Below are positions 1 through 64,000 of a stretch of DNA of 64,000 nucleotides, one piece after another. The position numbers were made by a program, and so were the translations under genes. Origin of the DNA: Blastocladiella emersonii ATCC 22665 (taxonomy: Eukaryota; Fungi; Blastocladiomycota); contig JANHCV010000002.1 in the NCBI GenBank assembly GCA_025594325.1, forward strand, positions 2,604,001 through 2,668,000, read 5' to 3'. Numbering within the stretch: the stretch's first letter is position 1; the number at the start of each line of letters is the position of its first letter. Under the pieces are notes generated by a model, which saw only the letters and a list, made by a program, of their open reading frames with translations, did no database searches and was not told the DNA's origin.

Positions 1-141
1 GATTCCGTCGTGATACGTTGCGTCGTGTTGGTAGTGGTGGCGGGAGGGCGGCCGAGCGTCGTCTTGCCGCAGCGGCGGCGGAGCGGTCTCAGCGGACTCT
101 GCGGCCGCCGGCTGCTGCTGCCAGCCCGCAGAGGCCGACAT
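1..141 (-). CDS. Possible 5' end of a gene running off the left edge
   Basis: Minus-strand ATG at 141 opens MSASAGWQQQPAAAESAETAPPLRQDD... with no stop before position 1. No recognisable domain. Confidence 0.25.
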   Translation of the reverse strand, partial: MSASAGWQQQPAAAESAETAPPPLRQDDARPPSRHHYQHDATYHDGI

Positions 142-1127
142 CTGCTCGCCCGCGATACGGAACGTCGCGAGAAAAATGAGATTAGCGACCACGGTCGAAA
201 AATAAACGGTCGACTCGGAAATTGTCTGACGCGGGTCGGGCTTTGAGCCGCCGAAACCGTCCATTGAGACCCAGCAGCGGCCAGCGCGGCGCGCTGCGTC
301 ACGGACGGTGACGATGGCCGAGCTCGCCGACATCACACCCAGGCATCACTCTTCGAGCTTCGAGGGCGAACACACGCACCTGTTGGGTATCGGTTGACCA
401 AGCGTGTCGTTCAAGTGTCTCGCGCTCTTGAGTTCACGGTGACGAAGCAGGCCCGGTTACGCGTGCGGGATCGGCGGGGCGGGAGAGAAGGACGAAGCGA
501 CTCAGACTCGCTCGCTCGCTCGCGGAGGAGGAGAACCCGCACGCCCATGTCGCGCACCATTGCGGTCCAAGTCGCGCTGCTTCCAGAATCGGCCCGCCTG
601 ATGCGGGCGGAAAACCTCGAGAGTCGTGCCGAACGGCCGTGCGCTCACGTCGGCGGCGGCCGGGACCGACTTCGATGAGTGCCCCCACGCAGGCCACGAG
701 GGTCCGAACCATGACGGAACAACGCACTGCGATTTCAGCGGCCCGGTGGCCGTCGCCGTCGGTGGCCATGGAACACGAGGGTCGTGGCGGCGGCGCCGCG
801 GCGCGTCGCGTGTGTGTGACAGCGTTGGGCCCGCCTCGCCAACACGTTTTCAAGGGATCGGCAGCCAAAACGTGCAGGACCGGCAACACGTTTTCGCGCT
901 GCGCCACAGCGGGCCGCTGAAAACGTGTGGCGGCCGACTTCGCCACCATGGCGCACGCTGTGGCCCCGATGGTTTCGCCGCGAGGTCGCGACGCGCGCGG
1001 CCGTGGCCATGGCCATGACCACCGTCGCGACGAGGGTCGCGAACAACATGATCATACCAGTCACCGCGCTTCTCCATGGGACAGAATCGGTCATAGTCCC
1101 TGAGTATCGCCCTCGCGGTGACGACGC

Positions 1128-1329
1128 GATGGGCCAATTTTTTTCGCGGCTGGCGTGACCCGGCTGCCACTCCTCTCCCAGCTTGGCGCCGTGGCGCCCA
1201 GTCCTTGCGGTCCGGCGCCACACCGGAGGCGGCGCCACAGTCCCCGGCCGAGAGCGCTGACCGCCGAGCCGCAAGCTGGGAGTGGAGTGGCAGCCGGGTC
1301 ACGCCAGCCGCAAAAAAAATTGGCCCATC
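1128..1329. mobile_element. MITE-like 202-bp element with 58-bp terminal inverted repeats
   Basis: 1128-1185 is the reverse complement of 1272-1329 with 2 mismatches. The 86-bp interior is non-coding. Ends read AT-GGGCC...GGCCC-AT. Confidence 0.6.
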
Positions 1330-1618
1330 AGAGCCCCGATCAAGCTTGGGCCTTGTCGGCTCGATTGCTCCCACTGATACTCTTGCGCAATGGGTCATGG
1401 CTGGACTGCAGGTGTATTTGACGCTACTATGACTCAATTATCTGGGTGTACGTGATATCTACGGCATTTGAACTTCATTCAGCGTATCGAGATGCATTAC
1501 CGCACGTGATGTGTGTCTCCAACCAAGGGATGCGCGTTCGTCGCGCCGCTCGTTGCTTCACTTGCCCTCCTCCAACCATCCAGCCCCGTATCTCGGCGCC
1601 CATGTATCTTAGTGCAAC

Positions 1619-3238
1619 ATGATCTTCATCGAGGACTACATCGACAGTGCGCAGTTCGCCCGCTCTGCCGTCCCGTCCACGGGAGGCCTCACACGGGCTT
1701 CGCCGTCCGTCTAGCCGTCGAATCGCTGTCGCCCAACCTGCAGCGGCTCATCTCGCACCTCCGCGAGCTCGACGCATGCGTCTACCGTACGTTCTCGCTG
1801 CCGCGTAAACCTTCGCCCAGCAGCAGCCATTCACTCCCTCACTGCCACCTCGCAGATGCGCACGCCGAGCTCATGGCCGACATGACCGCCTTCTGTGCCT
1901 CGGTTCACTCGCTGTCGCGCGAAGAGCGCGTTGCCAAGCTGCAGTCCATTGAGGCCCGCATGCGCGAGACCTCCGAGCTCGACCAGGAGCGCGCCCTCGT
2001 CGCCATGGCCGCCAAGGAGCTCGTAAACGTGCACGTTGGCCGCGCCAACGATAACTACGCCGCCTTCTGCGAGGAGCTCGCTATTGAGGAGGCCACCATT
2101 GAGCGGAAACGCGCTGCGCCCGAACCCGCCGCGGCGCACTCGGGGAACGACGCGACGGCGTCGCCCGCCAAGAGTACGGTTTACTACGGTTACCGGGAAC
2201 TTGCGACCGCTGACTCCGGAGCGAACCGTGTAGAGCGCGCGAAGCGCGACGAGAACGCCTCCTCGGCCGGCCAAACCGCCGCGTCCAACTCAGCGCGCGG
2301 TGCGGGCGCACCTGCTGCTCGCGCCGGTGCTGCGGCGTCGGCCTCGGGCTCCCGCGGATCCGGCTCGGCGGCGGGTTCCACCAAGTACGCCGCCCCGCCC
2401 GCTGGCAAGTCGTCCACCTCGTCGGCGCAGGGCCAGTCGGGCAAATCCAGCGCCGCCAAGGACACCGGCTCGTCCGGCGCGACGAGTCGGTCGTCGGCGG
2501 AGCGCACCGGCAGCGTGGGTGCCAGCAGCTCAGCCAGCGCGGCCGCACTCGCCGCATCGGCCTCGGCGAGTGGATCCAGCGCTGGGCGCACGGGCCGCGG
2601 CGGCGGCGGGGCCGGGCGGGGTCGCCGCGGTACCGGATCGGCCGCTGCGGACGGCGACGCGGGCGCGGGGAACAACTCGGGGTCCGAGACGCCGACCACC
2701 TCGGGCGCGAACCGCCGGGGCGGGTACGAGACGGGCGCGGCTACGACTGGCCGCAACCGTGTCGCTGGATCGACTGCATCAGGCGCTGCCCCGTCGTCGC
2801 CAGCGGTCGGAGCGGCCGACGAGGACTCGGACGTGGGCGGCGCCGCGAGCCCCGCCAGCGCCATGGCTGTGCACTCGGACCCCGCGGTCGGCGACAGCGG
2901 TGCTGGCGAGCACGAGGGCGAGGAGGAGGAGGAAGAGTACTGCTACTGCCGCAAGGGCACGTGGGTCGGCGACATGGTCGGGTGCGACAGCGAAGGGGTA
3001 CGTTACGGCTCTGCTCCGTTCCGCCGACCCGACCGTTTACTGACTCGCTCAACGCGTGTAGTGCAAGTACGAGTGGTTCCACCTGCAGTGCGTCGGGCTC
3101 AAGAAGGCGCCGCCCGAGGGCGAGCAGTGGATCTGCCCCGACTGCACCCAGCGCCAGGCCGCTGAGGCCGCCGAAGCCGCGGCGGCCGCGGCCGCGGCAA
3201 AGTCGGGTCGCCGGACGCGCGGGCGTAACAACAACTAA
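1619..3238 (+). CDS. ING-family (inhibitor of growth) PHD-finger chromatin protein
   Basis: Spliced N-terminus MIFIEDYIDTVESLSPNLQRLISHLRELD matches the ING N-terminal pattern. C-terminal PHD: YCYCRKG..MVGCDSEG/CKYEWFHLQCVGLKKAP..WICPDC. Inferred introns 1647-1714, 1787-1855, 2174-2233, 2998-3061; stop TAA 3236-3238. Confidence 0.92.
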
Positions 3239-3351
3239 TGTGAATACACTTTGCCTTTTTTTCTTCGAAGATCACTCTTTCATGGCCTTCCGGAGCTGAG
3301 AGCCGGCAACACGGCGCGGAGCAGCGAAGGTGGCGGAGCTTGCTGGCAGGT

Positions 3352-3387
3352 GTGGCTGCGCCACCACGTGCGGTTGACCGACGCGTC
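3352..3387 (+). repeat. 36-bp direct repeat, copy 1
   Basis: gtggctgcgccaccacgtgcggttgaccgacgcgtc, 34/36 identical to 5386-5421. Confidence 0.85.
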
Positions 3388-3618
3388 TGACCTCGTCGGC
3401 CACACAGCGCTCGACGACCGTTTCGACGTATCGTGACGTTTTCCTCACATTCAGGCGGTGCTGCATGTGCGCTGATTTCAGATAGACGTCGCAGGATGGG
3501 TCAAAAAAGAGAGCTTGGCTCCGCAGGTCTTGCTCTCACGGTCCTCTCGCTTCTGCGCTCAAGTTCTGTGGCGGTATCCTTGAGCAAGTTGATGGTGAGA
3601 AATATTAGCAGTGCATGT

Positions 3619-5013
3619 TTACTGAATAGGACACAACGGACGGGGCGGCGGAAGCACCACAGCTGACATCAGGTCGATGACAAGGACGGCGGTGAGGCCG
3701 CCCGCGCCGACTGCGACCTGGATCGGAACCCAGCTCGACCAGTCGGGGATCTGCAGAGCTCGCTGAACCTTGAATCTCGGCGGGCTCATGTCGGTGTCCC
3801 ACTCCCACTCCCACACAATACCCTCCATGCTGATTGCAGCAAATCGTGGCTCGTCAACGGCGGCCGACGCGTCCCACGTCGGGACCTTGTACGTATGTGT
3901 GCCGTTTGAGCCCGTGGTCACCAGGTGGTTGCGGGTGCGGGCAAGAACAAAGTCGTTCGAGCACGATACAGCCAAAATGGTGTCGGGCTCATTGGACGCT
4001 GTCGCTGCGTTTCCCGAAGGGCTCGGCGCAAGCCAGTCTTCGATACTTTGCTGTCACGGCCACTGGCCCTCGGGCAAGATGTCGGCATCAGCACCAGCAT
4101 CTTCTGGGCGTGTCGGCGGCTCGCGATAAATGCAGCTACCCGTCGCGATAATGGCGCCAAGCGAGTCCGTGTGGCCGACCCAGTTGACGTCGCGGTGAGT
4201 GCACGGAGCCGACGTGGTGCCCGTTCCGTCGCCCGTATACTTGACGCACGCGCCCGTGTCCGAGTCGCGAAAGACGATTGACGATCCACCGCCGCCCACC
4301 AGTCCGCAATGAACCGGAATATCGGCTGGAACGAGCTCGGCGTCCATGTCGCCGTCGCTGCGCGGGAGGTACCAGCGGCCGTTGTTACGCTGGAACAGGA
4401 CCGTGGTCGCCGACACGCTAATGCGCACGGCGCCCTGTGTCCACGCTTTCCCGACCAGGCCGCGGTACGTCATGGTGTCCTCGCGCAGGCGGCCGAGCAT
4501 CCACACGGACCTGTCGCTGTGGACCACGAACACGGCGTGCGCCGAGCATGTCACCTGGCGCGCCACGGTTCCCGCGTTGGTGAAGAAAATGGTCCGTGGA
4601 GGGCCAGGAGATCTGAGGCGCGGCGGGTCGGTGATGAGCTCCTCGAGCTCGCCAGTGCCCCAGATCACGACCAAGGGCTGGACCTTCATGGTGGCGCGGT
4701 ACACTTCGCGCATGCGGAACTGCCGAAAGTGCCGCGCGATGCACGCGAAGACGACGGGCGCCAGGTCGGGCTTGTGCCGGGCGAGCAGCGCGCGCCAAAA
4801 CGACTCGTCGGCCGTGACGAGCATGGTGCGCCACGCCCGCGCGACACGGTTGAGCCGGGCCACGTCGCGCGCGGACAGGCGCAACAAGATGCGCTCCTGG
4901 ATATCCGCAGGCAGATCGGGAAGCTGCGTTGGCGCAGGGACCTTTGCGACCGGGATCAGCGTGTCGTTGACTGGCGATGGGCAGCGCGCCGGCGCAAAGC
5001 AGCACGCAAACAT
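3619..5013 (-). CDS. F-box protein with RCC1-like beta-propeller repeats; in-frame TGA at 4054-4056 (possible pseudogene)
   Basis: F-box motif LPDLPADIQERILLRLSARDVARLNRVARAWR. RCC1-like segments VARQVTCSAHAVFVVHSDRSVWMLG and VPIQVAVGAGGLTAVL. ORFs 4054-5157 and 3619-3975 are in the same frame, separated by a single TGA. No intron seen. Confidence 0.65.
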
Positions 5014-5385
5014 GGTAGTGTGATGGTAAGGAAGGTGGCGGCGAGGATTCAGTGCAGGGTCCGGCTGGAGACTAGAGAGTTGTAGCTCGAAAGAGCGCGA
5101 ACAGTACAGACATGCAACGCGGTGCGGTGCCGAGCGCGAGCAGGGTCCCTCCGGCACGAGCCCTCAGATCCAAGCTTCCATCAGCTCCGCGGAACGTGCA
5201 TCCCTGCGTGCATCCCGCATCGGTTCCCGTCCGTGCTTGCACCGCAGCGCGGCGCAGACGCGACTTGGACTTTGGTGCCTCCAGCGGTGGGCAAGGGCTG
5301 TGCGGCGAACGAGGCGGTGGCTGCGGTGAAAGCCGACTCTTTCGCGCATTCCTCCCGGGGGCATCACCCGATGTGACGAGCTAGC

Positions 5386-5421
5386 GTGGCTGCGCCACCA
5401 CGTGCGGTTAACCCACGCGTC
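5386..5421 (+). repeat. 36-bp direct repeat, copy 2
   Basis: gtggctgcgccaccacgtgcggttaacccacgcgtc, matches 3352-3387. Confidence 0.85.
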
Positions 5422-5683
5422 CTAAACTGAACCTTTGAGCGACCGGGAATACTCGCAAGCTTCGTGCTCAACTGAGTGCTTCGGCTTTGGGCGACGAGAT
5501 ATTGCTCAAATAAGGCTCAAGACTCGCACCTCTTACGAAGCTGCGCGAAAGATTCAGGGAGGATAGCGCGTAAGATTACATTCGAGCAAACTCTCAAACC
5601 ACACCAATCGCGATTCAGGCCGCCGACGTGGTCACAGCCATGAGCGGAGCGATCTTCAGCTGCGCCACCGCCTGGGCCGTCAG

Positions 5684-8179
5684 CTAGGGGACCCGGATCT
5701 TGCACTCGAGCTTGGCGATCGTGTCCACCGCGCTGCGCACCTGGCCAAGGGGCACCCGCTCGACCTTGCCGCCTGCACCAGCGCGGAGCTGGACCGCGCC
5801 TGCGAACCCCTCGCGGTAGCCGAGACTGCCGATCTGGTTGTTTGAGCCGCCGCCAAGTGCAGCGTGGATAGCGTCGCGGTACAGCGTGCGGACCTGGTAC
5901 GATGCGTCCTCAAACACGGCGATCGCAACGACGCGGCCCGCAGGTGCCCTCTCGGGGTGGGTCATGTCGTTGAGCATGGCCTCGAGCGGGTAATCGACGA
6001 CACGGTTCACTGGACGGCCGCCGTTCATGCGCTGGATCGACTTGGGCGTTTCCGTGTGCGGCTCGATCTGCCAGTGGTCGACGAGCGCGGGCGCACCGTT
6101 GGCCGGCGCGTTGAAGCTGATGATGTGGATTCCCGAGCACTCGGTGTTGGTCCAGAGCAGACCGCCAATGTTGATGAGCGGCGCGTCGGAGCCGAGCGTG
6201 ACGCGGATCAGGCCGTGCTCCTTCAGGACCGAGTTGAGGCCCATGGACTCGATGGTCAGCTGGCGCTCGTTGAGGACAGGAACCGGCTGGTGCTGCTGCG
6301 GAACGGGCACCTCGACCGGAGCAACAGGAGTCGGTACGGGCTTGGGAGCTGGCGGTGCGGGTGAAGCGGGTGCAGCGGCGGGCTTAGCAGCGGGCGCCAC
6401 TGGAGAAGCGATGGCGACGGGCTCCGAAGCCGGCTTGATCGACTCAGCGACGGGCGCGGGCTTGGTCTCGACGGCGGGAGCGGGGCCCATGAACCCGTTG
6501 AGGATTCGCTGCTTGGCGGCGTCAGGCACGAACAGGTGCGCCTTGACCGTCGCGGCGACAGCGTCGCGGCCCTTGATCTGCGCGAGCGCGGCGAGCTCCT
6601 TGGCGAGGCGGGCCTCGAGCCACTGCACGAGGCACTGGTGCTGGTCCTTGGTCTGCCACGCCACGTACACGACCGGGTACACGTCGAGCGGGTTGGCCTT
6701 GGTGCGGCCGTGCGCGAACACGACGACGCGCAGCACCTTGAGCAGCACCACGATGCCGCGGTCCGTGAGCAGCCACCCGCCGTACGTCTGCTGCGACTGC
6801 GCGCCGAACACGCCCGACTTGCCGCCCGCGAACAGCGAGTCCATCCACGCCGAGCCGCCCTTGCGCACGCCCGTCGAGGCGGTGCTGGTTGAAGTAGATG
6901 CAGCGGTGGCGGGAGGAGGACCGGCGGCGCGGTACTCGGCCTCGCGCAGGAGGGCGCCGTTGATGTACTCGTGCAGGTCCGTGAACAGCGCGAGCATGGC
7001 CGGGTCGGCGAGCACGTTGCCGAGCGCCTGCGCGCGCTTGCTGACGTCGGCCACGTCGCCGAGGTTGATGCGCAGCACGGGCGACGACGACGACGACGTG
7101 TCGGTACCGAGGAAGCCGAGCAGCGCGAGCCGCGTGGTCGGGCTGACGTAGTCGACGAACACGCGCAGCGGGAAGCGGTCCATGAGCGCGGCCTGCGACG
7201 CCTCGAGCGGCACCTCGTTGGACGCGCCGAAGCACACGTGCAGCGGCGTGTCGACCATGGTGGAGCCGTTGGCGATGCGGCGCTCGTTGAGGATGGTCAT
7301 GAGGCACGACAGCGTCGCCTTGGACGCCTTGAAGATCTCGTCGAGGAAGGCCAGCTCCGTGTCGGCGAGCATGCCGCCGAGGTTGCGCTGCGACACGCTG
7401 ACGGTGGTCAGCGACTGCACGTCGATCGGGCCGATCAGGTCGTCGACGGTCGAGGTGGCGTGCAGCGTGGTCGAAAAGTGCGGGCGCGGCGTGACGATGC
7501 GCTTCATGGTCTCGTTGACGGCGTACGACTTGGCGGTGCCGGGCGGGCCGAGCAGCAGCACGTTCTGGCCCGAGAGCACGCTGAGCAGCAGCACGCGCAC
7601 GGCCTCGTCGCGGTCGAGCAGCGAGCCGCACAGCTGGTCGACGAGCTGGGTCAGCTCGGCGTGGTTGAAGGCGTTGTTCTTGTCCTGGAGGATGAGCGGG
7701 ATGACCTTCTCGGCCTTGACGCCGCCCAACGACGACGACGACGACGACTTGTTCTTGGCGGCGAGAGCGGCGGCCTTGGCCGACTCGGCGGCGGCGTGGG
7801 CCTCGAGCGCGGCGATCAGAGCCGTCGGGCACTCGGCGTCGGCGACGACCGCGTACCAGTCGCTGGCGAGCGTCGAGCGGAGCAGCGCGCAGTAGGCGAA
7901 CTGCAGGTCGCGGGCCTCGGCGCGGGCGTCGGCGTCCGAGCTCAGCTTGTGCAGCGACTTGAGGCGGGCGGCGAGCTGCGTGACGAGGGCCTCGGTCGGC
8001 ACGGCGGCGGGATCGGTGCCGCGCGCGGGCATGAGGAACTTGCACCCGTCGGCGGCGAGCATGTCCTCGACGCGGGCGCGCCACGACGGCCACGCGCGCG
8101 CGGACGTGAGGTCCTGCAGCGTCGTGATGGTGTCGGTCAGCGGCGAGTGCACGCGGCGCGTCTGCTGCTTGGTGGCCAT
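5684..8179 (-). CDS. RavA/MoxR-type AAA+ ATPase (831 aa) with Gag-like N-terminus and C-terminal ILEI/PANDER-like domain
   Basis: EAVRVLLLSVLSGQNVLLLGPPGTAKS (Walker A, AKS variant), AFLDEIFKAS (Walker B), ILNERR, GASNEVP..ALMDRFPLRVFVDYV: the RavA-subfamily pattern. Pro/Ala linker, then GIHIISF...VAIAVFEDAS...LGGGSNNQIGSLGYREGFAG. Single exon. Confidence 0.88.
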   Translation of the reverse strand: MATKQQTRRVHSPLTDTITTLQDLTSARAWPSWRARVEDMLAADGCKFLMPARGTDPAAVPTEALVTQLAARLKSLHKLSSDADARAEARDLQFAYCALLRSTLASDWYAVVADAECPTALIAALEAHAAAESAKAAALAAKNKSSSSSSLGGVKAEKVIPLILQDKNNAFNHAELTQLVDQLCGSLLDRDEAVRVLLLSVLSGQNVLLLGPPGTAKSYAVNETMKRIVTPRPHFSTTLHATSTVDDLIGPIDVQSLTTVSVSQRNLGGMLADTELAFLDEIFKASKATLSCLMTILNERRIANGSTMVDTPLHVCFGASNEVPLEASQAALMDRFPLRVFVDYVSPTTRLALLGFLGTDTSSSSSPVLRINLGDVADVSKRAQALGNVLADPAMLALFTDLHEYINGALLREAEYRAAGPPPATAASTSTSTASTGVRKGGSAWMDSLFAGGKSGVFGAQSQQTYGGWLLTDRGIVVLLKVLRVVVFAHGRTKANPLDVYPVVYVAWQTKDQHQCLVQWLEARLAKELAALAQIKGRDAVAATVKAHLFVPDAAKQRILNGFMGPAPAVETKPAPVAESIKPASEPVAIASPVAPAAKPAAAPASPAPPAPKPVPTPVAPVEVPVPQQHQPVPVLNERQLTIESMGLNSVLKEHGLIRVTLGSDAPLINIGGLLWTNTECSGIHIISFNAPANGAPALVDHWQIEPHTETPKSIQRMNGGRPVNRVVDYPLEAMLNDMTHPERAPAGRVVAIAVFEDASYQVRTLYRDAIHAALGGGSNNQIGSLGYREGFAGAVQLRAGAGGKVERVPLGQVRSAVDTIAKLECKIRVP

Positions 8180-8754
8180 GGTAGTGGTGCGTGACGAGTG
8201 CTGCAGGTCGGGTCGCGCGGCCGATTACCGGACGATCGAGGAGGGGAGACGGGAGAGGGAGCGCGGCGAAGGTTGAGCGACGGGCTTGCTGGTCCTGGAG
8301 GAGAATCCGAAGGGTATGTTCGGGCAAAGTGGCCGCTTCCAGCCACAGGATTCGGCGGAACAACGGATGTGCACGCGGTTCGAGAAGGCGCCGGGTTTGG
8401 GGGCGCTCGGGAACAGCGAAACCCAATAGCAGGGAAGCGCTGGGATCTGCGGGCCGGCGAGATGGCGCAGTCGCGGAAGTCAGATCGGCTTCGACGGACC
8501 GCCGTTCACGCTCGCTCTCTCGTCCTCGCCGACCTCTTCACGCCGTCGCGGGCTCTCGGGTCTCCACGCATCCGGCCCACTCGGCGCGCCGCTTCACGTC
8601 CTCGCCGTTGCTCCGCCTGTGTCCAAGCAGCCGTCGTGTGCTCCTCGGTCAGCGCTCGCATCAACAACTGTGCGTGCGGCGCGTCTCGCACGTCCCCCGA
8701 TCTCGTCTGGCTGACCCACGCGCCCCGCCTTGCCTAGTTGGGCGACCACCCGGA

Positions 8755-11700
8755 ATGGACCGTGACGCGTCTCCGGCGGCACGCGCTTCGGCCGCCGCGG
8801 CTGCTCCGCCTTCAGGCCCTCCCTCGCCGACCTCATCGGCACCCGGCACTCCACGCAATCGCCACCATGAATCGACCCATGCACCGATACACGCTCGCGC
8901 CGACTCGGGCGTCGACTTTGCCGTCGCGCCTGCTCCCGCCGCCCCGTCGGCGGCTCGCGCTGCTCCACCCGTGAGCGCTGCTGCTCCCTCGACCCCTGCA
9001 CCTGCACCTGCACTCGCACCTCCTCGACGCGATCCTGTATCGGCGACATCCGTCAACTCGCACGATGGCGCTCCGAGCCGCTCTCCTGTCGCGAAGCCGG
9101 TACGCGTCGGCTCACGTCCTGACGTAGGTCACTGCGTGCTCACTCGCTCCATTGCGCCAACTAGTCGGCCTCAACCACTGCTCCTGTTCCCGAGCCCGCT
9201 CCTACCGCCGCCGTCGCCTCGGCCGCGGCCAACCCCGGCCCCGCCGACGCGACCAGCGCCGCCAAGGACTCGACCGACGGGTCCAAGCACGCCAAGGTAC
9301 ACTATCACGCGCAGCACTCGATCCATGGTCTGTCCACTCACTCTGTACTCGCGTGTGTAGACCAACAATAAGACCGCCACCGCCGCCGTGTCCGATGCGG
9401 CCAGTTCTCGCTCCGCCGACGCAGCCAGCGCCGCCAAAGACTCGAGCGACGCGTCCAAGGACGCCAAGGTACGCCTGCGCCGATACGGCACGCTCGTTTG
9501 TCCATCCGCTCACTCGTTTCTCGTGTGTGTAGACCGACAAGAAGCCCGTCGCGCCCACGCGCTTCGCCAAGATCAAGTGGCACCAGCCCTTCTCACCGTC
9601 CGAGCCTGCCGGTAAGCGCCTCGACAAGATCGTCCCGCGCACCAAGCTCGATGAGATGATTGGCAAGTACCACCTGCGCGGCGTGCTCGACGTCGTCAAC
9701 GTGCTCGTCGCCGGCCCGCCTACCGATGAGGAGACAAAGGACGACGAGGGTGGCGACGATGATGATGAAGATGACGATGATGCCGCCGAGAAGAAGGACG
9801 AGTCGGCCGTCGCCGCCGACAAGCAGAAGGCCGACTCCGAGGACGCCAACGGCAAGGAGCTCGAGTCCAAGTCCGACGACAACGGCAAGGAGCCGCCGGC
9901 CGGCGAAGCTGTCCTCCCTGCTGCTGCTGCGGCCGCCGCGGCCGAAGCGGGCAACGCGGAGTCTGACGCGCGCGACTCGGACCGCGACGACGCGCCGTCG
10001 GACGCGGGCATCTCGGACGGCGACGCGACGGCGGACACAGATGCGCTGGGCGCAAAGCCTGCCGCCAAGACGGACAAGTCGGGCAGCAAGGGCGCCGACG
10101 ACAAGGACAAGGAGCTCGAGCCGCTCGAGCGCAAGGACATTGCGCGCGCTGGCATCGTCGCCACCTACACGGTCTCGTCAGCGCCCGACGGCCTCGGCTT
10201 CCTCGAGGGCCACACGTTCAAGGCCAAGATCATGCTCGTCAAGGTCCCCGTCGAGACGAAGGAGAAGAGTGGCGACTCGGCCGACGGCGAGAAGAGCGGG
10301 AAGCAGACTGAGTCGTTGACCGCCGGCCAGCAGCCCGAGACCACGCCCACCAGCTCGTCGACAACACGCCCGCGCGCCAAGGCCATCGTGACGGCGCCCG
10401 CCGGTCGGTCCGCCGACGCAGCGCCTTCGGCCGCATCTGCTCCCGCCACACCGTCGGCTACCGGCGCCGTGCGCGAGCCCGCCGAATCCAAGGTCACCGC
10501 GTCGTCCTCGAACGCTGACCCGGCCATGGCCGCGCCGCGCAAGCAGCGCTCCTCGTCCGCCGATGCTCGCGTTTTGGGTGAGCTCGACCCCTCGCTGCCG
10601 GTCCCTGCGGCCGCCGCCGAGCCTGGCTCGCGGGCTGGCGAGGGCAAGAGCGCGTCTGCGCCCGCCGAGTCTGAGGCCGCCACCGCCGCTGCGCCCGCCG
10701 CTGCGTCCGCTGTGGCAGACGCCGACGCAGGCGCCGAAGACAAGAAGAAGGAGAAGCCCAAGCAGAAGTGGGCGCCGTACTCGATCGAACTCGAATACCT
10801 CCCTGGCAAGTCCAACCCGATCCTCTTCTTCCCGGGCTGCCCGCTGGGCCCGCTCTCGCTCGACTCGGTCGCCGCCGTCCTCGCCGTCCGCGAGAAGACG
10901 CAGCTGCTCATTGAGTTCAAGGTCGCGCCGCCGCCCAAGGCCGACGAGGACAAGGGCAAGAACCGCGAGACCTCCTCGGCCGCCGGCTCGGATCCGAAGG
11001 ACCAGGGCAAGTCGGACGGCAAGCGCATCAACGAGAAGGCCGTAGGGCCGGCCGCCGTCGAGCCCAACGCTCCCGTGCCCACGCCGCCGTCGGCCGCTGG
11101 CGAGCCGAGTGCTCCCGCGCCTGCGCCACCCTCTGTCGACGCCGCCGAGCCGAACGCAACGGCATCTGCGTCGTTGCCGTCGGCCGAGACGAAGAAAGAC
11201 GGCAGCGGCGGCGACGACGCGCCCGCGACGTTCGGCCTCGACGAGTGCAGCGGCTCAGCGCGCTTCGTGTTCAAGAGCTTCAAGCCGAGCCTCGCCGCCG
11301 CCGAGCTGACGCTCAAGATCGCCGAGCCCGACTCGGACGACGGCGACGGCGACGCCAAGTCGCCCTCGTCGCCCACCTCTGCGCCCGCGCTCGAGTCCAC
11401 CAACAACGAGAAGCCCGAGTCGCCCTCGCTCGCCAAGCCGCCCGATTCGCTCCCGCCCGCCAACGACGAGTCCCTCGCCTCGTCATCGCCCGCTGCGGTG
11501 GCCAAGACGTCGGACACGGAGCAGCAGTCGGAGGAGAAACCCAAGACGCGCGCGGTCCACGCCGCCACGGTGATGCTGGCCTACGCGCCCGACGAGGGCG
11601 AGGACCACCACTGGTCGCTGTCCCTCAAGGCCAAGGGCAGCAAGGCCGTCGCGCGCGCACTCAAGCGCTTTGGCTCCGTCAACCTCGCCGTGCCCTCAAG

Positions 11701-14700
11701 CAGCGAGGTCCTACGCCTCACGGCCGCGAGCCTCGAGATCGACGTCGTCCGCCTGGCGTCCAACAAGCAGAAGGAGACCGCCGAAAATTCGGCTGCGGCG
11801 TCGCCCGAGCCCAATCTGGCCAAGACGGTCGACGCGGCCGCAAGCTCGACGGCGGCCGAGAAGCAGGAGGAGAGCCTGTGGAAGGTCCGCGGTGCCGGCC
11901 GCGCCGAGGTCGAGTTCGACCACACGATCGCGCTGCAGGACGGGCACCCGCTCATGTCGCTGCACGGCGCCGCCAACGCGACCATCGCGGTCCCGCTCGA
12001 CGGGCCGACGGTCGCCGAGTTCAACGGCATGCTTGAGCTCGCGTGGGCCGACGCTGTCGCTGCCGCTGCGCCGCACGTCGTGACCTCGACCACCTCGGCG
12101 ACCACCACCGCCATCAGCTCGCTGACCGAGACCAAGGAGACGAGTATTGAGAAGAAGACCACGGTCGCGGCTGATCCGCACCAGGTTGCTGTCGCCGCGC
12201 GCGCGTGCTGGGTCCCGCGCCGCATGCTCGACGTGTCGTTCGGTGTTGCGGGCGCCAACCTGTACGAGGTGTCGCCCGAGTGGCTGCAGTTCCTCCTGCC
12301 CAAGGGCAAGGCGCAGCTCGTGGTCCGGTACCTGTCGTGGTTCAAGCTCGCCGACCCCAAGAAGCCCTTCATTATCAAGGACGCGACCGACCCGATCTCG
12401 ACCGAGGGCCTGCTCAAGCTGATCGCCAGCCATGACGACGACCAGGAGGCCAAGAAGAAGAAGAAGCAGGAGCAGGAGGCCGGGGCTGCCGCCGAGAAGC
12501 AGGTCGGCGAGGCTGACAAGCAGACCGGCAGCGACACGGACGCGCCGAGCATCGCGCCCGCCGCCGAACCGTCGTCGGACCCCTCGTTGCAGAAATCGGT
12601 GGCACGCCGCCCGCGCAGCTCCTCGGTGCCGCCCACGACCTCCTCGACCTCTTCATCCTCGTCCTCGCCCGCCGCCAACGAGACCGCGACTGCGACATTG
12701 ACGCGCCCACGCGCCAACGCCGTGGACCGCTCGATCGACAATGTCACGCGCCCGCGCTCCAACGCGATCGCCCGTCGTCCGGCTGCGGCGGGGCAGCTTG
12801 ATGCGCCCGCCAAGGCCGATGACGACGAGGCCGAGGACCTCCCGCCGCGCTCGTCGCTGCTCGCCATCACCTACGCCGCCACCTCGGACCTCGCGACCAA
12901 GTGGGACGACGACACGGGTAAGAAGGCCGCCTTCTCGATGCTCGTGCTCCGCTCGCCGACCTCGGGCAACGCGTTCGTCGCCGAGATCAGCAACGTCGAC
13001 CTCGCGGTGCTGTTCGGGATCGGCGACAGCGTGCAGCTGTCCCTCGACAAGGTCCGGCTCACGTACAAGCAGCTCGACGAGGTCAAGGACCCCGACGCCG
13101 CTGCCGCTGCAGGTCCTGAGAAGGAGGGCGCCGCTGACGCCGCCGCGAATCCTGCCGAGTCCAAGTCCAAGTCCAAGTCTGCGGCGACCACGTCGGCAGC
13201 TGAGTCGTCGGCCAGCACCGCGTCGGCCAAGGAGCAGAAGCAGACGGCCGCCGGCGCCGACTCGGCCGCGCCCGCCAAGATCCCCGTGGACGTGTACCAG
13301 GCCGAGGGCGAGCTGACGCTGCTCGATGACATCAAGTTCTCGGTCGCCGCCACCATGTTCCGCGTGCAGGGCTCGCTCGACGACTGGGCGCTCCGCGGGC
13401 AGGCCGTCGTGTCGCACGCCAAGCTGGTCAAGATCGCGCCCGTCCTCGACGGCCTCGGCGCCAAGGCCAACCTCCGCATCCTCGCCATGAAGCAGCCCAT
13501 GCAGAAAAAGTACCTCGCGGTTCTCGACCGATCCACTGACGACGACGATGCTGACGGCAAAAAGGAGGGCGAGTCATCGGCTGACGAGCAGACGGACGAG
13601 GGCGGCAAGAAGGAGGAGGAGACTGCCGCCGCCGACGCGGCGCAGCAGCAGCAGCTCGTAGTCGCCAAGAACGACGCCGACAAGACTGACGACACGGCAG
13701 CTGCCGCCGCCGCCGCCGTTGTCGCGCTCGCCAAGAAGCCGTCGCTGCCGCCCGGACTCGAGAAGCTGTTCGAGGCCGGTGCCGGCGAGGTCCTCATCCA
13801 GGTCTCGCTCGCCGAGTCGAGTGGCGCGCTGCACCCGCGTCTCAACGGCGCCGCCATTGCGCTGTGCGTCAACATCCAGCTCAAGTCGGCCGGTCCCGCG
13901 TCTACCCCGACGGCCGTCGCTACCGTTGCGCCCAAGCGCGCGCCAACGCGGTTCGGCATCCTCGTCAACAACCCGGGCGCGCTGTTCAACAGCCGCGCGC
14001 TCGAGGAGCAGGAGATTGCGCTCGCCGGCAGCGTCACGACCGCGGGCAACGTGCTGATCCTCGGCCGCGCGCTCAAGCCCAAGCCGCTCACGGCGCTCAT
14101 GCTCATCCAGGCCATTGACTCGAGTTTCACGGCTGACGCGTCGGTCGAGAAGCTGCTGTCCGAGCTGCTCTCGGTCCGCATCTACACGATCGGCCTCGCC
14201 TTTGACCGCGGCACCGCCGCCGCCGAGGATGTCGCGAAGTTGTCCAAGTCGACCTTCACGTTCGTCGTCGGGTGCACGCTCTCGCACCTCGAGGTGCCCG
14301 TCGCCGTCATGTGCCGCGTCCAGGACGGCAAGCTCGGCGTACGCGTCGCGTGCCTCCCCGAGGCGGCCGCCGACGGGTCCACGGCGCTCACCGACCTGGT
14401 CAACGCGTCGCTCCCCGACGTGGTCAAGGACGTGCTCGACATGTCGCCCGTCCAGCTGGACCTCGTGTGGCTCGACATGCGCTACAACTGGATCGAGACC
14501 GCGAGCAGCGCCGCCTCCGCCGACTCGGCCAAGGAGCCATTGTCGTTGCCGAGCGATCCCGCCACCACGACCGCAACCACCGCCGTCGAGAAAAAGGACG
14601 CCGCCAAAAAGGTCGACATCGACGACGATGACGTGACGGACATCATCCTCAAGCAGCTGCCCAAGTGGTCGGCCAAGCAGGACCCGCCGCTCGTCACGGC

Positions 14701-17700
14701 CGAGGAGCTCGCCAAGGCGGGCAAGGGCGGCGGCAAGTACACGGGCAAGGGCTTCAACGTGCAGTCGGGCCTGCGCCTGCGGCTCGAGGGCGCGCTGTGG
14801 CAGCCGCTCGGCCTCGACGGCAAGTCCGTCCAGGGCGTGCTGCAGCTCGGCGAGGTGTTTGCCGTGCACGGGTTCCTGCCGCCCATCGATTTGGGGGAGG
14901 GCATCAAGTTTGACGCCAACAAGCTCACGCTGACGCGGACCGACATTGACGTGGCCGTCGCCATGACGATCCGCGTGGACGGCAAGCCGTGGGCGCGGTT
15001 CGCGGGCTCGCTCGCCGCCACGCTGGGCGTCTCGCCGCTCGTGCTCAAGGCCGACATTTCGCTCGAGCCCGCGGCGGCCAAGGCGTGGATCGCGCTGGGC
15101 GACCTCGCCGACGCGCTGCGCAGCATCTACCTCAAGGGCCTGCGCCTCGGCATCGAGCTGGGCGAGGCCAAGCCGAGCGTGTGCTTCTCGGGCGGGCTCA
15201 AGATCCACGACCCGGCCATGTCGTACCCCGTCCTGGGCGCTGTGTCGCTCAAGCTGCCCCCGCTCAAGTTCTTTTATTCGGTTGCCAAGGACGTGTCGTT
15301 CACGGGCCTGCTCGCGCCGTTTGTCGGCGAGAACAGCGCGCTCCTGCGCGGGCTCGCGTGGGTCGAGCGGGTGCTGCCGGGCATCAAGCACCTCGAGCTT
15401 TTCTTCAAGCTCGACCCGACGGCCCACGCCGACGTGAGCGCGCTGCCCGACATGAGCAGCGGCAGCACGTCTTCGGACAAGGGCAGCATGCGCCAGTACC
15501 TCATCGACAACAAGGCGCTCGAGGCGGGCAGCATGGCGATTGCCGCGCGGTGCGAGCTGTCGTTTTTCGGGATGGAGGCCAAGATCGAGGGCAGCGCCAT
15601 TGCGACGGGTCTCGATCCCAAGAAGTCTGCGGTGTCGCTCGCGTCGCTGCCCACGGCGCTCGTCCATTTCGACGCGACGCTGTCGGCCGTCAAGTGGCTC
15701 GGCGGGCGCCTCGTGCTCGCGGGCAGTAGCCACGACCTCGCCGCGGCCATGAAGTGCACGCTCGAGCTCGACACGGCCAAGGGCCTGCTCGAGTTTGATT
15801 TCGCCGCCTACATCCACCTCGACCTGTTCGTCAAGCTCGCCGTCGAGTGCCGCGCGCAGCTCAAGCGGCACCCCAAGACGGGCCGCACGCGGTTCACGCT
15901 CGCCGCCACCATCATGCTGTCGGGCGCGCAGTCCGCCATCTGCCTGTCGGGCTTTTTCGTGCTCGGGTTCCAGTCGCTCGTCCCGCCCGCGGTGCAGCCC
16001 ATGGTCGAGGAGGCGTTCCCGCCGGCGCGGCTGCTCATGGTGCCGTCCGAGATCGGGCTCAACCTGCGCCTGTTCGGCGCGACCAAGAACGCCGACGGCA
16101 CGCTCGGGTCGGCCGGCCTCGTGCAGTGCCTGTTCCAGATTCTGGGCGACGCGTGCAGGGGGTTCGTGGACACGAGCAAGGCGGCGCTCAAGGCCGCCAA
16201 GGACAAGCTGGACGAGAAGCGCCGCAACTCGAGCATTGGGTTCTTCTACGCGCTCGGCAGCGCGCTCCTGAGCGCCGTGTCGTTTGTCGTGGACCTTGCG
16301 GGCAAGGCCATCAGCTTCGTCACGTCGGTCCTCGCCAAGCTCACGGCCGCGCTCATCGACGTGCACTCGATCCATTTCGGGGGCGGCATCCAGGTCGACG
16401 CGGCGAGCGGCGACGCGGGCGCGCAGGCGTACCTCAACGTGCACGCCGTGATTCTGGGCACCGAGTTCAAGTTTGGGCTCAAGGTGTCGACCAGCGGCAA
16501 TTTCCTGCGGGTCCTCGCCGACGTGCTCGTGACGCTGCTCGCTGCCGACTACAGCGAGAAGACGGACGCGGCGGCATCGGTCGGCCAGTACTACCCGTGG
16601 GTCGACGGCGAGTGCTCGACGGAGCCCGAGCCGCCCAAGGTGCAGACGCCGCCGGGCTCGCGCATCCCCATGCTCCCGAACAGCGCCTCCGCGAAAGAGC
16701 AGGACGCGGCGGCCGAGCTGCGCAAGGAGCTGCAGGAGGCGACCGACGCCATGGCGAGCGCGCCGCCCGCGCCGCCGGCCAGCGCCCCGCCCACGACGCG
16801 GTGCCCCGCGTGCTTCCAGGCCGTCGTGAGTGCCGACCCGACGGTCGACGCGCACTCGGCCGTGTGCCCCAAGGCGCTCGTGCGGTGCGTGGCGTGCGAC
16901 GGCATGGTCGCGCGCGACGCCGTGGACTCGCACCGCGCGAGCGGGTGCAAGGAGATGGCCAAGCTCGACGAGCGCACGCGCACGGCGTGCCCGCACTGCG
17001 CGACCGAGGTGCTCGACGTCAATTTCCACCTCAAGGTCGACTGCCCCGCCGTCGTTAAGTCCGTCGAAAAGTGCGCCAAGGCCGGGTGCGGCGCGCTGGT
17101 GCCCGCGGGCGCCATGGCCGCGCACCTGCAGCACGTGTGCGCCAAGAACATTGTCGCGTGCACCTTCTGCCGCGCGTCGGTCGTCGCGCGCGACCGCGAG
17201 GTCCACGAGACGTACGAGTGCGCCCGCCGCGACATCAAGTGCACGCGGTGCGCCGAGATGGTGCCGTACGTGGACGGTGACACGGTCGAGGCGCGGCTGC
17301 TGCGACACTCGCGCGAGGCGTGCTGGACGACGTGCGCGCGGTGCACCGGCATCTACCTCCGACAGAACGAGGAGGCGCACCGCCGCGAGTGCAAGCCGTC
17401 GGTGCCGTGCAACGTGCCCGGGTGTGTCCGCCAGCTGTTCAAGACGCGCATCCTGCCCAACGTGTACAGCGGGCGGTGCCGGTTCTGCGACGAGTCGCTG
17501 CCCGACGACGAGGCCCTCGTCGCGCACCTCCGCACCTGCGCCAAGGCCCTGCTCGCGCCCGCGACGGGCAGCGCGTGCGGCGCCCTTTCGCTGCACCACG
17601 GGCCCGACGGGACGACACCCAAAATCGTGCTGCCCGGTGGTGGCTGCTGCGACGCCAACGGCTCGCCCGCGCTGCTCGCGGTGTGCGACCCCTCCGCCGT

Positions 17701-19987
17701 CACGATCGCCGAGGACGCTACCGTGCCGTGCCCGCACGGCTGCGGCGCGCTGATCAAGTCGTGGGGCGCCTTTGGCGCGCACCTCGACACGTGCGCCAAC
17801 TTTGAGCGCCGCTGCCCGACGCCCGGCTGCGGCGTGTTGGTGGTGGGCGGCGCGACCAGCGCCATGTTCACGCACCTGCTCACGGCCTGCCCGAACGCGA
17901 CGACGGTGACAGCACCGTGCCCCTCGCCCGGGTGCGACGCCGTGCTGCCGATCAAGGACCTCAACGCACACCTGTTGCTCGAGTGCGCGACCAAGGTCGT
18001 GCGCTGCCCGCACTGTTCCGAGAACGTGGTCGGCGGGCTCGTCCGCCACCTGAACCAAGACTGCCCCGCGTACCGCGTCGCCTGTTCGATCGAGGGCTGT
18101 CCCGCGCCCGAGTACGTCAAGATGGACGAGTTTGAGCACCTCGTCGCGCACCACATTCTGCTGCCGCCGCTCGCGCGGCCCGTCGACCCGGACGCGATCG
18201 TGGGCCACGACCTCGATCTCGGCAGCGACCCGGCGCGCGCGCTGTCGTCGGAGCTGGCGCGGCTCGGCATGGACCCGTCGCACCCGCTGTACCTCGAGGC
18301 CGTCCACCGCCTCGTCGCGGGCTCGCTGCTCGTCCGCGAGCCGGCCACCGTCGGCCTGCCGTGCCGCAACCTGTGCGGCCACTCGTTTGACGCGCCGCAC
18401 GAGGAGGCGCTGCACGTCGCGTTCAAGTGCTCGCTCGGCATCGTGCGATGCCCTCACCCAAACTGCGACATCGCGTACGCGCCCGGCACGCACCACATCC
18501 ACGCCGTGACCGAGTGCATCGACGCGCGCGTGCCGTGCCCGCACACGGCCGTCTGCCCCGCCTCCCAGTCCGACGCGGTCCCGCTCCTCATGACGACGCA
18601 CCACGCGGTCGTTGAGTGCGCGTACGCGACGGTCGCGTGCTGGTTCTGCCCGGCGCGCGAGTCGCGCGGCAAGCTCGGACGCCACATGCGGCTCGCCTGC
18701 CCCGAGCGCCACGCGCCCGCGCGGTGCGACCAGTGCGCGGCCACGTTCCCGCGCAGCCATCTGGTCAAGCACCTGGTACTGGGCTGCCCGGCGCGCAGGG
18801 TGCCGTGCGGCGTCGGGTCGTGCACCGCGCTCGTGGCCTCGGCGGACCTCGTCGACCACTGGCTGCACGCATGCGAGTCGTCGCTGCTCTTGGGTGCCGC
18901 CAAGAAGCAGGCGATGTGCACGCGGTGCAGCTCGGGCGCCATTGCGTCGTACCGGGACTGGCTCGCCCACCTCGTCGGCGGCGATTGCAAACCCGCCAAC
19001 TCACACGCGTGCGGTTCCCAGACGCCCAACACGACCACGACGATGAAGACCTTGTCGCTCGCGGGCGCCTCGGACGCCGTCGTCGTGCCGTGCCCGATGC
19101 GGTGCGGCTCCCCCGACATGCCGCTCGGGCGGCTCATGGAGCACCTCGTGGTCGGGACGGCCAAGCACCCGCCGTGCAAGCAGCTCGACTTTGACTGGCC
19201 GTGTCCCAACGCGCGCGCCGGGTGCGAGGCGTCGGTCAAGCGGTGGTCGGTGCAGCACCACCTGCAGCACGAGTGCAAGTTCCACCGCGTCAGCTGCCCC
19301 ATGTGCGACGCGGAAATGGAGTCGACCGACCTGCCCAACCACTGCGCGCTCGAGTGCCCGAAGCGGTACAAGCTGCGCGTGCTGTCGCAGGGGCTCAGCG
19401 AGAAGGCGCGCAAGCAGGGCGACGTGGTGGTCGCCGTCAACGATATCGCGATTGTCGACGTCAAGAACCAGGTCGACGCGACGCGGTCCGTGTGGCGCGG
19501 GCTGCACGTCGTGGCCATTGATATTGTCAGCGGCGGCAACGGGCCCGACGCGCAGCACCAGCCGGCGGTCCAGCACTGGCTGTTCGACACGCACGAGCGG
19601 GTGCGCGACGCGTGGCAGATCCACCACGACGGCGCCGCTGACCCGACGCACCGCACGCTGACGAGCACCGTGTGGCGCACGTCGCTCATCGACACGATCA
19701 AGTCGCTCGTCGACGGCAAGACGGCGCCCGCGTTCCGCGTGATCGTCATGGCGGTGTACGACGAGGCGTTCTGGCACCTTTACGCCGACGACCGCGCGGC
19801 GATCCGCGCGACCATGGGCGGGCCGAACAACGAGATCCAGAAGCTCGCGCACCGCGAGGGGTATGTCGCCGTCATGCAGCTGCGGCCCGCGGGCGACGGG
19901 TCGCTCGCGCGCGTCCACCTCAGCGAGCGGCGCACGCCCGAGGGCGAGACGGTCAAGATGGAGGGCCTGCTTCCGTGGGCCATGTGA
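8755..19987 (+). CDS. Giant (~3,680 aa) protein: disordered N-terminus, long beta-rich middle, >20 TRAF-type zinc fingers, C-terminal ILEI/PANDER-like domain
   Basis: 3443-aa ORF with strong codon bias, extended upstream through inferred introns 9100-9164, 9297-9360 and 9469-9532 to ATG 8755 (start tentative). C-x2/4-C-x(10-18)-H-x(3-5)-C repeats at ~16800-19360, e.g. CPNARAGCEASVKRWSVQHHLQHEC. C-terminal RGLHVVAID..FDTH..MAVYDEAF..HREGYVAV. Confidence 0.85.
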
Positions 19988-20069
19988 GATGTAGTTTTGA
20001 ACCTTATGTAGTGAGTTGTTGAGTTGTTTTCGCGGCGAGTTTCTCGAAATTCGTGCGAGGAAGCAGAAC

Positions 20070-22400
20070 GTGAGTGGCGCGACGCGTCTTTGGCTGCTGC
20101 TGCAGACGCGCACCGATCTCCTCGCGTACAGCTCCGAGTACCCTGCTTTCTATATTCCAAATCATGGTAACGGCACGCAATCGACAAACGCCGCCCCGCG
20201 CCCAAAGCTCCCACCGCAACCAGCGTGCACCGCGCTGCGACCATGAGATTGCACAGAGGGCCGCACTCGCGCGGGCGACGCGGTCTTTTCACGGCGCCCG
20301 GGCGAGTGCGGCCCACACAGCGCGGTGCAGGAAGGTGGGTGAGACTTGAGCTGCAGGGGCGGGAGTCGATTGACTGATTCGCAAGGTTTCTGGCCATGTG
20401 TCGCTCGAGAGGACGAAGTAGAGTATGGGGTAGATGTTGAGTCGAGTCTTGGGACGGATGGCGTGTCATTCGGAACGCTTGTAGCCTCGAAGCGCGTTTC
20501 CATCACGCGGGGAACACAGCATGAGAATATTGACAAGCAGGACGGGCGAGTACACTCGCTGCGAGAGCCTATCGGGCTTCCCGTCGCGTCCTGCAAAAAG
20601 TCTCATCCTTGACCGCATGAGGCAAGCCGACCGGAATCTAGCCGCGGAACGTATGAATCATCTACGTCTTCTGTCGCTCGTACAGTTGAAGAGGAGAATT
20701 GCGTACGCCGGCGCCGGCACGGGTTACAAGGAAGAAATCGGCTGATCGGCTCGCGGCACGCAGAACTCGTCGTGCTCACCAGACGAATCCCAATCATTTC
20801 CACTTTCCGTGCAGAGTCGAGGCAGATTCAGCGCTCTCTGTGAGGTAGAGGCGGCCGTCAGCGACCAGGCGACGGCGCCATGACATCGCGAGCGGCCCGT
20901 ACTCAACGCGTTCAATCGCGCCGCCCACAACTCGTTCATGTCGGTGACAAACATCCGTTGCATCAAGTTATGCTTCGCTGTGTCTAGTTTGCTTCCATTC
21001 GCTTCGTGGCAGTCGGTGAAGAGGATGCGAGCGGCGCCTCACGCCGATGTGACCGACGCGACCAAGATGACTCGACACCCATCATCTGGTTGTGCTGCGA
21101 CCCGTTGCCGCTACCACCACCGCCGACGTTGAGCTGCTGTATCGAGCACATGGGTGGCAAGGGCGGTGCCGGACCGCGCAGGAGCGGCGGGTACCCGGGG
21201 TCGTCGTTGCCGCTAGCGGGCGAGTGCGAGCGCTGGTTGCCGTAATACCCGCCGCGGCTGCTGCTGCCACCGCTGTCGCGGCGATCGCCGCCCCGCGAGT
21301 CGTAACGACTGCGGTTGCCGCTATCGTTGCGCGAGTCGTACCGGTCGCCAAGCCCGCCGCGGTCATCGTAGCCACCGCGACCATCACTGTCGCCGTAGCG
21401 GTGAGTGGCGTGACGCGTCTTCAGGCAGCCGCAGAGCACGGTCGCGGATCCCTTCGAGCTCTCAACATGTCCACGATTGAGCAAATTGCTTGCTATTTTA
21501 CAAACTAACGCACAGCGCTACGATGGGCCTGCCGCTGTGCAGCCGAAGCTCCCACCACAACCGTCCTGAATCGTGCTGCGACAACGAGTGTACAGAAGGC
21601 CGCGCACGCGCGGGCGACGTGGACCTTTCACGGCGCCCGAGCGAGTGCGGCCTACACAGCGTGATGCAGGAGGGCGGGTGAGACTTGAGCTGCAGGGGCA
21701 GGAGTTGATTGACTGAGTTGCAAGGAATTGGGTTTCTTGCGCGAGATTGTAACGCGAACGCGTGTTGGGCAAGAGAGCCAGCGCGTAACGGAAGATACGG
21801 TGCGTGGAACAACAAGTTCTCGATGCCAAGCCTCCGAAGCGCGCGTGGAACTCAGATTGGGTAACTCGACGCGGCCAGATCGATGAGTCGCGAAGTCCAG
21901 TTCAAGTGATCGGCTGCACGTCGCGTACTGCAGAGGTCAGACTTCGAGTGCGTGCAAAGCTGTCTTGGTGTCTTAATCTTGGCGCGGGTCGATGAGATTC
22001 TACCCGATGAACGTATGGGTCATCCGCGTCACTGGTCGCGCGATCGCCGTTGCGTCCGGCTGATTGGTCTACGGCGTCGCGCCGCGCGCTTCGTGCTCGC
22101 GATGATCGTCCATTTCAATCAATGCATCAGGGCAGCTCCGAGAAAAGCTCAGCTCCGCCTGCGAGACAGAGACGGCCGTCAGCGACAAGGCGTCAGGGCG
22201 CGCGACGGCATGGAGAGCGTCGCGTACCTGGGATTATGACTTGCGCCGCTCAGTACTCGCTTAAGTCGGCGACATAAAGCTATTGCAACAAGTTGTGCGT
22301 TGCGGTCTAGACTGTGCTTCCATTCGCTTCATGGTGGTCGGTGAAGGGACTGCGAGCGGTGCCTCACGCGGTGATGAACCTCGCGTCCACCGCGCTGACC
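20070..22400. repeat. Diverged ~1.33-kb tandem duplication, apparently non-coding
   Basis: Colinear anchors at offsets 1321-1339: gtgagtggcgYgacgcgtctt (20070/21401), gagacttgagctgcagggg (20341/21680), ggccgtcagcgac (~20853/~22174), gcttccattcgcttc (20991/22316). Confidence 0.75.
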
Positions 22401-22437
22401 CAACGTGGTGCCAAAAACGAGTGTGTATGCTATACCG

Positions 22438-25400
22438 TCAATCGTCCAGCTTCCCCCTACTCCCAAGCGACTTGCGCACGCCCTCGGCGATATTGAGCGC
22501 GGACCCGCGTAGGTTCGAGATCGACTTGCCCGCGCCGCGCGACAGGTTAGACCACCCGAGGTTGATGATATCCATGGCGCCCGTGCGGCGCTGCCCTGGG
22601 TCGCCGTCGAGCACCGACTCGTCGTCCTCCTCCTCGTGGATATCGCTGCCGGACATGACGCTCGAGCTGGTCGCGCTGGGCGGCGCCGCCATGCCGCTGC
22701 GCGCGTGCGGCATCACCGACCGGCTGCTGAACATGCCGAGGTTCGTGAGCAGCTCGGACCCGCGGCGGCCGAGGCCCGACGGCGGACCGCCACTGCCGTT
22801 GCCGTTGCTGCTTCCCGTCCCGCCGTTGCTCCCCGACCCGCCGCCGGGCCCGCGGCGGCCAATGGTCCCGAACCGCCCGCCGCCGCCTGAGTTGAACGAC
22901 GACGACTGGTTGGCGGCGTTGAGCCGCGCGCGTTCCTTGCGTCGCTGGGCCTGCTGGCGGCGCCGTTCGGCGGCGGCGGCCGCGGCAGCCGCGGCTTCGG
23001 CGGCAGCGCGCTCTTTCGCCTCGGCCTCGGCCTGCTTGCGCGCGTCCATGGCCTTGCGCTCGGCGATGGCCTTGTGGAAGATCTCGGCGACGGCCGGGTA
23101 GTTGACGAGGATCTCGATGAACGAGTCCTTGTTGAGCACGCACAGCTCGACGGTCGTCTTGGTGCGCACCGACGCGTTGCGGCGCGTGTCCTACGTACGC
23201 GGTCGAGAGAGTCAGTCGCGCGAACCGGCGGGACCACGACGGGAGCGTACCTCGAACAGGGCGATTTCGCCAAAATACGCGTTCTGGCCGAGCGACACGA
23301 TGACGCGGCTGAGATCCCCCGTAAGGACCTCGACCTCGCCGGACCGGATAAAGTACATTTCCTGCCCGTCGTCGCCCTGGCGGCAGATGAAGAACTCAGC
23401 GGGTACCACGATCGTCTTCATGGCGCGGGTCAGGCTGGCCTTGAACATGGCGTCGGTGCCGCGGAACAGGGGCACCTGCTCGACGAGGTCCATGTACAGG
23501 TGGTTGCACACGTCCTGGCGCAGCGACTTGGGCAGGTTCTCGAACAGCTTGTCCTCGTCCATGCCCTGGCCCTTCATCCACAGGAACTCCTCGTGCTGCA
23601 GGATCTTCTGCTGCAGCCCGACGGGGAACTCGCGCGCCCGCAGGAAGTCGCGAAGGTACGTCATCTTGAACCGGTACTTTTCCGCCGCCTTGTCGAGCGC
23701 CGCGCGCGTGTCGAGCGCCCGGATGAAGTTGGACAGCACGCCTACGCGGGTACGTGGTGAGTGTCCGCGTGACGAAGGCAGGGCGGAGCGCGTCGTACCG
23801 AAGATGGACCCGTAGATGACGGAACCGAGAATGATCTCCATGGTCGTGTACAGCCGCTCGGCGTTGGTGTTGATATCTCGGAACACGTACACGATCGATT
23901 GCAGCGCGCTGAGGCTACACGTCGACAAACTCGAGTCAGTCACGCATCACCCGCCGATCCAGCACAAGCGAGACACGTACTAGGAGATGTAGTACTGGGT
24001 GATGAACACGACCTCGTTGGTATTGTTGCGGACGCCGATGGTGTCGATCCACGCGGTCCCGACGGGCTCCCACGTGTTGAGGACGAAGAAGAGGCACGCG
24101 TCGATATGTCCCGCCGTCAAGAACACGATGAAGTTCTTGATGAGCCGCATGTACGTGACGTTGCCGAGCCAGGCGACGTTCCAGTCGGAGAAGACGCCGA
24201 GGAGGTGCGGCAGGCGGAGCCAGCGGGTCAGGCGGAGCAGCGCCCACGCGTACAGGTAGTCCGGGATCACGGTGCGGTCGTAGAAGAAGGCGTACGTGTC
24301 GGTGCCCGGGAAGTACATGCGCTCGCAGCGCAGCGGGCGCGACCGGAGCAGCGGCAGGACGAGGCACAGGAGGTCAATGGGCACGGATCCGGCGACGGTC
24401 CAGTACCCGTGCATGCGCTTGAGGTAGTGGTTTTTGATTTCCTTGGGGTCCTTGATCAGCACGCCGAACTCGTCCTCGAACCGGCGGTTGAAGCTGAGCC
24501 AGACGTCGAGGAGCAGGATCAGGTCGAGAATGTACCCAATGTACATGTACGCGGGCGTCATGGTAAAGTGGCAGATCCACGCGATCGAGAAGGGCACGCT
24601 GAACACGTTGTACACCTCGATGCTCAGGATCACGCGCGACCACACGGTCCAGAACGCCGTGTTCGGGTCGCGGATCTGGTGCATGTAGAAGGCCTCGATC
24701 CGCCGCCACAGACGCACCAGCAGGTACGGCGACGGCGGGAGGTCGGGCACGTGCGTGCTGGCGCTGTTGCGGCTGCTCGCCCCACGCATCGACGGCGAAC
24801 CGTCCCCGCCGCCGTGCCCCGTGCCGCCGCTCGTCACGGCCCCGCTCGACCGCGAGTGCAGGTGCGGCTGCGACAGTGAGTCGCTGCCCGCGTCCGGGAT
24901 ACTCGCGTGGCTGAGCGGCGACGACTGCCGCGGGCTCGTGCCCGTCGTGTACGGCGGGCTCGCGAGCCCGGACCGCAGGATCGTCCCCGACTGGTACGGC
25001 GGCGACCCGGCCTGCTGCCCGCCACCATACCGCAGACTCTGGCGCGACGCGACGGGGGACATACTGGCGCCCGTGGTCGACGACGTCGGGCGGGGCACCG
25101 ACCCGTGCCCGTTGTTGTAGTTGGCGTAGCCGCCGGTGCTGCTGCCGCCGATGGCGCGGTCGATCGAGTCCGAGTCGCCCGCGCTGCCCGTGCTCGCGGC
25201 CGTGTTGCGGCGGCGGTGCTGGTCGACGAGCGGCTGGCCGACCGTGGTCACGGCGGGCGCGAGGCCCGGGATCATGCCGCTGAACGAGCTCGGCCGGTTG
25301 TGCACGGCGGGGCTGCGCAGGCCGCCGTTGGTGCCGGTGGACGAGCCGACGCCGCCGTTGAGGGTGTTGGGGACGGCGCCCGTGCTGTGCGACCGGACCA

Positions 25401-26490
25401 TGGTGTCTGACGCGACGAACAGACCGCCGCCGCCACCACCACCGGAGCCGCCAGAGTTCGCGCCGGGAGGCGACGCGACGCCGGCGGCGCTCCCGCTCGG
25501 CGAGTGCTGCGCGGACACGGGTGTTGAAACAGCGCCGCCGCCGCCGCCGAGGTACGCGCCGAGTGGGTGGCGCTGCAGCGATCCGGAGCGGAACGCGGCG
25601 GGATCGTCGTTGCCCGCGTGGTCGTTGTTCTGCGTGGAGCCCGAGATGGAGCTGGTGGACGGCTGCTTGGAGGGCAGAAAGCTGATGCTCGAGCTGCCGA
25701 GGACGCCGGCGCGGTCGTCGGCGGTGATGATGGGGATGGTCATGGACGCGATGGTCGAGGTGGTCGAGACGATCGAGAGATGCGAGCCGCCGCCCGAGTT
25801 CAGGCCGAGGCCGGGCGACAGCGCGAACGGGTTGGGCGGGAGGAGCGACGGCGATACGGTGGAGGACGGCGGCGGCGCGGCGGGCGGGCCGGCGCCGGGG
25901 CGGTTGTAGTCGAGCGCGGTCGGGTCGTCGAAGGTGTCGGTGATGCACGCGTACGGGGACGGGGAGACGGGGCCCGAGAACAGCATGCTGCCGTCCGGGT
26001 TGGACGCGAACGACATGTTGAAGGAGCGGTTGGACAGCGGCGAGCGCGACCCGGGGGTGCTGGTCGGGCTGCCCTGCGACGCCGTTTCGTCGATGACGAT
26101 GGCGGCGGTGGCGCCGAGCGGGTCGCCCGAGCCCGAGGCGCTGCTCGAGTCGACGACCGACCACGTCGGCGTGCTGCCCGTGAGGTGGGAGGGGCGCCGA
26201 GACGCGCTGCCCGCCGCAGTCGATGATGAGTGCGCGGGCGGCGGCGGGACGTGCGGCGGGCTCATGGGCTGCGACGTCCACCGGCGTGAGGTCTCGGAGC
26301 CGCCGCTGTTGGCGCTGCTGCCGGGCGTCGCGGACCCGTCGGTGCGCGGCGGGCTCGTCGGGCCCGAGTCGGTCGCGGACGAGGACGTCGCATGCGGGTC
26401 GCGCGACGACGACGACGACGACGCATGGGCGGCGCTGCCGCTGGCGGTGCCGATGGGCGCCGAGGCCCGCGTGCTCCGCGGGTTGGTCAT
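22438..26490 (-). CDS. Cyclic-nucleotide-gated (CNG/KCNH-like) ion channel, ~1,289 aa
   Basis: Six-TM region with S4-like LLRLTRWLRLPH, C-linker LPKSLRQDV, CNBD VPLFRG..FICRQGDDGQEMYFIRSGEVEV..YFGEIALFE/DTRRNASV. Inferred introns 23915-23980, 23742-23798, 23191-23250. Long Ser/Gly/Pro-rich N-terminus. Confidence 0.93.
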
Positions 26491-27410
26491 GGCAAGAAGT
26501 GAATGTGCAGGGACCCGCGGGTCGCGTTACATGGCTATTGCTGGGTGCTGCGGGTTGCGGGTTGCGAAAGGGGGCGAAGGCGGATCGCTCGACGTGAGGC
26601 GCGAGGGCGCGAGACAAAACGCGTCGCTCGGAGTGCCACACGTGGGCTGCACCGCGCACGTGGTATCGCGACGCGTCGCTCCCTCGCGCGTGTCTCTCGC
26701 CTTCGCGCGTCCCACACCCGCCGCCACCGAACGCGCGCTCCTCCCCGAACCGTCGCTCGCCGACTCCATGATCCAAGCGCCATGTAACCACCGCAGTGCA
26801 ATCACGCCCGCCGCCGGCCCCGGATTCGCCCATATCGAGCAGGCGGTCGCGGCCACAACTTGCCGAAAGGCGTCTAGCTCTAGTTTGGCGCGCCCGACCG
26901 CGCCGGCCTTGGATCTCCCCGACCTGCCGTGTCGGATCGCCCCGCCTCGCCCCGTGCCGCGCACCCGCGGCCTCACTCCATCGCGGGGCCCGCGCCCGCC
27001 CGTGGGAAGCATGACGGAGAATGACGGCGGTTGCCATACTCAGCATCTTGGCGCGCGAGCGCGCAGGCGCTGCTTCCGCTTGGCGGGGACTGGGGGAGAA
27101 GGCGCCAAGTGGACCCAAGGTCGCCGTCGCTGCTGCGCCATTTCTTCAGCGGCCGCGGTCGTGGTGAGGGATTACGCGGCCGCCGCTGCCTAGGCTCCAC
27201 TCTGCCCGCCCGTCCCCCGCTGCGTCGCCGTACTTATACGCGCGGCCGCCGCTCTCGCTGTCCCCGCTCGCCTCGCACGCACGCACGCTCGCTCGACGAA
27301 TCAAGCAGTATCCCGCGCGCGCACGCACGTACACTCGCTGCGCTCGCACCTGCTCGCTGCTCGACTCGCGCGACCGACTACTCGACGACCACGGCCACGG
27401 CATCGATACC

Positions 27411-28672
27411 ATGAACGCTCCAGGTGCTCCCGGCGCTGGCGGCGCTGGCGGCGGCGGCGGCGCTCCTCCCGCCGGCCCTCCGCCCGGCGCAGGCGCTGGC
27501 GCAGGCGCGGGCGCGGGCGGTGCAGCTGCTCCTCGCCCACCCGGCGCGCCCGCCGGCCCCGCTCCAGGTCCCGGCCCCGCTGCGCCTGCCGGCGGCGGCG
27601 GTGCTGCACCAGCTCCCGGCCCACCCGCGCCCGAACCCGCTCCTCCGCAAGCCGCGCCGCCGCCGCCCGCCCCCGCGGCTGCCGGCCTCCCCGCTCCCGC
27701 CGCTGCTGCACCAGCTGCCGGCGCCGCGGCCGCGGCCGGCGCAGGTCTCGCGACCGGCCCGATCATCCCGCCGGGCGCGCCGATCCCTGGCGCGGGCGCC
27801 GTGATCCCGGCGGCGGGCTCGCTGGCCGAGGCGCCCGTCGGCAACCCGGTCGGGTTCACGGGTGGGCTGATTGGGCTCGGCGGCGTCGGCGGCACTCCGC
27901 CCGCGACCAACTTTGCCATCCCGCCCATCGGTGTCCCGCCCGCCCCGCCGATCGACATGACGGTCCGCCTGCCCACGTCGGCCGCGGCGTGTACCGCGTT
28001 CCAGGCGCCCGCGACGGCGCCGGTACGTGATTTGGGAGTGAGGTGTGGATGCAGGTGAGCTGACTCTCGCTTGGTGCCGTGCGTGCGTCTAGGGCGTCGC
28101 GTCCATGTACATTCTCGGGTGCCTGCAGCTCACGGGCGGGTGGGCGTGCACCGCCGACCAGCTCGCCGCCCCCGTCGCCGCGCCCTCGTGCATGAGTACG
28201 CTTCGTCTTCCCTCTACCGCCGCTCTCGTAGCCCTGGCCACTCACCTCGCCCACCCCTTCCCCTCCCGTAGTCGAGCGCATGTACCCGAACTGCTCGGCC
28301 GCGGGGTACCGCCCGCCGCCGACGACGCCGGGCCAGACGTCGAGCGTGGTGCTCGGTTGCCTGGGCACCTCGGCGGGGCTCGAGACGATGCGGTGCCGGC
28401 TCGACATCGAGGACGGCGCCAACCCGACGGGCGGCGGCACCGGCGCCATGGGGCCGTGCGCCGAGCCCGCGCCCGTGACGACCGAGGCCGCGACATCGAC
28501 GGCGAGCGCGCCCAAGCCGACGCAGACGGCGACCAAGGACCCCGAGTACGAGGACCCGGGCACGTCCGTGGCCAACTCCAACGACGCCGCCGGCGGCAAG
28601 CGCGTCACGCCGGCGTGGCGGTGGTGGTTGCTGCTGTACGTGGCCGCCATGGCCGTGGCCGTCGCGCACTAG
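27411..28672 (+). CDS. Pro/Gly/Ala-rich protein with small Cys-rich domain and GPI-signal-like C-terminus
   Basis: Low-complexity GAP/PPA repeats. Inferred introns 28023-28092 and 28196-28271 join frames through LGCLQLTGGWAC..PSCM/IERMYPNC. Ends NDAAGGKRVTPAWRWWLLLYVAAMAVAVAH*. Confidence 0.6.
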
Positions 28673-28863
28673 TCGGTTTCGGTCGCTGCGCGGCGAGCGA
28701 GTTCTTCTAGTTCTGTCGCTTGATGCTCCCCTTTTGCTGTCCTGCTCTCGACTCAGTTTTCCCGCCCCCTCGCTCTCTCTGATGATCGGTCCCCTCCCCT
28801 CCCTCTACCCCTCTGATATTCGCATATAAGAACGGTCTTTCTCTACTCTCCCGCAACCGCGCG

Positions 28864-29925
28864 TCAATCGTTCCGCCACGCGACGTACACGGCGTCGGTG
28901 CGATACCGCTGCGTGACGGTGGCCTGCGCCATGTCGAGCGGGGGCGCGCCGCCGCGGCGCAGACACAGGCCGGCCTGGGCGATCATGATCCCGTTGTCGA
29001 TACAGAACCGCTCGTCGGTGGCGAAACAGGTGGCGCCGCGCTGCTCGCACATGGTGTGCATCATGCCCTGCAGGCGCTCGTTGCACCCGACGCCGCCGAC
29101 GATCAGGACCTGGTCGGCGCCGACGTGGGCGAGCGCGCGCTCGGTCGTCTCGACCAGCATCGCGAACACGGTCTCCTGCAGCGAGAAGCACAGGTCTTCC
29201 TTGGTCACGACGTTGGGGCCGGTTTCGGCAGAAGCGGCCTCGACGACGGTCGACTTGGCGACCAGCTGCTCGAGGAACGACAGGATGCCCGAGAACGACA
29301 TGTCCATGCCCTTGACCGTGTACGGCAGCTCGTGGTACGTGGTCCCGCGCTTGGCGTACTGCTCGATGTTGTAACCCGGCGCCGGGTCGTTGGGCAGGTG
29401 GATGATGCGGGCGAACCGGTCGAGGCAGTTGCCGACGGCGATATCAATCGTCTCGCCAAAGATGCGGTACCGGTTGGCCGAGTAGGCGATCACCTGGGTG
29501 TTGCCGCCGCTGACGTACAGGATGACGGGGTTCAGCGCGCCCGTGATCTGCCGGCCCATCTCAATGTGCCCGATGCAGTGGTTGACGCCGTACAGCGGCT
29601 TGCCCCACAGCAGCGCGAGCGTGCGCGCGATGACCGCGACCGACTGCAGCGGTGGGCCCATCCCCGGCCCCTTGGTGTACGCGATCATGTCCAGGTCTTG
29701 CGGACGCAGCCCGGCGTCGGCCAGCGCCTGCTTGATCAGCGGCATCGCCCACGCACGGTGGTGCGCGGCCGTGTCCTTGGGCAGGAACCCGGTCCCCGGC
29801 GGCGTGATGTACGTGTGCCGCACGTTCGCCAGCACCTCTTCCACCGAACCGTCGTCCGAGTGCCGCATGATCCCGACCCCCAGCTTGTTCGCCGAGCCTT
29901 CCAGACCGAGCGCGATCACCGGCAT
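28864..29925 (-). CDS. KAE1: tRNA N6-adenosine threonylcarbamoyltransferase (KEOPS subunit Kae1/OSGEP)
   Basis: [82 protein letters not shown]. Intronless, 353 aa. Confidence 0.98.
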
Positions 29926-30128
29926 CGTTGAGGGCGTTGCGGTGGGTTAGATCCCGGGATACTTCGTGTGCTTCGTGGTGCGCGATGCGCTTGGTGAAGA
30001 GGACGAGTTGCGAATCAGCTGATGCGACCAAGGAGCGCGGCGCTCACGCCCTCTCGCTCGCTGCCGCCGCCGCCGCGTCGATCTCTTCTCTCTCTCGCTC
30101 CAGTGAGGCGGCCATATCACCGACAACC

Positions 30129-31118
30129 ATGCATCTCTCCGCCCTCCGCCCGCTCGCGGCCACGGCGCTCCTGCTCGCCGCCCTGGCGACCGTCGCCACC
30201 GCGCTGTCCGCCGACGTGACGGTCGCCGGCGCGTCCTCCCAGGCCTTCACGTAATGCCGCTTTCCTTGCGATCAATACCATCCTCGCATCTCACGCACGG
30301 ATGAGAATGTAGCGCCGCACCAGGCTCGCCGTTCGCACCGCTGCTCGCGCTGTCCGCCGACCACACGGTCACCGTCAAGCTCGCCGACCTGGCGTCGCCG
30401 TCGGCCCCCGTGCACGCCATGGCTGTCGCTTCCGCGTCGGGATCCGGTGGTGAGCGGCCGCGCGTCTACGCGGTCCCTGTCGCGCGGTCGGGCAAGTCGG
30501 TTACGCTGAACCTGGTACGCCCTCCCGCCCCCTCCCCCACCCGCAACCCCTTCTCACACCCTCACCACAGGCCGCCCTCGACGCGCCCGCGGGCACGTAC
30601 ACGCTCTCCCTCGCCTCGGCGACGTCGGCGTCTGACGCCGTCGTCCTCCCGCTGGCGACGCGCGTGGCGTGGAAGCCGCGCGACCTCGACGCCGACCACC
30701 CGCGGCGCGCGCTCGCGGGCCCGCTGCCCGTCATCCACCACCGGTTCCGCGACGACACGCATAACCCGCGCACCGTGTTGTCGGCTGTGTTTGCGTTCTT
30801 GCTCACGGTGCCGGCGCTCGCGGTGCTCAATGGCGTGGTACGTTAACGCGGACTGGTCCGAGTTGCCTTCGCTCACCTCTCCCGACTTTGTAGTGGCTCG
30901 CGACCAAGTCCCCGCTCCCGATGCGCGTCACGGCCAAGTCGGCGTCGTTCGTCGCCGTGGTCCTGCTCGGGTACCCGGCGCTCGCCTTCGCGTACTGGAC
31001 CCGCCTCAACCTCCTCGAGACGCTGCCGTGGTTCGCCGCGCTGACCGCCGTCGCCGTGCCTGTCGGTGTCGCCGCCCTGCGCGAGTCGGCCCAGTGGCAC
31101 AACAGCAAGTCAAAGTAA
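30129..31118 (+). CDS. SWP1: Oligosaccharyltransferase subunit Swp1/ribophorin II
   Basis: Signal peptide MHLSALRPLAATALLLAALA; GPLPVIHHRFR..PRTVLSAVF; three C-terminal hydrophobic helices with AYWTRLNLLETLP..GVAALR. Three short GT-AG introns. Confidence 0.85.
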
Positions 31119-31156
31119 ACATAGTGATGGAGAGAGGAGATGGTATATATCGAGTA

Positions 31157-32457
31157 CTACTGCACGGACGCCGCCGCCATGACATACAACCCGCCGTCCT
31201 CGCTTCCAAACACGTATGCGCCACTCTCCTCGGCCATGGGCGCGACCGCCGCGAACGCGACGGGCGCCAGCGTGCCCGCGGGCATCACGGCCTGCGCGCT
31301 GTCCGTCGGCACGCTCGCGATCACCGCCAAGCCCTGTTCGTGCCCCGATACCCAGCTGCGGCCCGCCGTTGCCGCCGCGGTGTCGGCGTCCGAGTCAGGG
31401 CCGGCGGCCAGGCACCGCACGGGGCCCGACGTGACGTGCTCGAGCGGGAGCACGCCCGCGAGGCGCGGCGTGCGCGGGGCGGAGATGTCGAGCGTGACGA
31501 GGTGCCCGGAAGCGAGGCCCAGGCAGAGTGACGAGCCGGAGGACGCGGTGCACAGGACCGAGTCGGTGGGCGACGCGGCTTTGAGGCTACGAAGGACGAG
31601 CTCGTCAGATCTGGATCAGACAGAGGGCAAGGGTGAGAAACGTACAGGTACACGGACTTGGGCGCGGCCCACCCGCGGCGCGTGTCGACGAAGAAGACCT
31701 GGCCGACCTCGTCGACCACGAGCTACACGATCCGTCAGACCACGCTCACCACCACGATAGAACTCCAAAAGCGACATACACACTCGACCTCGGACACCCA
31801 ATGCGCGCCAACGACCTCGAACGGGAACCCGGCGCCCTCATTCACCACGGGCCCGACCTTGCCCGAGACGAGGTCGACGACGCGCACGTCGCCGTTCCCG
31901 CCGATACTCACGAGGGCGCCGGCGCCCGGCTGCTCGGTCAGACACACGACGGGCGCGCCGGTGCGCGCGCCTCCGCGCGCGCTGCCGGCGTGCACCATTT
32001 CGACGCGCAGCGGCGTCCATGGCGCGCGCCCGTCACCCGTGTACGCCGGCCACAGGCACACGGACCCGTCGGCGTGCCCCGACGCGACCTGGACCGCCGA
32101 TCCGGGCGAGGCGAGCGCCACGAGCGATGTCATGTCGTGCGCGTGTGTGCCCGCCGCGAGCAGCGTCGCGTGTGGGAGGTGCGACGGGTCCGCCGCCGCG
32201 GCCTCCGGGTGCGCCGGCGGCAGCGGGACCGACCACAGCTCGATGCGGCTGCACGTCTACACTCTCTTCTACGCGTGAGTGATCGCGTCTCGGGGACGGA
32301 AGGGGAGGCCGCGTACCGAATCGCGTCCCGAAGCGGCCAGCGTGCCAACGACGTGCGTCGCCGGCGTCGTTGAGCCCGAGGTCGACGGCAGCAGCGCCGC
32401 GAGCGCGCTCACGGGCCACAGCGCGGCGCCGACTTGGTGAAAGTAGGCCGTCGTCAT
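31157..32457 (-). CDS. WD40-repeat protein (possibly Nup43-like)
   Basis: Spliced segments RIELWSV, VASGHADGSVCLW, LVSIGGNGDVRVVD, LCLGLASGHLVTLD, VFGSEDGGLYV. Exon boundaries only partly resolved. Confidence 0.6.
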
Positions 32458-32646
32458 GTCGGTCGTGTCGTTTGCAGGGGTTCGTTGCACCGAGTCGAGG
32501 CCGGCGCAACGGATCGGTCGGGTGTGCTTGGGAAGCACGAGTCGCGACGGGTCGCCGCGGTGGGATGAAGCACATGGTGACGAGCAGCATCGCATCGTTC
32601 CCGCTCTCTCACGACAATCACCATGCATCAATCCCCACGGCACCCC

Positions 32647-34318
32647 ATGGAAAACGACCTAGTGCACCCGGCGCAGCGCATCCCGCTGCCGTCGGAGCCG
32701 CACTCGGGCTGGCTGCGCGCCGACCTCGCCGCCGCCGCTCCCGCTGCCGCCCCGCGGCCCGCCTTTGACCCGCGCACGTCGCCGGCCCGCCGGTCCACCA
32801 CCATCGCCGCCTCGCATGCGAGACCCGCCGCCTCGACCGCCGCCAAGTCCGACGCCGCCCTCGCCGCGCTGTTCGCCCCGCTCAACCTCGCCGCGTCGCC
32901 CGCGTGCGCATCCGCGTGCCAAGCGGGCCTGTCGCAGCTCAACGACGTCGCCGCACAGTCCACCGCAGGCACCCACGCCGCGCGCGCGTACCTCGCCGCG
33001 TGCCAGCGCAAGCGCGAGGAGGCCGCCGAGCGCGAGCGCCGTGCCCGTGAGGCCGCCGAAGCCAAGCGGCGCGCCGAGGAGGAGGCCAAGCGGCGCGCGG
33101 AAGAGGAGGCGCGGCGTAAGGCCGCGGAGGAGGCGAAGCGGCGCGCCGAAGAGGACGCGCGGCGGCGCGCGGAGGAGGAGGCGGCGCGCAAGGCCGAGGA
33201 GGAGCGCGCTCGCAAGGAGCAGGCGGAGCAGGCGCGCGCCGCGGCCGAGGCCAAGCAGCGCAAGGCCGAGCAGGCGGCGGCTGACAAGGCGCAGGCCGAG
33301 GCGGATGCCGCGCAAGCAGCCGCCGACGCGGCGGCCAAGGCCGAGCGCGCCGAGGCCAAGGCGAAAGCCAAGGCGGCCAAGGCGGCGCGCGGGACATCAC
33401 CCGTCCCCGAGCCCGAGTGCATGCAGCTCATCGAGTACATGAAGAAGACGGTCAACCCGGCCATGAAGGAGCCCGAGCACAAGCGCAACGGTATCGAGAT
33501 CCGCAAGAAGCTCAACACGGCGGTCGGCCAGCTCAACAACACCATGACCAAGCTGATCGACGTGATCCGCCGCGTCGACACGGAGCTCAAGACCATCCAG
33601 GCCCAGGCCGCGCCCATGTACTACGAGTACGCCCTCAACCTGCTCGCCAAGTCCTTTTGCCGCCAGGCCGAGGCCGAGATGCGGCCCGACGTCGCCAAGG
33701 CGTTCCCGTACGGCCACGTCGCCGTCCTCCTCATGGCCCACCACCCGCGATTCAAGGACTTCCTCCTCGCCCGCATGTACAAGTTCTGCCCGTACCTGAT
33801 CCCGGCGTTCCCGCGCGCCAAGACCGAGGAGGACCGCAAGCGCCTCCTCCGCATGAAGCCCAACGAGGACGGCGAAAAGTACATGGAGCGCATGGGTACC
33901 CTCGTCGCCCTGTTTGCCGCCATTGTCCAGGCCAAGCCGCTCGCCCGTACGTCGTTCCTCCCGCGTCCCTCGCCTTGCCTCCCCTCACTGACCGACTCGA
34001 ACCCCGCACGTAGCCAACATCAAGAACCCGATCGGCATCGATCACGGCTGGACCTGGCTCGCGCACGTCCTCAACCTGCCGCCGTCAGACCTGATGGTGT
34101 ACCTGGTCGAAAAGTGCCTCCTGCTCGCCGGCCACGCCCTGCTCGACGCGTACGGCCGCCAGGCCCAGAAACTCGTCGACGTGCTCATCCGCGAGTACGC
34201 GTTCCAGTGCGGCGACAACGTCAAGCCCGTCCGCTCACGCTGGGAGTCGCTCTGGGACCCGCGACAGCGCGTGTGGACGATCGAGGCTCACGCGGACCGG
34301 AATCCGAGCCGCGAGTAG
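32647..34318 (+). CDS. GLE1: mRNA export factor Gle1
   Basis: Long EE/RR coiled coil, then AVGQL..LNLLAKSFCRQAEAE..AFPYGHVAV..LLARMYKFCPYLIP..YMERM..LFAAIVQ. After intron 33947-34013: NPIGIDHGWTWLAHVLNLPP..AYGRQAQKL. Confidence 0.9.
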
Positions 34319-35237
34319 CCGCGGGCGGGGCGCGGGTGGGGGTGGGCCGTTCGGGGGACGAGATTTGCTTGTAATGAACCTTCGTGTATTTACGAGATGG
34401 ATCGACTCAGTTTGTGTCCCGCTAGCCTCACTGCGACCCCATCGACCTCGCGTGGTTCAGCGGGTACGCGCAGGGGTACGCGGCAGCAGCGAGGCGAGGC
34501 AGAGACGCGTCGATCAATCATGTGAGGGTGGCGCCGGTCGCCAACGCGACTTCGCCGACCTTGTGGCGCCACCCTTTCCCTTGCGACCGCCGACGACCGT
34601 CCTCATCGTCAATGTCGGGCGACCATGAGCTGCTCTACTCCTATCGCAACGCAACCACGAACCGACCACCTGAAGCTCGGTTGCGGTTCCCGCCGCGCTG
34701 CGCCACCACACCGGCACGGTCACGGCGATCGATGGTCGAGGTTCGGCGGCGCGGTCCGACCGGGTTCCGCCGTCTCCCACCTCGGGATCCCACGCCGTGA
34801 CCGCGAGCGCGCGCGGTGGGTGCGCCCATCGGCCCTCCCGGCGGTCCCTCGCCGCCGCGACTTTCTCGGGTGGACCGGTCCTCTCTCTCCACCGCCCGAG
34901 ATCTCTCGTACGACGTCCTCTTGACGGCGAGACACACGCATCCTGCACCCGCACTCGACTCCGACCTGCTGCTGTACGGGCCCGTCCGCAGCCGCGATCC
35001 CGCCTGAGAACACATCGCTGACCCGCCGTCGTTGCCCGCGACTTGTAGGCGCGCACACATGTGTGATCGGGCTTCGACAACGGCACCCGGACTCGTTCCC
35101 GACCTTCTACGGTACGAACACTTGCGCTCTCGGGCCGCCGCGATGGATCGCTGACCCATCACCCGCGACATCACAGGCGCGCACGCGTCCAGGCCATCGA
35201 CCAACCCTTCTCGCAGTCGCAGATCCCGCACACCACC

Positions 35238-38121
35238 ATGGACCGCCCGCTCATGCAGTCGCCGCCGCGGCGTCCCAACAAGCGCGCCAAGCGCGGCAAG
35301 GGCGGCAAGGTGGCCGCGTCGTCCGACCCGTGGCAGGCGCTGACCAACTCGGACTCGGCCGAGCTCATCACCGGCCTGCCCGACCTGTCCTCCACCCACC
35401 CTCCCGCCCCCACTCCGCCCGCGCCGCAGCCGCAGCCGCAGTCGCAGCCAGTCCGGCCGTCCCCGTCGTGGTCAGCCAACGTGCCGATCGAGGCCCTCTT
35501 GATCCTGATCGCCCTGTCGGCCAACGTCCTCGGCGCCGACCTGTCCACTGCCTCTTCGCTCCCCGTCTCGACGCCGCCGCTCGCGTCCCTCGCGTCCTCC
35601 GCCCCACCTCGGACCGCCGCGAGTGTCCGCACCGCCGCCGCGAGCGTGCGGGCGTACCTGCGCGGCATGCACGCCGAGACCCACGCCGCCAACACGCCTT
35701 CGGCCGTGCGCCAGGCCGAGAACCTGCGCTTCGCCACGCTGGCAGCCCAGTGGGCCGCGGTGGTGTTTCGCTCGCCCGGTTTCGCGGGCACCACTGCGGC
35801 TGCGGCCGCCGGCGAGGAGGGCGCCGTGGAGGCGGACGCGGACGAGGCGCGCGGCGTGCCCCGTGGCGTCCATATTGCGCACACGGCACTTCGTCATCGT
35901 GTGGGTGACGGCGACCAAGCTCACCACGCCGGGTCGGTTTCGGTTCCGAACGCGCACACGGACCTGCTCGAGGCTGTCGCTGTCGCTCCCGCTGCCGAGA
36001 CCACGGGCGACGTCGATGTCGACGTCGACGAGGACCTCGGTCCGCAGCTCGTCGCCGTCGCGCTGGTCACGCACATCCAGCTCGCGATTCTCGCGACCAC
36101 GGGCGGGTTCGCGATCCAGGCCGCAACGGCGACTGGCCAGACCATGCCCAAGGTCGGGACGCTCACGGCGCACGAGGCCATCCTGGCCGAGCTCCTCGCC
36201 GTGTCCGATGGCGCCGCGTCGTGGCTGCTGTCGACCGACGTCGCGGTTCCGGGCTCCGATTGGCGCGACCTGGTCAGGTTCAGCGGCAGCGACCTCGGCA
36301 ACCGCATCTCGGCCCTCATCGGCAACGGCGACACGGAGCACCCCGGGTTCCACTTCCTCACGGGCCTCGCTGGTCTGTGGTGGAACGTGCCGGCGCTCAG
36401 CCAGCTCATCGAGCCGCACCCAGGTGACGACGAGCCGTCGCGCGCCCGCCGCGAGCAGTGCCGCAGGGCTGACGCCCGCGGACTCGTCCAGGGCACGCTG
36501 TTGCGCGAGCCCGTGTTCCAGCAGCTCATCGCCGACATCACGGCCGCGGCATCGGAATCCAGCTCGGCGTCGCTCAAGCTGGCCATGCCCAACGTCGGCA
36601 TGAGCACCTTCGCCAAGGCCCTGGACATCATTGGTCGGTACGGCTGGGCCACCGCGAGCCCCAACCAGCGCCACCGTCTCGACTTCGCCATCGCCCACCA
36701 TGCGCCGTTCGCCCTCCTCCTGTCGAGCGGGCACGTCCGCACGCGCGACGTCGTGTTCGGGCCCCGCTCGTGGGCCGTGCTCATCACGCACCACCTCGTC
36801 CGGGGTACGCTGTCGAGGATCCAGAAGGCGCTCAAGAAGATCCCGCTCGAGGAGTACCCGGTGTCGTCGGCATGGCCAGTGGATGCCAAGGTGATTGGCA
36901 ACGGTTCGTGCTGCTCGCCCTCCACTCACGCCCACCTCCGTGCGGAAAATACTGACTGACCGCTCGTCGCTGCATGTAGTGATTTTCCTGGCCGCGCTCG
37001 TGTCCGCGGGTGCGCCGCAGGACCTGCGCGTCGTGGTCCAGTTCGCGCGCAAGGTGGTCCCGGACAACGAGCACTTCCTCGGGTCGGTCGTCGTCGACGC
37101 GTGCGGCTTCGCGGGTTCGGAGCAGGAGCTCGTCCAGCAACTGGAGCGCCAGGCGGCGCTGCCGCAGCAACAGCAGCCCGCGCGCGGCGGCCATGGACCT
37201 GTCGTCGGCTCGCTCGCGTACCTCCTCGCGGCGGTGGCGAGGGGCCTCGTGGCACCGTGGGACGAGATCGCGGTTACGCTGCGCCTGCTCGCCAAGCTGC
37301 CGGCGGCCGCAGCTGCGGTCCGCGACCGCCTCGTGTCCACGCTGGGCGACCCGGCCGTCGCGATCCAGACGATTGCTGCGCTCGGAACAGCGCCGCCGGG
37401 TATCCGGTCGCGTCTTCTCGACCTGATCACGGCGAGTGGGAGTGCCGGCGTGCTGATATCGGGCACGCTCGAGGCCGTGTGTGCTGCCGCAGGCGGCGTC
37501 GGTGGCGGGTCCGAGGACGGCGACGATCGCGAACGCGTGTACCGACACGTCCTGCTGGCGCTGCCGCGGTTCGAGGCCAGACACAAGACGCTGCCGAACG
37601 GCGGCTGCTGCCGCGAGCCGGCATGCCCGGTCCAGGAGCAGCGCGTGTGCCGTCACGCGCTCGAGATCCTGCTGTCGGCGTTCCGCGAGACTGTCGCGTC
37701 GCCGCAGTTCTGGACGGCGGGCGCGGCCGAGGCCGTCAAGCAGTACTTCCTCGTGCTCGACCGGAACCACCAGCAGCAGTTCCTGTCGGCGGACGCGGTC
37801 GCGGCGGCGGTCGGTCGCGCGGCGGCCACGTACCACGACCACGACGGTTACGACGTGCGCAACGAGTACGGCCACGCGCCGCGTGTCGTCGACGTGGCCG
37901 CCGAAGGCGAGTCCAAAGACGGCGGCGCGGGCGTCGTCGGGCCGGCCGCTCCGGCGTGCTGGTGTGACGGCTCGGTGCGGCTCACGGTGGCGGCCAAGCT
38001 GTGCGCCGTTGCGCCCGACGCGGTCCGGTCGCTGTTCGCGGGCGAGCCTGTTCCGCAGGTCGTGGCCGTGCTCGTGGCCGAGGTCGACCGGCAGCAGCAG
38101 CAGCACCTGCACGCTTCCTAA
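35238..38121 (+). CDS. Unknown-family paralogue A (left arm), ~935 aa
   Basis: Exon 35238-36903, intron 36904-36979 (GTTCGT..ACTGAC..TAG), exon 36980-38121 in frame. Shares motif blocks with B and C. Confidence 0.7.
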
Positions 38122-38995
38122 GCCTCGATTCTCTCGTCCCTCCCTCGCACGCGCATCAGGCAGTCTCGTCGCTGCCGCTCATTTCCAATACACAACACGT
38201 TGTTGATCACCTGCCTCGGTCACCGGCCTGCCTGCGCTTCTCCTCGCCGCCGACAAGGAAGTGGAGACGCGACGATCAATCACGTGAGGGCGGCCCCGTT
38301 CGCCACCGAGGTCGCCGACCTTCGCGAACGCCGCCCCTTCGAGTTGCCCCCGCTCCGCGTGCCGACCTCTCCGACACAGAGCGACCATGAGCTGCTCGAC
38401 GCCGACCGCAATCGCACCCTCACCTGCAGCACCGCGCCCGCCCAGCACGCCCGGCCCGCGGTCTCGCTCGGCCTGATCCCGCTCGGCCTGATCCCGCTCG
38501 ACCGTGGCGCAGCGATGCGGCCCCGCAATCCCCCGTCTCCCACCTCGACACCCCACGCCGCGGCCGTGACCGCCGTGACCGTGGGAGTGCTCGGCGCGTG
38601 ACGGCGGATGCGCCCATTGGGCCTCCTCGGCCGCCGCGCTCCCCCGGACTCGGCCACATCCCTCCCTTCCTCCCTCGCCCCCATCTCTCTGCACCCACTC
38701 AAGCACATTGCTCCACGCGAGCACCTACGACTCTTGCATCTTTGCGAACGCACGACGGTACGGGCCCGTCCGCGGTCGCGCGCCCCGCCCACAGAGCATC
38801 GCTGACCCTCTGCCGTCGCCCGCGACGTGACAGGCGCACCCCCGTCGGTTCTCGGGCCTCTACGACTGCGCCCGCACCCGCTCCTGGCCCACTTCGGTAC
38901 GATCTCTCGCGGTCGTGCGCTGGCGCGACGGATCACTGACCCATCACCCGCGACATCACAGGTGCTCCCGCACGCCGACCCTCGCGCCAACGACC

Positions 38996-41900
38996 ATGTC
39001 CCGCCCGCTCATGCGCGCGCAGTCGCGCGGCGCAGCGAAACGCGCGGCCAGCGCGCAGTTTGCGGCCAAGGGCGGCAAGAAGAAGGCCAAGACCACCGAC
39101 TGGAAGACGCGCGACTCGTGGGACTTTGCTGCCCAGTACGTCGAGCTCGAGGACTCGCCCGACCTGCTCCCCGCCCCTGCCCCTCCCCCCTCTCCACCTG
39201 CGCCGTCGTCGTCAACTCGGCTCGCAGCGGCACCCCGTCCGCCAGCCGGTCCGCCGCCGCCGCCGCCGCCATCGGCCCCGACGTGGTCGCCCGACGTGCC
39301 GATCGAGGCCCTCGCGTTCCTCGTCGGGCAGTCGGTCGAGACGCTCAACGCCGACATCCACGCCGCACCACCATCGTCGCTCCTCGACTCGACGCCGCTC
39401 GCGTCGCTCGCGTCGCTCGTCCCTTCCACCGCACCCCGCACCGCCGCCAACGTCCGCACCGCCGCCGAGCACGTTCGCGCCTTCCTGCGCGACATGCGCC
39501 TCGCGGTCCACGCCGCCGCCAAGGCGCCCTCGACGGCTCACCAGGCCGAGTTCCTGCGCTTTGCTACGCTGGCCGCCAGGTGGGGCGCGGCGGTGGCCCG
39601 CTCGCCCGGGTTCGCGGACGTGGTGGGTCGTACCGTGTACATTGTCGGGGCGGCGGCGCCCGCCAGCGACGAGAACGCCGAGAGCGCCGAGAACGTCGGC
39701 GTCGGGCACGTTGAGCACGTCGACCATGTCGAGCACGTCGAGCACGTCGGCGTCGATCACGCGGAAAACGTCGAGAACGTCGAGGTCGACGAGGGCGGCA
39801 GCAACGTGCTGGTCCCCAAGCTCGCCAAGCTGTACCTCGGCGACGACGGCGTGCTGCTGCCCGCGCTCGAGGCCATGCTGATCGACAACGATGACGACGC
39901 GGATACCCATCCCTCCCCTGTCGTCGTCGGCGACGAGGGCGGCGTGGGTGGCGTGGACGGCGTCGGCGTGGACGGCGTCGGCGTGGACGGCGTCGGCGTA
40001 GACGGCGACAAGAACGAGAAGGAGAACGAGAAGGAGAACGAGAACGAGAACCGCGTCGAGGACAGCCCCACGACGGCCTCCGCGGGTGCGGCGCTGTGCG
40101 TGCCTCGCGGCGTCGTCCTCGCCCGCTCTGCGCTTCATTGTCGCGCGCGTGCGGACGGCGACCATGGTCATCATCACCACGCCGCCGACGCCGGGTTGGG
40201 CCCCGACACGGCTGCGGTCCCGCCCGCCCCGGTCCTTTCCGGCTCCACGGGCGACGCTCTCGTAGACCCGCCCGCCGCTTTCGACCCTGCAGCGGCAACC
40301 GCATCCCCGGCCGCTGGCGACGCCGGTGCCGGCGCAGACGCAGGCGACGAGGACCTCGGTCCGCAGCTCGTCTCCGCCGCGCTCGTCACGCTCATCCAGG
40401 TCGCGATCCTCGCGGCGACGGGCGGCATCGCGATCCAGGTCGAGACGGCGACCGGCCAGACCGTGTCCAAGGCCGCGACGGTTGCGGCGCACCGCGCCAT
40501 CTTCGAGGTGATCCTCGGCGTGGCCGACGACGTCGTGACGTGGCTGCTGTCGACCGACGTGGCCCTGCCGTGCTCGGACTGGATCGACCTCGTCCGCTTT
40601 GGCAACGGCGCCGTCGGCAACCGCCTCGCGGCCCTCGTCGCGAACGGCGACCCCGACCTGCCCGGCTACCACTACCTCGCGATTCTCGCGGCCATGTTCT
40701 GGGACGCCGAGGTGTTCGGCCAGCTCGTCCAACCGTACCCCGGCAACGACGAGCCGTCGCGCGCTCGCCGCGAGCGGTGCCGCCGCGCCGACGCGGACGG
40801 GCTGGTCCAGGGCTCGCTGTCGCGCAAGCCCGTCATCGAGGAGCTGATCGCCGACCTGACCTTCTGGGCGTCGGCGACGTCAACGTCCACGTTCAAGAAG
40901 GTGATGCCCAAGATCGAGGTCGTCGGCAAGGTGCTGGGCCTCGTCGCTCGCCACGGCCTGCGGATCGCCGACGCGGGCCAGCGCACCCGGCTCGACGCTG
41001 CCCTCGCGGGCCACATGCACCTCATCAACCACCTCGCAAACCTGCACCGCGTCTCGCGTACCGTGCTGTTTGGGCCGCGGTCGCTCGCGGCGCTCTTCCA
41101 GCGGCACCGCGAGCGGGACACCCTGTCCCGGATCTCGATGGTGCAGGAGTTTACGCCCCAAGCAGCAGACAGCGGCGGCGGCGGGTGAGGCGCTCGGCAA
41201 CGGTTCGTTTTCTCTCTCCCGTAACGCGCGTCCGCGTACGTGGCACTGACTGACTGACTGACGCCGATCCCCATCGCGTAGTGCTCACACGGAGCATGCT
41301 GGTGTACGAGGACGCGCCTCGGGGTCTCCACGGTATGGTCCAGTTCGCCCGCAAGGTCTTCCCGAAGAGCAAAAAGCGGTTCCTCGAGCAAGTCGTCAAC
41401 TCGTGCAGCGCCGGCAGCATCACCGGCTTCAAGGCTGAGGTCGCCCTGTGCCTGGAGCGGCAGGCCCTGCTCTCGCAGCAGCAGCAGCAGCAGCAGCAGC
41501 AGCACGCTCGGTGCAACGGGCCGGCCGCGGGCTCTTTCGCGCACGTCCTCGCGTGGATACCTCGGGGCCCCGTGCCGCCGTGGGACCTGTTCGCCATCGA
41601 GCTGCGCCTGCTCGCGACGCTGCCGGACGACATGGCCGCGGTCCGCGACCACCTCGTGTCGGTGCTGGCCAACCCGGCCGTCGCGATCCTGACGATTGCC
41701 GCGATCGGGACGGCGCCGCCGCAGATCCGGGTGTACCTGCTCGGCCTGATCCGGGCGAGTGGGACGGCGGGCGCGCTGATCTCGGGCGTGCTCGAGGCCG
41801 TGTTCGCCACCCACGGGCCCAACAACGAGTACTGCCACGTCCTGCCGGCGCTCCCGCCGTTTAAGAGCAGGCACAAGACGCTGCCGAACGGCGGGTGCTC

Positions 41901-42711
41901 GCGGCAGCTGCGGCAGTGCCCGGTCCAGCAGCAGCGCGTGTGCCGACACGCGCTCGAGGTTTTGCTGTGGGAGTTCCTCGCGACAGTGGTGTCGCCGCAG
42001 TCGTGGACGGCGGGCGCCGCCGGGGCCGTCAAGCAGTACTTCCTCGTGCTCGACCGGAACCACCAGCAGCAGTTCCTGTCGGCGGACGCGGTCGCGGCGG
42101 CGGTCGCTCGTGCGGCGGCAACGTACCAGGCCCACGACGGGTACGAGCCGCGCTACGAGTACGGTCGCGCGCCGCCGCACGGCGTCAACGTCATCGTCAA
42201 CGCGGGCGTCGGCCCCTCCAAGGGCGGCGACGACGAGGCGTGCGACGTGGACGACGTCGAGGTCAAGCGCGCGCCCGAGGAGGACGGCCACGCGGCGTGC
42301 GACGACGACATGGTTGTTGACACGGTCGTCGCCGTTGTCGAGGGCGAGTCCAAGGACGACTGCGCGCCGCGCGACGCGGATGGCGTCGACGTCAAGCGCG
42401 AGCCCGAGGACGACCACGCGCCGCGCGAGCCCGAGGACGACCACGCGCCGTGCAACGTGGGCAACGTCGAGATCAAGCGCGAGCCCGAGGAGGAGTCCGA
42501 GGCCGGCGGCGCGGGCAACGGCGGGTCGGCCGGGCCGGCGTGCTGGTGTGACGATTCGCCACGGCTGACGCTGGCGGCCAAGCTGTGCGCCGTGGCGCCC
42601 GACGCGGTCCGGTCGCTGTTCGCGGGCGAGCCCGGCGGCGTGCCGCAGGTCGTGGCCGTGTTCATGGCCGAGATCGACCGGTTCCGTCCGCCTCCCCATG
42701 CGACTACGTGA
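38996..42711 (+). CDS. Unknown-family paralogue B (left arm), with a frame problem at its intron
   Basis: ORFs 38996-41188 and 41281-42711 are homologous to A exons 1 and 2. The A-equivalent donor (41203) is out of frame and preceded by TGA 41186-41188. Confidence 0.6.
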
Positions 42712-42712
42712 G

Positions 42713-43407
42713 CCGCTCGCCGCTCGCCGCTCGCCGCTCGCCGCTCGCCGCCCTCGTCGTTTGTCGTTTGTCCCCTCTTGCACATTTTCCCTCTCCCGTT
42801 ACCTTTCCTATGCAATACACGCACCCCCTCTCGCCATCGCACTCTCGCCTGCCCCTCTCGCCTTCGCGCGGGCCGACCGGGATTCGGGGTCGGCGGGTGA
42901 TAGCGATAAACGCGTCTCGCGGTCCGGGCGTGACCGGCACGCCATTTCGCGGCGCGTCTCGCGGGCCGCCGTGGTCGCTCGCCCCGCGCCCCGCCCGCTG
43001 CTCATAGCGAACCCCTCAACGGCAAGGAGAAGAAGGTCGCCGACTGCGACTGCTGCTGTGTGGCGCAGGACGCAGGACGCAGGACGCATCGGCCATCTGC
43101 ACATGCGCGGGGCGTGAGTGGCGGCGCCGCGGCAGGATCTCCTCTCTTTGCTTGAGGAAAGCAGCCGGCTGGGCCCTTCTCTCCCGTGGCCGCCGAGTGT
43201 CTCCCGCGGTTCCCACGCTGCGCGGTTGGGGCGCCGGCGTCAGCATCTTCCGCGCTGGACGGGGTCGCCGCCGCCGCCGCGCCCGCGCCCTCGCCCTCGC
43301 CCTCGCTCTCCCCTCTCCCTCTCGGCCTTGCGCTGCGCCGAGCGCCCCGCACTCTCTCCCTGAACCCGCCGACCAAACGCAACGCAACGCAACGCAACGC
43401 AACGCAA
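42713..43407. repeat. Microsatellites between B and C: (GCCGCTC)n ~42713-42750, (GCAGGAC)n ~43066-43086, (AACGC)n ~43376-43407; mirrored in the right arm
   Basis: Directly visible short tandem repeats. Confidence 0.85.
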
Positions 43408-43428
43408 CACACTACCACGACCGCAACC

Positions 43429-46400
43429 ATGTCGCTGCCCGGCCGCGCCCCGTCCGTGCCACCGCCGCCGCCGCCCCTGCTGCCGCCACCCCTGTCTCGA
43501 TCCGCTTCCGACTCCGCCGCCGAATCCTCGAGCAGGGAGAGGCGCAAGCGCCGGCGTGACCGTGCGCGCGAGCGCGAGGGGGACGTCGGCACCTCGTCGA
43601 AGCGCCCCAAGCACGGCCAGGACCCGCACCTCGCCGACTCGGTCACCAACATGATCTCGTCGCTGCACGTTGCCGCCCCGTCCGCTGCACGCGCCGATCT
43701 GCCCGCCGAGCCTGCCACCGTCGCTGGGGTCGCCGCGGCCGCGTGCGCCGCCCTTCTCCCCGTTCCGCCACCCGCCGACCTCCCCGCCGACCCCCGCCAG
43801 CTGCTGTGGGACAGCTTCCACAACGGCGCGCGTGCCGCCCGCGTCTCCATGGCCGTGCGAAACCTGCGGGTCGCCCTGCCCGCCGCCGAGGCCGCCGAGG
43901 CCGCGCAGGACGCCGCCGTCCGCAGCGCCTCGGCCCAGCTCCCAAAGCAGCTGCCCGCCATCCGCGCGACGGCGCAGTGGGCCATCCAGTCGATCCGGTC
44001 GGCCAGCCTCGCGGCCGCCGGCGCCGACGACCTACTCGCCGACCTGCCCGACAGCTCCCTATTCGAGCTCAACGCGGGCGACCCGAGCGGCACCACGGCG
44101 GCGGCGGCCGCGGCGGCGGCGGCTCCAGCACCTCCAGCCGCACCTCCAATGGGACCGGCAGCACCGGCGGCACTGGCCGCACATCACCCGCGCGCCGGGC
44201 TCGTCCATCTCGGCCTCGCGCGCGCTCGCGGGCTCGCACCCGCGTCAACTACTACTACTACTACTACCACACCCACCGCACCCGGGGACCCGGTTGCCGC
44301 CCCGACCACTGCCGCGACGTCGCCCGCGCCCGCGCAGGTGGACGACCCCGCCGACGCCGACCTCGCCGACACGGACCTCCCGACGGCCCTCGTCACGGCC
44401 CTGCAGCTCCTCTGCCTCACCATCGCGCACCCGTCTGCCGTTCCCGAGGCCGTGCACCCGGACACGCACTCGCACCGCGCCGAGACCGCCGGCGTGACCG
44501 CCAGGGCCGCCGCCGCCGAGTACGCCGCCCTGCTCGAGGGCGTGATTGACGCGGTCGACGGCGCGGCGCCGTGGCTGCTGACCGCCGTCCCGCTCTCGTG
44601 GGAGACGTGGCTCGGCCTCGTCGGCCTCCTCGACCACCCGGTCGCCCTGATCCAGTGGGGCGTCGAGCCGCACGGCTTGGTCGGCGTCGACTTCTTCGCC
44701 CTCCTCGCCCTCTGCGGCAGCAACGCGCCCGCCCTCCGGCGCCTCGTCGGATTGCGCACCGTCACCCGCGACGGCCGCAGCCACGGCGACGCGCTCGTCC
44801 AGGGCGTCCTCTCGTCCGGGCCCGTCTTTGACCAGGTCCTCGCCACCATGGAGGCGTGGCCGGCGGCGTGGTCCGTGGCCGAGCCCGAGCCCGTGCCTGA
44901 TTCCGGCTCTGCCGCCGGCGCGGCGACCGCTGAGCCGCCGCTGCCGCTGCGGCCGTCACCGCGGCTTCCACCCGTGCCCGCTGCCGTCGGCGACACCCTC
45001 GCGGCCGTTGTGGGCCACGGCTGGGCGCGGGTCCAACCCGGGCAGCACGAGCGCCTGGATGCGGCGCTGTCGGGCAACTGGCGCGTCGGCCTGCACCTTC
45101 TCGACACGCTCGAGGAGCCGAAACTCAACCGCATCCTCGGCCCGCACTCGTGGGCGCGAATCGTGGCCGAGCTGGCCGCGCTCGGCACGCAGGAGGCCCT
45201 CGGCAAGGCGCAGCGGTTCGTCAAGACCCGCCACGTCACACCGCACGTCTCCCGGCGAGACACGTTCGGCGAAGGTATGCTCACTCTGCCGCTGCGTGCG
45301 CGCACCCGTGGCTCAGCAGTACCGTACTGACCTCTCGCCCCGATGCTACCCCCGTTATCCTTCCCTCCCTGCGCTAGCCATGGCCATCTCCGCGGTGCTG
45401 GGCCCCGATGCTCCGCGTCATCTGCACGCGACCATCTGGCTCGTGCGCAAGCTCGTGCCTGGGAACAAGGAGTTCATGGACGGCGTGCTCCCAGCGTGCA
45501 GCATCGACGCGCTCGTCGGGTTCCGCGCGAAGCTGCTGCTCTACATCGAGTCGCAGCAGCAGCAGGCCGGGCAAGTTTGCCCGCTCGTCGCCTTCCTCGC
45601 CAACATGCAGCCGACCGAGGGCCCGGCCGCAGCGCCGTGTGACGTGCTCGCGGTGCTCGTCGCACTGGCCAGTAGCGCTCGGCGAGTCGCCGACGGTACA
45701 CTCGGCCACTACGCCGAGCCCGAACGCCTCGTCGCGTCCGACTTCCACGCCCACCTCGCCTCGGCGCTGAGCGACCCGACAGCCGCGCGCTTCATTGCCG
45801 CCGCCGTCCGCGCGGCGCCCGCAGACTACCTGCCGGTGCTCGCCAAGCAGATTGTCGCAGCGGGCATGGCTGGGCCCCTCCTGTCGGCCGTCCTTGAGGC
45901 CCACTTTTCCGGTCTCGACCTCGCGCCGCTCGACCCCGAGGTGTACAAGGGCGGCTGTCTCCAGCACCACTCGCTCCTGCAGCAGCCGGCGTGGCGCGAC
46001 CTGCTCGAGATCCTGCTGTTCGCGTGTGGCGTGTGCGACGTGACGGCGTCCCCGGTGTCCGTACCTCTGTCGCTCCCCATCACGACCCGCGCCAACGCCG
46101 CCGTGACGCGGTACTTCGAGGAGCTACACGAGCATCACTCGCAGGCGCTGCTGCCGCCCGGCGCGATCGCGGCGGCGGTGGCCAAAGCGGCGGTTGGGTG
46201 CATGGACCACAACGACCACGGCCACGACCTCGCGCAAGGCGGCGGCGGCGGCGGGTACTGGATCGGCCACGGGTACACTTGCCCGCTCGCAGCGTCCGAG
46301 TGCCGGTGCGACGGGGGCGACGCGCAGCTCACATTCGCCGCCCGGCTGTGCGCCGTGGTACCGCACGCTGTCGACGCCCTGTTCGCGGGCGGTCCCGACG

Positions 46401-46519
46401 GCCTTCCACCCGTAGTGCAAGCACTCCGCGCGCCTGTGCCCACCGCTGGTCCCGGCCCCGCCCCCGCTGCCACCGAGCACACCAAGTGCAACTGCCCCGT
46501 CCTCAGCTTCCTCGAATAG
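43429..46519 (+). CDS. Unknown-family paralogue C (left, full length), ~995 aa
   Basis: Exon 43429-45274, intron 45275-45377 (GTATGC..TAG, phase 1 like A), exon 45378-46519. Ends with the family motif LTFAARLCAVVPHAVDALFAG. Confidence 0.7.
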
Positions 46520-47488
46520 GGTGTCGCTGTCACTGCTGCCGCCCCGCGCCCGTGTCCGACTCGGCGCTCGTGCTCGCCCCGTCCACTCTCGCTCAAGATC
46601 CCGTCCCTCAGCTTCGTGGTGCACTGTAAACCCATTGCTCTCCTCCGTCTCGTCCTCCTCCCGTCTGTTATCTACATTCTTGCAACCATTCTCCCTCTCG
46701 CATCACACAAAGCCATCTGACGTGACCCACCAAGCCCTCCTTTGCTTCGCTCGATACAACTACCACCTGCATAGCTTTTGATTTTGCCCCCTCTCTTGCT
46801 TGCCACCTCCCTTTTTTGCTCGTTGAGCTCTTTTTTGAGCACCATTTGTTCGCGCACACGACGTGCTGCGAACGTGGGAGAATGGGAGAAACAGCCGTGA
46901 GAGGGTGGGAGACGAGAGACGCGTCGCACAATCGTGTGACGGGTCACCTGCTGCTCGCCTCCGCCGCCGCCACACTTCACCGCAAGGGGCGGGGCGAAAT
47001 TCGCCTCGCCCTTGGCCTCGCCCGGGCTCCCTCACCCGGAATGAATAGCAGCGTCCAAATGTCATCTCATGGAATGCGACTGCCCGCAACGCGACCCGCA
47101 TGGCAAATACGTCGCCCTCGCCCATGGCCAGCGAGCACCCTCGCGACTCGGTGTTTGGTGTTTTTGCTGCTTTACTTTTTTGGCCCAGTGCTGACTGAGC
47201 AAGGAATGAGAGCAACGATGATGGATGATGATGCCTTGTCGACGCCGTCGGCCTTGCCCTCTTGTCGTCGGCCGGCCCGTTGAGTTGAGCGAGCGCACGC
47301 GGCTGAGATCTCAAACAAAGATTGAATTGAAGCCGCCGCTCGCTCGCCCGCCCGCCTGCCTGCCCGCCCGCCCGCCCGCTCTGCTCCAGAACCGCCGTGA
47401 CACTGCTGTCCGTTTCTCACGCTCGATCCTTATGCTGCTGCGGGCCTCGATTGCTCTCACTCTCACGCTCAATTCTCATGTGCGCCTT
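46013..47488. other. Unique 1,476-bp spacer of the palindrome
   Basis: Arm complementarity breaks at 46013/47488. Contains the last 507 nt of left gene C plus non-coding sequence. Confidence 0.92.
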
Positions 47489-50072
47489 GATCTCGAGCAG
47501 GTCGCGCCACGCCGGCTGCTGCAGGAGCGAGTGGTGCTGGAGACAGCCGCCCTTGTACACCTCGGGGTCGAGCGGCGCGAGGTCGAGACCGGAAAAGTGG
47601 GCCTCAAGGACGGCCGACAGGAGGGGCCCAGCCATGCCCGCTGCGACAATCTGCTTGGCGAGCACCGGCAGGTAGTCTGCGGGCGCCGCGCGGACGGCGG
47701 CGGCAATGAAGCGCGCGGCTGTCGGGTCGCTCAGCGCCGAGGCGAGGTGGGCGTGGAAGTCGGACGCGACGAGGCGTTCGGGCTCGGCGTAGTGGCCGAG
47801 TGTACCGTCGGCGACTCGCCGAGCGCTACTGGCCAGTGCGACGAGCACCGCGAGCACGTCACACGGCGCTGCGGCCGGGCCCTCGGTCGGCTGCATGTTG
47901 GCGAGGAAGGCGACGAGCGGGCAAACTTGCCCGGCCTGCTGCTGCTGCGACTCGATGTAGAGCAGCAGCTTCGCGCGGAACCCGACGAGCGCGTCGATGC
48001 TGCACGCTGGGAGCACGCCGTCCATGAACTCCTTGTTCCCAGGCACGAGCTTGCGCACGAGCCAGATGGTCGCGTGCAGATGACGCGGAGCATCGGGGCC
48101 CAGCACCGCGGAGATGGCCATGGCTAGCGCAGGGAGGGAAGGATAACGGGGGTAGCATCGGGGCGAGAGGTCAGTACGGTACTGCTGAGCCACGGGTGCG
48201 CGCACGCAGCGGCAGAGTGAGCATACCTTCGCCGAACGTGTCTCGCCGGGAGACGTGCGGTGTGACGTGGCGGGTCTTGACGAACCGCTGCGCCTTGCCG
48301 AGGGCCTCCTGCGTGCCGAGCGCGGCCAGCTCGGCCACGATTCGCGCCCACGAGTGCGGGCCGAGGATGCGGTTGAGTTTCGGCTCCTCGAGCGTGTCGA
48401 GAAGGTGCAGGCCGACGCGCCAGTTGCCCGACAGCGCCGCATCCAGGCGCTCGTGCTGCCCGGGTTGGACCCGCGCCCAGCCGTGGCCCACAACGGCCGC
48501 GAGGGTGTCGCCGACGGCAGCGGGCACGGGTGGAAGCCGCGGTGACGGCCGCAGCGGCAGCGGCGGCTCAGCGGTCGCCGCGCCGGCGGCAGAGCCGGAA
48601 TCAGGCACGGGCTCGGGCTCGGCCACGGACCACGCCGCCGGCCACGCCTCCATGGTGGCGAGGACCTGGTCAAAGACGGGCCCGGACGAGAGGACGCCCT
48701 GGACGAGCGCGTCGCCGTGGCTGCGGCCGTCGCGGGTGACGGTGCGCAATCCGACGAGGCGCCGGAGGGCGGGCGCGTTGCTGCCGCAGAGGGCGAGGAG
48801 GGCGAAGAAGTCGACGCCGACCAAGCCGTGCGGCTCGACGCCCCACTGGATCAGGGCGACCGGGTGGTCGAGGAGGCCGACGAGGCCGAGCCACGTCTCC
48901 CACGAGAGCGGGACGGCGGTCAGCAGCCACGGCGCCGCGCCGTCGACCGCGTCAATCACGCCCTCGAGCAGGGCGGCGTACTCGGCGGCGGCGGCCCTGG
49001 CGGTCACGCCGGCGGTCTCGGCGCGGTGCGAGTGCGTGTCCGGGTGCACGGCCTCGGGAACGGCAGACGGGTGCGCGATGGTGAGGCAGAGGAGCTGCAG
49101 GGCCGTGACGAGGGCCGTCGGGAGGTCCGTGTCGGCGAGGTCGGCGTCGGCGGGGTCGTCCACCTGCGCGGGCGCGGGCGACGTCGCGGCAGTGGTCGGG
49201 GCGGCAACCGGGTCCCCGGGTGCGGTGGGTGTGGTAGTAGTAGTAGTAGTAGTTGACGCGGGTGCGAGCCCGCGAGCGCGCGCGAGGCCGAGATGGACGA
49301 GCCCGGCGCGCGGGTGATGTGCGGCCAGTGCCGCCGGTGCTGCCGGTCCCATTGGAGGTGCGGCTGGAGGTGCTGGAGCCGCCGCCGCCGCGGCCGCCGC
49401 CGCCGTGGTGCCGCTCGGGTCGCCCGCGTTGAGCTCGAATAGGGAGCTGTCGGGCAGGTCGGCGAGTAGGTCGTCGGCGCCGGCGGCCGCGAGGCTGGCC
49501 GACCGGATCGACTGGATGGCCCACTGCGCCGTCGCGCGGATGGCGGGCAGCTGCTTTGGGAGCTGGGCCGAGGCGCTGCGGACGGCGGCGTCCTGCGCGG
49601 CCTCGGCGGCCTCGGCGGCGGGCAGGGCGACCCGCAGGTTTCGCACGGCCATGGAGACGCGGGCGGCACGCGCGCCGTTGTGGAAGCTGTCCCACAGCAG
49701 CTGGCGGGGGTCGGCGGGGAGGTCGGCGGGTGGCGGAACGGGGAGAAGGGCGGCGCACGCGGCCGCGGCGACCCCAGCGACGGTGGCAGGCTCGGCGGGC
49801 AGATCGGCGCGTGCAGCGGACGGGGCGGCAACGTGCAGCGACGAGATCATGTTGGTGACCGAGTCGGCGAGGTGCGGGTCCTGGCCGTGCTTGGGGCGCT
49901 TCGACGAGGTGCCGACGTCCCCCTCGCGCTCGCGCGCACGGTCACGCCGGCGCTTGCGCCTCTCCCTGCTCGAGGATTCGGCGGCGGAGTCGGAAGCGGA
50001 TCGAGACAGGGGTGGCGGCAGCAGGGGCGGCGGCGGCGGTGGCACGGACGGGGCGCGGCCGGGCAGCGACAT
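47417..50072 (-). CDS. Paralogue C' (right arm), 3'-truncated with a 23-aa novel tail
   Basis: Identical to C up to ...RDLLEI, then KAHMRIERESESNRGPQQHKDRA* read from spacer sequence. Confidence 0.65.
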
Positions 50073-50789
50073 GGTTGCGGTCGTGGTAGTGTGTTGCGTT
50101 GCGTTGCGTTGCGTTGCGTTGCGTTTGGTCGGCGGGTTCAGGGAGAGAGTGCGGGGCGCTCGGCGCAGCGCAAGGCCGAGAGGGAGAGGGGAGAGCGAGG
50201 GCGAGGGCGAGGGCGCGGGCGCGGCGGCGGCGGCGACCCCGTCCAGCGCGGAAGATGCTGACGCCGGCGCCCCAACCGCGCAGCGTGGGAACCGCGGGAG
50301 ACACTCGGCGGCCACGGGAGAGAAGGGCCCAGCCGGCTGCTTTCCTCAAGCAAAGAGAGGAGATCCTGCCGCGGCGCCGCCACTCACGCCCCGCGCATGT
50401 GCAGATGGCCGATGCGTCCTGCGTCCTGCGTCCTGCGCCACACAGCAGCAGTCGCAGTCGGCGACCTTCTTCTCCTTGCCGTTGAGGGGTTCGCTATGAG
50501 CAGCGGGCGGGGCGCGGGGCGAGCGACCACGGCGGCCCGCGAGACGCGCCGCGAAATGGCGTGCCGGTCACGCCCGGACCGCGAGACGCGTTTATCGCTA
50601 TCACCCGCCGACCCCGAATCCCGGTCGGCCCGCGCGAAGGCGAGAGGGGCAGGCGAGAGTGCGATGGCGAGAGGGGGTGCGTGTATTGCATAGGAAAGGT
50701 AACGGGAGAGGGAAAATGTGCAAGAGGGGACAAACGACAAACGACGAGGGCGGCGAGCGGCGAGCGGCGAGCGGCGAGCGGCGAGCGGC

Positions 50790-53700
50790 TCACGTAGTCG
50801 CATGGGGAGGCGGACGGAACCGGTCGATCTCGGCCATGAACACGGCCACGACCTGCGGCACGCCGCCGGGCTCGCCCGCGAACAGCGACCGGACCGCGTC
50901 GGGCGCCACGGCGCACAGCTTGGCCGCCAGCGTCAGCCGTGGCGAATCGTCACACCAGCACGCCGGCCCGGCCGACCCGCCGTTGCCCGCGCCGCCGGCC
51001 TCGGACTCCTCCTCGGGCTCGCGCTTGATCTCGACGTTGCCCACGTTGCACGGCGCGTGGTCGTCCTCGGGCTCGCGCGGCGCGTGGTCGTCCTCGGGCT
51101 CGCGCTTGACGTCGACGCCATCCGCGTCGCGCGGCGCGCAGTCGTCCTTGGACTCGCCCTCGACAACGGCGACGACCGTGTCAACAACCATGTCGTCGTC
51201 GCACGCCGCGTGGCCGTCCTCCTCGGGCGCGCGCTTGACCTCGACGTCGTCCACGTCGCACGCCTCGTCGTCGCCGCCCTTGGAGGGGCCGACGCCCGCG
51301 TTGACGATGACGTTGACGCCGTGCGGCGGCGCGCGACCGTACTCGTAGCGCGGCTCGTACCCGTCGTGGGCCTGGTACGTTGCCGCCGCACGAGCGACCG
51401 CCGCCGCGACCGCGTCCGCCGACAGGAACTGCTGCTGGTGGTTCCGGTCGAGCACGAGGAAGTACTGCTTGACGGCCCCGGCGGCGCCCGCCGTCCACGA
51501 CTGCGGCGACACCACTGTCGCGAGGAACTCCCACAGCAAAACCTCGAGCGCGTGTCGGCACACGCGCTGCTGCTGGACCGGGCACTGCCGCAGCTGCCGC
51601 GAGCACCCGCCGTTCGGCAGCGTCTTGTGCCTGCTCTTAAACGGCGGGAGCGCCGGCAGGACGTGGCAGTACTCGTTGTTGGGCCCGTGGGTGGCGAACA
51701 CGGCCTCGAGCACGCCCGAGATCAGCGCGCCCGCCGTCCCACTCGCCCGGATCAGGCCGAGCAGGTACACCCGGATCTGCGGCGGCGCCGTCCCGATCGC
51801 GGCAATCGTCAGGATCGCGACGGCCGGGTTGGCCAGCACCGACACGAGGTGGTCGCGGACCGCGGCCATGTCGTCCGGCAGCGTCGCGAGCAGGCGCAGC
51901 TCGATGGCGAACAGGTCCCACGGCGGCACGGGGCCCCGAGGTATCCACGCGAGGACGTGCGCGAAAGAGCCCGCGGCCGGCCCGTTGCACCGAGCGTGCT
52001 GCTGCTGCTGCTGCTGCTGCTGCTGCGAGAGCAGGGCCTGCCGCTCCAGGCACAGGGCGACCTCAGCCTTGAAGCCGGTGATGCTGCCGGCGCTGCACGA
52101 GTTGACGACTTGCTCGAGGAACCGCTTTTTGCTCTTCGGGAAGACCTTGCGGGCGAACTGGACCATACCGTGGAGACCCCGAGGCGCGTCCTCGTACACC
52201 AGCATGCTCCGTGTGAGCACTACGCGATGGGGATCGGCGTCAGTCAGTCAGTCAGTGCCACGTACGCGGACGCGCGTTACGGGAGAGAGAAAACGAACCG
52301 TTGCCGAGCGCCTCACCCGCCGCCGCCGCTGTCTGCTGCTTGGGGCGTAAACTCCTGCACCATCGAGATCCGGGACAGGGTGTCCCGCTCGCGGTGCCGC
52401 TGGAAGAGCGCCGCGAGCGACCGCGGCCCAAACAGCACGGTACGCGAGACGCGGTGCAGGTTTGCGAGGTGGTTGATGAGGTGCATGTGGCCCGCGAGGG
52501 CAGCGTCGAGCCGGGTGCGCTGGCCCGCGTCGGCGATCCGCAGGCCGTGGCGAGCGACGAGGCCCAGCACCTTGCCGACGACCTCGATCTTGGGCATCAC
52601 CTTCTTGAACGTGGACGTTGACGTCGCCGACGCCCAGAAGGTCAGGTCGGCGATCAGCTCCTCGATGACGGGCTTGCGCGACAGCGAGCCCTGGACCAGC
52701 CCGTCCGCGTCGGCGCGGCGGCACCGCTCGCGGCGAGCGCGCGACGGCTCGTCGTTGCCGGGGTACGGTTGGACGAGCTGGCCGAACACCTCGGCGTCCC
52801 AGAACATGGCCGCGAGAATCGCGAGGTAGTGGTAGCCGGGCAGGTCGGGGTCGCCGTTCGCGACGAGGGCCGCGAGGCGGTTGCCGACGGCGCCGTTGCC
52901 AAAGCGGACGAGGTCGATCCAGTCCGAGCACGGCAGGGCCACGTCGGTCGACAGCAGCCACGTCACGACGTCGTCGGCCACGCCGAGGATCACCTCGAAG
53001 ATGGCGCGGTGCGCCGCAACCGTCGCGGCCTTGGACACGGTCTGGCCGGTCGCCGTCTCGACCTGGATCGCGATGCCGCCCGTCGCCGCGAGGATCGCGA
53101 CCTGGATGAGCGTGACGAGCGCGGCGGAGACGAGCTGCGGACCGAGGTCCTCGTCGCCTGCGTCTGCGCCGGCACCGGCGTCGCCAGCGGCCGGGGATGC
53201 GGTTGCCGCTGCAGGGTCGAAAGCGGCGGGCGGGTCTACGAGAGCGTCGCCCGTGGAGCCGGAAAGGACCGGGGCGGGCGGGACCGCAGCCGTGTCGGGG
53301 CCCAACCCGGCGTCGGCGGCGTGGTGATGATGACCATGGTCGCCGTCCGCACGCGCGCGACAATGAAGCGCAGAGCGGGCGAGGACGACGCCGCGAGGCA
53401 CGCACAGCGCCGCACCCGCGGAGGCCGTCGTGGGGCTGTCCTCGACGCGGTTCTCGTTCTCGTTCTCCTTCTCGTTCTCCTTCTCGTTCTTGTCGCCGTC
53501 TACGCCGACGCCGTCCACGCCGACGCCGTCCACGCCGACGCCGTCCACGCCACCCACGCCGCCCTCGTCGCCGACGACGACAGGGGAGGGATGGGTATCC
53601 GCGTCGTCATCGTTGTCGATCAGCATGGCCTCGAGCGCGGGCAGCAGCACGCCGTCGTCGCCGAGGTACAGCTTGGCGAGCTTGGGGACCAGCACGTTGC

Positions 53701-54505
53701 TGCCGCCCTCGTCGACCTCGACGTTCTCGACGTTTTCCGCGTGATCGACGCCGACGTGCTCGACGTGCTCGACATGGTCGACGTGCTCAACGTGCCCGAC
53801 GCCGACGTTCTCGGCGCTCTCGGCGTTCTCGTCGCTGGCGGGCGCCGCCGCCCCGACAATGTACACGGTACGACCCACCACGTCCGCGAACCCGGGCGAG
53901 CGGGCCACCGCCGCGCCCCACCTGGCGGCCAGCGTAGCAAAGCGCAGGAACTCGGCCTGGTGAGCCGTCGAGGGCGCCTTGGCGGCGGCGTGGACCGCGA
54001 GGCGCATGTCGCGCAGGAAGGCGCGAACGTGCTCGGCGGCGGTGCGGACGTTGGCGGCGGTGCGGGGTGCGGTGGAAGGGACGAGCGACGCGAGCGACGC
54101 GAGCGGCGTCGAGTCGAGGAGCGACGATGGTGGTGCGGCGTGGATGTCGGCGTTGAGCGTCTCGACCGACTGCCCGACGAGGAACGCGAGGGCCTCGATC
54201 GGCACGTCGGGCGACCACGTCGGGGCCGATGGCGGCGGCGGCGGCGGCGGACCGGCTGGCGGACGGGGTGCCGCTGCGAGCCGAGTTGACGACGACGGCG
54301 CAGGTGGAGAGGGGGGAGGGGCAGGGGCGGGGAGCAGGTCGGGCGAGTCCTCGAGCTCGACGTACTGGGCAGCAAAGTCCCACGAGTCGCGCGTCTTCCA
54401 GTCGGTGGTCTTGGCCTTCTTCTTGCCGCCCTTGGCCGCAAACTGCGCGCTGGCCGCGCGTTTCGCTGCGCCGCGCGACTGCGCGCGCATGAGCGGGCGG
54501 GACAT
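50790..54505 (-). CDS. Paralogue B' (mirror copy of B)
   Basis: Translations identical to 38996-42711, including the same junction defect. Confidence 0.6.
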
Positions 54506-55379
54506 GGTCGTTGGCGCGAGGGTCGGCGTGCGGGAGCACCTGTGATGTCGCGGGTGATGGGTCAGTGATCCGTCGCGCCAGCGCACGACCGCGAGAGATC
54601 GTACCGAAGTGGGCCAGGAGCGGGTGCGGGCGCAGTCGTAGAGGCCCGAGAACCGACGGGGGTGCGCCTGTCACGTCGCGGGCGACGGCAGAGGGTCAGC
54701 GATGCTCTGTGGGCGGGGCGCGCGACCGCGGACGGGCCCGTACCGTCGTGCGTTCGCAAAGATGCAAGAGTCGTAGGTGCTCGCGTGGAGCAATGTGCTT
54801 GAGTGGGTGCAGAGAGATGGGGGCGAGGGAGGAAGGGAGGGATGTGGCCGAGTCCGGGGGAGCGCGGCGGCCGAGGAGGCCCAATGGGCGCATCCGCCGT
54901 CACGCGCCGAGCACTCCCACGGTCACGGCGGTCACGGCCGCGGCGTGGGGTGTCGAGGTGGGAGACGGGGGATTGCGGGGCCGCATCGCTGCGCCACGGT
55001 CGAGCGGGATCAGGCCGAGCGGGATCAGGCCGAGCGAGACCGCGGGCCGGGCGTGCTGGGCGGGCGCGGTGCTGCAGGTGAGGGTGCGATTGCGGTCGGC
55101 GTCGAGCAGCTCATGGTCGCTCTGTGTCGGAGAGGTCGGCACGCGGAGCGGGGGCAACTCGAAGGGGCGGCGTTCGCGAAGGTCGGCGACCTCGGTGGCG
55201 AACGGGGCCGCCCTCACGTGATTGATCGTCGCGTCTCCACTTCCTTGTCGGCGGCGAGGAGAAGCGCAGGCAGGCCGGTGACCGAGGCAGGTGATCAACA
55301 ACGTGTTGTGTATTGGAAATGAGCGGCAGCGACGAGACTGCCTGATGCGCGTGCGAGGGAGGGACGAGAGAATCGAGGC

Positions 55380-58263
55380 TTAGGAAGCGTGCAGGTGCTG
55401 CTGCTGCTGCCGGTCGACCTCGGCCACGAGCACGGCCACGACCTGCGGAACAGGCTCGCCCGCGAACAGCGACCGGACCGCGTCGGGCGCAACGGCGCAC
55501 AGCTTGGCCGCCACCGTGAGCCGCACCGAGCCGTCACACCAGCACGCCGGAGCGGCCGGCCCGACGACGCCCGCGCCGCCGTCTTTGGACTCGCCTTCGG
55601 CGGCCACGTCGACGACACGCGGCGCGTGGCCGTACTCGTTGCGCACGTCGTAACCGTCGTGGTCGTGGTACGTGGCCGCCGCGCGACCGACCGCCGCCGC
55701 GACCGCGTCCGCCGACAGGAACTGCTGCTGGTGGTTCCGGTCGAGCACGAGGAAGTACTGCTTGACGGCCTCGGCCGCGCCCGCCGTCCAGAACTGCGGC
55801 GACGCGACAGTCTCGCGGAACGCCGACAGCAGGATCTCGAGCGCGTGACGGCACACGCGCTGCTCCTGGACCGGGCATGCCGGCTCGCGGCAGCAGCCGC
55901 CGTTCGGCAGCGTCTTGTGTCTGGCCTCGAACCGCGGCAGCGCCAGCAGGACGTGTCGGTACACGCGTTCGCGATCGTCGCCGTCCTCGGACCCGCCACC
56001 GACGCCGCCTGCGGCAGCACACACGGCCTCGAGCGTGCCCGATATCAGCACGCCGGCACTCCCACTCGCCGTGATCAGGTCGAGAAGACGCGACCGGATA
56101 CCCGGCGGCGCTGTTCCGAGCGCAGCAATCGTCTGGATCGCGACGGCCGGGTCGCCCAGCGTGGACACGAGGCGGTCGCGGACCGCAGCTGCGGCCGCCG
56201 GCAGCTTGGCGAGCAGGCGCAGCGTAACCGCGATCTCGTCCCACGGTGCCACGAGGCCCCTCGCCACCGCCGCGAGGAGGTACGCGAGCGAGCCGACGAC
56301 AGGTCCATGGCCGCCGCGCGCGGGCTGCTGTTGCTGCGGCAGCGCCGCCTGGCGCTCCAGTTGCTGGACGAGCTCCTGCTCCGAACCCGCGAAGCCGCAC
56401 GCGTCGACGACGACCGACCCGAGGAAGTGCTCGTTGTCCGGGACCACCTTGCGCGCGAACTGGACCACGACGCGCAGGTCCTGCGGCGCACCCGCGGACA
56501 CGAGCGCGGCCAGGAAAATCACTACATGCAGCGACGAGCGGTCAGTCAGTATTTTCCGCACGGAGGTGGGCGTGAGTGGAGGGCGAGCAGCACGAACCGT
56601 TGCCAATCACCTTGGCATCCACTGGCCATGCCGACGACACCGGGTACTCCTCGAGCGGGATCTTCTTGAGCGCCTTCTGGATCCTCGACAGCGTACCCCG
56701 GACGAGGTGGTGCGTGATGAGCACGGCCCACGAGCGGGGCCCGAACACGACGTCGCGCGTGCGGACGTGCCCGCTCGACAGGAGGAGGGCGAACGGCGCA
56801 TGGTGGGCGATGGCGAAGTCGAGACGGTGGCGCTGGTTGGGGCTCGCGGTGGCCCAGCCGTACCGACCAATGATGTCCAGGGCCTTGGCGAAGGTGCTCA
56901 TGCCGACGTTGGGCATGGCCAGCTTGAGCGACGCCGAGCTGGATTCCGATGCCGCGGCCGTGATGTCGGCGATGAGCTGCTGGAACACGGGCTCGCGCAA
57001 CAGCGTGCCCTGGACGAGTCCGCGGGCGTCAGCCCTGCGGCACTGCTCGCGGCGGGCGCGCGACGGCTCGTCGTCACCTGGGTGCGGCTCGATGAGCTGG
57101 CTGAGCGCCGGCACGTTCCACCACAGACCAGCGAGGCCCGTGAGGAAGTGGAACCCGGGGTGCTCCGTGTCGCCGTTGCCGATGAGGGCCGAGATGCGGT
57201 TGCCGAGGTCGCTGCCGCTGAACCTGACCAGGTCGCGCCAATCGGAGCCCGGAACCGCGACGTCGGTCGACAGCAGCCACGACGCGGCGCCATCGGACAC
57301 GGCGAGGAGCTCGGCCAGGATGGCCTCGTGCGCCGTGAGCGTCCCGACCTTGGGCATGGTCTGGCCAGTCGCCGTTGCGGCCTGGATCGCGAACCCGCCC
57401 GTGGTCGCGAGAATCGCGAGCTGGATGTGCGTGACCAGCGCGACGGCGACGAGCTGCGGACCGAGGTCCTCGTCGACGTCGACATCGACGTCGCCCGTGG
57501 TCTCGGCAGCGGGAGCGACAGCGACAGCCTCGAGCAGGTCCGTGTGCGCGTTCGGAACCGAAACCGACCCGGCGTGGTGAGCTTGGTCGCCGTCACCCAC
57601 ACGATGACGAAGTGCCGTGTGCGCAATATGGACGCCACGGGGCACGCCGCGCGCCTCGTCCGCGTCCGCCTCCACGGCGCCCTCCTCGCCGGCGGCCGCA
57701 GCCGCAGTGGTGCCCGCGAAACCGGGCGAGCGAAACACCACCGCGGCCCACTGGGCTGCCAGCGTGGCGAAGCGCAGGTTCTCGGCCTGGCGCACGGCCG
57801 AAGGCGTGTTGGCGGCGTGGGTCTCGGCGTGCATGCCGCGCAGGTACGCCCGCACGCTCGCGGCGGCGGTGCGGACACTCGCGGCGGTCCGAGGTGGGGC
57901 GGAGGACGCGAGGGACGCGAGCGGCGGCGTCGAGACGGGGAGCGAAGAGGCAGTGGACAGGTCGGCGCCGAGGACGTTGGCCGACAGGGCGATCAGGATC
58001 AAGAGGGCCTCGATCGGCACGTTGGCTGACCACGACGGGGACGGCCGGACTGGCTGCGACTGCGGCTGCGGCTGCGGCGCGGGCGGAGTGGGGGCGGGAG
58101 GGTGGGTGGAGGACAGGTCGGGCAGGCCGGTGATGAGCTCGGCCGAGTCCGAGTTGGTCAGCGCCTGCCACGGGTCGGACGACGCGGCCACCTTGCCGCC
58201 CTTGCCGCGCTTGGCGCGCTTGTTGGGACGCCGCGGCGGCGACTGCATGAGCGGGCGGTCCAT
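55380..58263 (-). CDS. Paralogue A' (mirror copy of A)
   Basis: Translations identical to 35238-38121. Confidence 0.7.
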
Positions 58264-59215
58264 GGTGGTGTGCGGGATCTGCGACTGCGAGAAGGGTTGG
58301 TCGATGGCCTGGACGCGTGCGCGCCTGTGATGTCGCGGGTGATGGGTCAGCGATCCATCGCGGCGGCCCGAGAGCGCAAGTGTTCGTACCGTAGAAGGTC
58401 GGGAACGAGTCCGGGTGCCGTTGTCGAAGCCCGATCACACATGTGTGCGCGCCTACAAGTCGCGGGCAACGACGGCGGGTCAGCGATGTGTTCTCAGGCG
58501 GGATCGCGGCTGCGGACGGGCCCGTACAGCAGCAGGTCGGAGTCGAGTGCGGGTGCAGGATGCGTGTGTCTCGCCGTCAAGAGGACGTCGTACGAGAGAT
58601 CTCGGGCGGTGGAGAGAGAGGACCGGTCCACCCGAGAAAGTCGCGGCGGCGAGGGACCGCCGGGAGGGCCGATGGGCGCACCCACCGCGCGCGCTCGCGG
58701 TCACGGCGTGGGATCCCGAGGTGGGAGACGGCGGAACCCGGTCGGACCGCGCCGCCGAACCTCGACCATCGATCGCCGTGACCGTGCCGGTGTGGTGGCG
58801 CAGCGCGGCGGGAACCGCAACCGAGCTTCAGGTGGTCGGTTCGTGGTTGCGTTGTGATAGGCGTTGGGTAGCTTATGGCTGCTCCCGGTCGATGTGGTCG
58901 GGACGAAGCGGAGCGGCGGTGGCCTCGAGCTCGAGTGAAGGAGTGGCGCTCGCAGAAGGGTCGCGTCGGCGAGCAGCGCCACCCTCACACGTTTGAACAA
59001 CGCGTCCTGACCGTCGACAAATTCCGCCCGCCGCCGGCTGGATCGCTGTCTTTTTCCTAGACACGAGCCTAGTCGTCCTTCCCTCGACCCAAGCCTCGCC
59101 GCTGCAACCTAGAGCTTGACGCCGATGTGCTCTCACTGACACCAGAGAAGCGCGATGGCAGGGGAGCAAACAGCTAGTCTATCGATCGATCCGACACCCG
59201 CTAGACTCACGCGCG

Positions 59216-60017
59216 TCAAGCAGAGCCTGAAGACTTGGGCCCGCTGTCCTCAACGGGCGGTAAGCCGCTGCGAGAGGACATGGCTCGTGCGGGCGACGCG
59301 TAGTATTTCACGGCGGCCGCACGAGCCATGCCTGGGCGCGGCGCACCGTGCATGAGCTTCAACGAGAAAAGAGTTCGCCTGGATGAGCGTGGATGTCTAG
59401 GCGGTAGCATATTCGTCCTAGTCGCTTTCGCTGTCGATGCCCTGGCCATCGTGTCCGAGTTATGAAAGTGGAAGCCAGTGTCGCCGTCACCGATGAGGGT
59501 TGAGAGGCTCTTGCCGATATCGCCGCCAAAGTTAATGAGATCGTGTCGGTCGGAGAATGGGAGCGACACGTTGGGAGCAAACCGTCGGCGCGAAACAACC
59601 CTATCAACTCGGCGGTCACACCGAGCATTTCTTTCTTGAAGGTCGCGAGGTGCGCCGTAACCGTCTCGGCCTTGGGCGTGGACTGGCCAGTCGCCGTCGC
59701 GACCTGCGCCGCAACCCCGCCGGTCAACGCGAAGATCACGAACTGGATGAACTTCTCCAGCGCAGCGGCGACAGCTGCTAACTGATATCCTCGTCGGCGT
59801 CTCCTGTAGATCCGGCAGCGACAGCGGCGAGCGTGCCCGCGGCCGGATGCAGTTGTGAGTACGGCTCCAGAATTAGAAGGCCGTAGTCGCCGTCACCCGC
59901 ATGCCGACGCAGTGCAGTGTACGCAATCATGGCGCCGCAGGGCACACTCGGAACCCATACTCGCGCCGCGCCGGAAGCGTGAGCGGCTGGCTGCGCGAGA
60001 CTGGCGGACGACGACAC
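59216..60017 (-). pseudogene. Decayed fourth paralogue (Z) of the A/B/C family
   Basis: VPCGAMIAYTALRRHAGDGD vs A VPRGVHIAHTALRHRVGDGD. TGGVAAQVATATGQSTPK vs TGGFAIQAATATGQTMPK. LIGDGDTGFHF vs LIGNGDTEHPGFHF. TAG replaces the Pro codon of DEDLGPQL, followed by a 1-nt deletion. Confidence 0.85.
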
Positions 60018-60276
60018 GACGCGACGCGATCCTCGCCGTGCCCGTTCAGAACGCGCTCAACTACGCCACGGTAGATACAAGAAGTGCTTCGGGCTCGAGA
60101 TGCATGGCAGGGAGTCGTGAGGAGAGCGAGCGTGACCCCAACGGGTCCGCGAAGAAGGCCCCAAAGCCGCGGCGAGTGGCATCACCGCGGTACGGAACGC
60201 GGCCGGCAGCGGGTCGGAGCAGCCCGACTTGGTCGCCTCGCCTCCCCTCCTCCTCTCTCTCTCTCTCCCGCGTGCA

Positions 60277-61591
60277 ATGAACGGCCCGCTGCAACGTATC
60301 ACCATGCTCTTCAGCGACTACGAGTGCATCTCGTCCTTTGTGGCCGCCGTGGCCGCGGCGCCCGTGTCGCTGCTCGTGCTCGGCGCGCTCGGCTCGCTCG
60401 TCGTCCTCAAGTACACGTTCAGCCTGCTTGGCCTCGCCTACAACCTGACGCTGCGCCGCGGGATCAGCGTACGTTGTCACGGTCGATCGCAACGACGACG
60501 ACGATGACTGACGCGGCTGCCGTGCACGCGTGTGTAGCTCAAGAAGTTTGGCGCCGGCACTGGTGCCTGGGCCAGTACGTCCTGCCGTTCCCGCATACGC
60601 CCTCGATCCAACCGCTGACCACGCGCTGCGCGCTCGGTGTAGTCATCACTGGCGCGTCGGACGGGATCGGCAAGGAGTTTGCGACGCAGCTGGCCAAGGC
60701 CAAGTTCAACGTGGTGCTCATGGCGCGCACCGAGTCCAAGCTGCAGAACCTGGCGGGCGAGATCCGCGAGGCGCACGGCGTCGAGACCAAGGTGATCCCG
60801 TTCGACTTTTCGACCACGGACTCGGCCGCGTACCAGCAGGTCGCCGCCCAGGTCGCTGGCCTCAACGTGACTGTCCTGAGTACGCTTGCAGACCCCCGCC
60901 AGCCTTACCGGCTAGTACTGACGCTCCTGCCGCGCGTAGTCAACAACGTCGGCACCAACCACGCGTTCCCGGTCCCGTTCCTCGAGGAGGAGGATGCCGT
61001 CATTGACCGCATCGTCGACGTCAACATCTCGTCCATCATGAAGCTCACCAAGGTGATTGCCCCCAAGCTCGTTGCCCAGTACGTTTCTCTCGCCGCTTCC
61101 TCCGCACACAACGCACCGACGACTCACCGCCGCCCCGCCACAACAGGAAGAAGGGTCTGATCCTCAACGTCGGCTCGTTCGCTGGGATCCTGCCGCAGCC
61201 GCTGCTGTCCGTGTACTCTGCGTCCAAGGCGTACCTGCTGACGTGGTCGCAGGCGCTGGGCAAGGAGCTGGAGCCGCACGGCGTGCACGTGCAGTGCCTG
61301 TCGACGTACTTTGTGGTGTCGGCCATGTCCAAGATCCGCAAGCCGACGGCGGCGATCCCGACGGCCAAGGCGTACGTGGCCAAGGTGCTCGGCAACATTG
61401 GCAACCCGGGCGGCGCCCCCACGCCCTTCACGTCGACCCCCTACCCGGTCCACGGCGTGCTCAACTGGGTCCTCGCCCACGTCGGCTCCCCTAAGTTCTG
61501 GCTCAACTACACGTACAAGACCCAGGTCGACATCCGCAAGCGCGCCCTGCGCAAGCAGCAGCGCGAGGCCGAGGCCAAGAAGGCCCAGTAA
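60277..61591 (+). CDS. IFA38: Very-long-chain 3-oxoacyl-CoA reductase (SDR; Ifa38/HSD17B12 family)
   Basis: N-terminal TM, LKKFG..W, VITGASDGIGKEFA, NNVG, ILNVGSFAG, catalytic YSASK, YFVVSAMSKIRK. Four short introns. Confidence 0.93.
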
Positions 61592-62169
61592 AGGTCGCGG
61601 CGGCGTGTGCGTGTATCCTCCCTCCCGGCAATACAACTGGCTGTACACTACTCCGCGCCGCGCTTGGCCGCTCGGCTGCTCGGCTGCTCGTGCTCGGTCG
61701 GCGAGTGCGTCATGAACGACGCGTCGCCCCAGGCGTCGCCCGTCATTCGAGTCCCACCCTCCCGCTCCCGCTCCCACAGCTCGCCGCCCACCTGCCATGA
61801 ACCGCCAGAATGAATCATTAACTCGGTGCATCGGCGCGGCACCGGATGTGCGCGACCACAGCGGACGCGCGCGCGCGTGTGTGCGGCCGTGTTTCATACG
61901 GCACACGCCATGAAGGCCGCGGGCGCGGCCCCACGCGGGCGCGGCAGGCCGGCCACCCGCTCGCCGTAACCGGTCCGGTCGCCCTTGGCGCCGGCGACTC
62001 GCGCGGCCGTCGATGACTGACTCGCTCTTCCGCGCTGTGCCGCCATCGAGTGGGTCATCGGCGCCGGGGCCGTGGTTGCGGGGTACAAGAACCCGGCGCG
62101 CCCCCGCCGTCCCTGGCCTGACTCGGCACACAATCCCATGTACTGCATGGACCATAGCGCATCATCATC

Positions 62170-64000
62170 ATGGCGCCCATGAAACCGTCCGCGTACCCGT
62201 GGCTCGCGCTGCGCCAAGCCGCGCGCCGCCGCGACCTCGCTCTCGCGCAGGCCAGCAGCTCGCCCATGATCATCACCAAGAAGCCGGCGCCGGCGCCGCG
62301 GCACCTCGCGCACCCGCAGTCGCTGCACCGCGTGCGTTCGTTGCCGCACCTGCGGTCCACGCTGCGCGCGTACTCGACCACAGCGGCGCGTCGGCGCGAC
62401 GGGTCGACGCTCTCGTCGTCAGTGCCGTCGCCGCACGCGTGGCTGTCGCAGCCGCGGTTCGTGCCGTGGCGGCCGGTGACGTCGGCGCTGCACCTGCGGC
62501 ACGCGCGGCACGAGCGCGCGGCGCTGGCGTCGGTGCTGAGCCTGCACTTTCGTCAGCCGGGGATCGTGTGCGCCGGGAAACCCATCGACCTCGAGATCGT
62601 GCGTGCGCTGCGGCAGCTCGGGTTCCCGCACGCGCACGCCGTCGTGTGGGAGTACAACCTCGACACGGTCAGCGCCGTGGTCGCGTTCCTGTCGGACCGG
62701 TCGTCGGCGCGCGCCGCCTACAACCTGCTGTCGCTCGGGTTGGTCGTCGCCGGGCTCGCCATCTCGTGGTACTACAGCGACCTCGCGCGCCGCCGCGACG
62801 AGGCCCGTCTGCAAGAGGAGCAGGAGCAGGAGGAGGCGCGTCGCACCGAAGAGGCACGCCGGCAGAGCTGGGAGGCCCTGTTCGATGTCGCCGTGACGCA
62901 GCCCGGCGCCAAGCCGTTCGCGATGCCCGCGGTCCGGTGCGACGACGCGCGCTCGCTCCGTGACGAGGTGGCCAAGATCATGGCTGTCGGCCACGAATCC
63001 GGGCTCACGTCGCCTTTCATCAACGTCATTGGTACGCTCTCCGTTATCAACTCTTTCAGCTGACGAGTAACTCACCTCTCCGACCCACTTGGTAGTTGGC
63101 CCGGCGGGTGCGGGCAAGTCGGTGATCCTGCAGGACCTGTACAACGAGCACCTGGCGCGGGTGCAGGCCGACCACGACGACGGGTTCGGCGACGGCAAGC
63201 GGTCCGTGTACTACGTGGACTTCAAGGACGCGTTCCGGACCAACTCCATGGACCGCGAGCACATCTCGGAGCGCTTCTTCGACTTTCTCGACTCGATCCA
63301 GGTGCGCGCCGCCGCGGCCGGCGAGCGCAACACGCTGTTCATCGACGGCGCCGACCTGCTGCCGCACGTGTTTGACGCCGAGCACCTCGCGCCGGTGCTG
63401 CGGCACATCCACGAGACGTCGAAATACGCGACCGTGTTCGTCGTGTACTCGTCGCACGCGGCGTACGCGCGCATGGTCGAGTCGCAGCCCGGGATCGAGT
63501 CGCAGCACCGCGTCCTGACCGTCGGCTACGTCCAGGACCGCGCCGCCCTCGCCCGGTACGTGGCCGCGCTGCGCGAGGCGAGCGGGTCCGATCAAGGCGC
63601 GTGGGACGTGCCTGACGCGGCCGTCGTGGACCTTCTCGGCGGCCAGTTCGACGACTACACGCGCGTCGTGAACACGCTGCGCGCCGCGGCGCCCGGCACG
63701 GGCGGGTCCACGACGCTGCGCGACACGCTGGCCGAGCTGGTCGCCGAGTCGCAGCTGCGCGCCGACACCGCGCTGGGCGTGTACGACGACCCGTCCTCCC
63801 CCGTCCCGGCGCTTGCCGGGTACTACCTCGCCGTGGCTGAGTCGCTCATCGCGCGCGACGCGCCGGGCGCGCACTTGCCGTCGCCCGCGGCGGTCCCGCT
63901 CCGCATCGCCCGCGCGCTGCTCGACCAGAACCTGTTTGCGCGCGGCGACCACGGCCCGCACTCGCTCGCCTTTGCGTACCCGCGCGACCGCGCCGTTGTC
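62170..64000 (+). CDS. Membrane-anchored P-loop (AAA+/STAND-like) ATPase, runs off the right edge
   Basis: Intron 63032-63095 joins INVI/VGPAGAGKSVIL (Walker A), then YYVDFKD and LFIDGAD (Walker B). Upstream TM LLSLGLVVAGLAISWYY and a short coiled coil. Confidence 0.75.

Follow-up and report, generated by a model that had tools for sequence, protein, structure and literature searches.

Do the two genes at this locus encode the parts of a single machine, and what would the domain found at both of their C-termini contribute to it? The question arose in Blastocladiella emersonii ATCC 22665, a fungus resembling water moulds, in a stretch of 64,000 nucleotides (the window) with 70% GC and long ORFs. 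These features at first suggested a bacterial genome, a reading dropped when the proteins proved to be those of B. emersonii. One gene encodes a MoxR-class AAA+ ATPase and the other a giant protein with TRAF-type zinc fingers, which the original prediction had brought together as a candidate novel two-gene system. The ILEI/PANDER-likeness, the MoxR class and the linkage on which it relied all stood, with the reservation that neither tail reaches the Pfam ILEI cut-off. The word 'system', on the other hand, applied the logic of bacterial operons to a eukaryotic head-to-head gene pair.

A divergent gene pair

Both ORFs are present as first described. The ATPase gene (5684..8179, minus strand; 831 residues, P0001) is intron-less and identical to the public gene model. 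On the plus strand, the uninterrupted long ORF of the giant gene extends from 9656 to 19987 and encodes 3443 residues, while the public model (9066..19987, 3553 residues) includes three short introns within its initial ~470 nt. The two genes lie head to head, at a distance greater than the ~575 bp initially claimed: 1476 bp separate the ATPase ATG (8179) from position 9656, where the long giant ORF begins, and 886 bp separate the start codons according to the public model. The 5' intergenic region common to both genes (8180..9065, 886 bp) is, from the gene models and the sequence, a candidate bidirectional promoter.

The assignment of the ATPase to the MoxR class is firm, with Pfam matches to bpMoxR (PF20030; E=1.2e-38, 132.7 bits for a cut-off of 27) and AAA_5 (E=2.2e-19). 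Within the AAA+ core (residues 175-353; 7121..7657, minus strand), defined by Pfam and motif alignment (A4), the Walker A (GPPGTAKS), Walker B (FLDEIF), sensor 1 (ASN) and arginine (DRF) motifs are intact. A fragment scan recognised the AAA lid (residues 470-520; 6620..6772, minus strand) as AAA_lid_8 (PF17868; E=3.5e-5, 23.9 bits for a cut-off of 22.8), and the N-terminal region gave no Pfam match. A Pro/Ala-rich linker (6275..6445, minus strand) leads to the C-terminal tail (residues 636-831; 5684..6274, minus strand). Outside Blastocladiomycota, the nearest relatives of this ATPase are bacterial.

The giant protein begins with ~2,400 residues, largely beta-rich and of low complexity, pieces of which gave no Pfam match. 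They include a conserved core rich in beta-strands (ORF residues 1690-2380; 14723..16795, plus strand), recognised by its identity to the giants P0122 of B. emersonii locus 3 (68%) and P0127 of Allomyces (29%), with a hydrophobic helix at residues 2194-2212 according to hydropathy. This core also matches the ATPase-linked Allomyces giants, although a word-indexed homologue search retrieved B. emersonii paralogues only and missed Allomyces. Its AF2 model (residues 1690-2420, three-sequence alignment) was poor (pLDDT 41), and the Atlas feature search was weak (0.71), with DUF6603 as the sole lead. An array of ~21 CCHC TRAF-type zinc fingers follows (ORF residues 2383-3217; 16802..19306, plus strand), where Pfam matches zf-TRAF (PF02176; 37.2 bits for a cut-off of 27), a regular expression counts 21 units and cysteine density is highest; a weak match to CEP104_ZnF was also obtained. 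The chain ends with the second copy of the shared domain (ORF residues ~3240-3443; 19373..19987, plus strand), identified by BLASTP, profile searches and Atlas.

A divergent ILEI/PANDER fold at both C-termini

The last ~195 residues of the two proteins are homologous, as the original prediction had proposed (BLASTP E=5e-18, 27% identity, 47% positives), and the alignment spans the segments it had quoted, RVVAIAVFEDAS and RVIVMAVYDEAF, together with the strands GIHIISF and GLHVVAI. Pfam was a less favourable witness to the ILEI identity (PF15711): for a gathering threshold of 27 bits, the ATPase tail scores 14.4 bits (E=0.057) and the stand-alone protein P0123 18 bits, and the scan of the giant's C-terminal domain gave no match. 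Profile, fold and feature searches nevertheless find both C-termini to be ILEI-like. Against 1.84 billion representatives, the mixed profile A1 retrieved only Blastocladiomycota proteins followed by bona fide multi-ILEI proteins (E=5e-12 to 8e-4), and all those scanned with Pfam contain several ILEI domains each (E=1e-68 to 1e-138). The AF2 model of the ATPase tail (pLDDT 85.7, pTM 0.86) retrieved from the PDB, by Foldseek, the POMGNT1 stem or FAM3A/B/C at all of ranks 1-17 (E from 1e-5, TM up to 0.67). The AFDB fold search agrees with this fold, and the Atlas match superposes at TM 0.64, with an rmsd of 2.7 Å over 146 residues. With the giant-type profile A3, the best PDB sequence matches were the POMGNT1 stem (E=0.006) and FAM3C (E=0.04). 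The same search was less adapted to the A1 profile, for which a spurious match of low-complexity type, to designed armadillo repeats, came ahead and POMGNT1 obtained only E=1.3. On these predicted structures and alignments, the domain common to the two proteins has a divergent ILEI/PANDER fold and lies below Pfam's own cut-off.

In the POMGNT1 stem, Arg129, Asp179 and Arg207 contact beta-GlcNAc (PMC9802357). A HMMER alignment places these residues on the R of RGLH, the D of DEA and the R of REGY in the giant, and the aligned triad is complete in the giant-type domains of the window, P0122 and the Allomyces protein P0127. The ATPase tails have S, T or V in place of the first Arg, and in P0001 the Asp position is occupied by E. 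Read from the sequence alone, neither protein has an N-terminal hydrophobic signal; together with the attachment of the domain to an ATPase in one case and to zinc fingers in the other, this favours residence in the cytosol or nucleus.

An inverted duplication with an edge in the ATPase linker

The pair is itself duplicated. A 13.9-kb segment (6445..20356) has an inverted copy on this contig at a distance of 52.9 kb, with 99.885% identity by blastn; besides the giant gene and the intergenic region, the segment takes in the first 578 codons of the ATPase gene. Because its inner edge (~codon 578) falls in the linker, the two ATPases P0001 and P0002 have identical heads up to that point and unlike tails (37% identity). 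The window contains a second inverted repeat of 11.4 kb.

A fusion junction that coincides with a repeat boundary, in a genome with near-perfect palindromes, calls for caution, since such palindromes can arise from long-read artefacts and a mis-join in assembly or annotation could underlie the fusion of ATPase and ILEI domain or the duplication of the pair. We consider this highly improbable. Independent de Bruijn assembly of DNA runs from the same sample gave a 5186-nt contig that passes from the unique tail across position 6445 and reaches 40 nt into the repeat, and in two runs the DNA depth rises from 116 to ~250 precisely at this boundary. With the unique tail bridged to the rest of the ATPase gene, the fusion is not an assembly chimera. 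Both ATPases are furthermore in frame across the junction, and the architecture is repeated at a third locus, which has diverged.

Recurrence and divergence of the pair

The linked pair was searched for in related genomes and found head to head at three B. emersonii loci and likewise in Allomyces macrogynus, A. arbusculus and A. javanicus, with giants homologous to that of the window. This recurrence in Allomyces suggests that the proteins may form a two-protein machine. The Allomyces ATPases have no ILEI tail, so that an ILEI domain on the ATPase is specific to Blastocladiella, and a domain common to both proteins does not define the conserved pair. None of the ~4000-residue Allomyces giants was among the A1 profile matches; judged solely from this absence, the ATPase-linked Allomyces giants would be devoid of the ILEI end as well. 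Taken together, the tail-less ATPases and the giants missing from the matches indicate that the conserved pair can do without the shared domain.

The family also has members that speak against a module. The Allomyces ATPase P0007, tail-less like the others of its genus, has no giant neighbour, and P0127, the sole Allomyces giant with an ILEI end, has no ATPase neighbour. The ATPase of the third B. emersonii pair has decayed, having lost its Walker A motif and acquired a frameshift, and comparison of the intergenic regions of locus 1 and locus 3 revealed no significant conserved block. The incomplete triad of the ATPase tails belongs to the same group of observations.

Between locus 1 and locus 3, identity amounts to 76-84% for the ATPase head, 74% for the finger array, 68% for the giant core, 58% for the giant's ILEI domain and 34% for the ATPase tail, by far the fastest-diverging part of the pair. 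Such a pattern could be expected from a conflict or recognition apparatus, the defensive role envisaged by the original prediction, in which the tail of the ATPase would be a rapidly diversifying ILEI-like sensor, the giant would serve as a TRAF-finger scaffold for signalling or as effector, and a non-self or parasite-derived ligand would lead the ATPase to trigger a response. The contrast between tails (34-38% identical) and heads (76-100%) would be consistent with it, as would a multi-copy family with decayed copies and with a copy beside Helitron-like sequence. The Pfam model matched by the ATPase, PF20030, is that of the bacterial MoxR-vWA-beta-propeller ternary systems, which were described as conflict systems (PMC7159879), and the bacterial multi-ILEI proteins recovered here include one with a caspase domain and another with a weak PI-PLC-X match. 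However, Pfam recognised no effector domain in either protein, the divergence of the tails may merely reflect escape from gene conversion, and TRAF-type fingers by themselves do not imply immunity. ILEI domains and TRAF-type zinc fingers are moreover absent from PMC7159879, where fungi appear only in a cited title. A role in conflict therefore seems unlikely to us.

Going further along these lines, one could picture a eukaryotic cytosolic recognition module with exchangeable, fast-diverging ILEI-like tails, where gene conversion stopping at the linker would keep the heads identical and the giant TRAF-finger scaffold would bear an ancestral, GlcNAc-competent version of the domain. This is a speculation to which we attach little probability; if true, it would give fungi a counterpart of the conflict systems that bacteria build around MoxR, and the ILEI fold a first intracellular role.

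The resemblance of the C-termini could also be an evolutionary by-product, the ATPase having gained its ILEI-like copy by local duplication or recombination in a genome with many large inverted repeats, with no joint function and an adjacency due to chance or to a shared promoter only. The region is recombinationally active, as the 13.9-kb duplication with its edge in the linker and the 11.4-kb repeat attest, and ILEI-like domains also occur as stand-alone proteins (P0123, P0125) at unrelated loci. A sister grouping of the ATPase tails with the domain of the giant, a relationship that the original prediction had left to phylogeny, is not resolved in the domain tree, and neither is a descent of the tails from the neighbouring giant's copy. 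This explanation accommodates less easily the head-to-head adjacency kept between Blastocladiella and three Allomyces species. In the same tree, the three ATPase tails form one clade (support 96/99), and all are still open reading frames despite their deep divergence, which points to long retention. On balance, we regard a by-product as rather doubtful.

A proposed head-to-head module without a VWA partner

Our preferred reading, with a probability of roughly 0.4, is that the two genes form a head-to-head module specific to Blastocladiomycota, in which a MoxR-class ATPase would operate with a giant partner and without its usual VWA partner. Both genes would be transcribed from the common bidirectional promoter, and the giant would take the place of the VWA protein, as a client of the ATPase or as a scaffold. 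The ILEI-like domains may co-localise the two proteins, either through a common ligand or through direct pairing of the domains, a putative role beside which the complete R/D/R triad of the giant can be set. The ATPase could then remodel the giant or the giant's complexes.

Comparison with known systems

TRAF proteins combine a RING domain, TRAF-type fingers and a MATH/TRAF-C domain. As in TRAFs, TRAFD1 and XAF1, the CCHC fingers of the giant match PF02176 above the cut-off; unlike in these proteins, ~21 of them follow one another in one giant chain, in which Pfam detected no RING or MATH/TRAF-C domain.

MoxR-class ATPases are known above all from prokaryotes and act there with VWA partners, as in RavA-ViaA, CbbQ-CbbO and NorQ-NorD. 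The fungal enzyme resembles them by a core and lid matching PF20030, AAA_5 and AAA_lid_8, by its intact motifs and by a single, tightly linked partner gene. It differs by its eukaryotic host, by a head-to-head arrangement instead of an operon, by an extra N-terminal region and, in Blastocladiella, by the ILEI-like tail. Whereas the gene of its Aeromonas relative is directly followed by a VWA_2 gene, Pfam found no VWA/MIDAS or beta-propeller domain in the giant, its pieces or the neighbouring genes. A MoxR-class ATPase was fixed in an early-diverging fungal lineage beside a completely different giant partner, in an arrangement conserved across two genera, and the pair offers a testable case of the rewiring of a bacterial-type remodelling ATPase in a eukaryote. 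It equally lends itself to the study of sharp-edged gene conversion, which would keep enzyme heads identical while putative binding tails diverge.

The ILEI/PANDER family comprises FAM3A-D, the POMGNT1 stem and the GG domains of CEMIP and TMEM2; its characterised members are secreted or luminal, and sugar binding was shown for the POMGNT1 stem, FAM3C and FAM3A. The Blastocladiella domains depart from them by scores below the Pfam cut-off, by long insertions (~195 residues against ~150), by fusion to an ATPase or zinc fingers without a signal peptide and, in the tails, by the loss of the first triad Arg. A fold known from secreted or luminal proteins is here carried by two apparently cytosolic ones, providing a test case for what an intracellular ILEI domain binds. 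On the side of likeness, the fold is the same, the profile relationship is reciprocal, and the giant's domain appears from its alignment to keep the R/D/R residues with which POMGNT1 holds beta-GlcNAc.

Gene pair and gene models

The host is an early-diverging fungus with an intron-poor genome of about 70% GC, and not a bacterium, so that the 'two-gene system' of the original prediction means, in this setting, two eukaryotic genes arranged head to head. The ATPase (P0001, 831 aa) is encoded at 5684-8179 of the minus strand and has its closest relatives, by protein search, among other B. emersonii and Allomyces proteins. On the plus strand, the giant zinc-finger protein occupies an uninterrupted ORF at 9656-19987 (3443 aa), and the public gene model starts at 9066, with three short introns and a product of 3553 aa. 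The start codons are 886 bp apart in this model, which replaces the gap of about 575 bp first proposed. The 5' end of the giant gene (9066-9655), with its three short introns, also contains repeated exon-like units encoding similar, Ala/Ser/Asp/Lys-rich peptides.

ATPase and giant align with each other over their final ~195 residues (BLASTP, E=5e-18, 27% identity), and the predicted homology of the C-termini is therefore real and far beyond chance. The assignment of the ATPase to AAA+ enzymes of MoxR type likewise held: Pfam matched bpMoxR (PF20030, E=1e-38), AAA_5 and an AAA lid, and the alignment revealed intact Walker A, Walker B, sensor 1 and Arg motifs. TRAF zinc fingers in the giant were confirmed by a zf-TRAF match above the Pfam cut-off and a count of about 21 CCHC units (aa 2383-3217). 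Pfam found neither RING nor MATH domains in this protein and assigned nothing to the ~2,400 residues N-terminal to the fingers, where a conserved beta-rich core (aa 1690-2380) yielded a poor model (pLDDT 41).

An ILEI-like shared domain

The Pfam ILEI model (PF15711), proposed as a check on both C-termini, missed its cut-off in the ATPase tail (14.4 bits versus 27) and did not match the giant domain. Despite this shortfall the shared domain is ILEI-like, as four further lines of evidence agree. Firstly, a profile built from five Blastocladiella tails (A1) retrieved 20 proteins from a library of 1.84 billion representatives; those beyond members of the Blastocladiomycota were all multi-domain (E from 5e-12 to 8e-4), and those scanned with Pfam contained three to six ILEI domains each (whole-protein E 1e-68 to 1e-138). 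Secondly, the AlphaFold2 model of the tail domain (pLDDT 85.7, pTM 0.86) had as its 17 best PDB matches the POMGNT1 stem, FAM3B, FAM3C and FAM3A, with a clear gap before unrelated structures, and AFDB clusters and the ESM Atlas returned the same families. Thirdly, a language-model feature search ranked the ILEI cluster first (0.93). Finally, a profile of the giant-type domain (A3) placed the POMGNT1 stem (E=0.006) and FAM3C on top of the PDB sequences.

In POMGNT1, beta-GlcNAc is reportedly contacted by Arg129, Asp179 and Arg207 (PMC9802357). The A3 alignment places these residues at the R of RGLH, the D of DEA and the R of REGY. The triad is complete in giant-type domains, including the Allomyces one, and its first position (equivalent to Arg129) is S, T or V in the ATPase tails. 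By inspection, no signal peptide was seen in either the ATPase or the giant, so that the ILEI-like domain of the pair would be intracellular.

Copies and duplication in B. emersonii

Three such pairs were found in B. emersonii: that of the window (ATPase at 5684-8179, minus strand; giant at 9066-19987, plus strand), an inverted, near-identical copy on the same contig (ATPase P0002, giant P0121), and a diverged pair on another contig (giant P0122). At this third locus (L003:3591-9404), the Walker A motif of the ATPase is destroyed (GPPSMTKS) and its frame broken; the ILEI tail ORF of this ATPase is nonetheless intact. A second ATPase-head fragment at this locus adjoins DUF707-type genes. A fourth ATPase copy is solitary and decayed. 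In the gene model P0029 (JANHCV010000006.1), an ATPase lid fragment is fused to a Helitron_like_N match below threshold (23 bits versus 28.9), which hints at Helitron insertion into, or partial capture of, a family member. Over the ATPase head (6500-8000), short-read contig depth reaches 500-1000; unique flanks have 116 and the two-copy segment ~250. This indicates that the genome holds more head copies or fragments than the four loci seen.

The duplicated segment (6445-20356, 13.9 kb) is 99.885% identical to its inverted copy 52.9 kb distant and comprises the entire giant gene, the intergenic region and ATPase codons 1-578. Its inner edge falls inside the Pro/Ala-rich ATPase linker, and consequently P0001 and P0002 have identical heads and ILEI tails of only 37% identity. 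An artefactual origin of this arrangement is very improbable: in DNA contigs of the same sample, one contig bridges the edge and depth steps there from 116 to about 250, and both the ATPase-ILEI fusion and the duplication look real. A 155-bp stretch recurs, with 85% identity, at 21543-21695, beyond the end of the duplicated segment (20356). The window also contains a second inverted repeat (34623-46012 and 47489-58878; 11.4 kb, 99.95% identity, arms ~1.5 kb apart) carrying several long ORFs in mirror order, which may be a true palindrome or a long-read fold-back artefact.

Compared with the third locus, identity is 76-84% for the ATPase head, 68% for the giant core, 74% for the fingers, 58% for the giant ILEI domain and only 34% for the ATPase tail, by far the fastest-diverging module. 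This divergence fits concerted evolution that does not extend past the linker, and possibly also selection favouring diverse tails. Of the rivals to the module of ATPase and giant partner favoured below, one that we consider improbable is a recognition or conflict module whose sensor tail varies.

Linkage in Allomyces and domain history

The search of other genomes recovered the linked pair: an ATPase homologue divergently adjoins a giant gene (~3,900-4,100 aa) in Allomyces macrogynus, A. arbusculus and A. javanicus. These giants show collinear homology to that of the window, and the A. arbusculus one has a weak zf-TRAF match. The linkage thus predates the Allomyces-Blastocladiella split, and this speaks more strongly than any other observation for the two genes being functionally coupled. 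As an exception, one A. javanicus ATPase (P0007) has no giant neighbour; an Ifi-6-16-family gene stands on both sides of it (two in all). A weak URGCP-GTPase-like gene lies near P0123, a stand-alone tandem ILEI-like protein.

The tail profile found a single Allomyces giant, P0127 (3214 aa, E=1.7e-10), with a TRAF finger and an ILEI-like end. It neighbours a dynamin-like GTPase gene, not an ATPase, and is only ~30% identical to the ATPase-linked Allomyces giants. The Ifi-6-16, URGCP-GTPase-like and dynamin-like neighbours may lie there by chance, or may hint at an immune-type setting. In Allomyces, the ATPases have no ILEI domain, and their C-terminal tail resembles a coiled coil. Together with P0127, this indicates an ancient presence of the ILEI-like domain on giant-type proteins, its gain by the ATPase being confined to the Blastocladiella lineage. 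The domain phylogeny groups all three ATPase tails in one clade (96/99 support), in favour of their having been acquired only once; it did not resolve the suggested sister relationship of these tails to the giant's domain. That the shared domain is a by-product of domain shuffling, with no joint function, is a serious but rather unlikely alternative.

Comparison with MoxR systems

We favour, with a probability of about 0.4, a co-regulated module of ATPase and giant partner. The giant would substitute for the VWA partner, and the Blastocladiella ILEI-like domains would bring both proteins to a common ligand or to each other. Our literature search found no paper on this pair, and the paper defining the ternary MoxR systems (PMC7159879) mentions neither ILEI nor TRAF-type zinc fingers, with fungi only in a cited title. 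Beyond the Blastocladiomycota, the nearest ATPase relatives recovered by the search are bacterial bpMoxR proteins (38-44% identity over the core) and one from a green alga. The Aeromonas relative has a VWA gene directly downstream, a canonical MoxR-VWA pair, and ternary systems include a propeller component. In contrast, the fungal pair has neither VWA nor propeller and therefore qualifies as neither system. It may nevertheless function as these systems do, with a partner protein devoted to the ATPase.

Follow-up and report, generated by a model that had tools for sequence, protein, structure and literature searches.

The window analysed here, 64,000 nucleotides of contig JANHCV010000002.1 of Blastocladiella emersonii ATCC 22665, contains as assembled a palindrome at approximately 2,638,647–2,662,854 of that record (record position equals window position plus 2,604,000; window positions are used below). 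Its left arm (34647–46012, plus strand) carries genes A and B and most of C, its right arm (47489–58854, minus strand) carries a truncated C', B' and A', and the two are separated by a single-copy spacer of 1,476 nt (46013–47488). The structure is interstitial, lying inside a contig of 2.84 Mb at a distance of 179 kb from the contig end. The left flank is occupied by the gene for the mRNA-export factor GLE1 (32623–34374, plus strand; PF07817, E 1.5e-37), and the right flank by an inverted relic fragment of a paralogue (59465–59945, minus strand), which is 38–54 % identical to residues 264–430 of A over three frames, followed by a short-chain dehydrogenase ORF (60084–61160, plus strand; PF00106, E 6e-19).

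The genes carried by each arm, A, B and C, are old paralogues in tandem and belong to an orphan family that is predicted to be all-helical. Gene A (35238–38118, plus strand) encodes approximately 934 aa and has an intron at 36904–36979; it is annotated as the C-terminal part of H9P43_002790, in which GLE1 has been wrongly fused to it. Gene B (H9P43_002791; 38996–42708, plus strand) is 1163 aa as annotated, and its frame is interrupted by a TGA at 41183–41185, directly ahead of the conserved intron donor. Gene C (H9P43_002792; 43429–46519, plus strand; 995 aa, intron 45275–45377) is full length and runs in frame across the junction of arm and spacer. Its counterpart C' (H9P43_002793; 47417–50072, minus strand; 850 aa) lacks approximately 170 C-terminal residues and ends instead in a 23-aa tail translated from the spacer. 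B' (50793–54505, minus strand) and A' (55383–58263, minus strand) mirror B and A and have been annotated as one fused gene, H9P43_002794, the second annotation error exposed by the structure. The locus thus holds two copies each of A and B, and one full and one truncated copy of C. Long ORFs, a GC3 of 0.86–0.93 with a GC2 of about 0.5, conserved introns and the annotated proteins, which are predictions, all mark the arm genes as coding.

The family is evolving fast (dN/dS approximately 0.7–0.8) and was absent from all other species among 1.84 billion representatives; homologue searches with exon 1 of C and with the D genes described below returned only proteins of B. emersonii itself. No Pfam domain was found in any of the scanned arm ORFs or in the ORF at the spacer edge (47225–48127), the other spacer ORFs (46124–47314) lying outside the scan. 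Atlas features matched HEAT/TPR/ARM clusters with scores of 0.87–0.91 at low recognition, an AF2 model built from a four-row alignment was all-helical at low confidence (mean pLDDT 53.6), and Foldseek matches to HEAT/ARM/TOG proteins were weak (E approximately 1e-2, TM <0.2).

When compared base by base, 34647–46012 and 47489–58854 are exact reverse complements over 11,366 nt, with no difference and no indel. A repeat search gave slightly longer arms, 34623–46012 and 47489–58878 (11,390 nt, '100%', 1,476 nt apart), and the base-by-base comparison places all six mismatches of this longer pair in its outermost 24 nt (at 34627–34646). Tandem repeats and microsatellites occur throughout as mirrored pairs of equal length, and seven microsatellites of at least five units were counted in each arm, the count having been run on the arm sequence minus 42710–42753. 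That interval is itself a (GCCGCTC)n microsatellite, with its mirror copy at 50748–50791. The full arm alignment that the earlier note had called for therefore bears out its description of apparently identical 11.4-kb arms with a mirror sum of 93501 and no net indels, and its further claims of preserved microsatellite lengths, a 1,476-bp unique spacer and unique flanks hold equally.

A perfect inverted repeat of 11 kb cannot have arisen by chance. The upper bound on divergence between the arms is about 2.6e-4 per site, in contrast to a dS of approximately 0.35–0.47 between the tandem paralogues A and B; the tandem array is hence old, whereas the arms are unchanged. GC3 in the arm genes is not raised above that of the flank genes (0.87–0.95), and this lack of an excess gives no sign of long GC-biased conversion, though as evidence it is weak.

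The spacer comprises the 3' end of C (to 46519), intergenic DNA, and, as it appears, remains of a lost fourth gene, namely its upstream box and 5' region. The spacer neither resembles itself in inverted orientation nor matches the arms on the minus strand, and its right part is without arm homology on either strand. The two inner junctions differ in kind. At 46012|46013, C reads through in frame to the conserved C-terminal motif of the family (encoded at 46300–46420), while on the other side the mirror copy of C stops at 47489 and continues into the unrelated tail. No extended homology was found at 47488|47489, where a microhomology of a few nucleotides would be hidden inside the arms, the ancestral sequence being gone. 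Judged from this anatomy, the inner-left junction is the apparent ancestral one and the inner-right junction is apparently novel and non-homologous. Two junction-spanning ORFs were looked for in the recorded contigs and neither is on record. Because a crossover between perfect arms would flip the spacer, the orientation assembled, and with it the assignment of the complete C, may represent one of two isomers, and both should be read with that caution.

An upstream box conserved in the family has five matches in the window against 0.04 expected, and recurs ahead of the D genes, which lie on another contig. One copy lies ahead of B (38266–38288, plus strand; mirror copy 55213–55235, minus strand). 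The copy ahead of A (34504–34526, plus strand) is not part of the arm, its distance from the boundary being 143 nt, and the promoter-proximal box of A' is the diverged copy in the right flank (58984–59006). A further copy in the spacer (46918–46940, plus strand) has no gene downstream, suggesting that a fourth tandem gene, here called X, was lost when it was cut off by the inner junction. The outer boundary of the palindrome, 143 nt downstream of the box, falls inside approximately 150 nt of family-level 5' homology, which is shared at about 80 % with the region upstream of B. On the left there is a degenerate edge (34623–34646, plus strand) in which 18 of 24 positions are identical to the mirror 58855–58878 and in which a small upstream ORF has its ATG (34626); the right flank has ATA instead. 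The right-flank 5' element as a whole (58855–59006, minus strand) is a diverged paralogue of the regions upstream of A and B. Past the arms, homology extends for only about 150 nt, with a 10-nt offset. The left flank of A aligns with the region upstream of B with a score of 82 and with the right flank with a score of 41, shuffled sequences reaching at most 20. The idea that the arms themselves continue outward as an older, diverged tier was considered and rejected, as the flank homology is at the level of paralogues, closer to the upstream region of B than to the mirror position.

A second locus, on JANHCV010000004.1, carries a fourth subfamily, D, of the same orphan family. It has perfect inverted arms of 7,088 nt around a 4,108-nt spacer, plus tandem copies; its inverted pair is perfect, as against differences of 0.1 % within the tandem pair and 0.35 % for an outer tier. 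The two loci share perfect inverted arms carrying genes of one orphan family and differ in layout. The D genes are arranged head to head, facing outward, and a Helitron-like ORF lies over the inner edge; the genes of the present locus face towards the spacer. No transposon was found here, and apart from coding paralogy neither the spacer nor the right flank resembles the D region that bears the Helitron-like ORF.

We consider that the palindrome is probably real and that it probably arose as an inverted duplication of the fold-back or template-switch type, resolved at its far end by homology, and is either very young or maintained by conversion; the order of events, the mechanism and the existence of the locus as assembled are deduced from sequence. 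The starting point would have been an old plus-strand tandem array, A, B, C and X, adjoining an older, decayed family member in inverse orientation, and the decayed inverted paralogue just past the right arm is taken to belong to such an older inverted array. In a single replicative event, a DNA end or nascent strand would have switched template, leaving a non-homologous junction of fold-back type at 47488|47489, inside the 5' region of X, with the 1,476-nt loop left as the spacer. C, B and A would then have been copied in inverted order over 11.4 kb until homologous recombination with the inverted family member, within its conserved 5' region (34646|34647 and 58854|58855), made the other junction, the intervening original sequence being replaced in the process. 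The data allow either arm, left or right, as the template. Identity to the letter would imply that the event, or the last re-copying from arm to arm, was very recent, or that conversion between the arms is ongoing. The proposal in the earlier note of a very recent inverted duplication or an actively homogenised structure fits all of these findings, and the anatomy of the junctions supports a real duplication, but its either/or stands, since youth and homogenisation are inseparable from one genome.

The existence of the structure depends on the assembly, which was built with LJA from approximately 190x of adapter-filtered PacBio HiFi reads with a mean length of 10.5 kb (PMC9730499; the run named there is SRR19593111) and polished with Pilon. 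The text of that paper contains neither 'palindrom' nor 'inverted'. The four runs listed all derive from the sample that was assembled, and no RNA run is among them. An artefact in which only one arm is real, dispersed copies have been mis-joined through the spacer, or differing arms have been polished to identity could draw on arms (11.4 kb) that are about as long as the mean read and on an assembly that was purged and manually refined, and the word share of 0.99 in run X1 is no proof that the junction words occur. We nevertheless regard it as improbable. The structure calls for four different junctions, a pair on the outside leading into distinct unique flanks and a pair on the inside joining the opposite ends of a single spacer; once these are granted, no linear arrangement other than the palindrome fits, and only the spacer's orientation is free. 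Biological signatures are seen in the graded homology, at the level of paralogues, of the outer edge and in a truncated gene that has acquired a new tail, and the outer 5' element, judged by its sequence, points to a homology-mediated outer junction as well as away from an artefact. The earlier note had argued similarly from a diverged continuation beyond the arms; such a continuation exists, for about 150 nt, and does count against an artefact, but it is a family-level 5' element that is found also upstream of B and D and in the spacer. Polishing is a poor explanation because at the D locus the assembly retains 4 to 16 mismatches and 3 to 9 gaps between other near-identical copies, and where differences of 0.1–0.35 % are kept perfect identity is not the default. 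Palindromes produced from HiFi reads by a missing adapter lie at contig ends and lack a genomic spacer; that origin was rejected for a structure with a 1.5-kb genic spacer internal to its contig, and the opinion of the earlier note that a simple read fold-back is unlikely is upheld by these same features together with the unique flanks and the outer element. From structure alone, the locus could also be supposed to be a programmed flip-flop cassette that uses its arms as recombination sites, since a crossover between perfect arms would invert the spacer and transfer the 3' exon of C to the opposite arm, thereby settling which C is complete. This is very improbable, as neither the dedicated recombinase nor the short sites of a site-specific invertible switch are seen here: the scanned arm ORFs and the ORF at the spacer edge encode no recombinase, the arms are 11 kb of ordinary genes, and the two isomers do not differ in gene content (a full C plus a truncated C'), so that nothing obvious would be switched.

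A different reading of the same data is that the palindrome is ancient and that its identity has been kept only by frequent conversion between the arms, the perfect tract being the latest conversion tract with no recent duplication. The older inverted family remnant past the right arm (box and relic), the location of the outer boundary within homology, and the D locus, where the inverted pair alone is perfect, are all consistent with this, and maintenance at >99.9 % identity is reported in the literature (PMC3723533, PMC8600007). However, a pure conversion tract should end in homology on both sides and at the inner end it does not; there the 3' end of C is joined directly to the 5' region of a different gene lying on the opposite strand, and no diverged C-like sequence follows. 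The outer flank, being no closer to its mirror than to the paralogue B, is not an eroded arm edge, and the arm genes have no excess of GC3. Hence, we think conversion rather unlikely as the sole explanation. The outer 5' element by itself is no demonstration of long-term conversion, though after a fold-back origin conversion can still maintain the identity of the arms.

The best-known large perfect palindromes are those of mammalian sex chromosomes and those formed during gene amplification in tumours and yeast. The present locus is a further case of a known type of structure, the large gene-bearing palindrome, in that it combines arms of many kb that are at least 99 % identical with a unique spacer, unique flanks and protein-coding arm genes. 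With the palindromes of mammalian sex chromosomes (human Y P1–P8, X-chromosome palindromes) it shares arms >10 kb, identity of at least 99.9 %, a unique spacer and multi-copy, lineage-restricted gene families in the arms; the identity of those palindromes is ascribed to arm-to-arm conversion (PMC3723533, PMC8600007, PMC8327919). It differs in being fungal and autosome-like, in the size of its arms (about 11 kb, against tens of kb up to Mb), and in that its formation junctions, one non-homologous and one homologous, are still legible; conversion here is putative. Fold-back inverted duplications, as found in human constitutional rearrangements, yeast and CHO amplification, share with it a single-copy spacer of kb size and a non-homologous junction between spacer and inverted copy, and its spacer lies inside their reported range of 766–70,466 bp (median 3.4 kb; PMC3907307). 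Classical cases are usually terminal, with terminal deletion, telomere healing or translocation following a dicentric intermediate. Neither an adjacent terminal deletion nor healing by telomere or translocation is seen at the present interstitial locus, where recombination within a 5' element of an inverted paralogue appears to have sealed the far end; its formation resembles a fold-back event but not the classical terminal type. Long, highly similar repeats have been tied to copy-number change and rearrangement in Candida albicans (PMC7371428), where they are described as substrates of new copy-number changes under drug selection, while here the palindrome is the product.

With one junction non-homologous and the other apparently mediated by homology, the locus is a clean natural case that constrains how interstitial palindromes form. 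To our knowledge, B. emersonii, a zoosporic, early-diverging fungus, has no known sexual cycle, and in it a fast-evolving orphan family has been amplified by palindromes at two loci. It is possible, if somewhat doubtful, that this reflects a genome-wide regime in which fold-back or template switching creates large inverted duplications and very efficient conversion between the arms keeps them identical to the letter. If so, gene blocks by the dozen would be kept in palindromes that correct themselves, an autosomal counterpart to those of the Y chromosome, and the present locus would be unusually informative among them, as both of its formation junctions can still be read and its orphan family is palindromic at two unlinked loci.

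A repeat search of the window returned a single giant inverted pair (34623-46012 and 47489-58878, gap 1,476 nt), and a base-by-base comparison of the arms found six mismatches, every one inside 34627-34646. The perfect tract is therefore 34647-46012 (+) and 47489-58854 (-), complementary over 11,366 nt without an indel, and the mirror sum of 93501 proposed in the earlier note is exact over this length. The preserved microsatellite lengths and unique spacer it described were also recovered: all tandem repeats detected by TRF come as equal-length mirrored pairs, and the 1,476 nt between the arms (46013-47488) have no inverted self-similarity and do not match the arms on the minus strand. A script counted seven microsatellites of at least five units in each arm, where long homopolymers were absent. 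The smaller inverted pairs (77-89 %) are mirror images of direct repeats within each arm, and window GC is approximately 70 %. With record coordinates obtained from matching ORFs (window + 2,604,000), the palindrome lies at about 2,638,647-2,662,854 in contig JANHCV010000002.1 (2,841,633 bp), approximately 179 kb from the contig end. An uninterrupted 3,484 aa ORF (9533-19984) and a divergent 846 aa ORF (5687-8224) are found upstream of the palindrome region.

Each arm includes three paralogous genes, all oriented toward the spacer, which were modelled using frame-specific GC, tblastn among pieces, an intron search and the annotated proteins. In the left arm they are A (35238-38118, intron 36904-36979), B (38996-42708) and C (43429-46519, intron 45275-45377), with mirror copies A', B' and C' on the right; their GC3 is 0.86-0.93 and GC2 approximately 0.5. 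A defect in B noted earlier was confirmed: an in-frame TGA (41183-41185), also present in B', follows a (GGC)n run and directly precedes an intron donor conserved with A. The only donor/acceptor pair that restores the frame (41185/41294) is not conserved, so that B may be alternatively spliced or a pseudogene. The defect region spans 41150-41300 (mirror 52201-52351), and a (GCCGCTC)n microsatellite lies directly downstream of B at 42710-42753 (mirror about 50748-50791). In the public record, the GLE1 gene of the left flank (32623-34374) and A are merged as one 1,485 aa protein (H9P43_002790, 32623-38118) and B' and A' as one of 2,059 aa (H9P43_002794, 50793-58263); both fusions are probable annotation errors.

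The paralogues share 41-68 % amino acid identity, with dS of 0.35-0.77 (0.35-0.47 for A and B), and are old. Divergence between the arms has an upper 95 % limit of about 3/11,366 or 2.6e-4, over a thousandfold lower than the A-B dS. A dN/dS of approximately 0.66-0.8, which the strong GC3 bias may inflate, indicates a fast-evolving family, under weak constraint or diversifying selection. No Pfam family matches the arm genes. When the conserved C-terminal domain was searched as a profile against 1.84 billion representative proteins, only four matched, all from B. emersonii: A, B, C' and D, the last being a fourth subfamily on contig JANHCV010000004.1. Atlas features, an all-helical AF2 model of low confidence (mean pLDDT 53.6) and weak Foldseek matches agree in pointing to a HEAT/ARM-like helical solenoid, too weakly for membership to be assigned. 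The N-termini carry a basic stretch resembling a nuclear localisation signal, and the proteins may be nuclear.

A box of 23-25 nt with the core GAGACGCG.CG..CAA.C..GTG occurs five times in the window against 0.04 expected: ahead of A (34504-34526) and B (38266-38288), in the spacer (46918-46940), ahead of B' (55213-55235, -) and in the right flank (58984-59006, -). It also precedes the D genes on the other contig, by about 600 nt (9405-9440 and 915-950 (-) of stretch L002). Within the box is an ACGCGT (MluI-type) core, and the B copy also has a CACGTG E-box. The box sits about 600-730 nt before the ATG of A, B and the D genes and is probably a promoter element common to them. In A and B a 5' UTR comes next, containing a small upstream ORF and two conserved introns, as had been noticed previously.

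The two inner boundaries differ. Since the left copy of C remains in frame through 46012|46013 and then encodes the family's most conserved C-terminal motif (approximately 46300-46420), the left inner junction is ancestral. The match of C' (H9P43_002793, 850 aa, recovered at 100 % in a protein search) ends at 47489 and is followed by 23 unrelated residues read from the opposite spacer end, bearing out the suggestion of one full and one truncated copy of C. On neither strand do the right two-thirds of the spacer resemble the arms, and 47488|47489 reads as a non-homologous junction. We infer that the spacer box is a 5' region left without its gene: a fourth tandem member, X, lost its body when the inverted copy became attached at 47488|47489.

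At the outer boundary, identity drops from 100 % to 18/24 across 34623-34646, and beyond 34623 homology of approximately 80 % continues, at a 10 nt offset, as far as the box, which sits 143 nt outside the boundary. The absence of indels claimed for this step thus holds for the first 24 nt only. The earlier note was right that homologous, diverged DNA continues beyond the arms, but an older outer tier of the same arms is rejected, as the left flank aligns better with the region upstream of B (score 82) than with the right flank (41); the right flank scores 26 against B, and shuffled controls 20 or less. The ATG of the small upstream ORF at 34626 is common to A and B and is ATA on the right. The relic paralogue reported previously, a frameshifted family fragment in inverted orientation (59465-59945), is found just past the right flank element, and the right side therefore already carried an old, inversely oriented member. 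As the perfect tract terminates within the 5' region of this inverted member, the outer junction is homology-mediated.

Most likely, this is a real palindrome of a known kind, either very young or actively homogenised, formed by fold-back or template-switch inverted duplication among tandem members of a gene family restricted to this species. Both options of the earlier note, recent duplication or active homogenisation, fit the 11,366 nt identity and the junctions, and one of the two most likely applies. A kb-sized single-copy loop at a non-homologous junction, combined with a second junction that is homologous, is consistent with a single replicative event: a 3' end at 47488, nascent or resected, would fold back, copy C-B-A in reverse to the 5' region of A and then be caught by the paralogous 5' element in inverted orientation. 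An equivalent route would be break-induced replication primed from the inverted 5' element and terminated at 47488 by end joining. In published fold-back duplications, spacers measure 766-70,466 bp and microhomology 2-8 bp (PMC3907307); the B. emersonii spacer is within range, and microhomology would hide in the innermost arm bases. The inner junction is not accounted for by pure gene conversion within an old palindrome, though conversion may well keep the arms identical after formation. GC3 in the arm genes does not exceed that of the flank genes and so gives, as weak evidence, no sign of long GC-biased conversion.

On indirect grounds, we consider it quite improbable that the palindrome is an assembly artefact. 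Four distinct junctions (two unique flanks and two spacer ends) allow only a palindrome as the linear solution, spacer orientation being the sole freedom left. Missing-adapter HiFi palindromes, to our knowledge, lack a genic spacer and are not internal to Mb-scale contigs, and this locus matches them in neither respect. A graded edge at paralogue level, a truncated gene that has gained a new tail and an orphaned box are not assembler products, and the same assembly retains small differences among other near-identical copies, at the D locus. ORFs spanning the junctions had no match on record in a contig look-up. The assembly used 605,547 PacBio HiFi reads (mean 10.5 kb, about 190x), adapter filtering followed by the La Jolla Assembler, purge_dups with manual removal of duplicated contigs, and Pilon polishing with 65 nt Illumina reads; "palindrom" and "inverted" are absent from the text of the genome paper (PMC9730499).

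The D locus, reconstructed over 43 kb from two stretches, L002 and L003 (JANHCV010000004.1, record 365,073-408,246), has perfect inverted arms of 7,088 nt around a 4,108 nt spacer, nested in a 9.2 kb inverted match of 99.65 % (16-17 mismatches, 9-11 gaps), together with a 6.3 kb tandem pair of 99.89 %. Its palindrome includes the D subfamily genes H9P43_003859, 003860 and 003864. An S8 peptidase gene lies on each outer side, and one arm has a Helitron_like_N ORF lying across its inner edge. The same orphan family is thus palindromic at two loci, and the value of the locus described here is that both formation junctions are legible.
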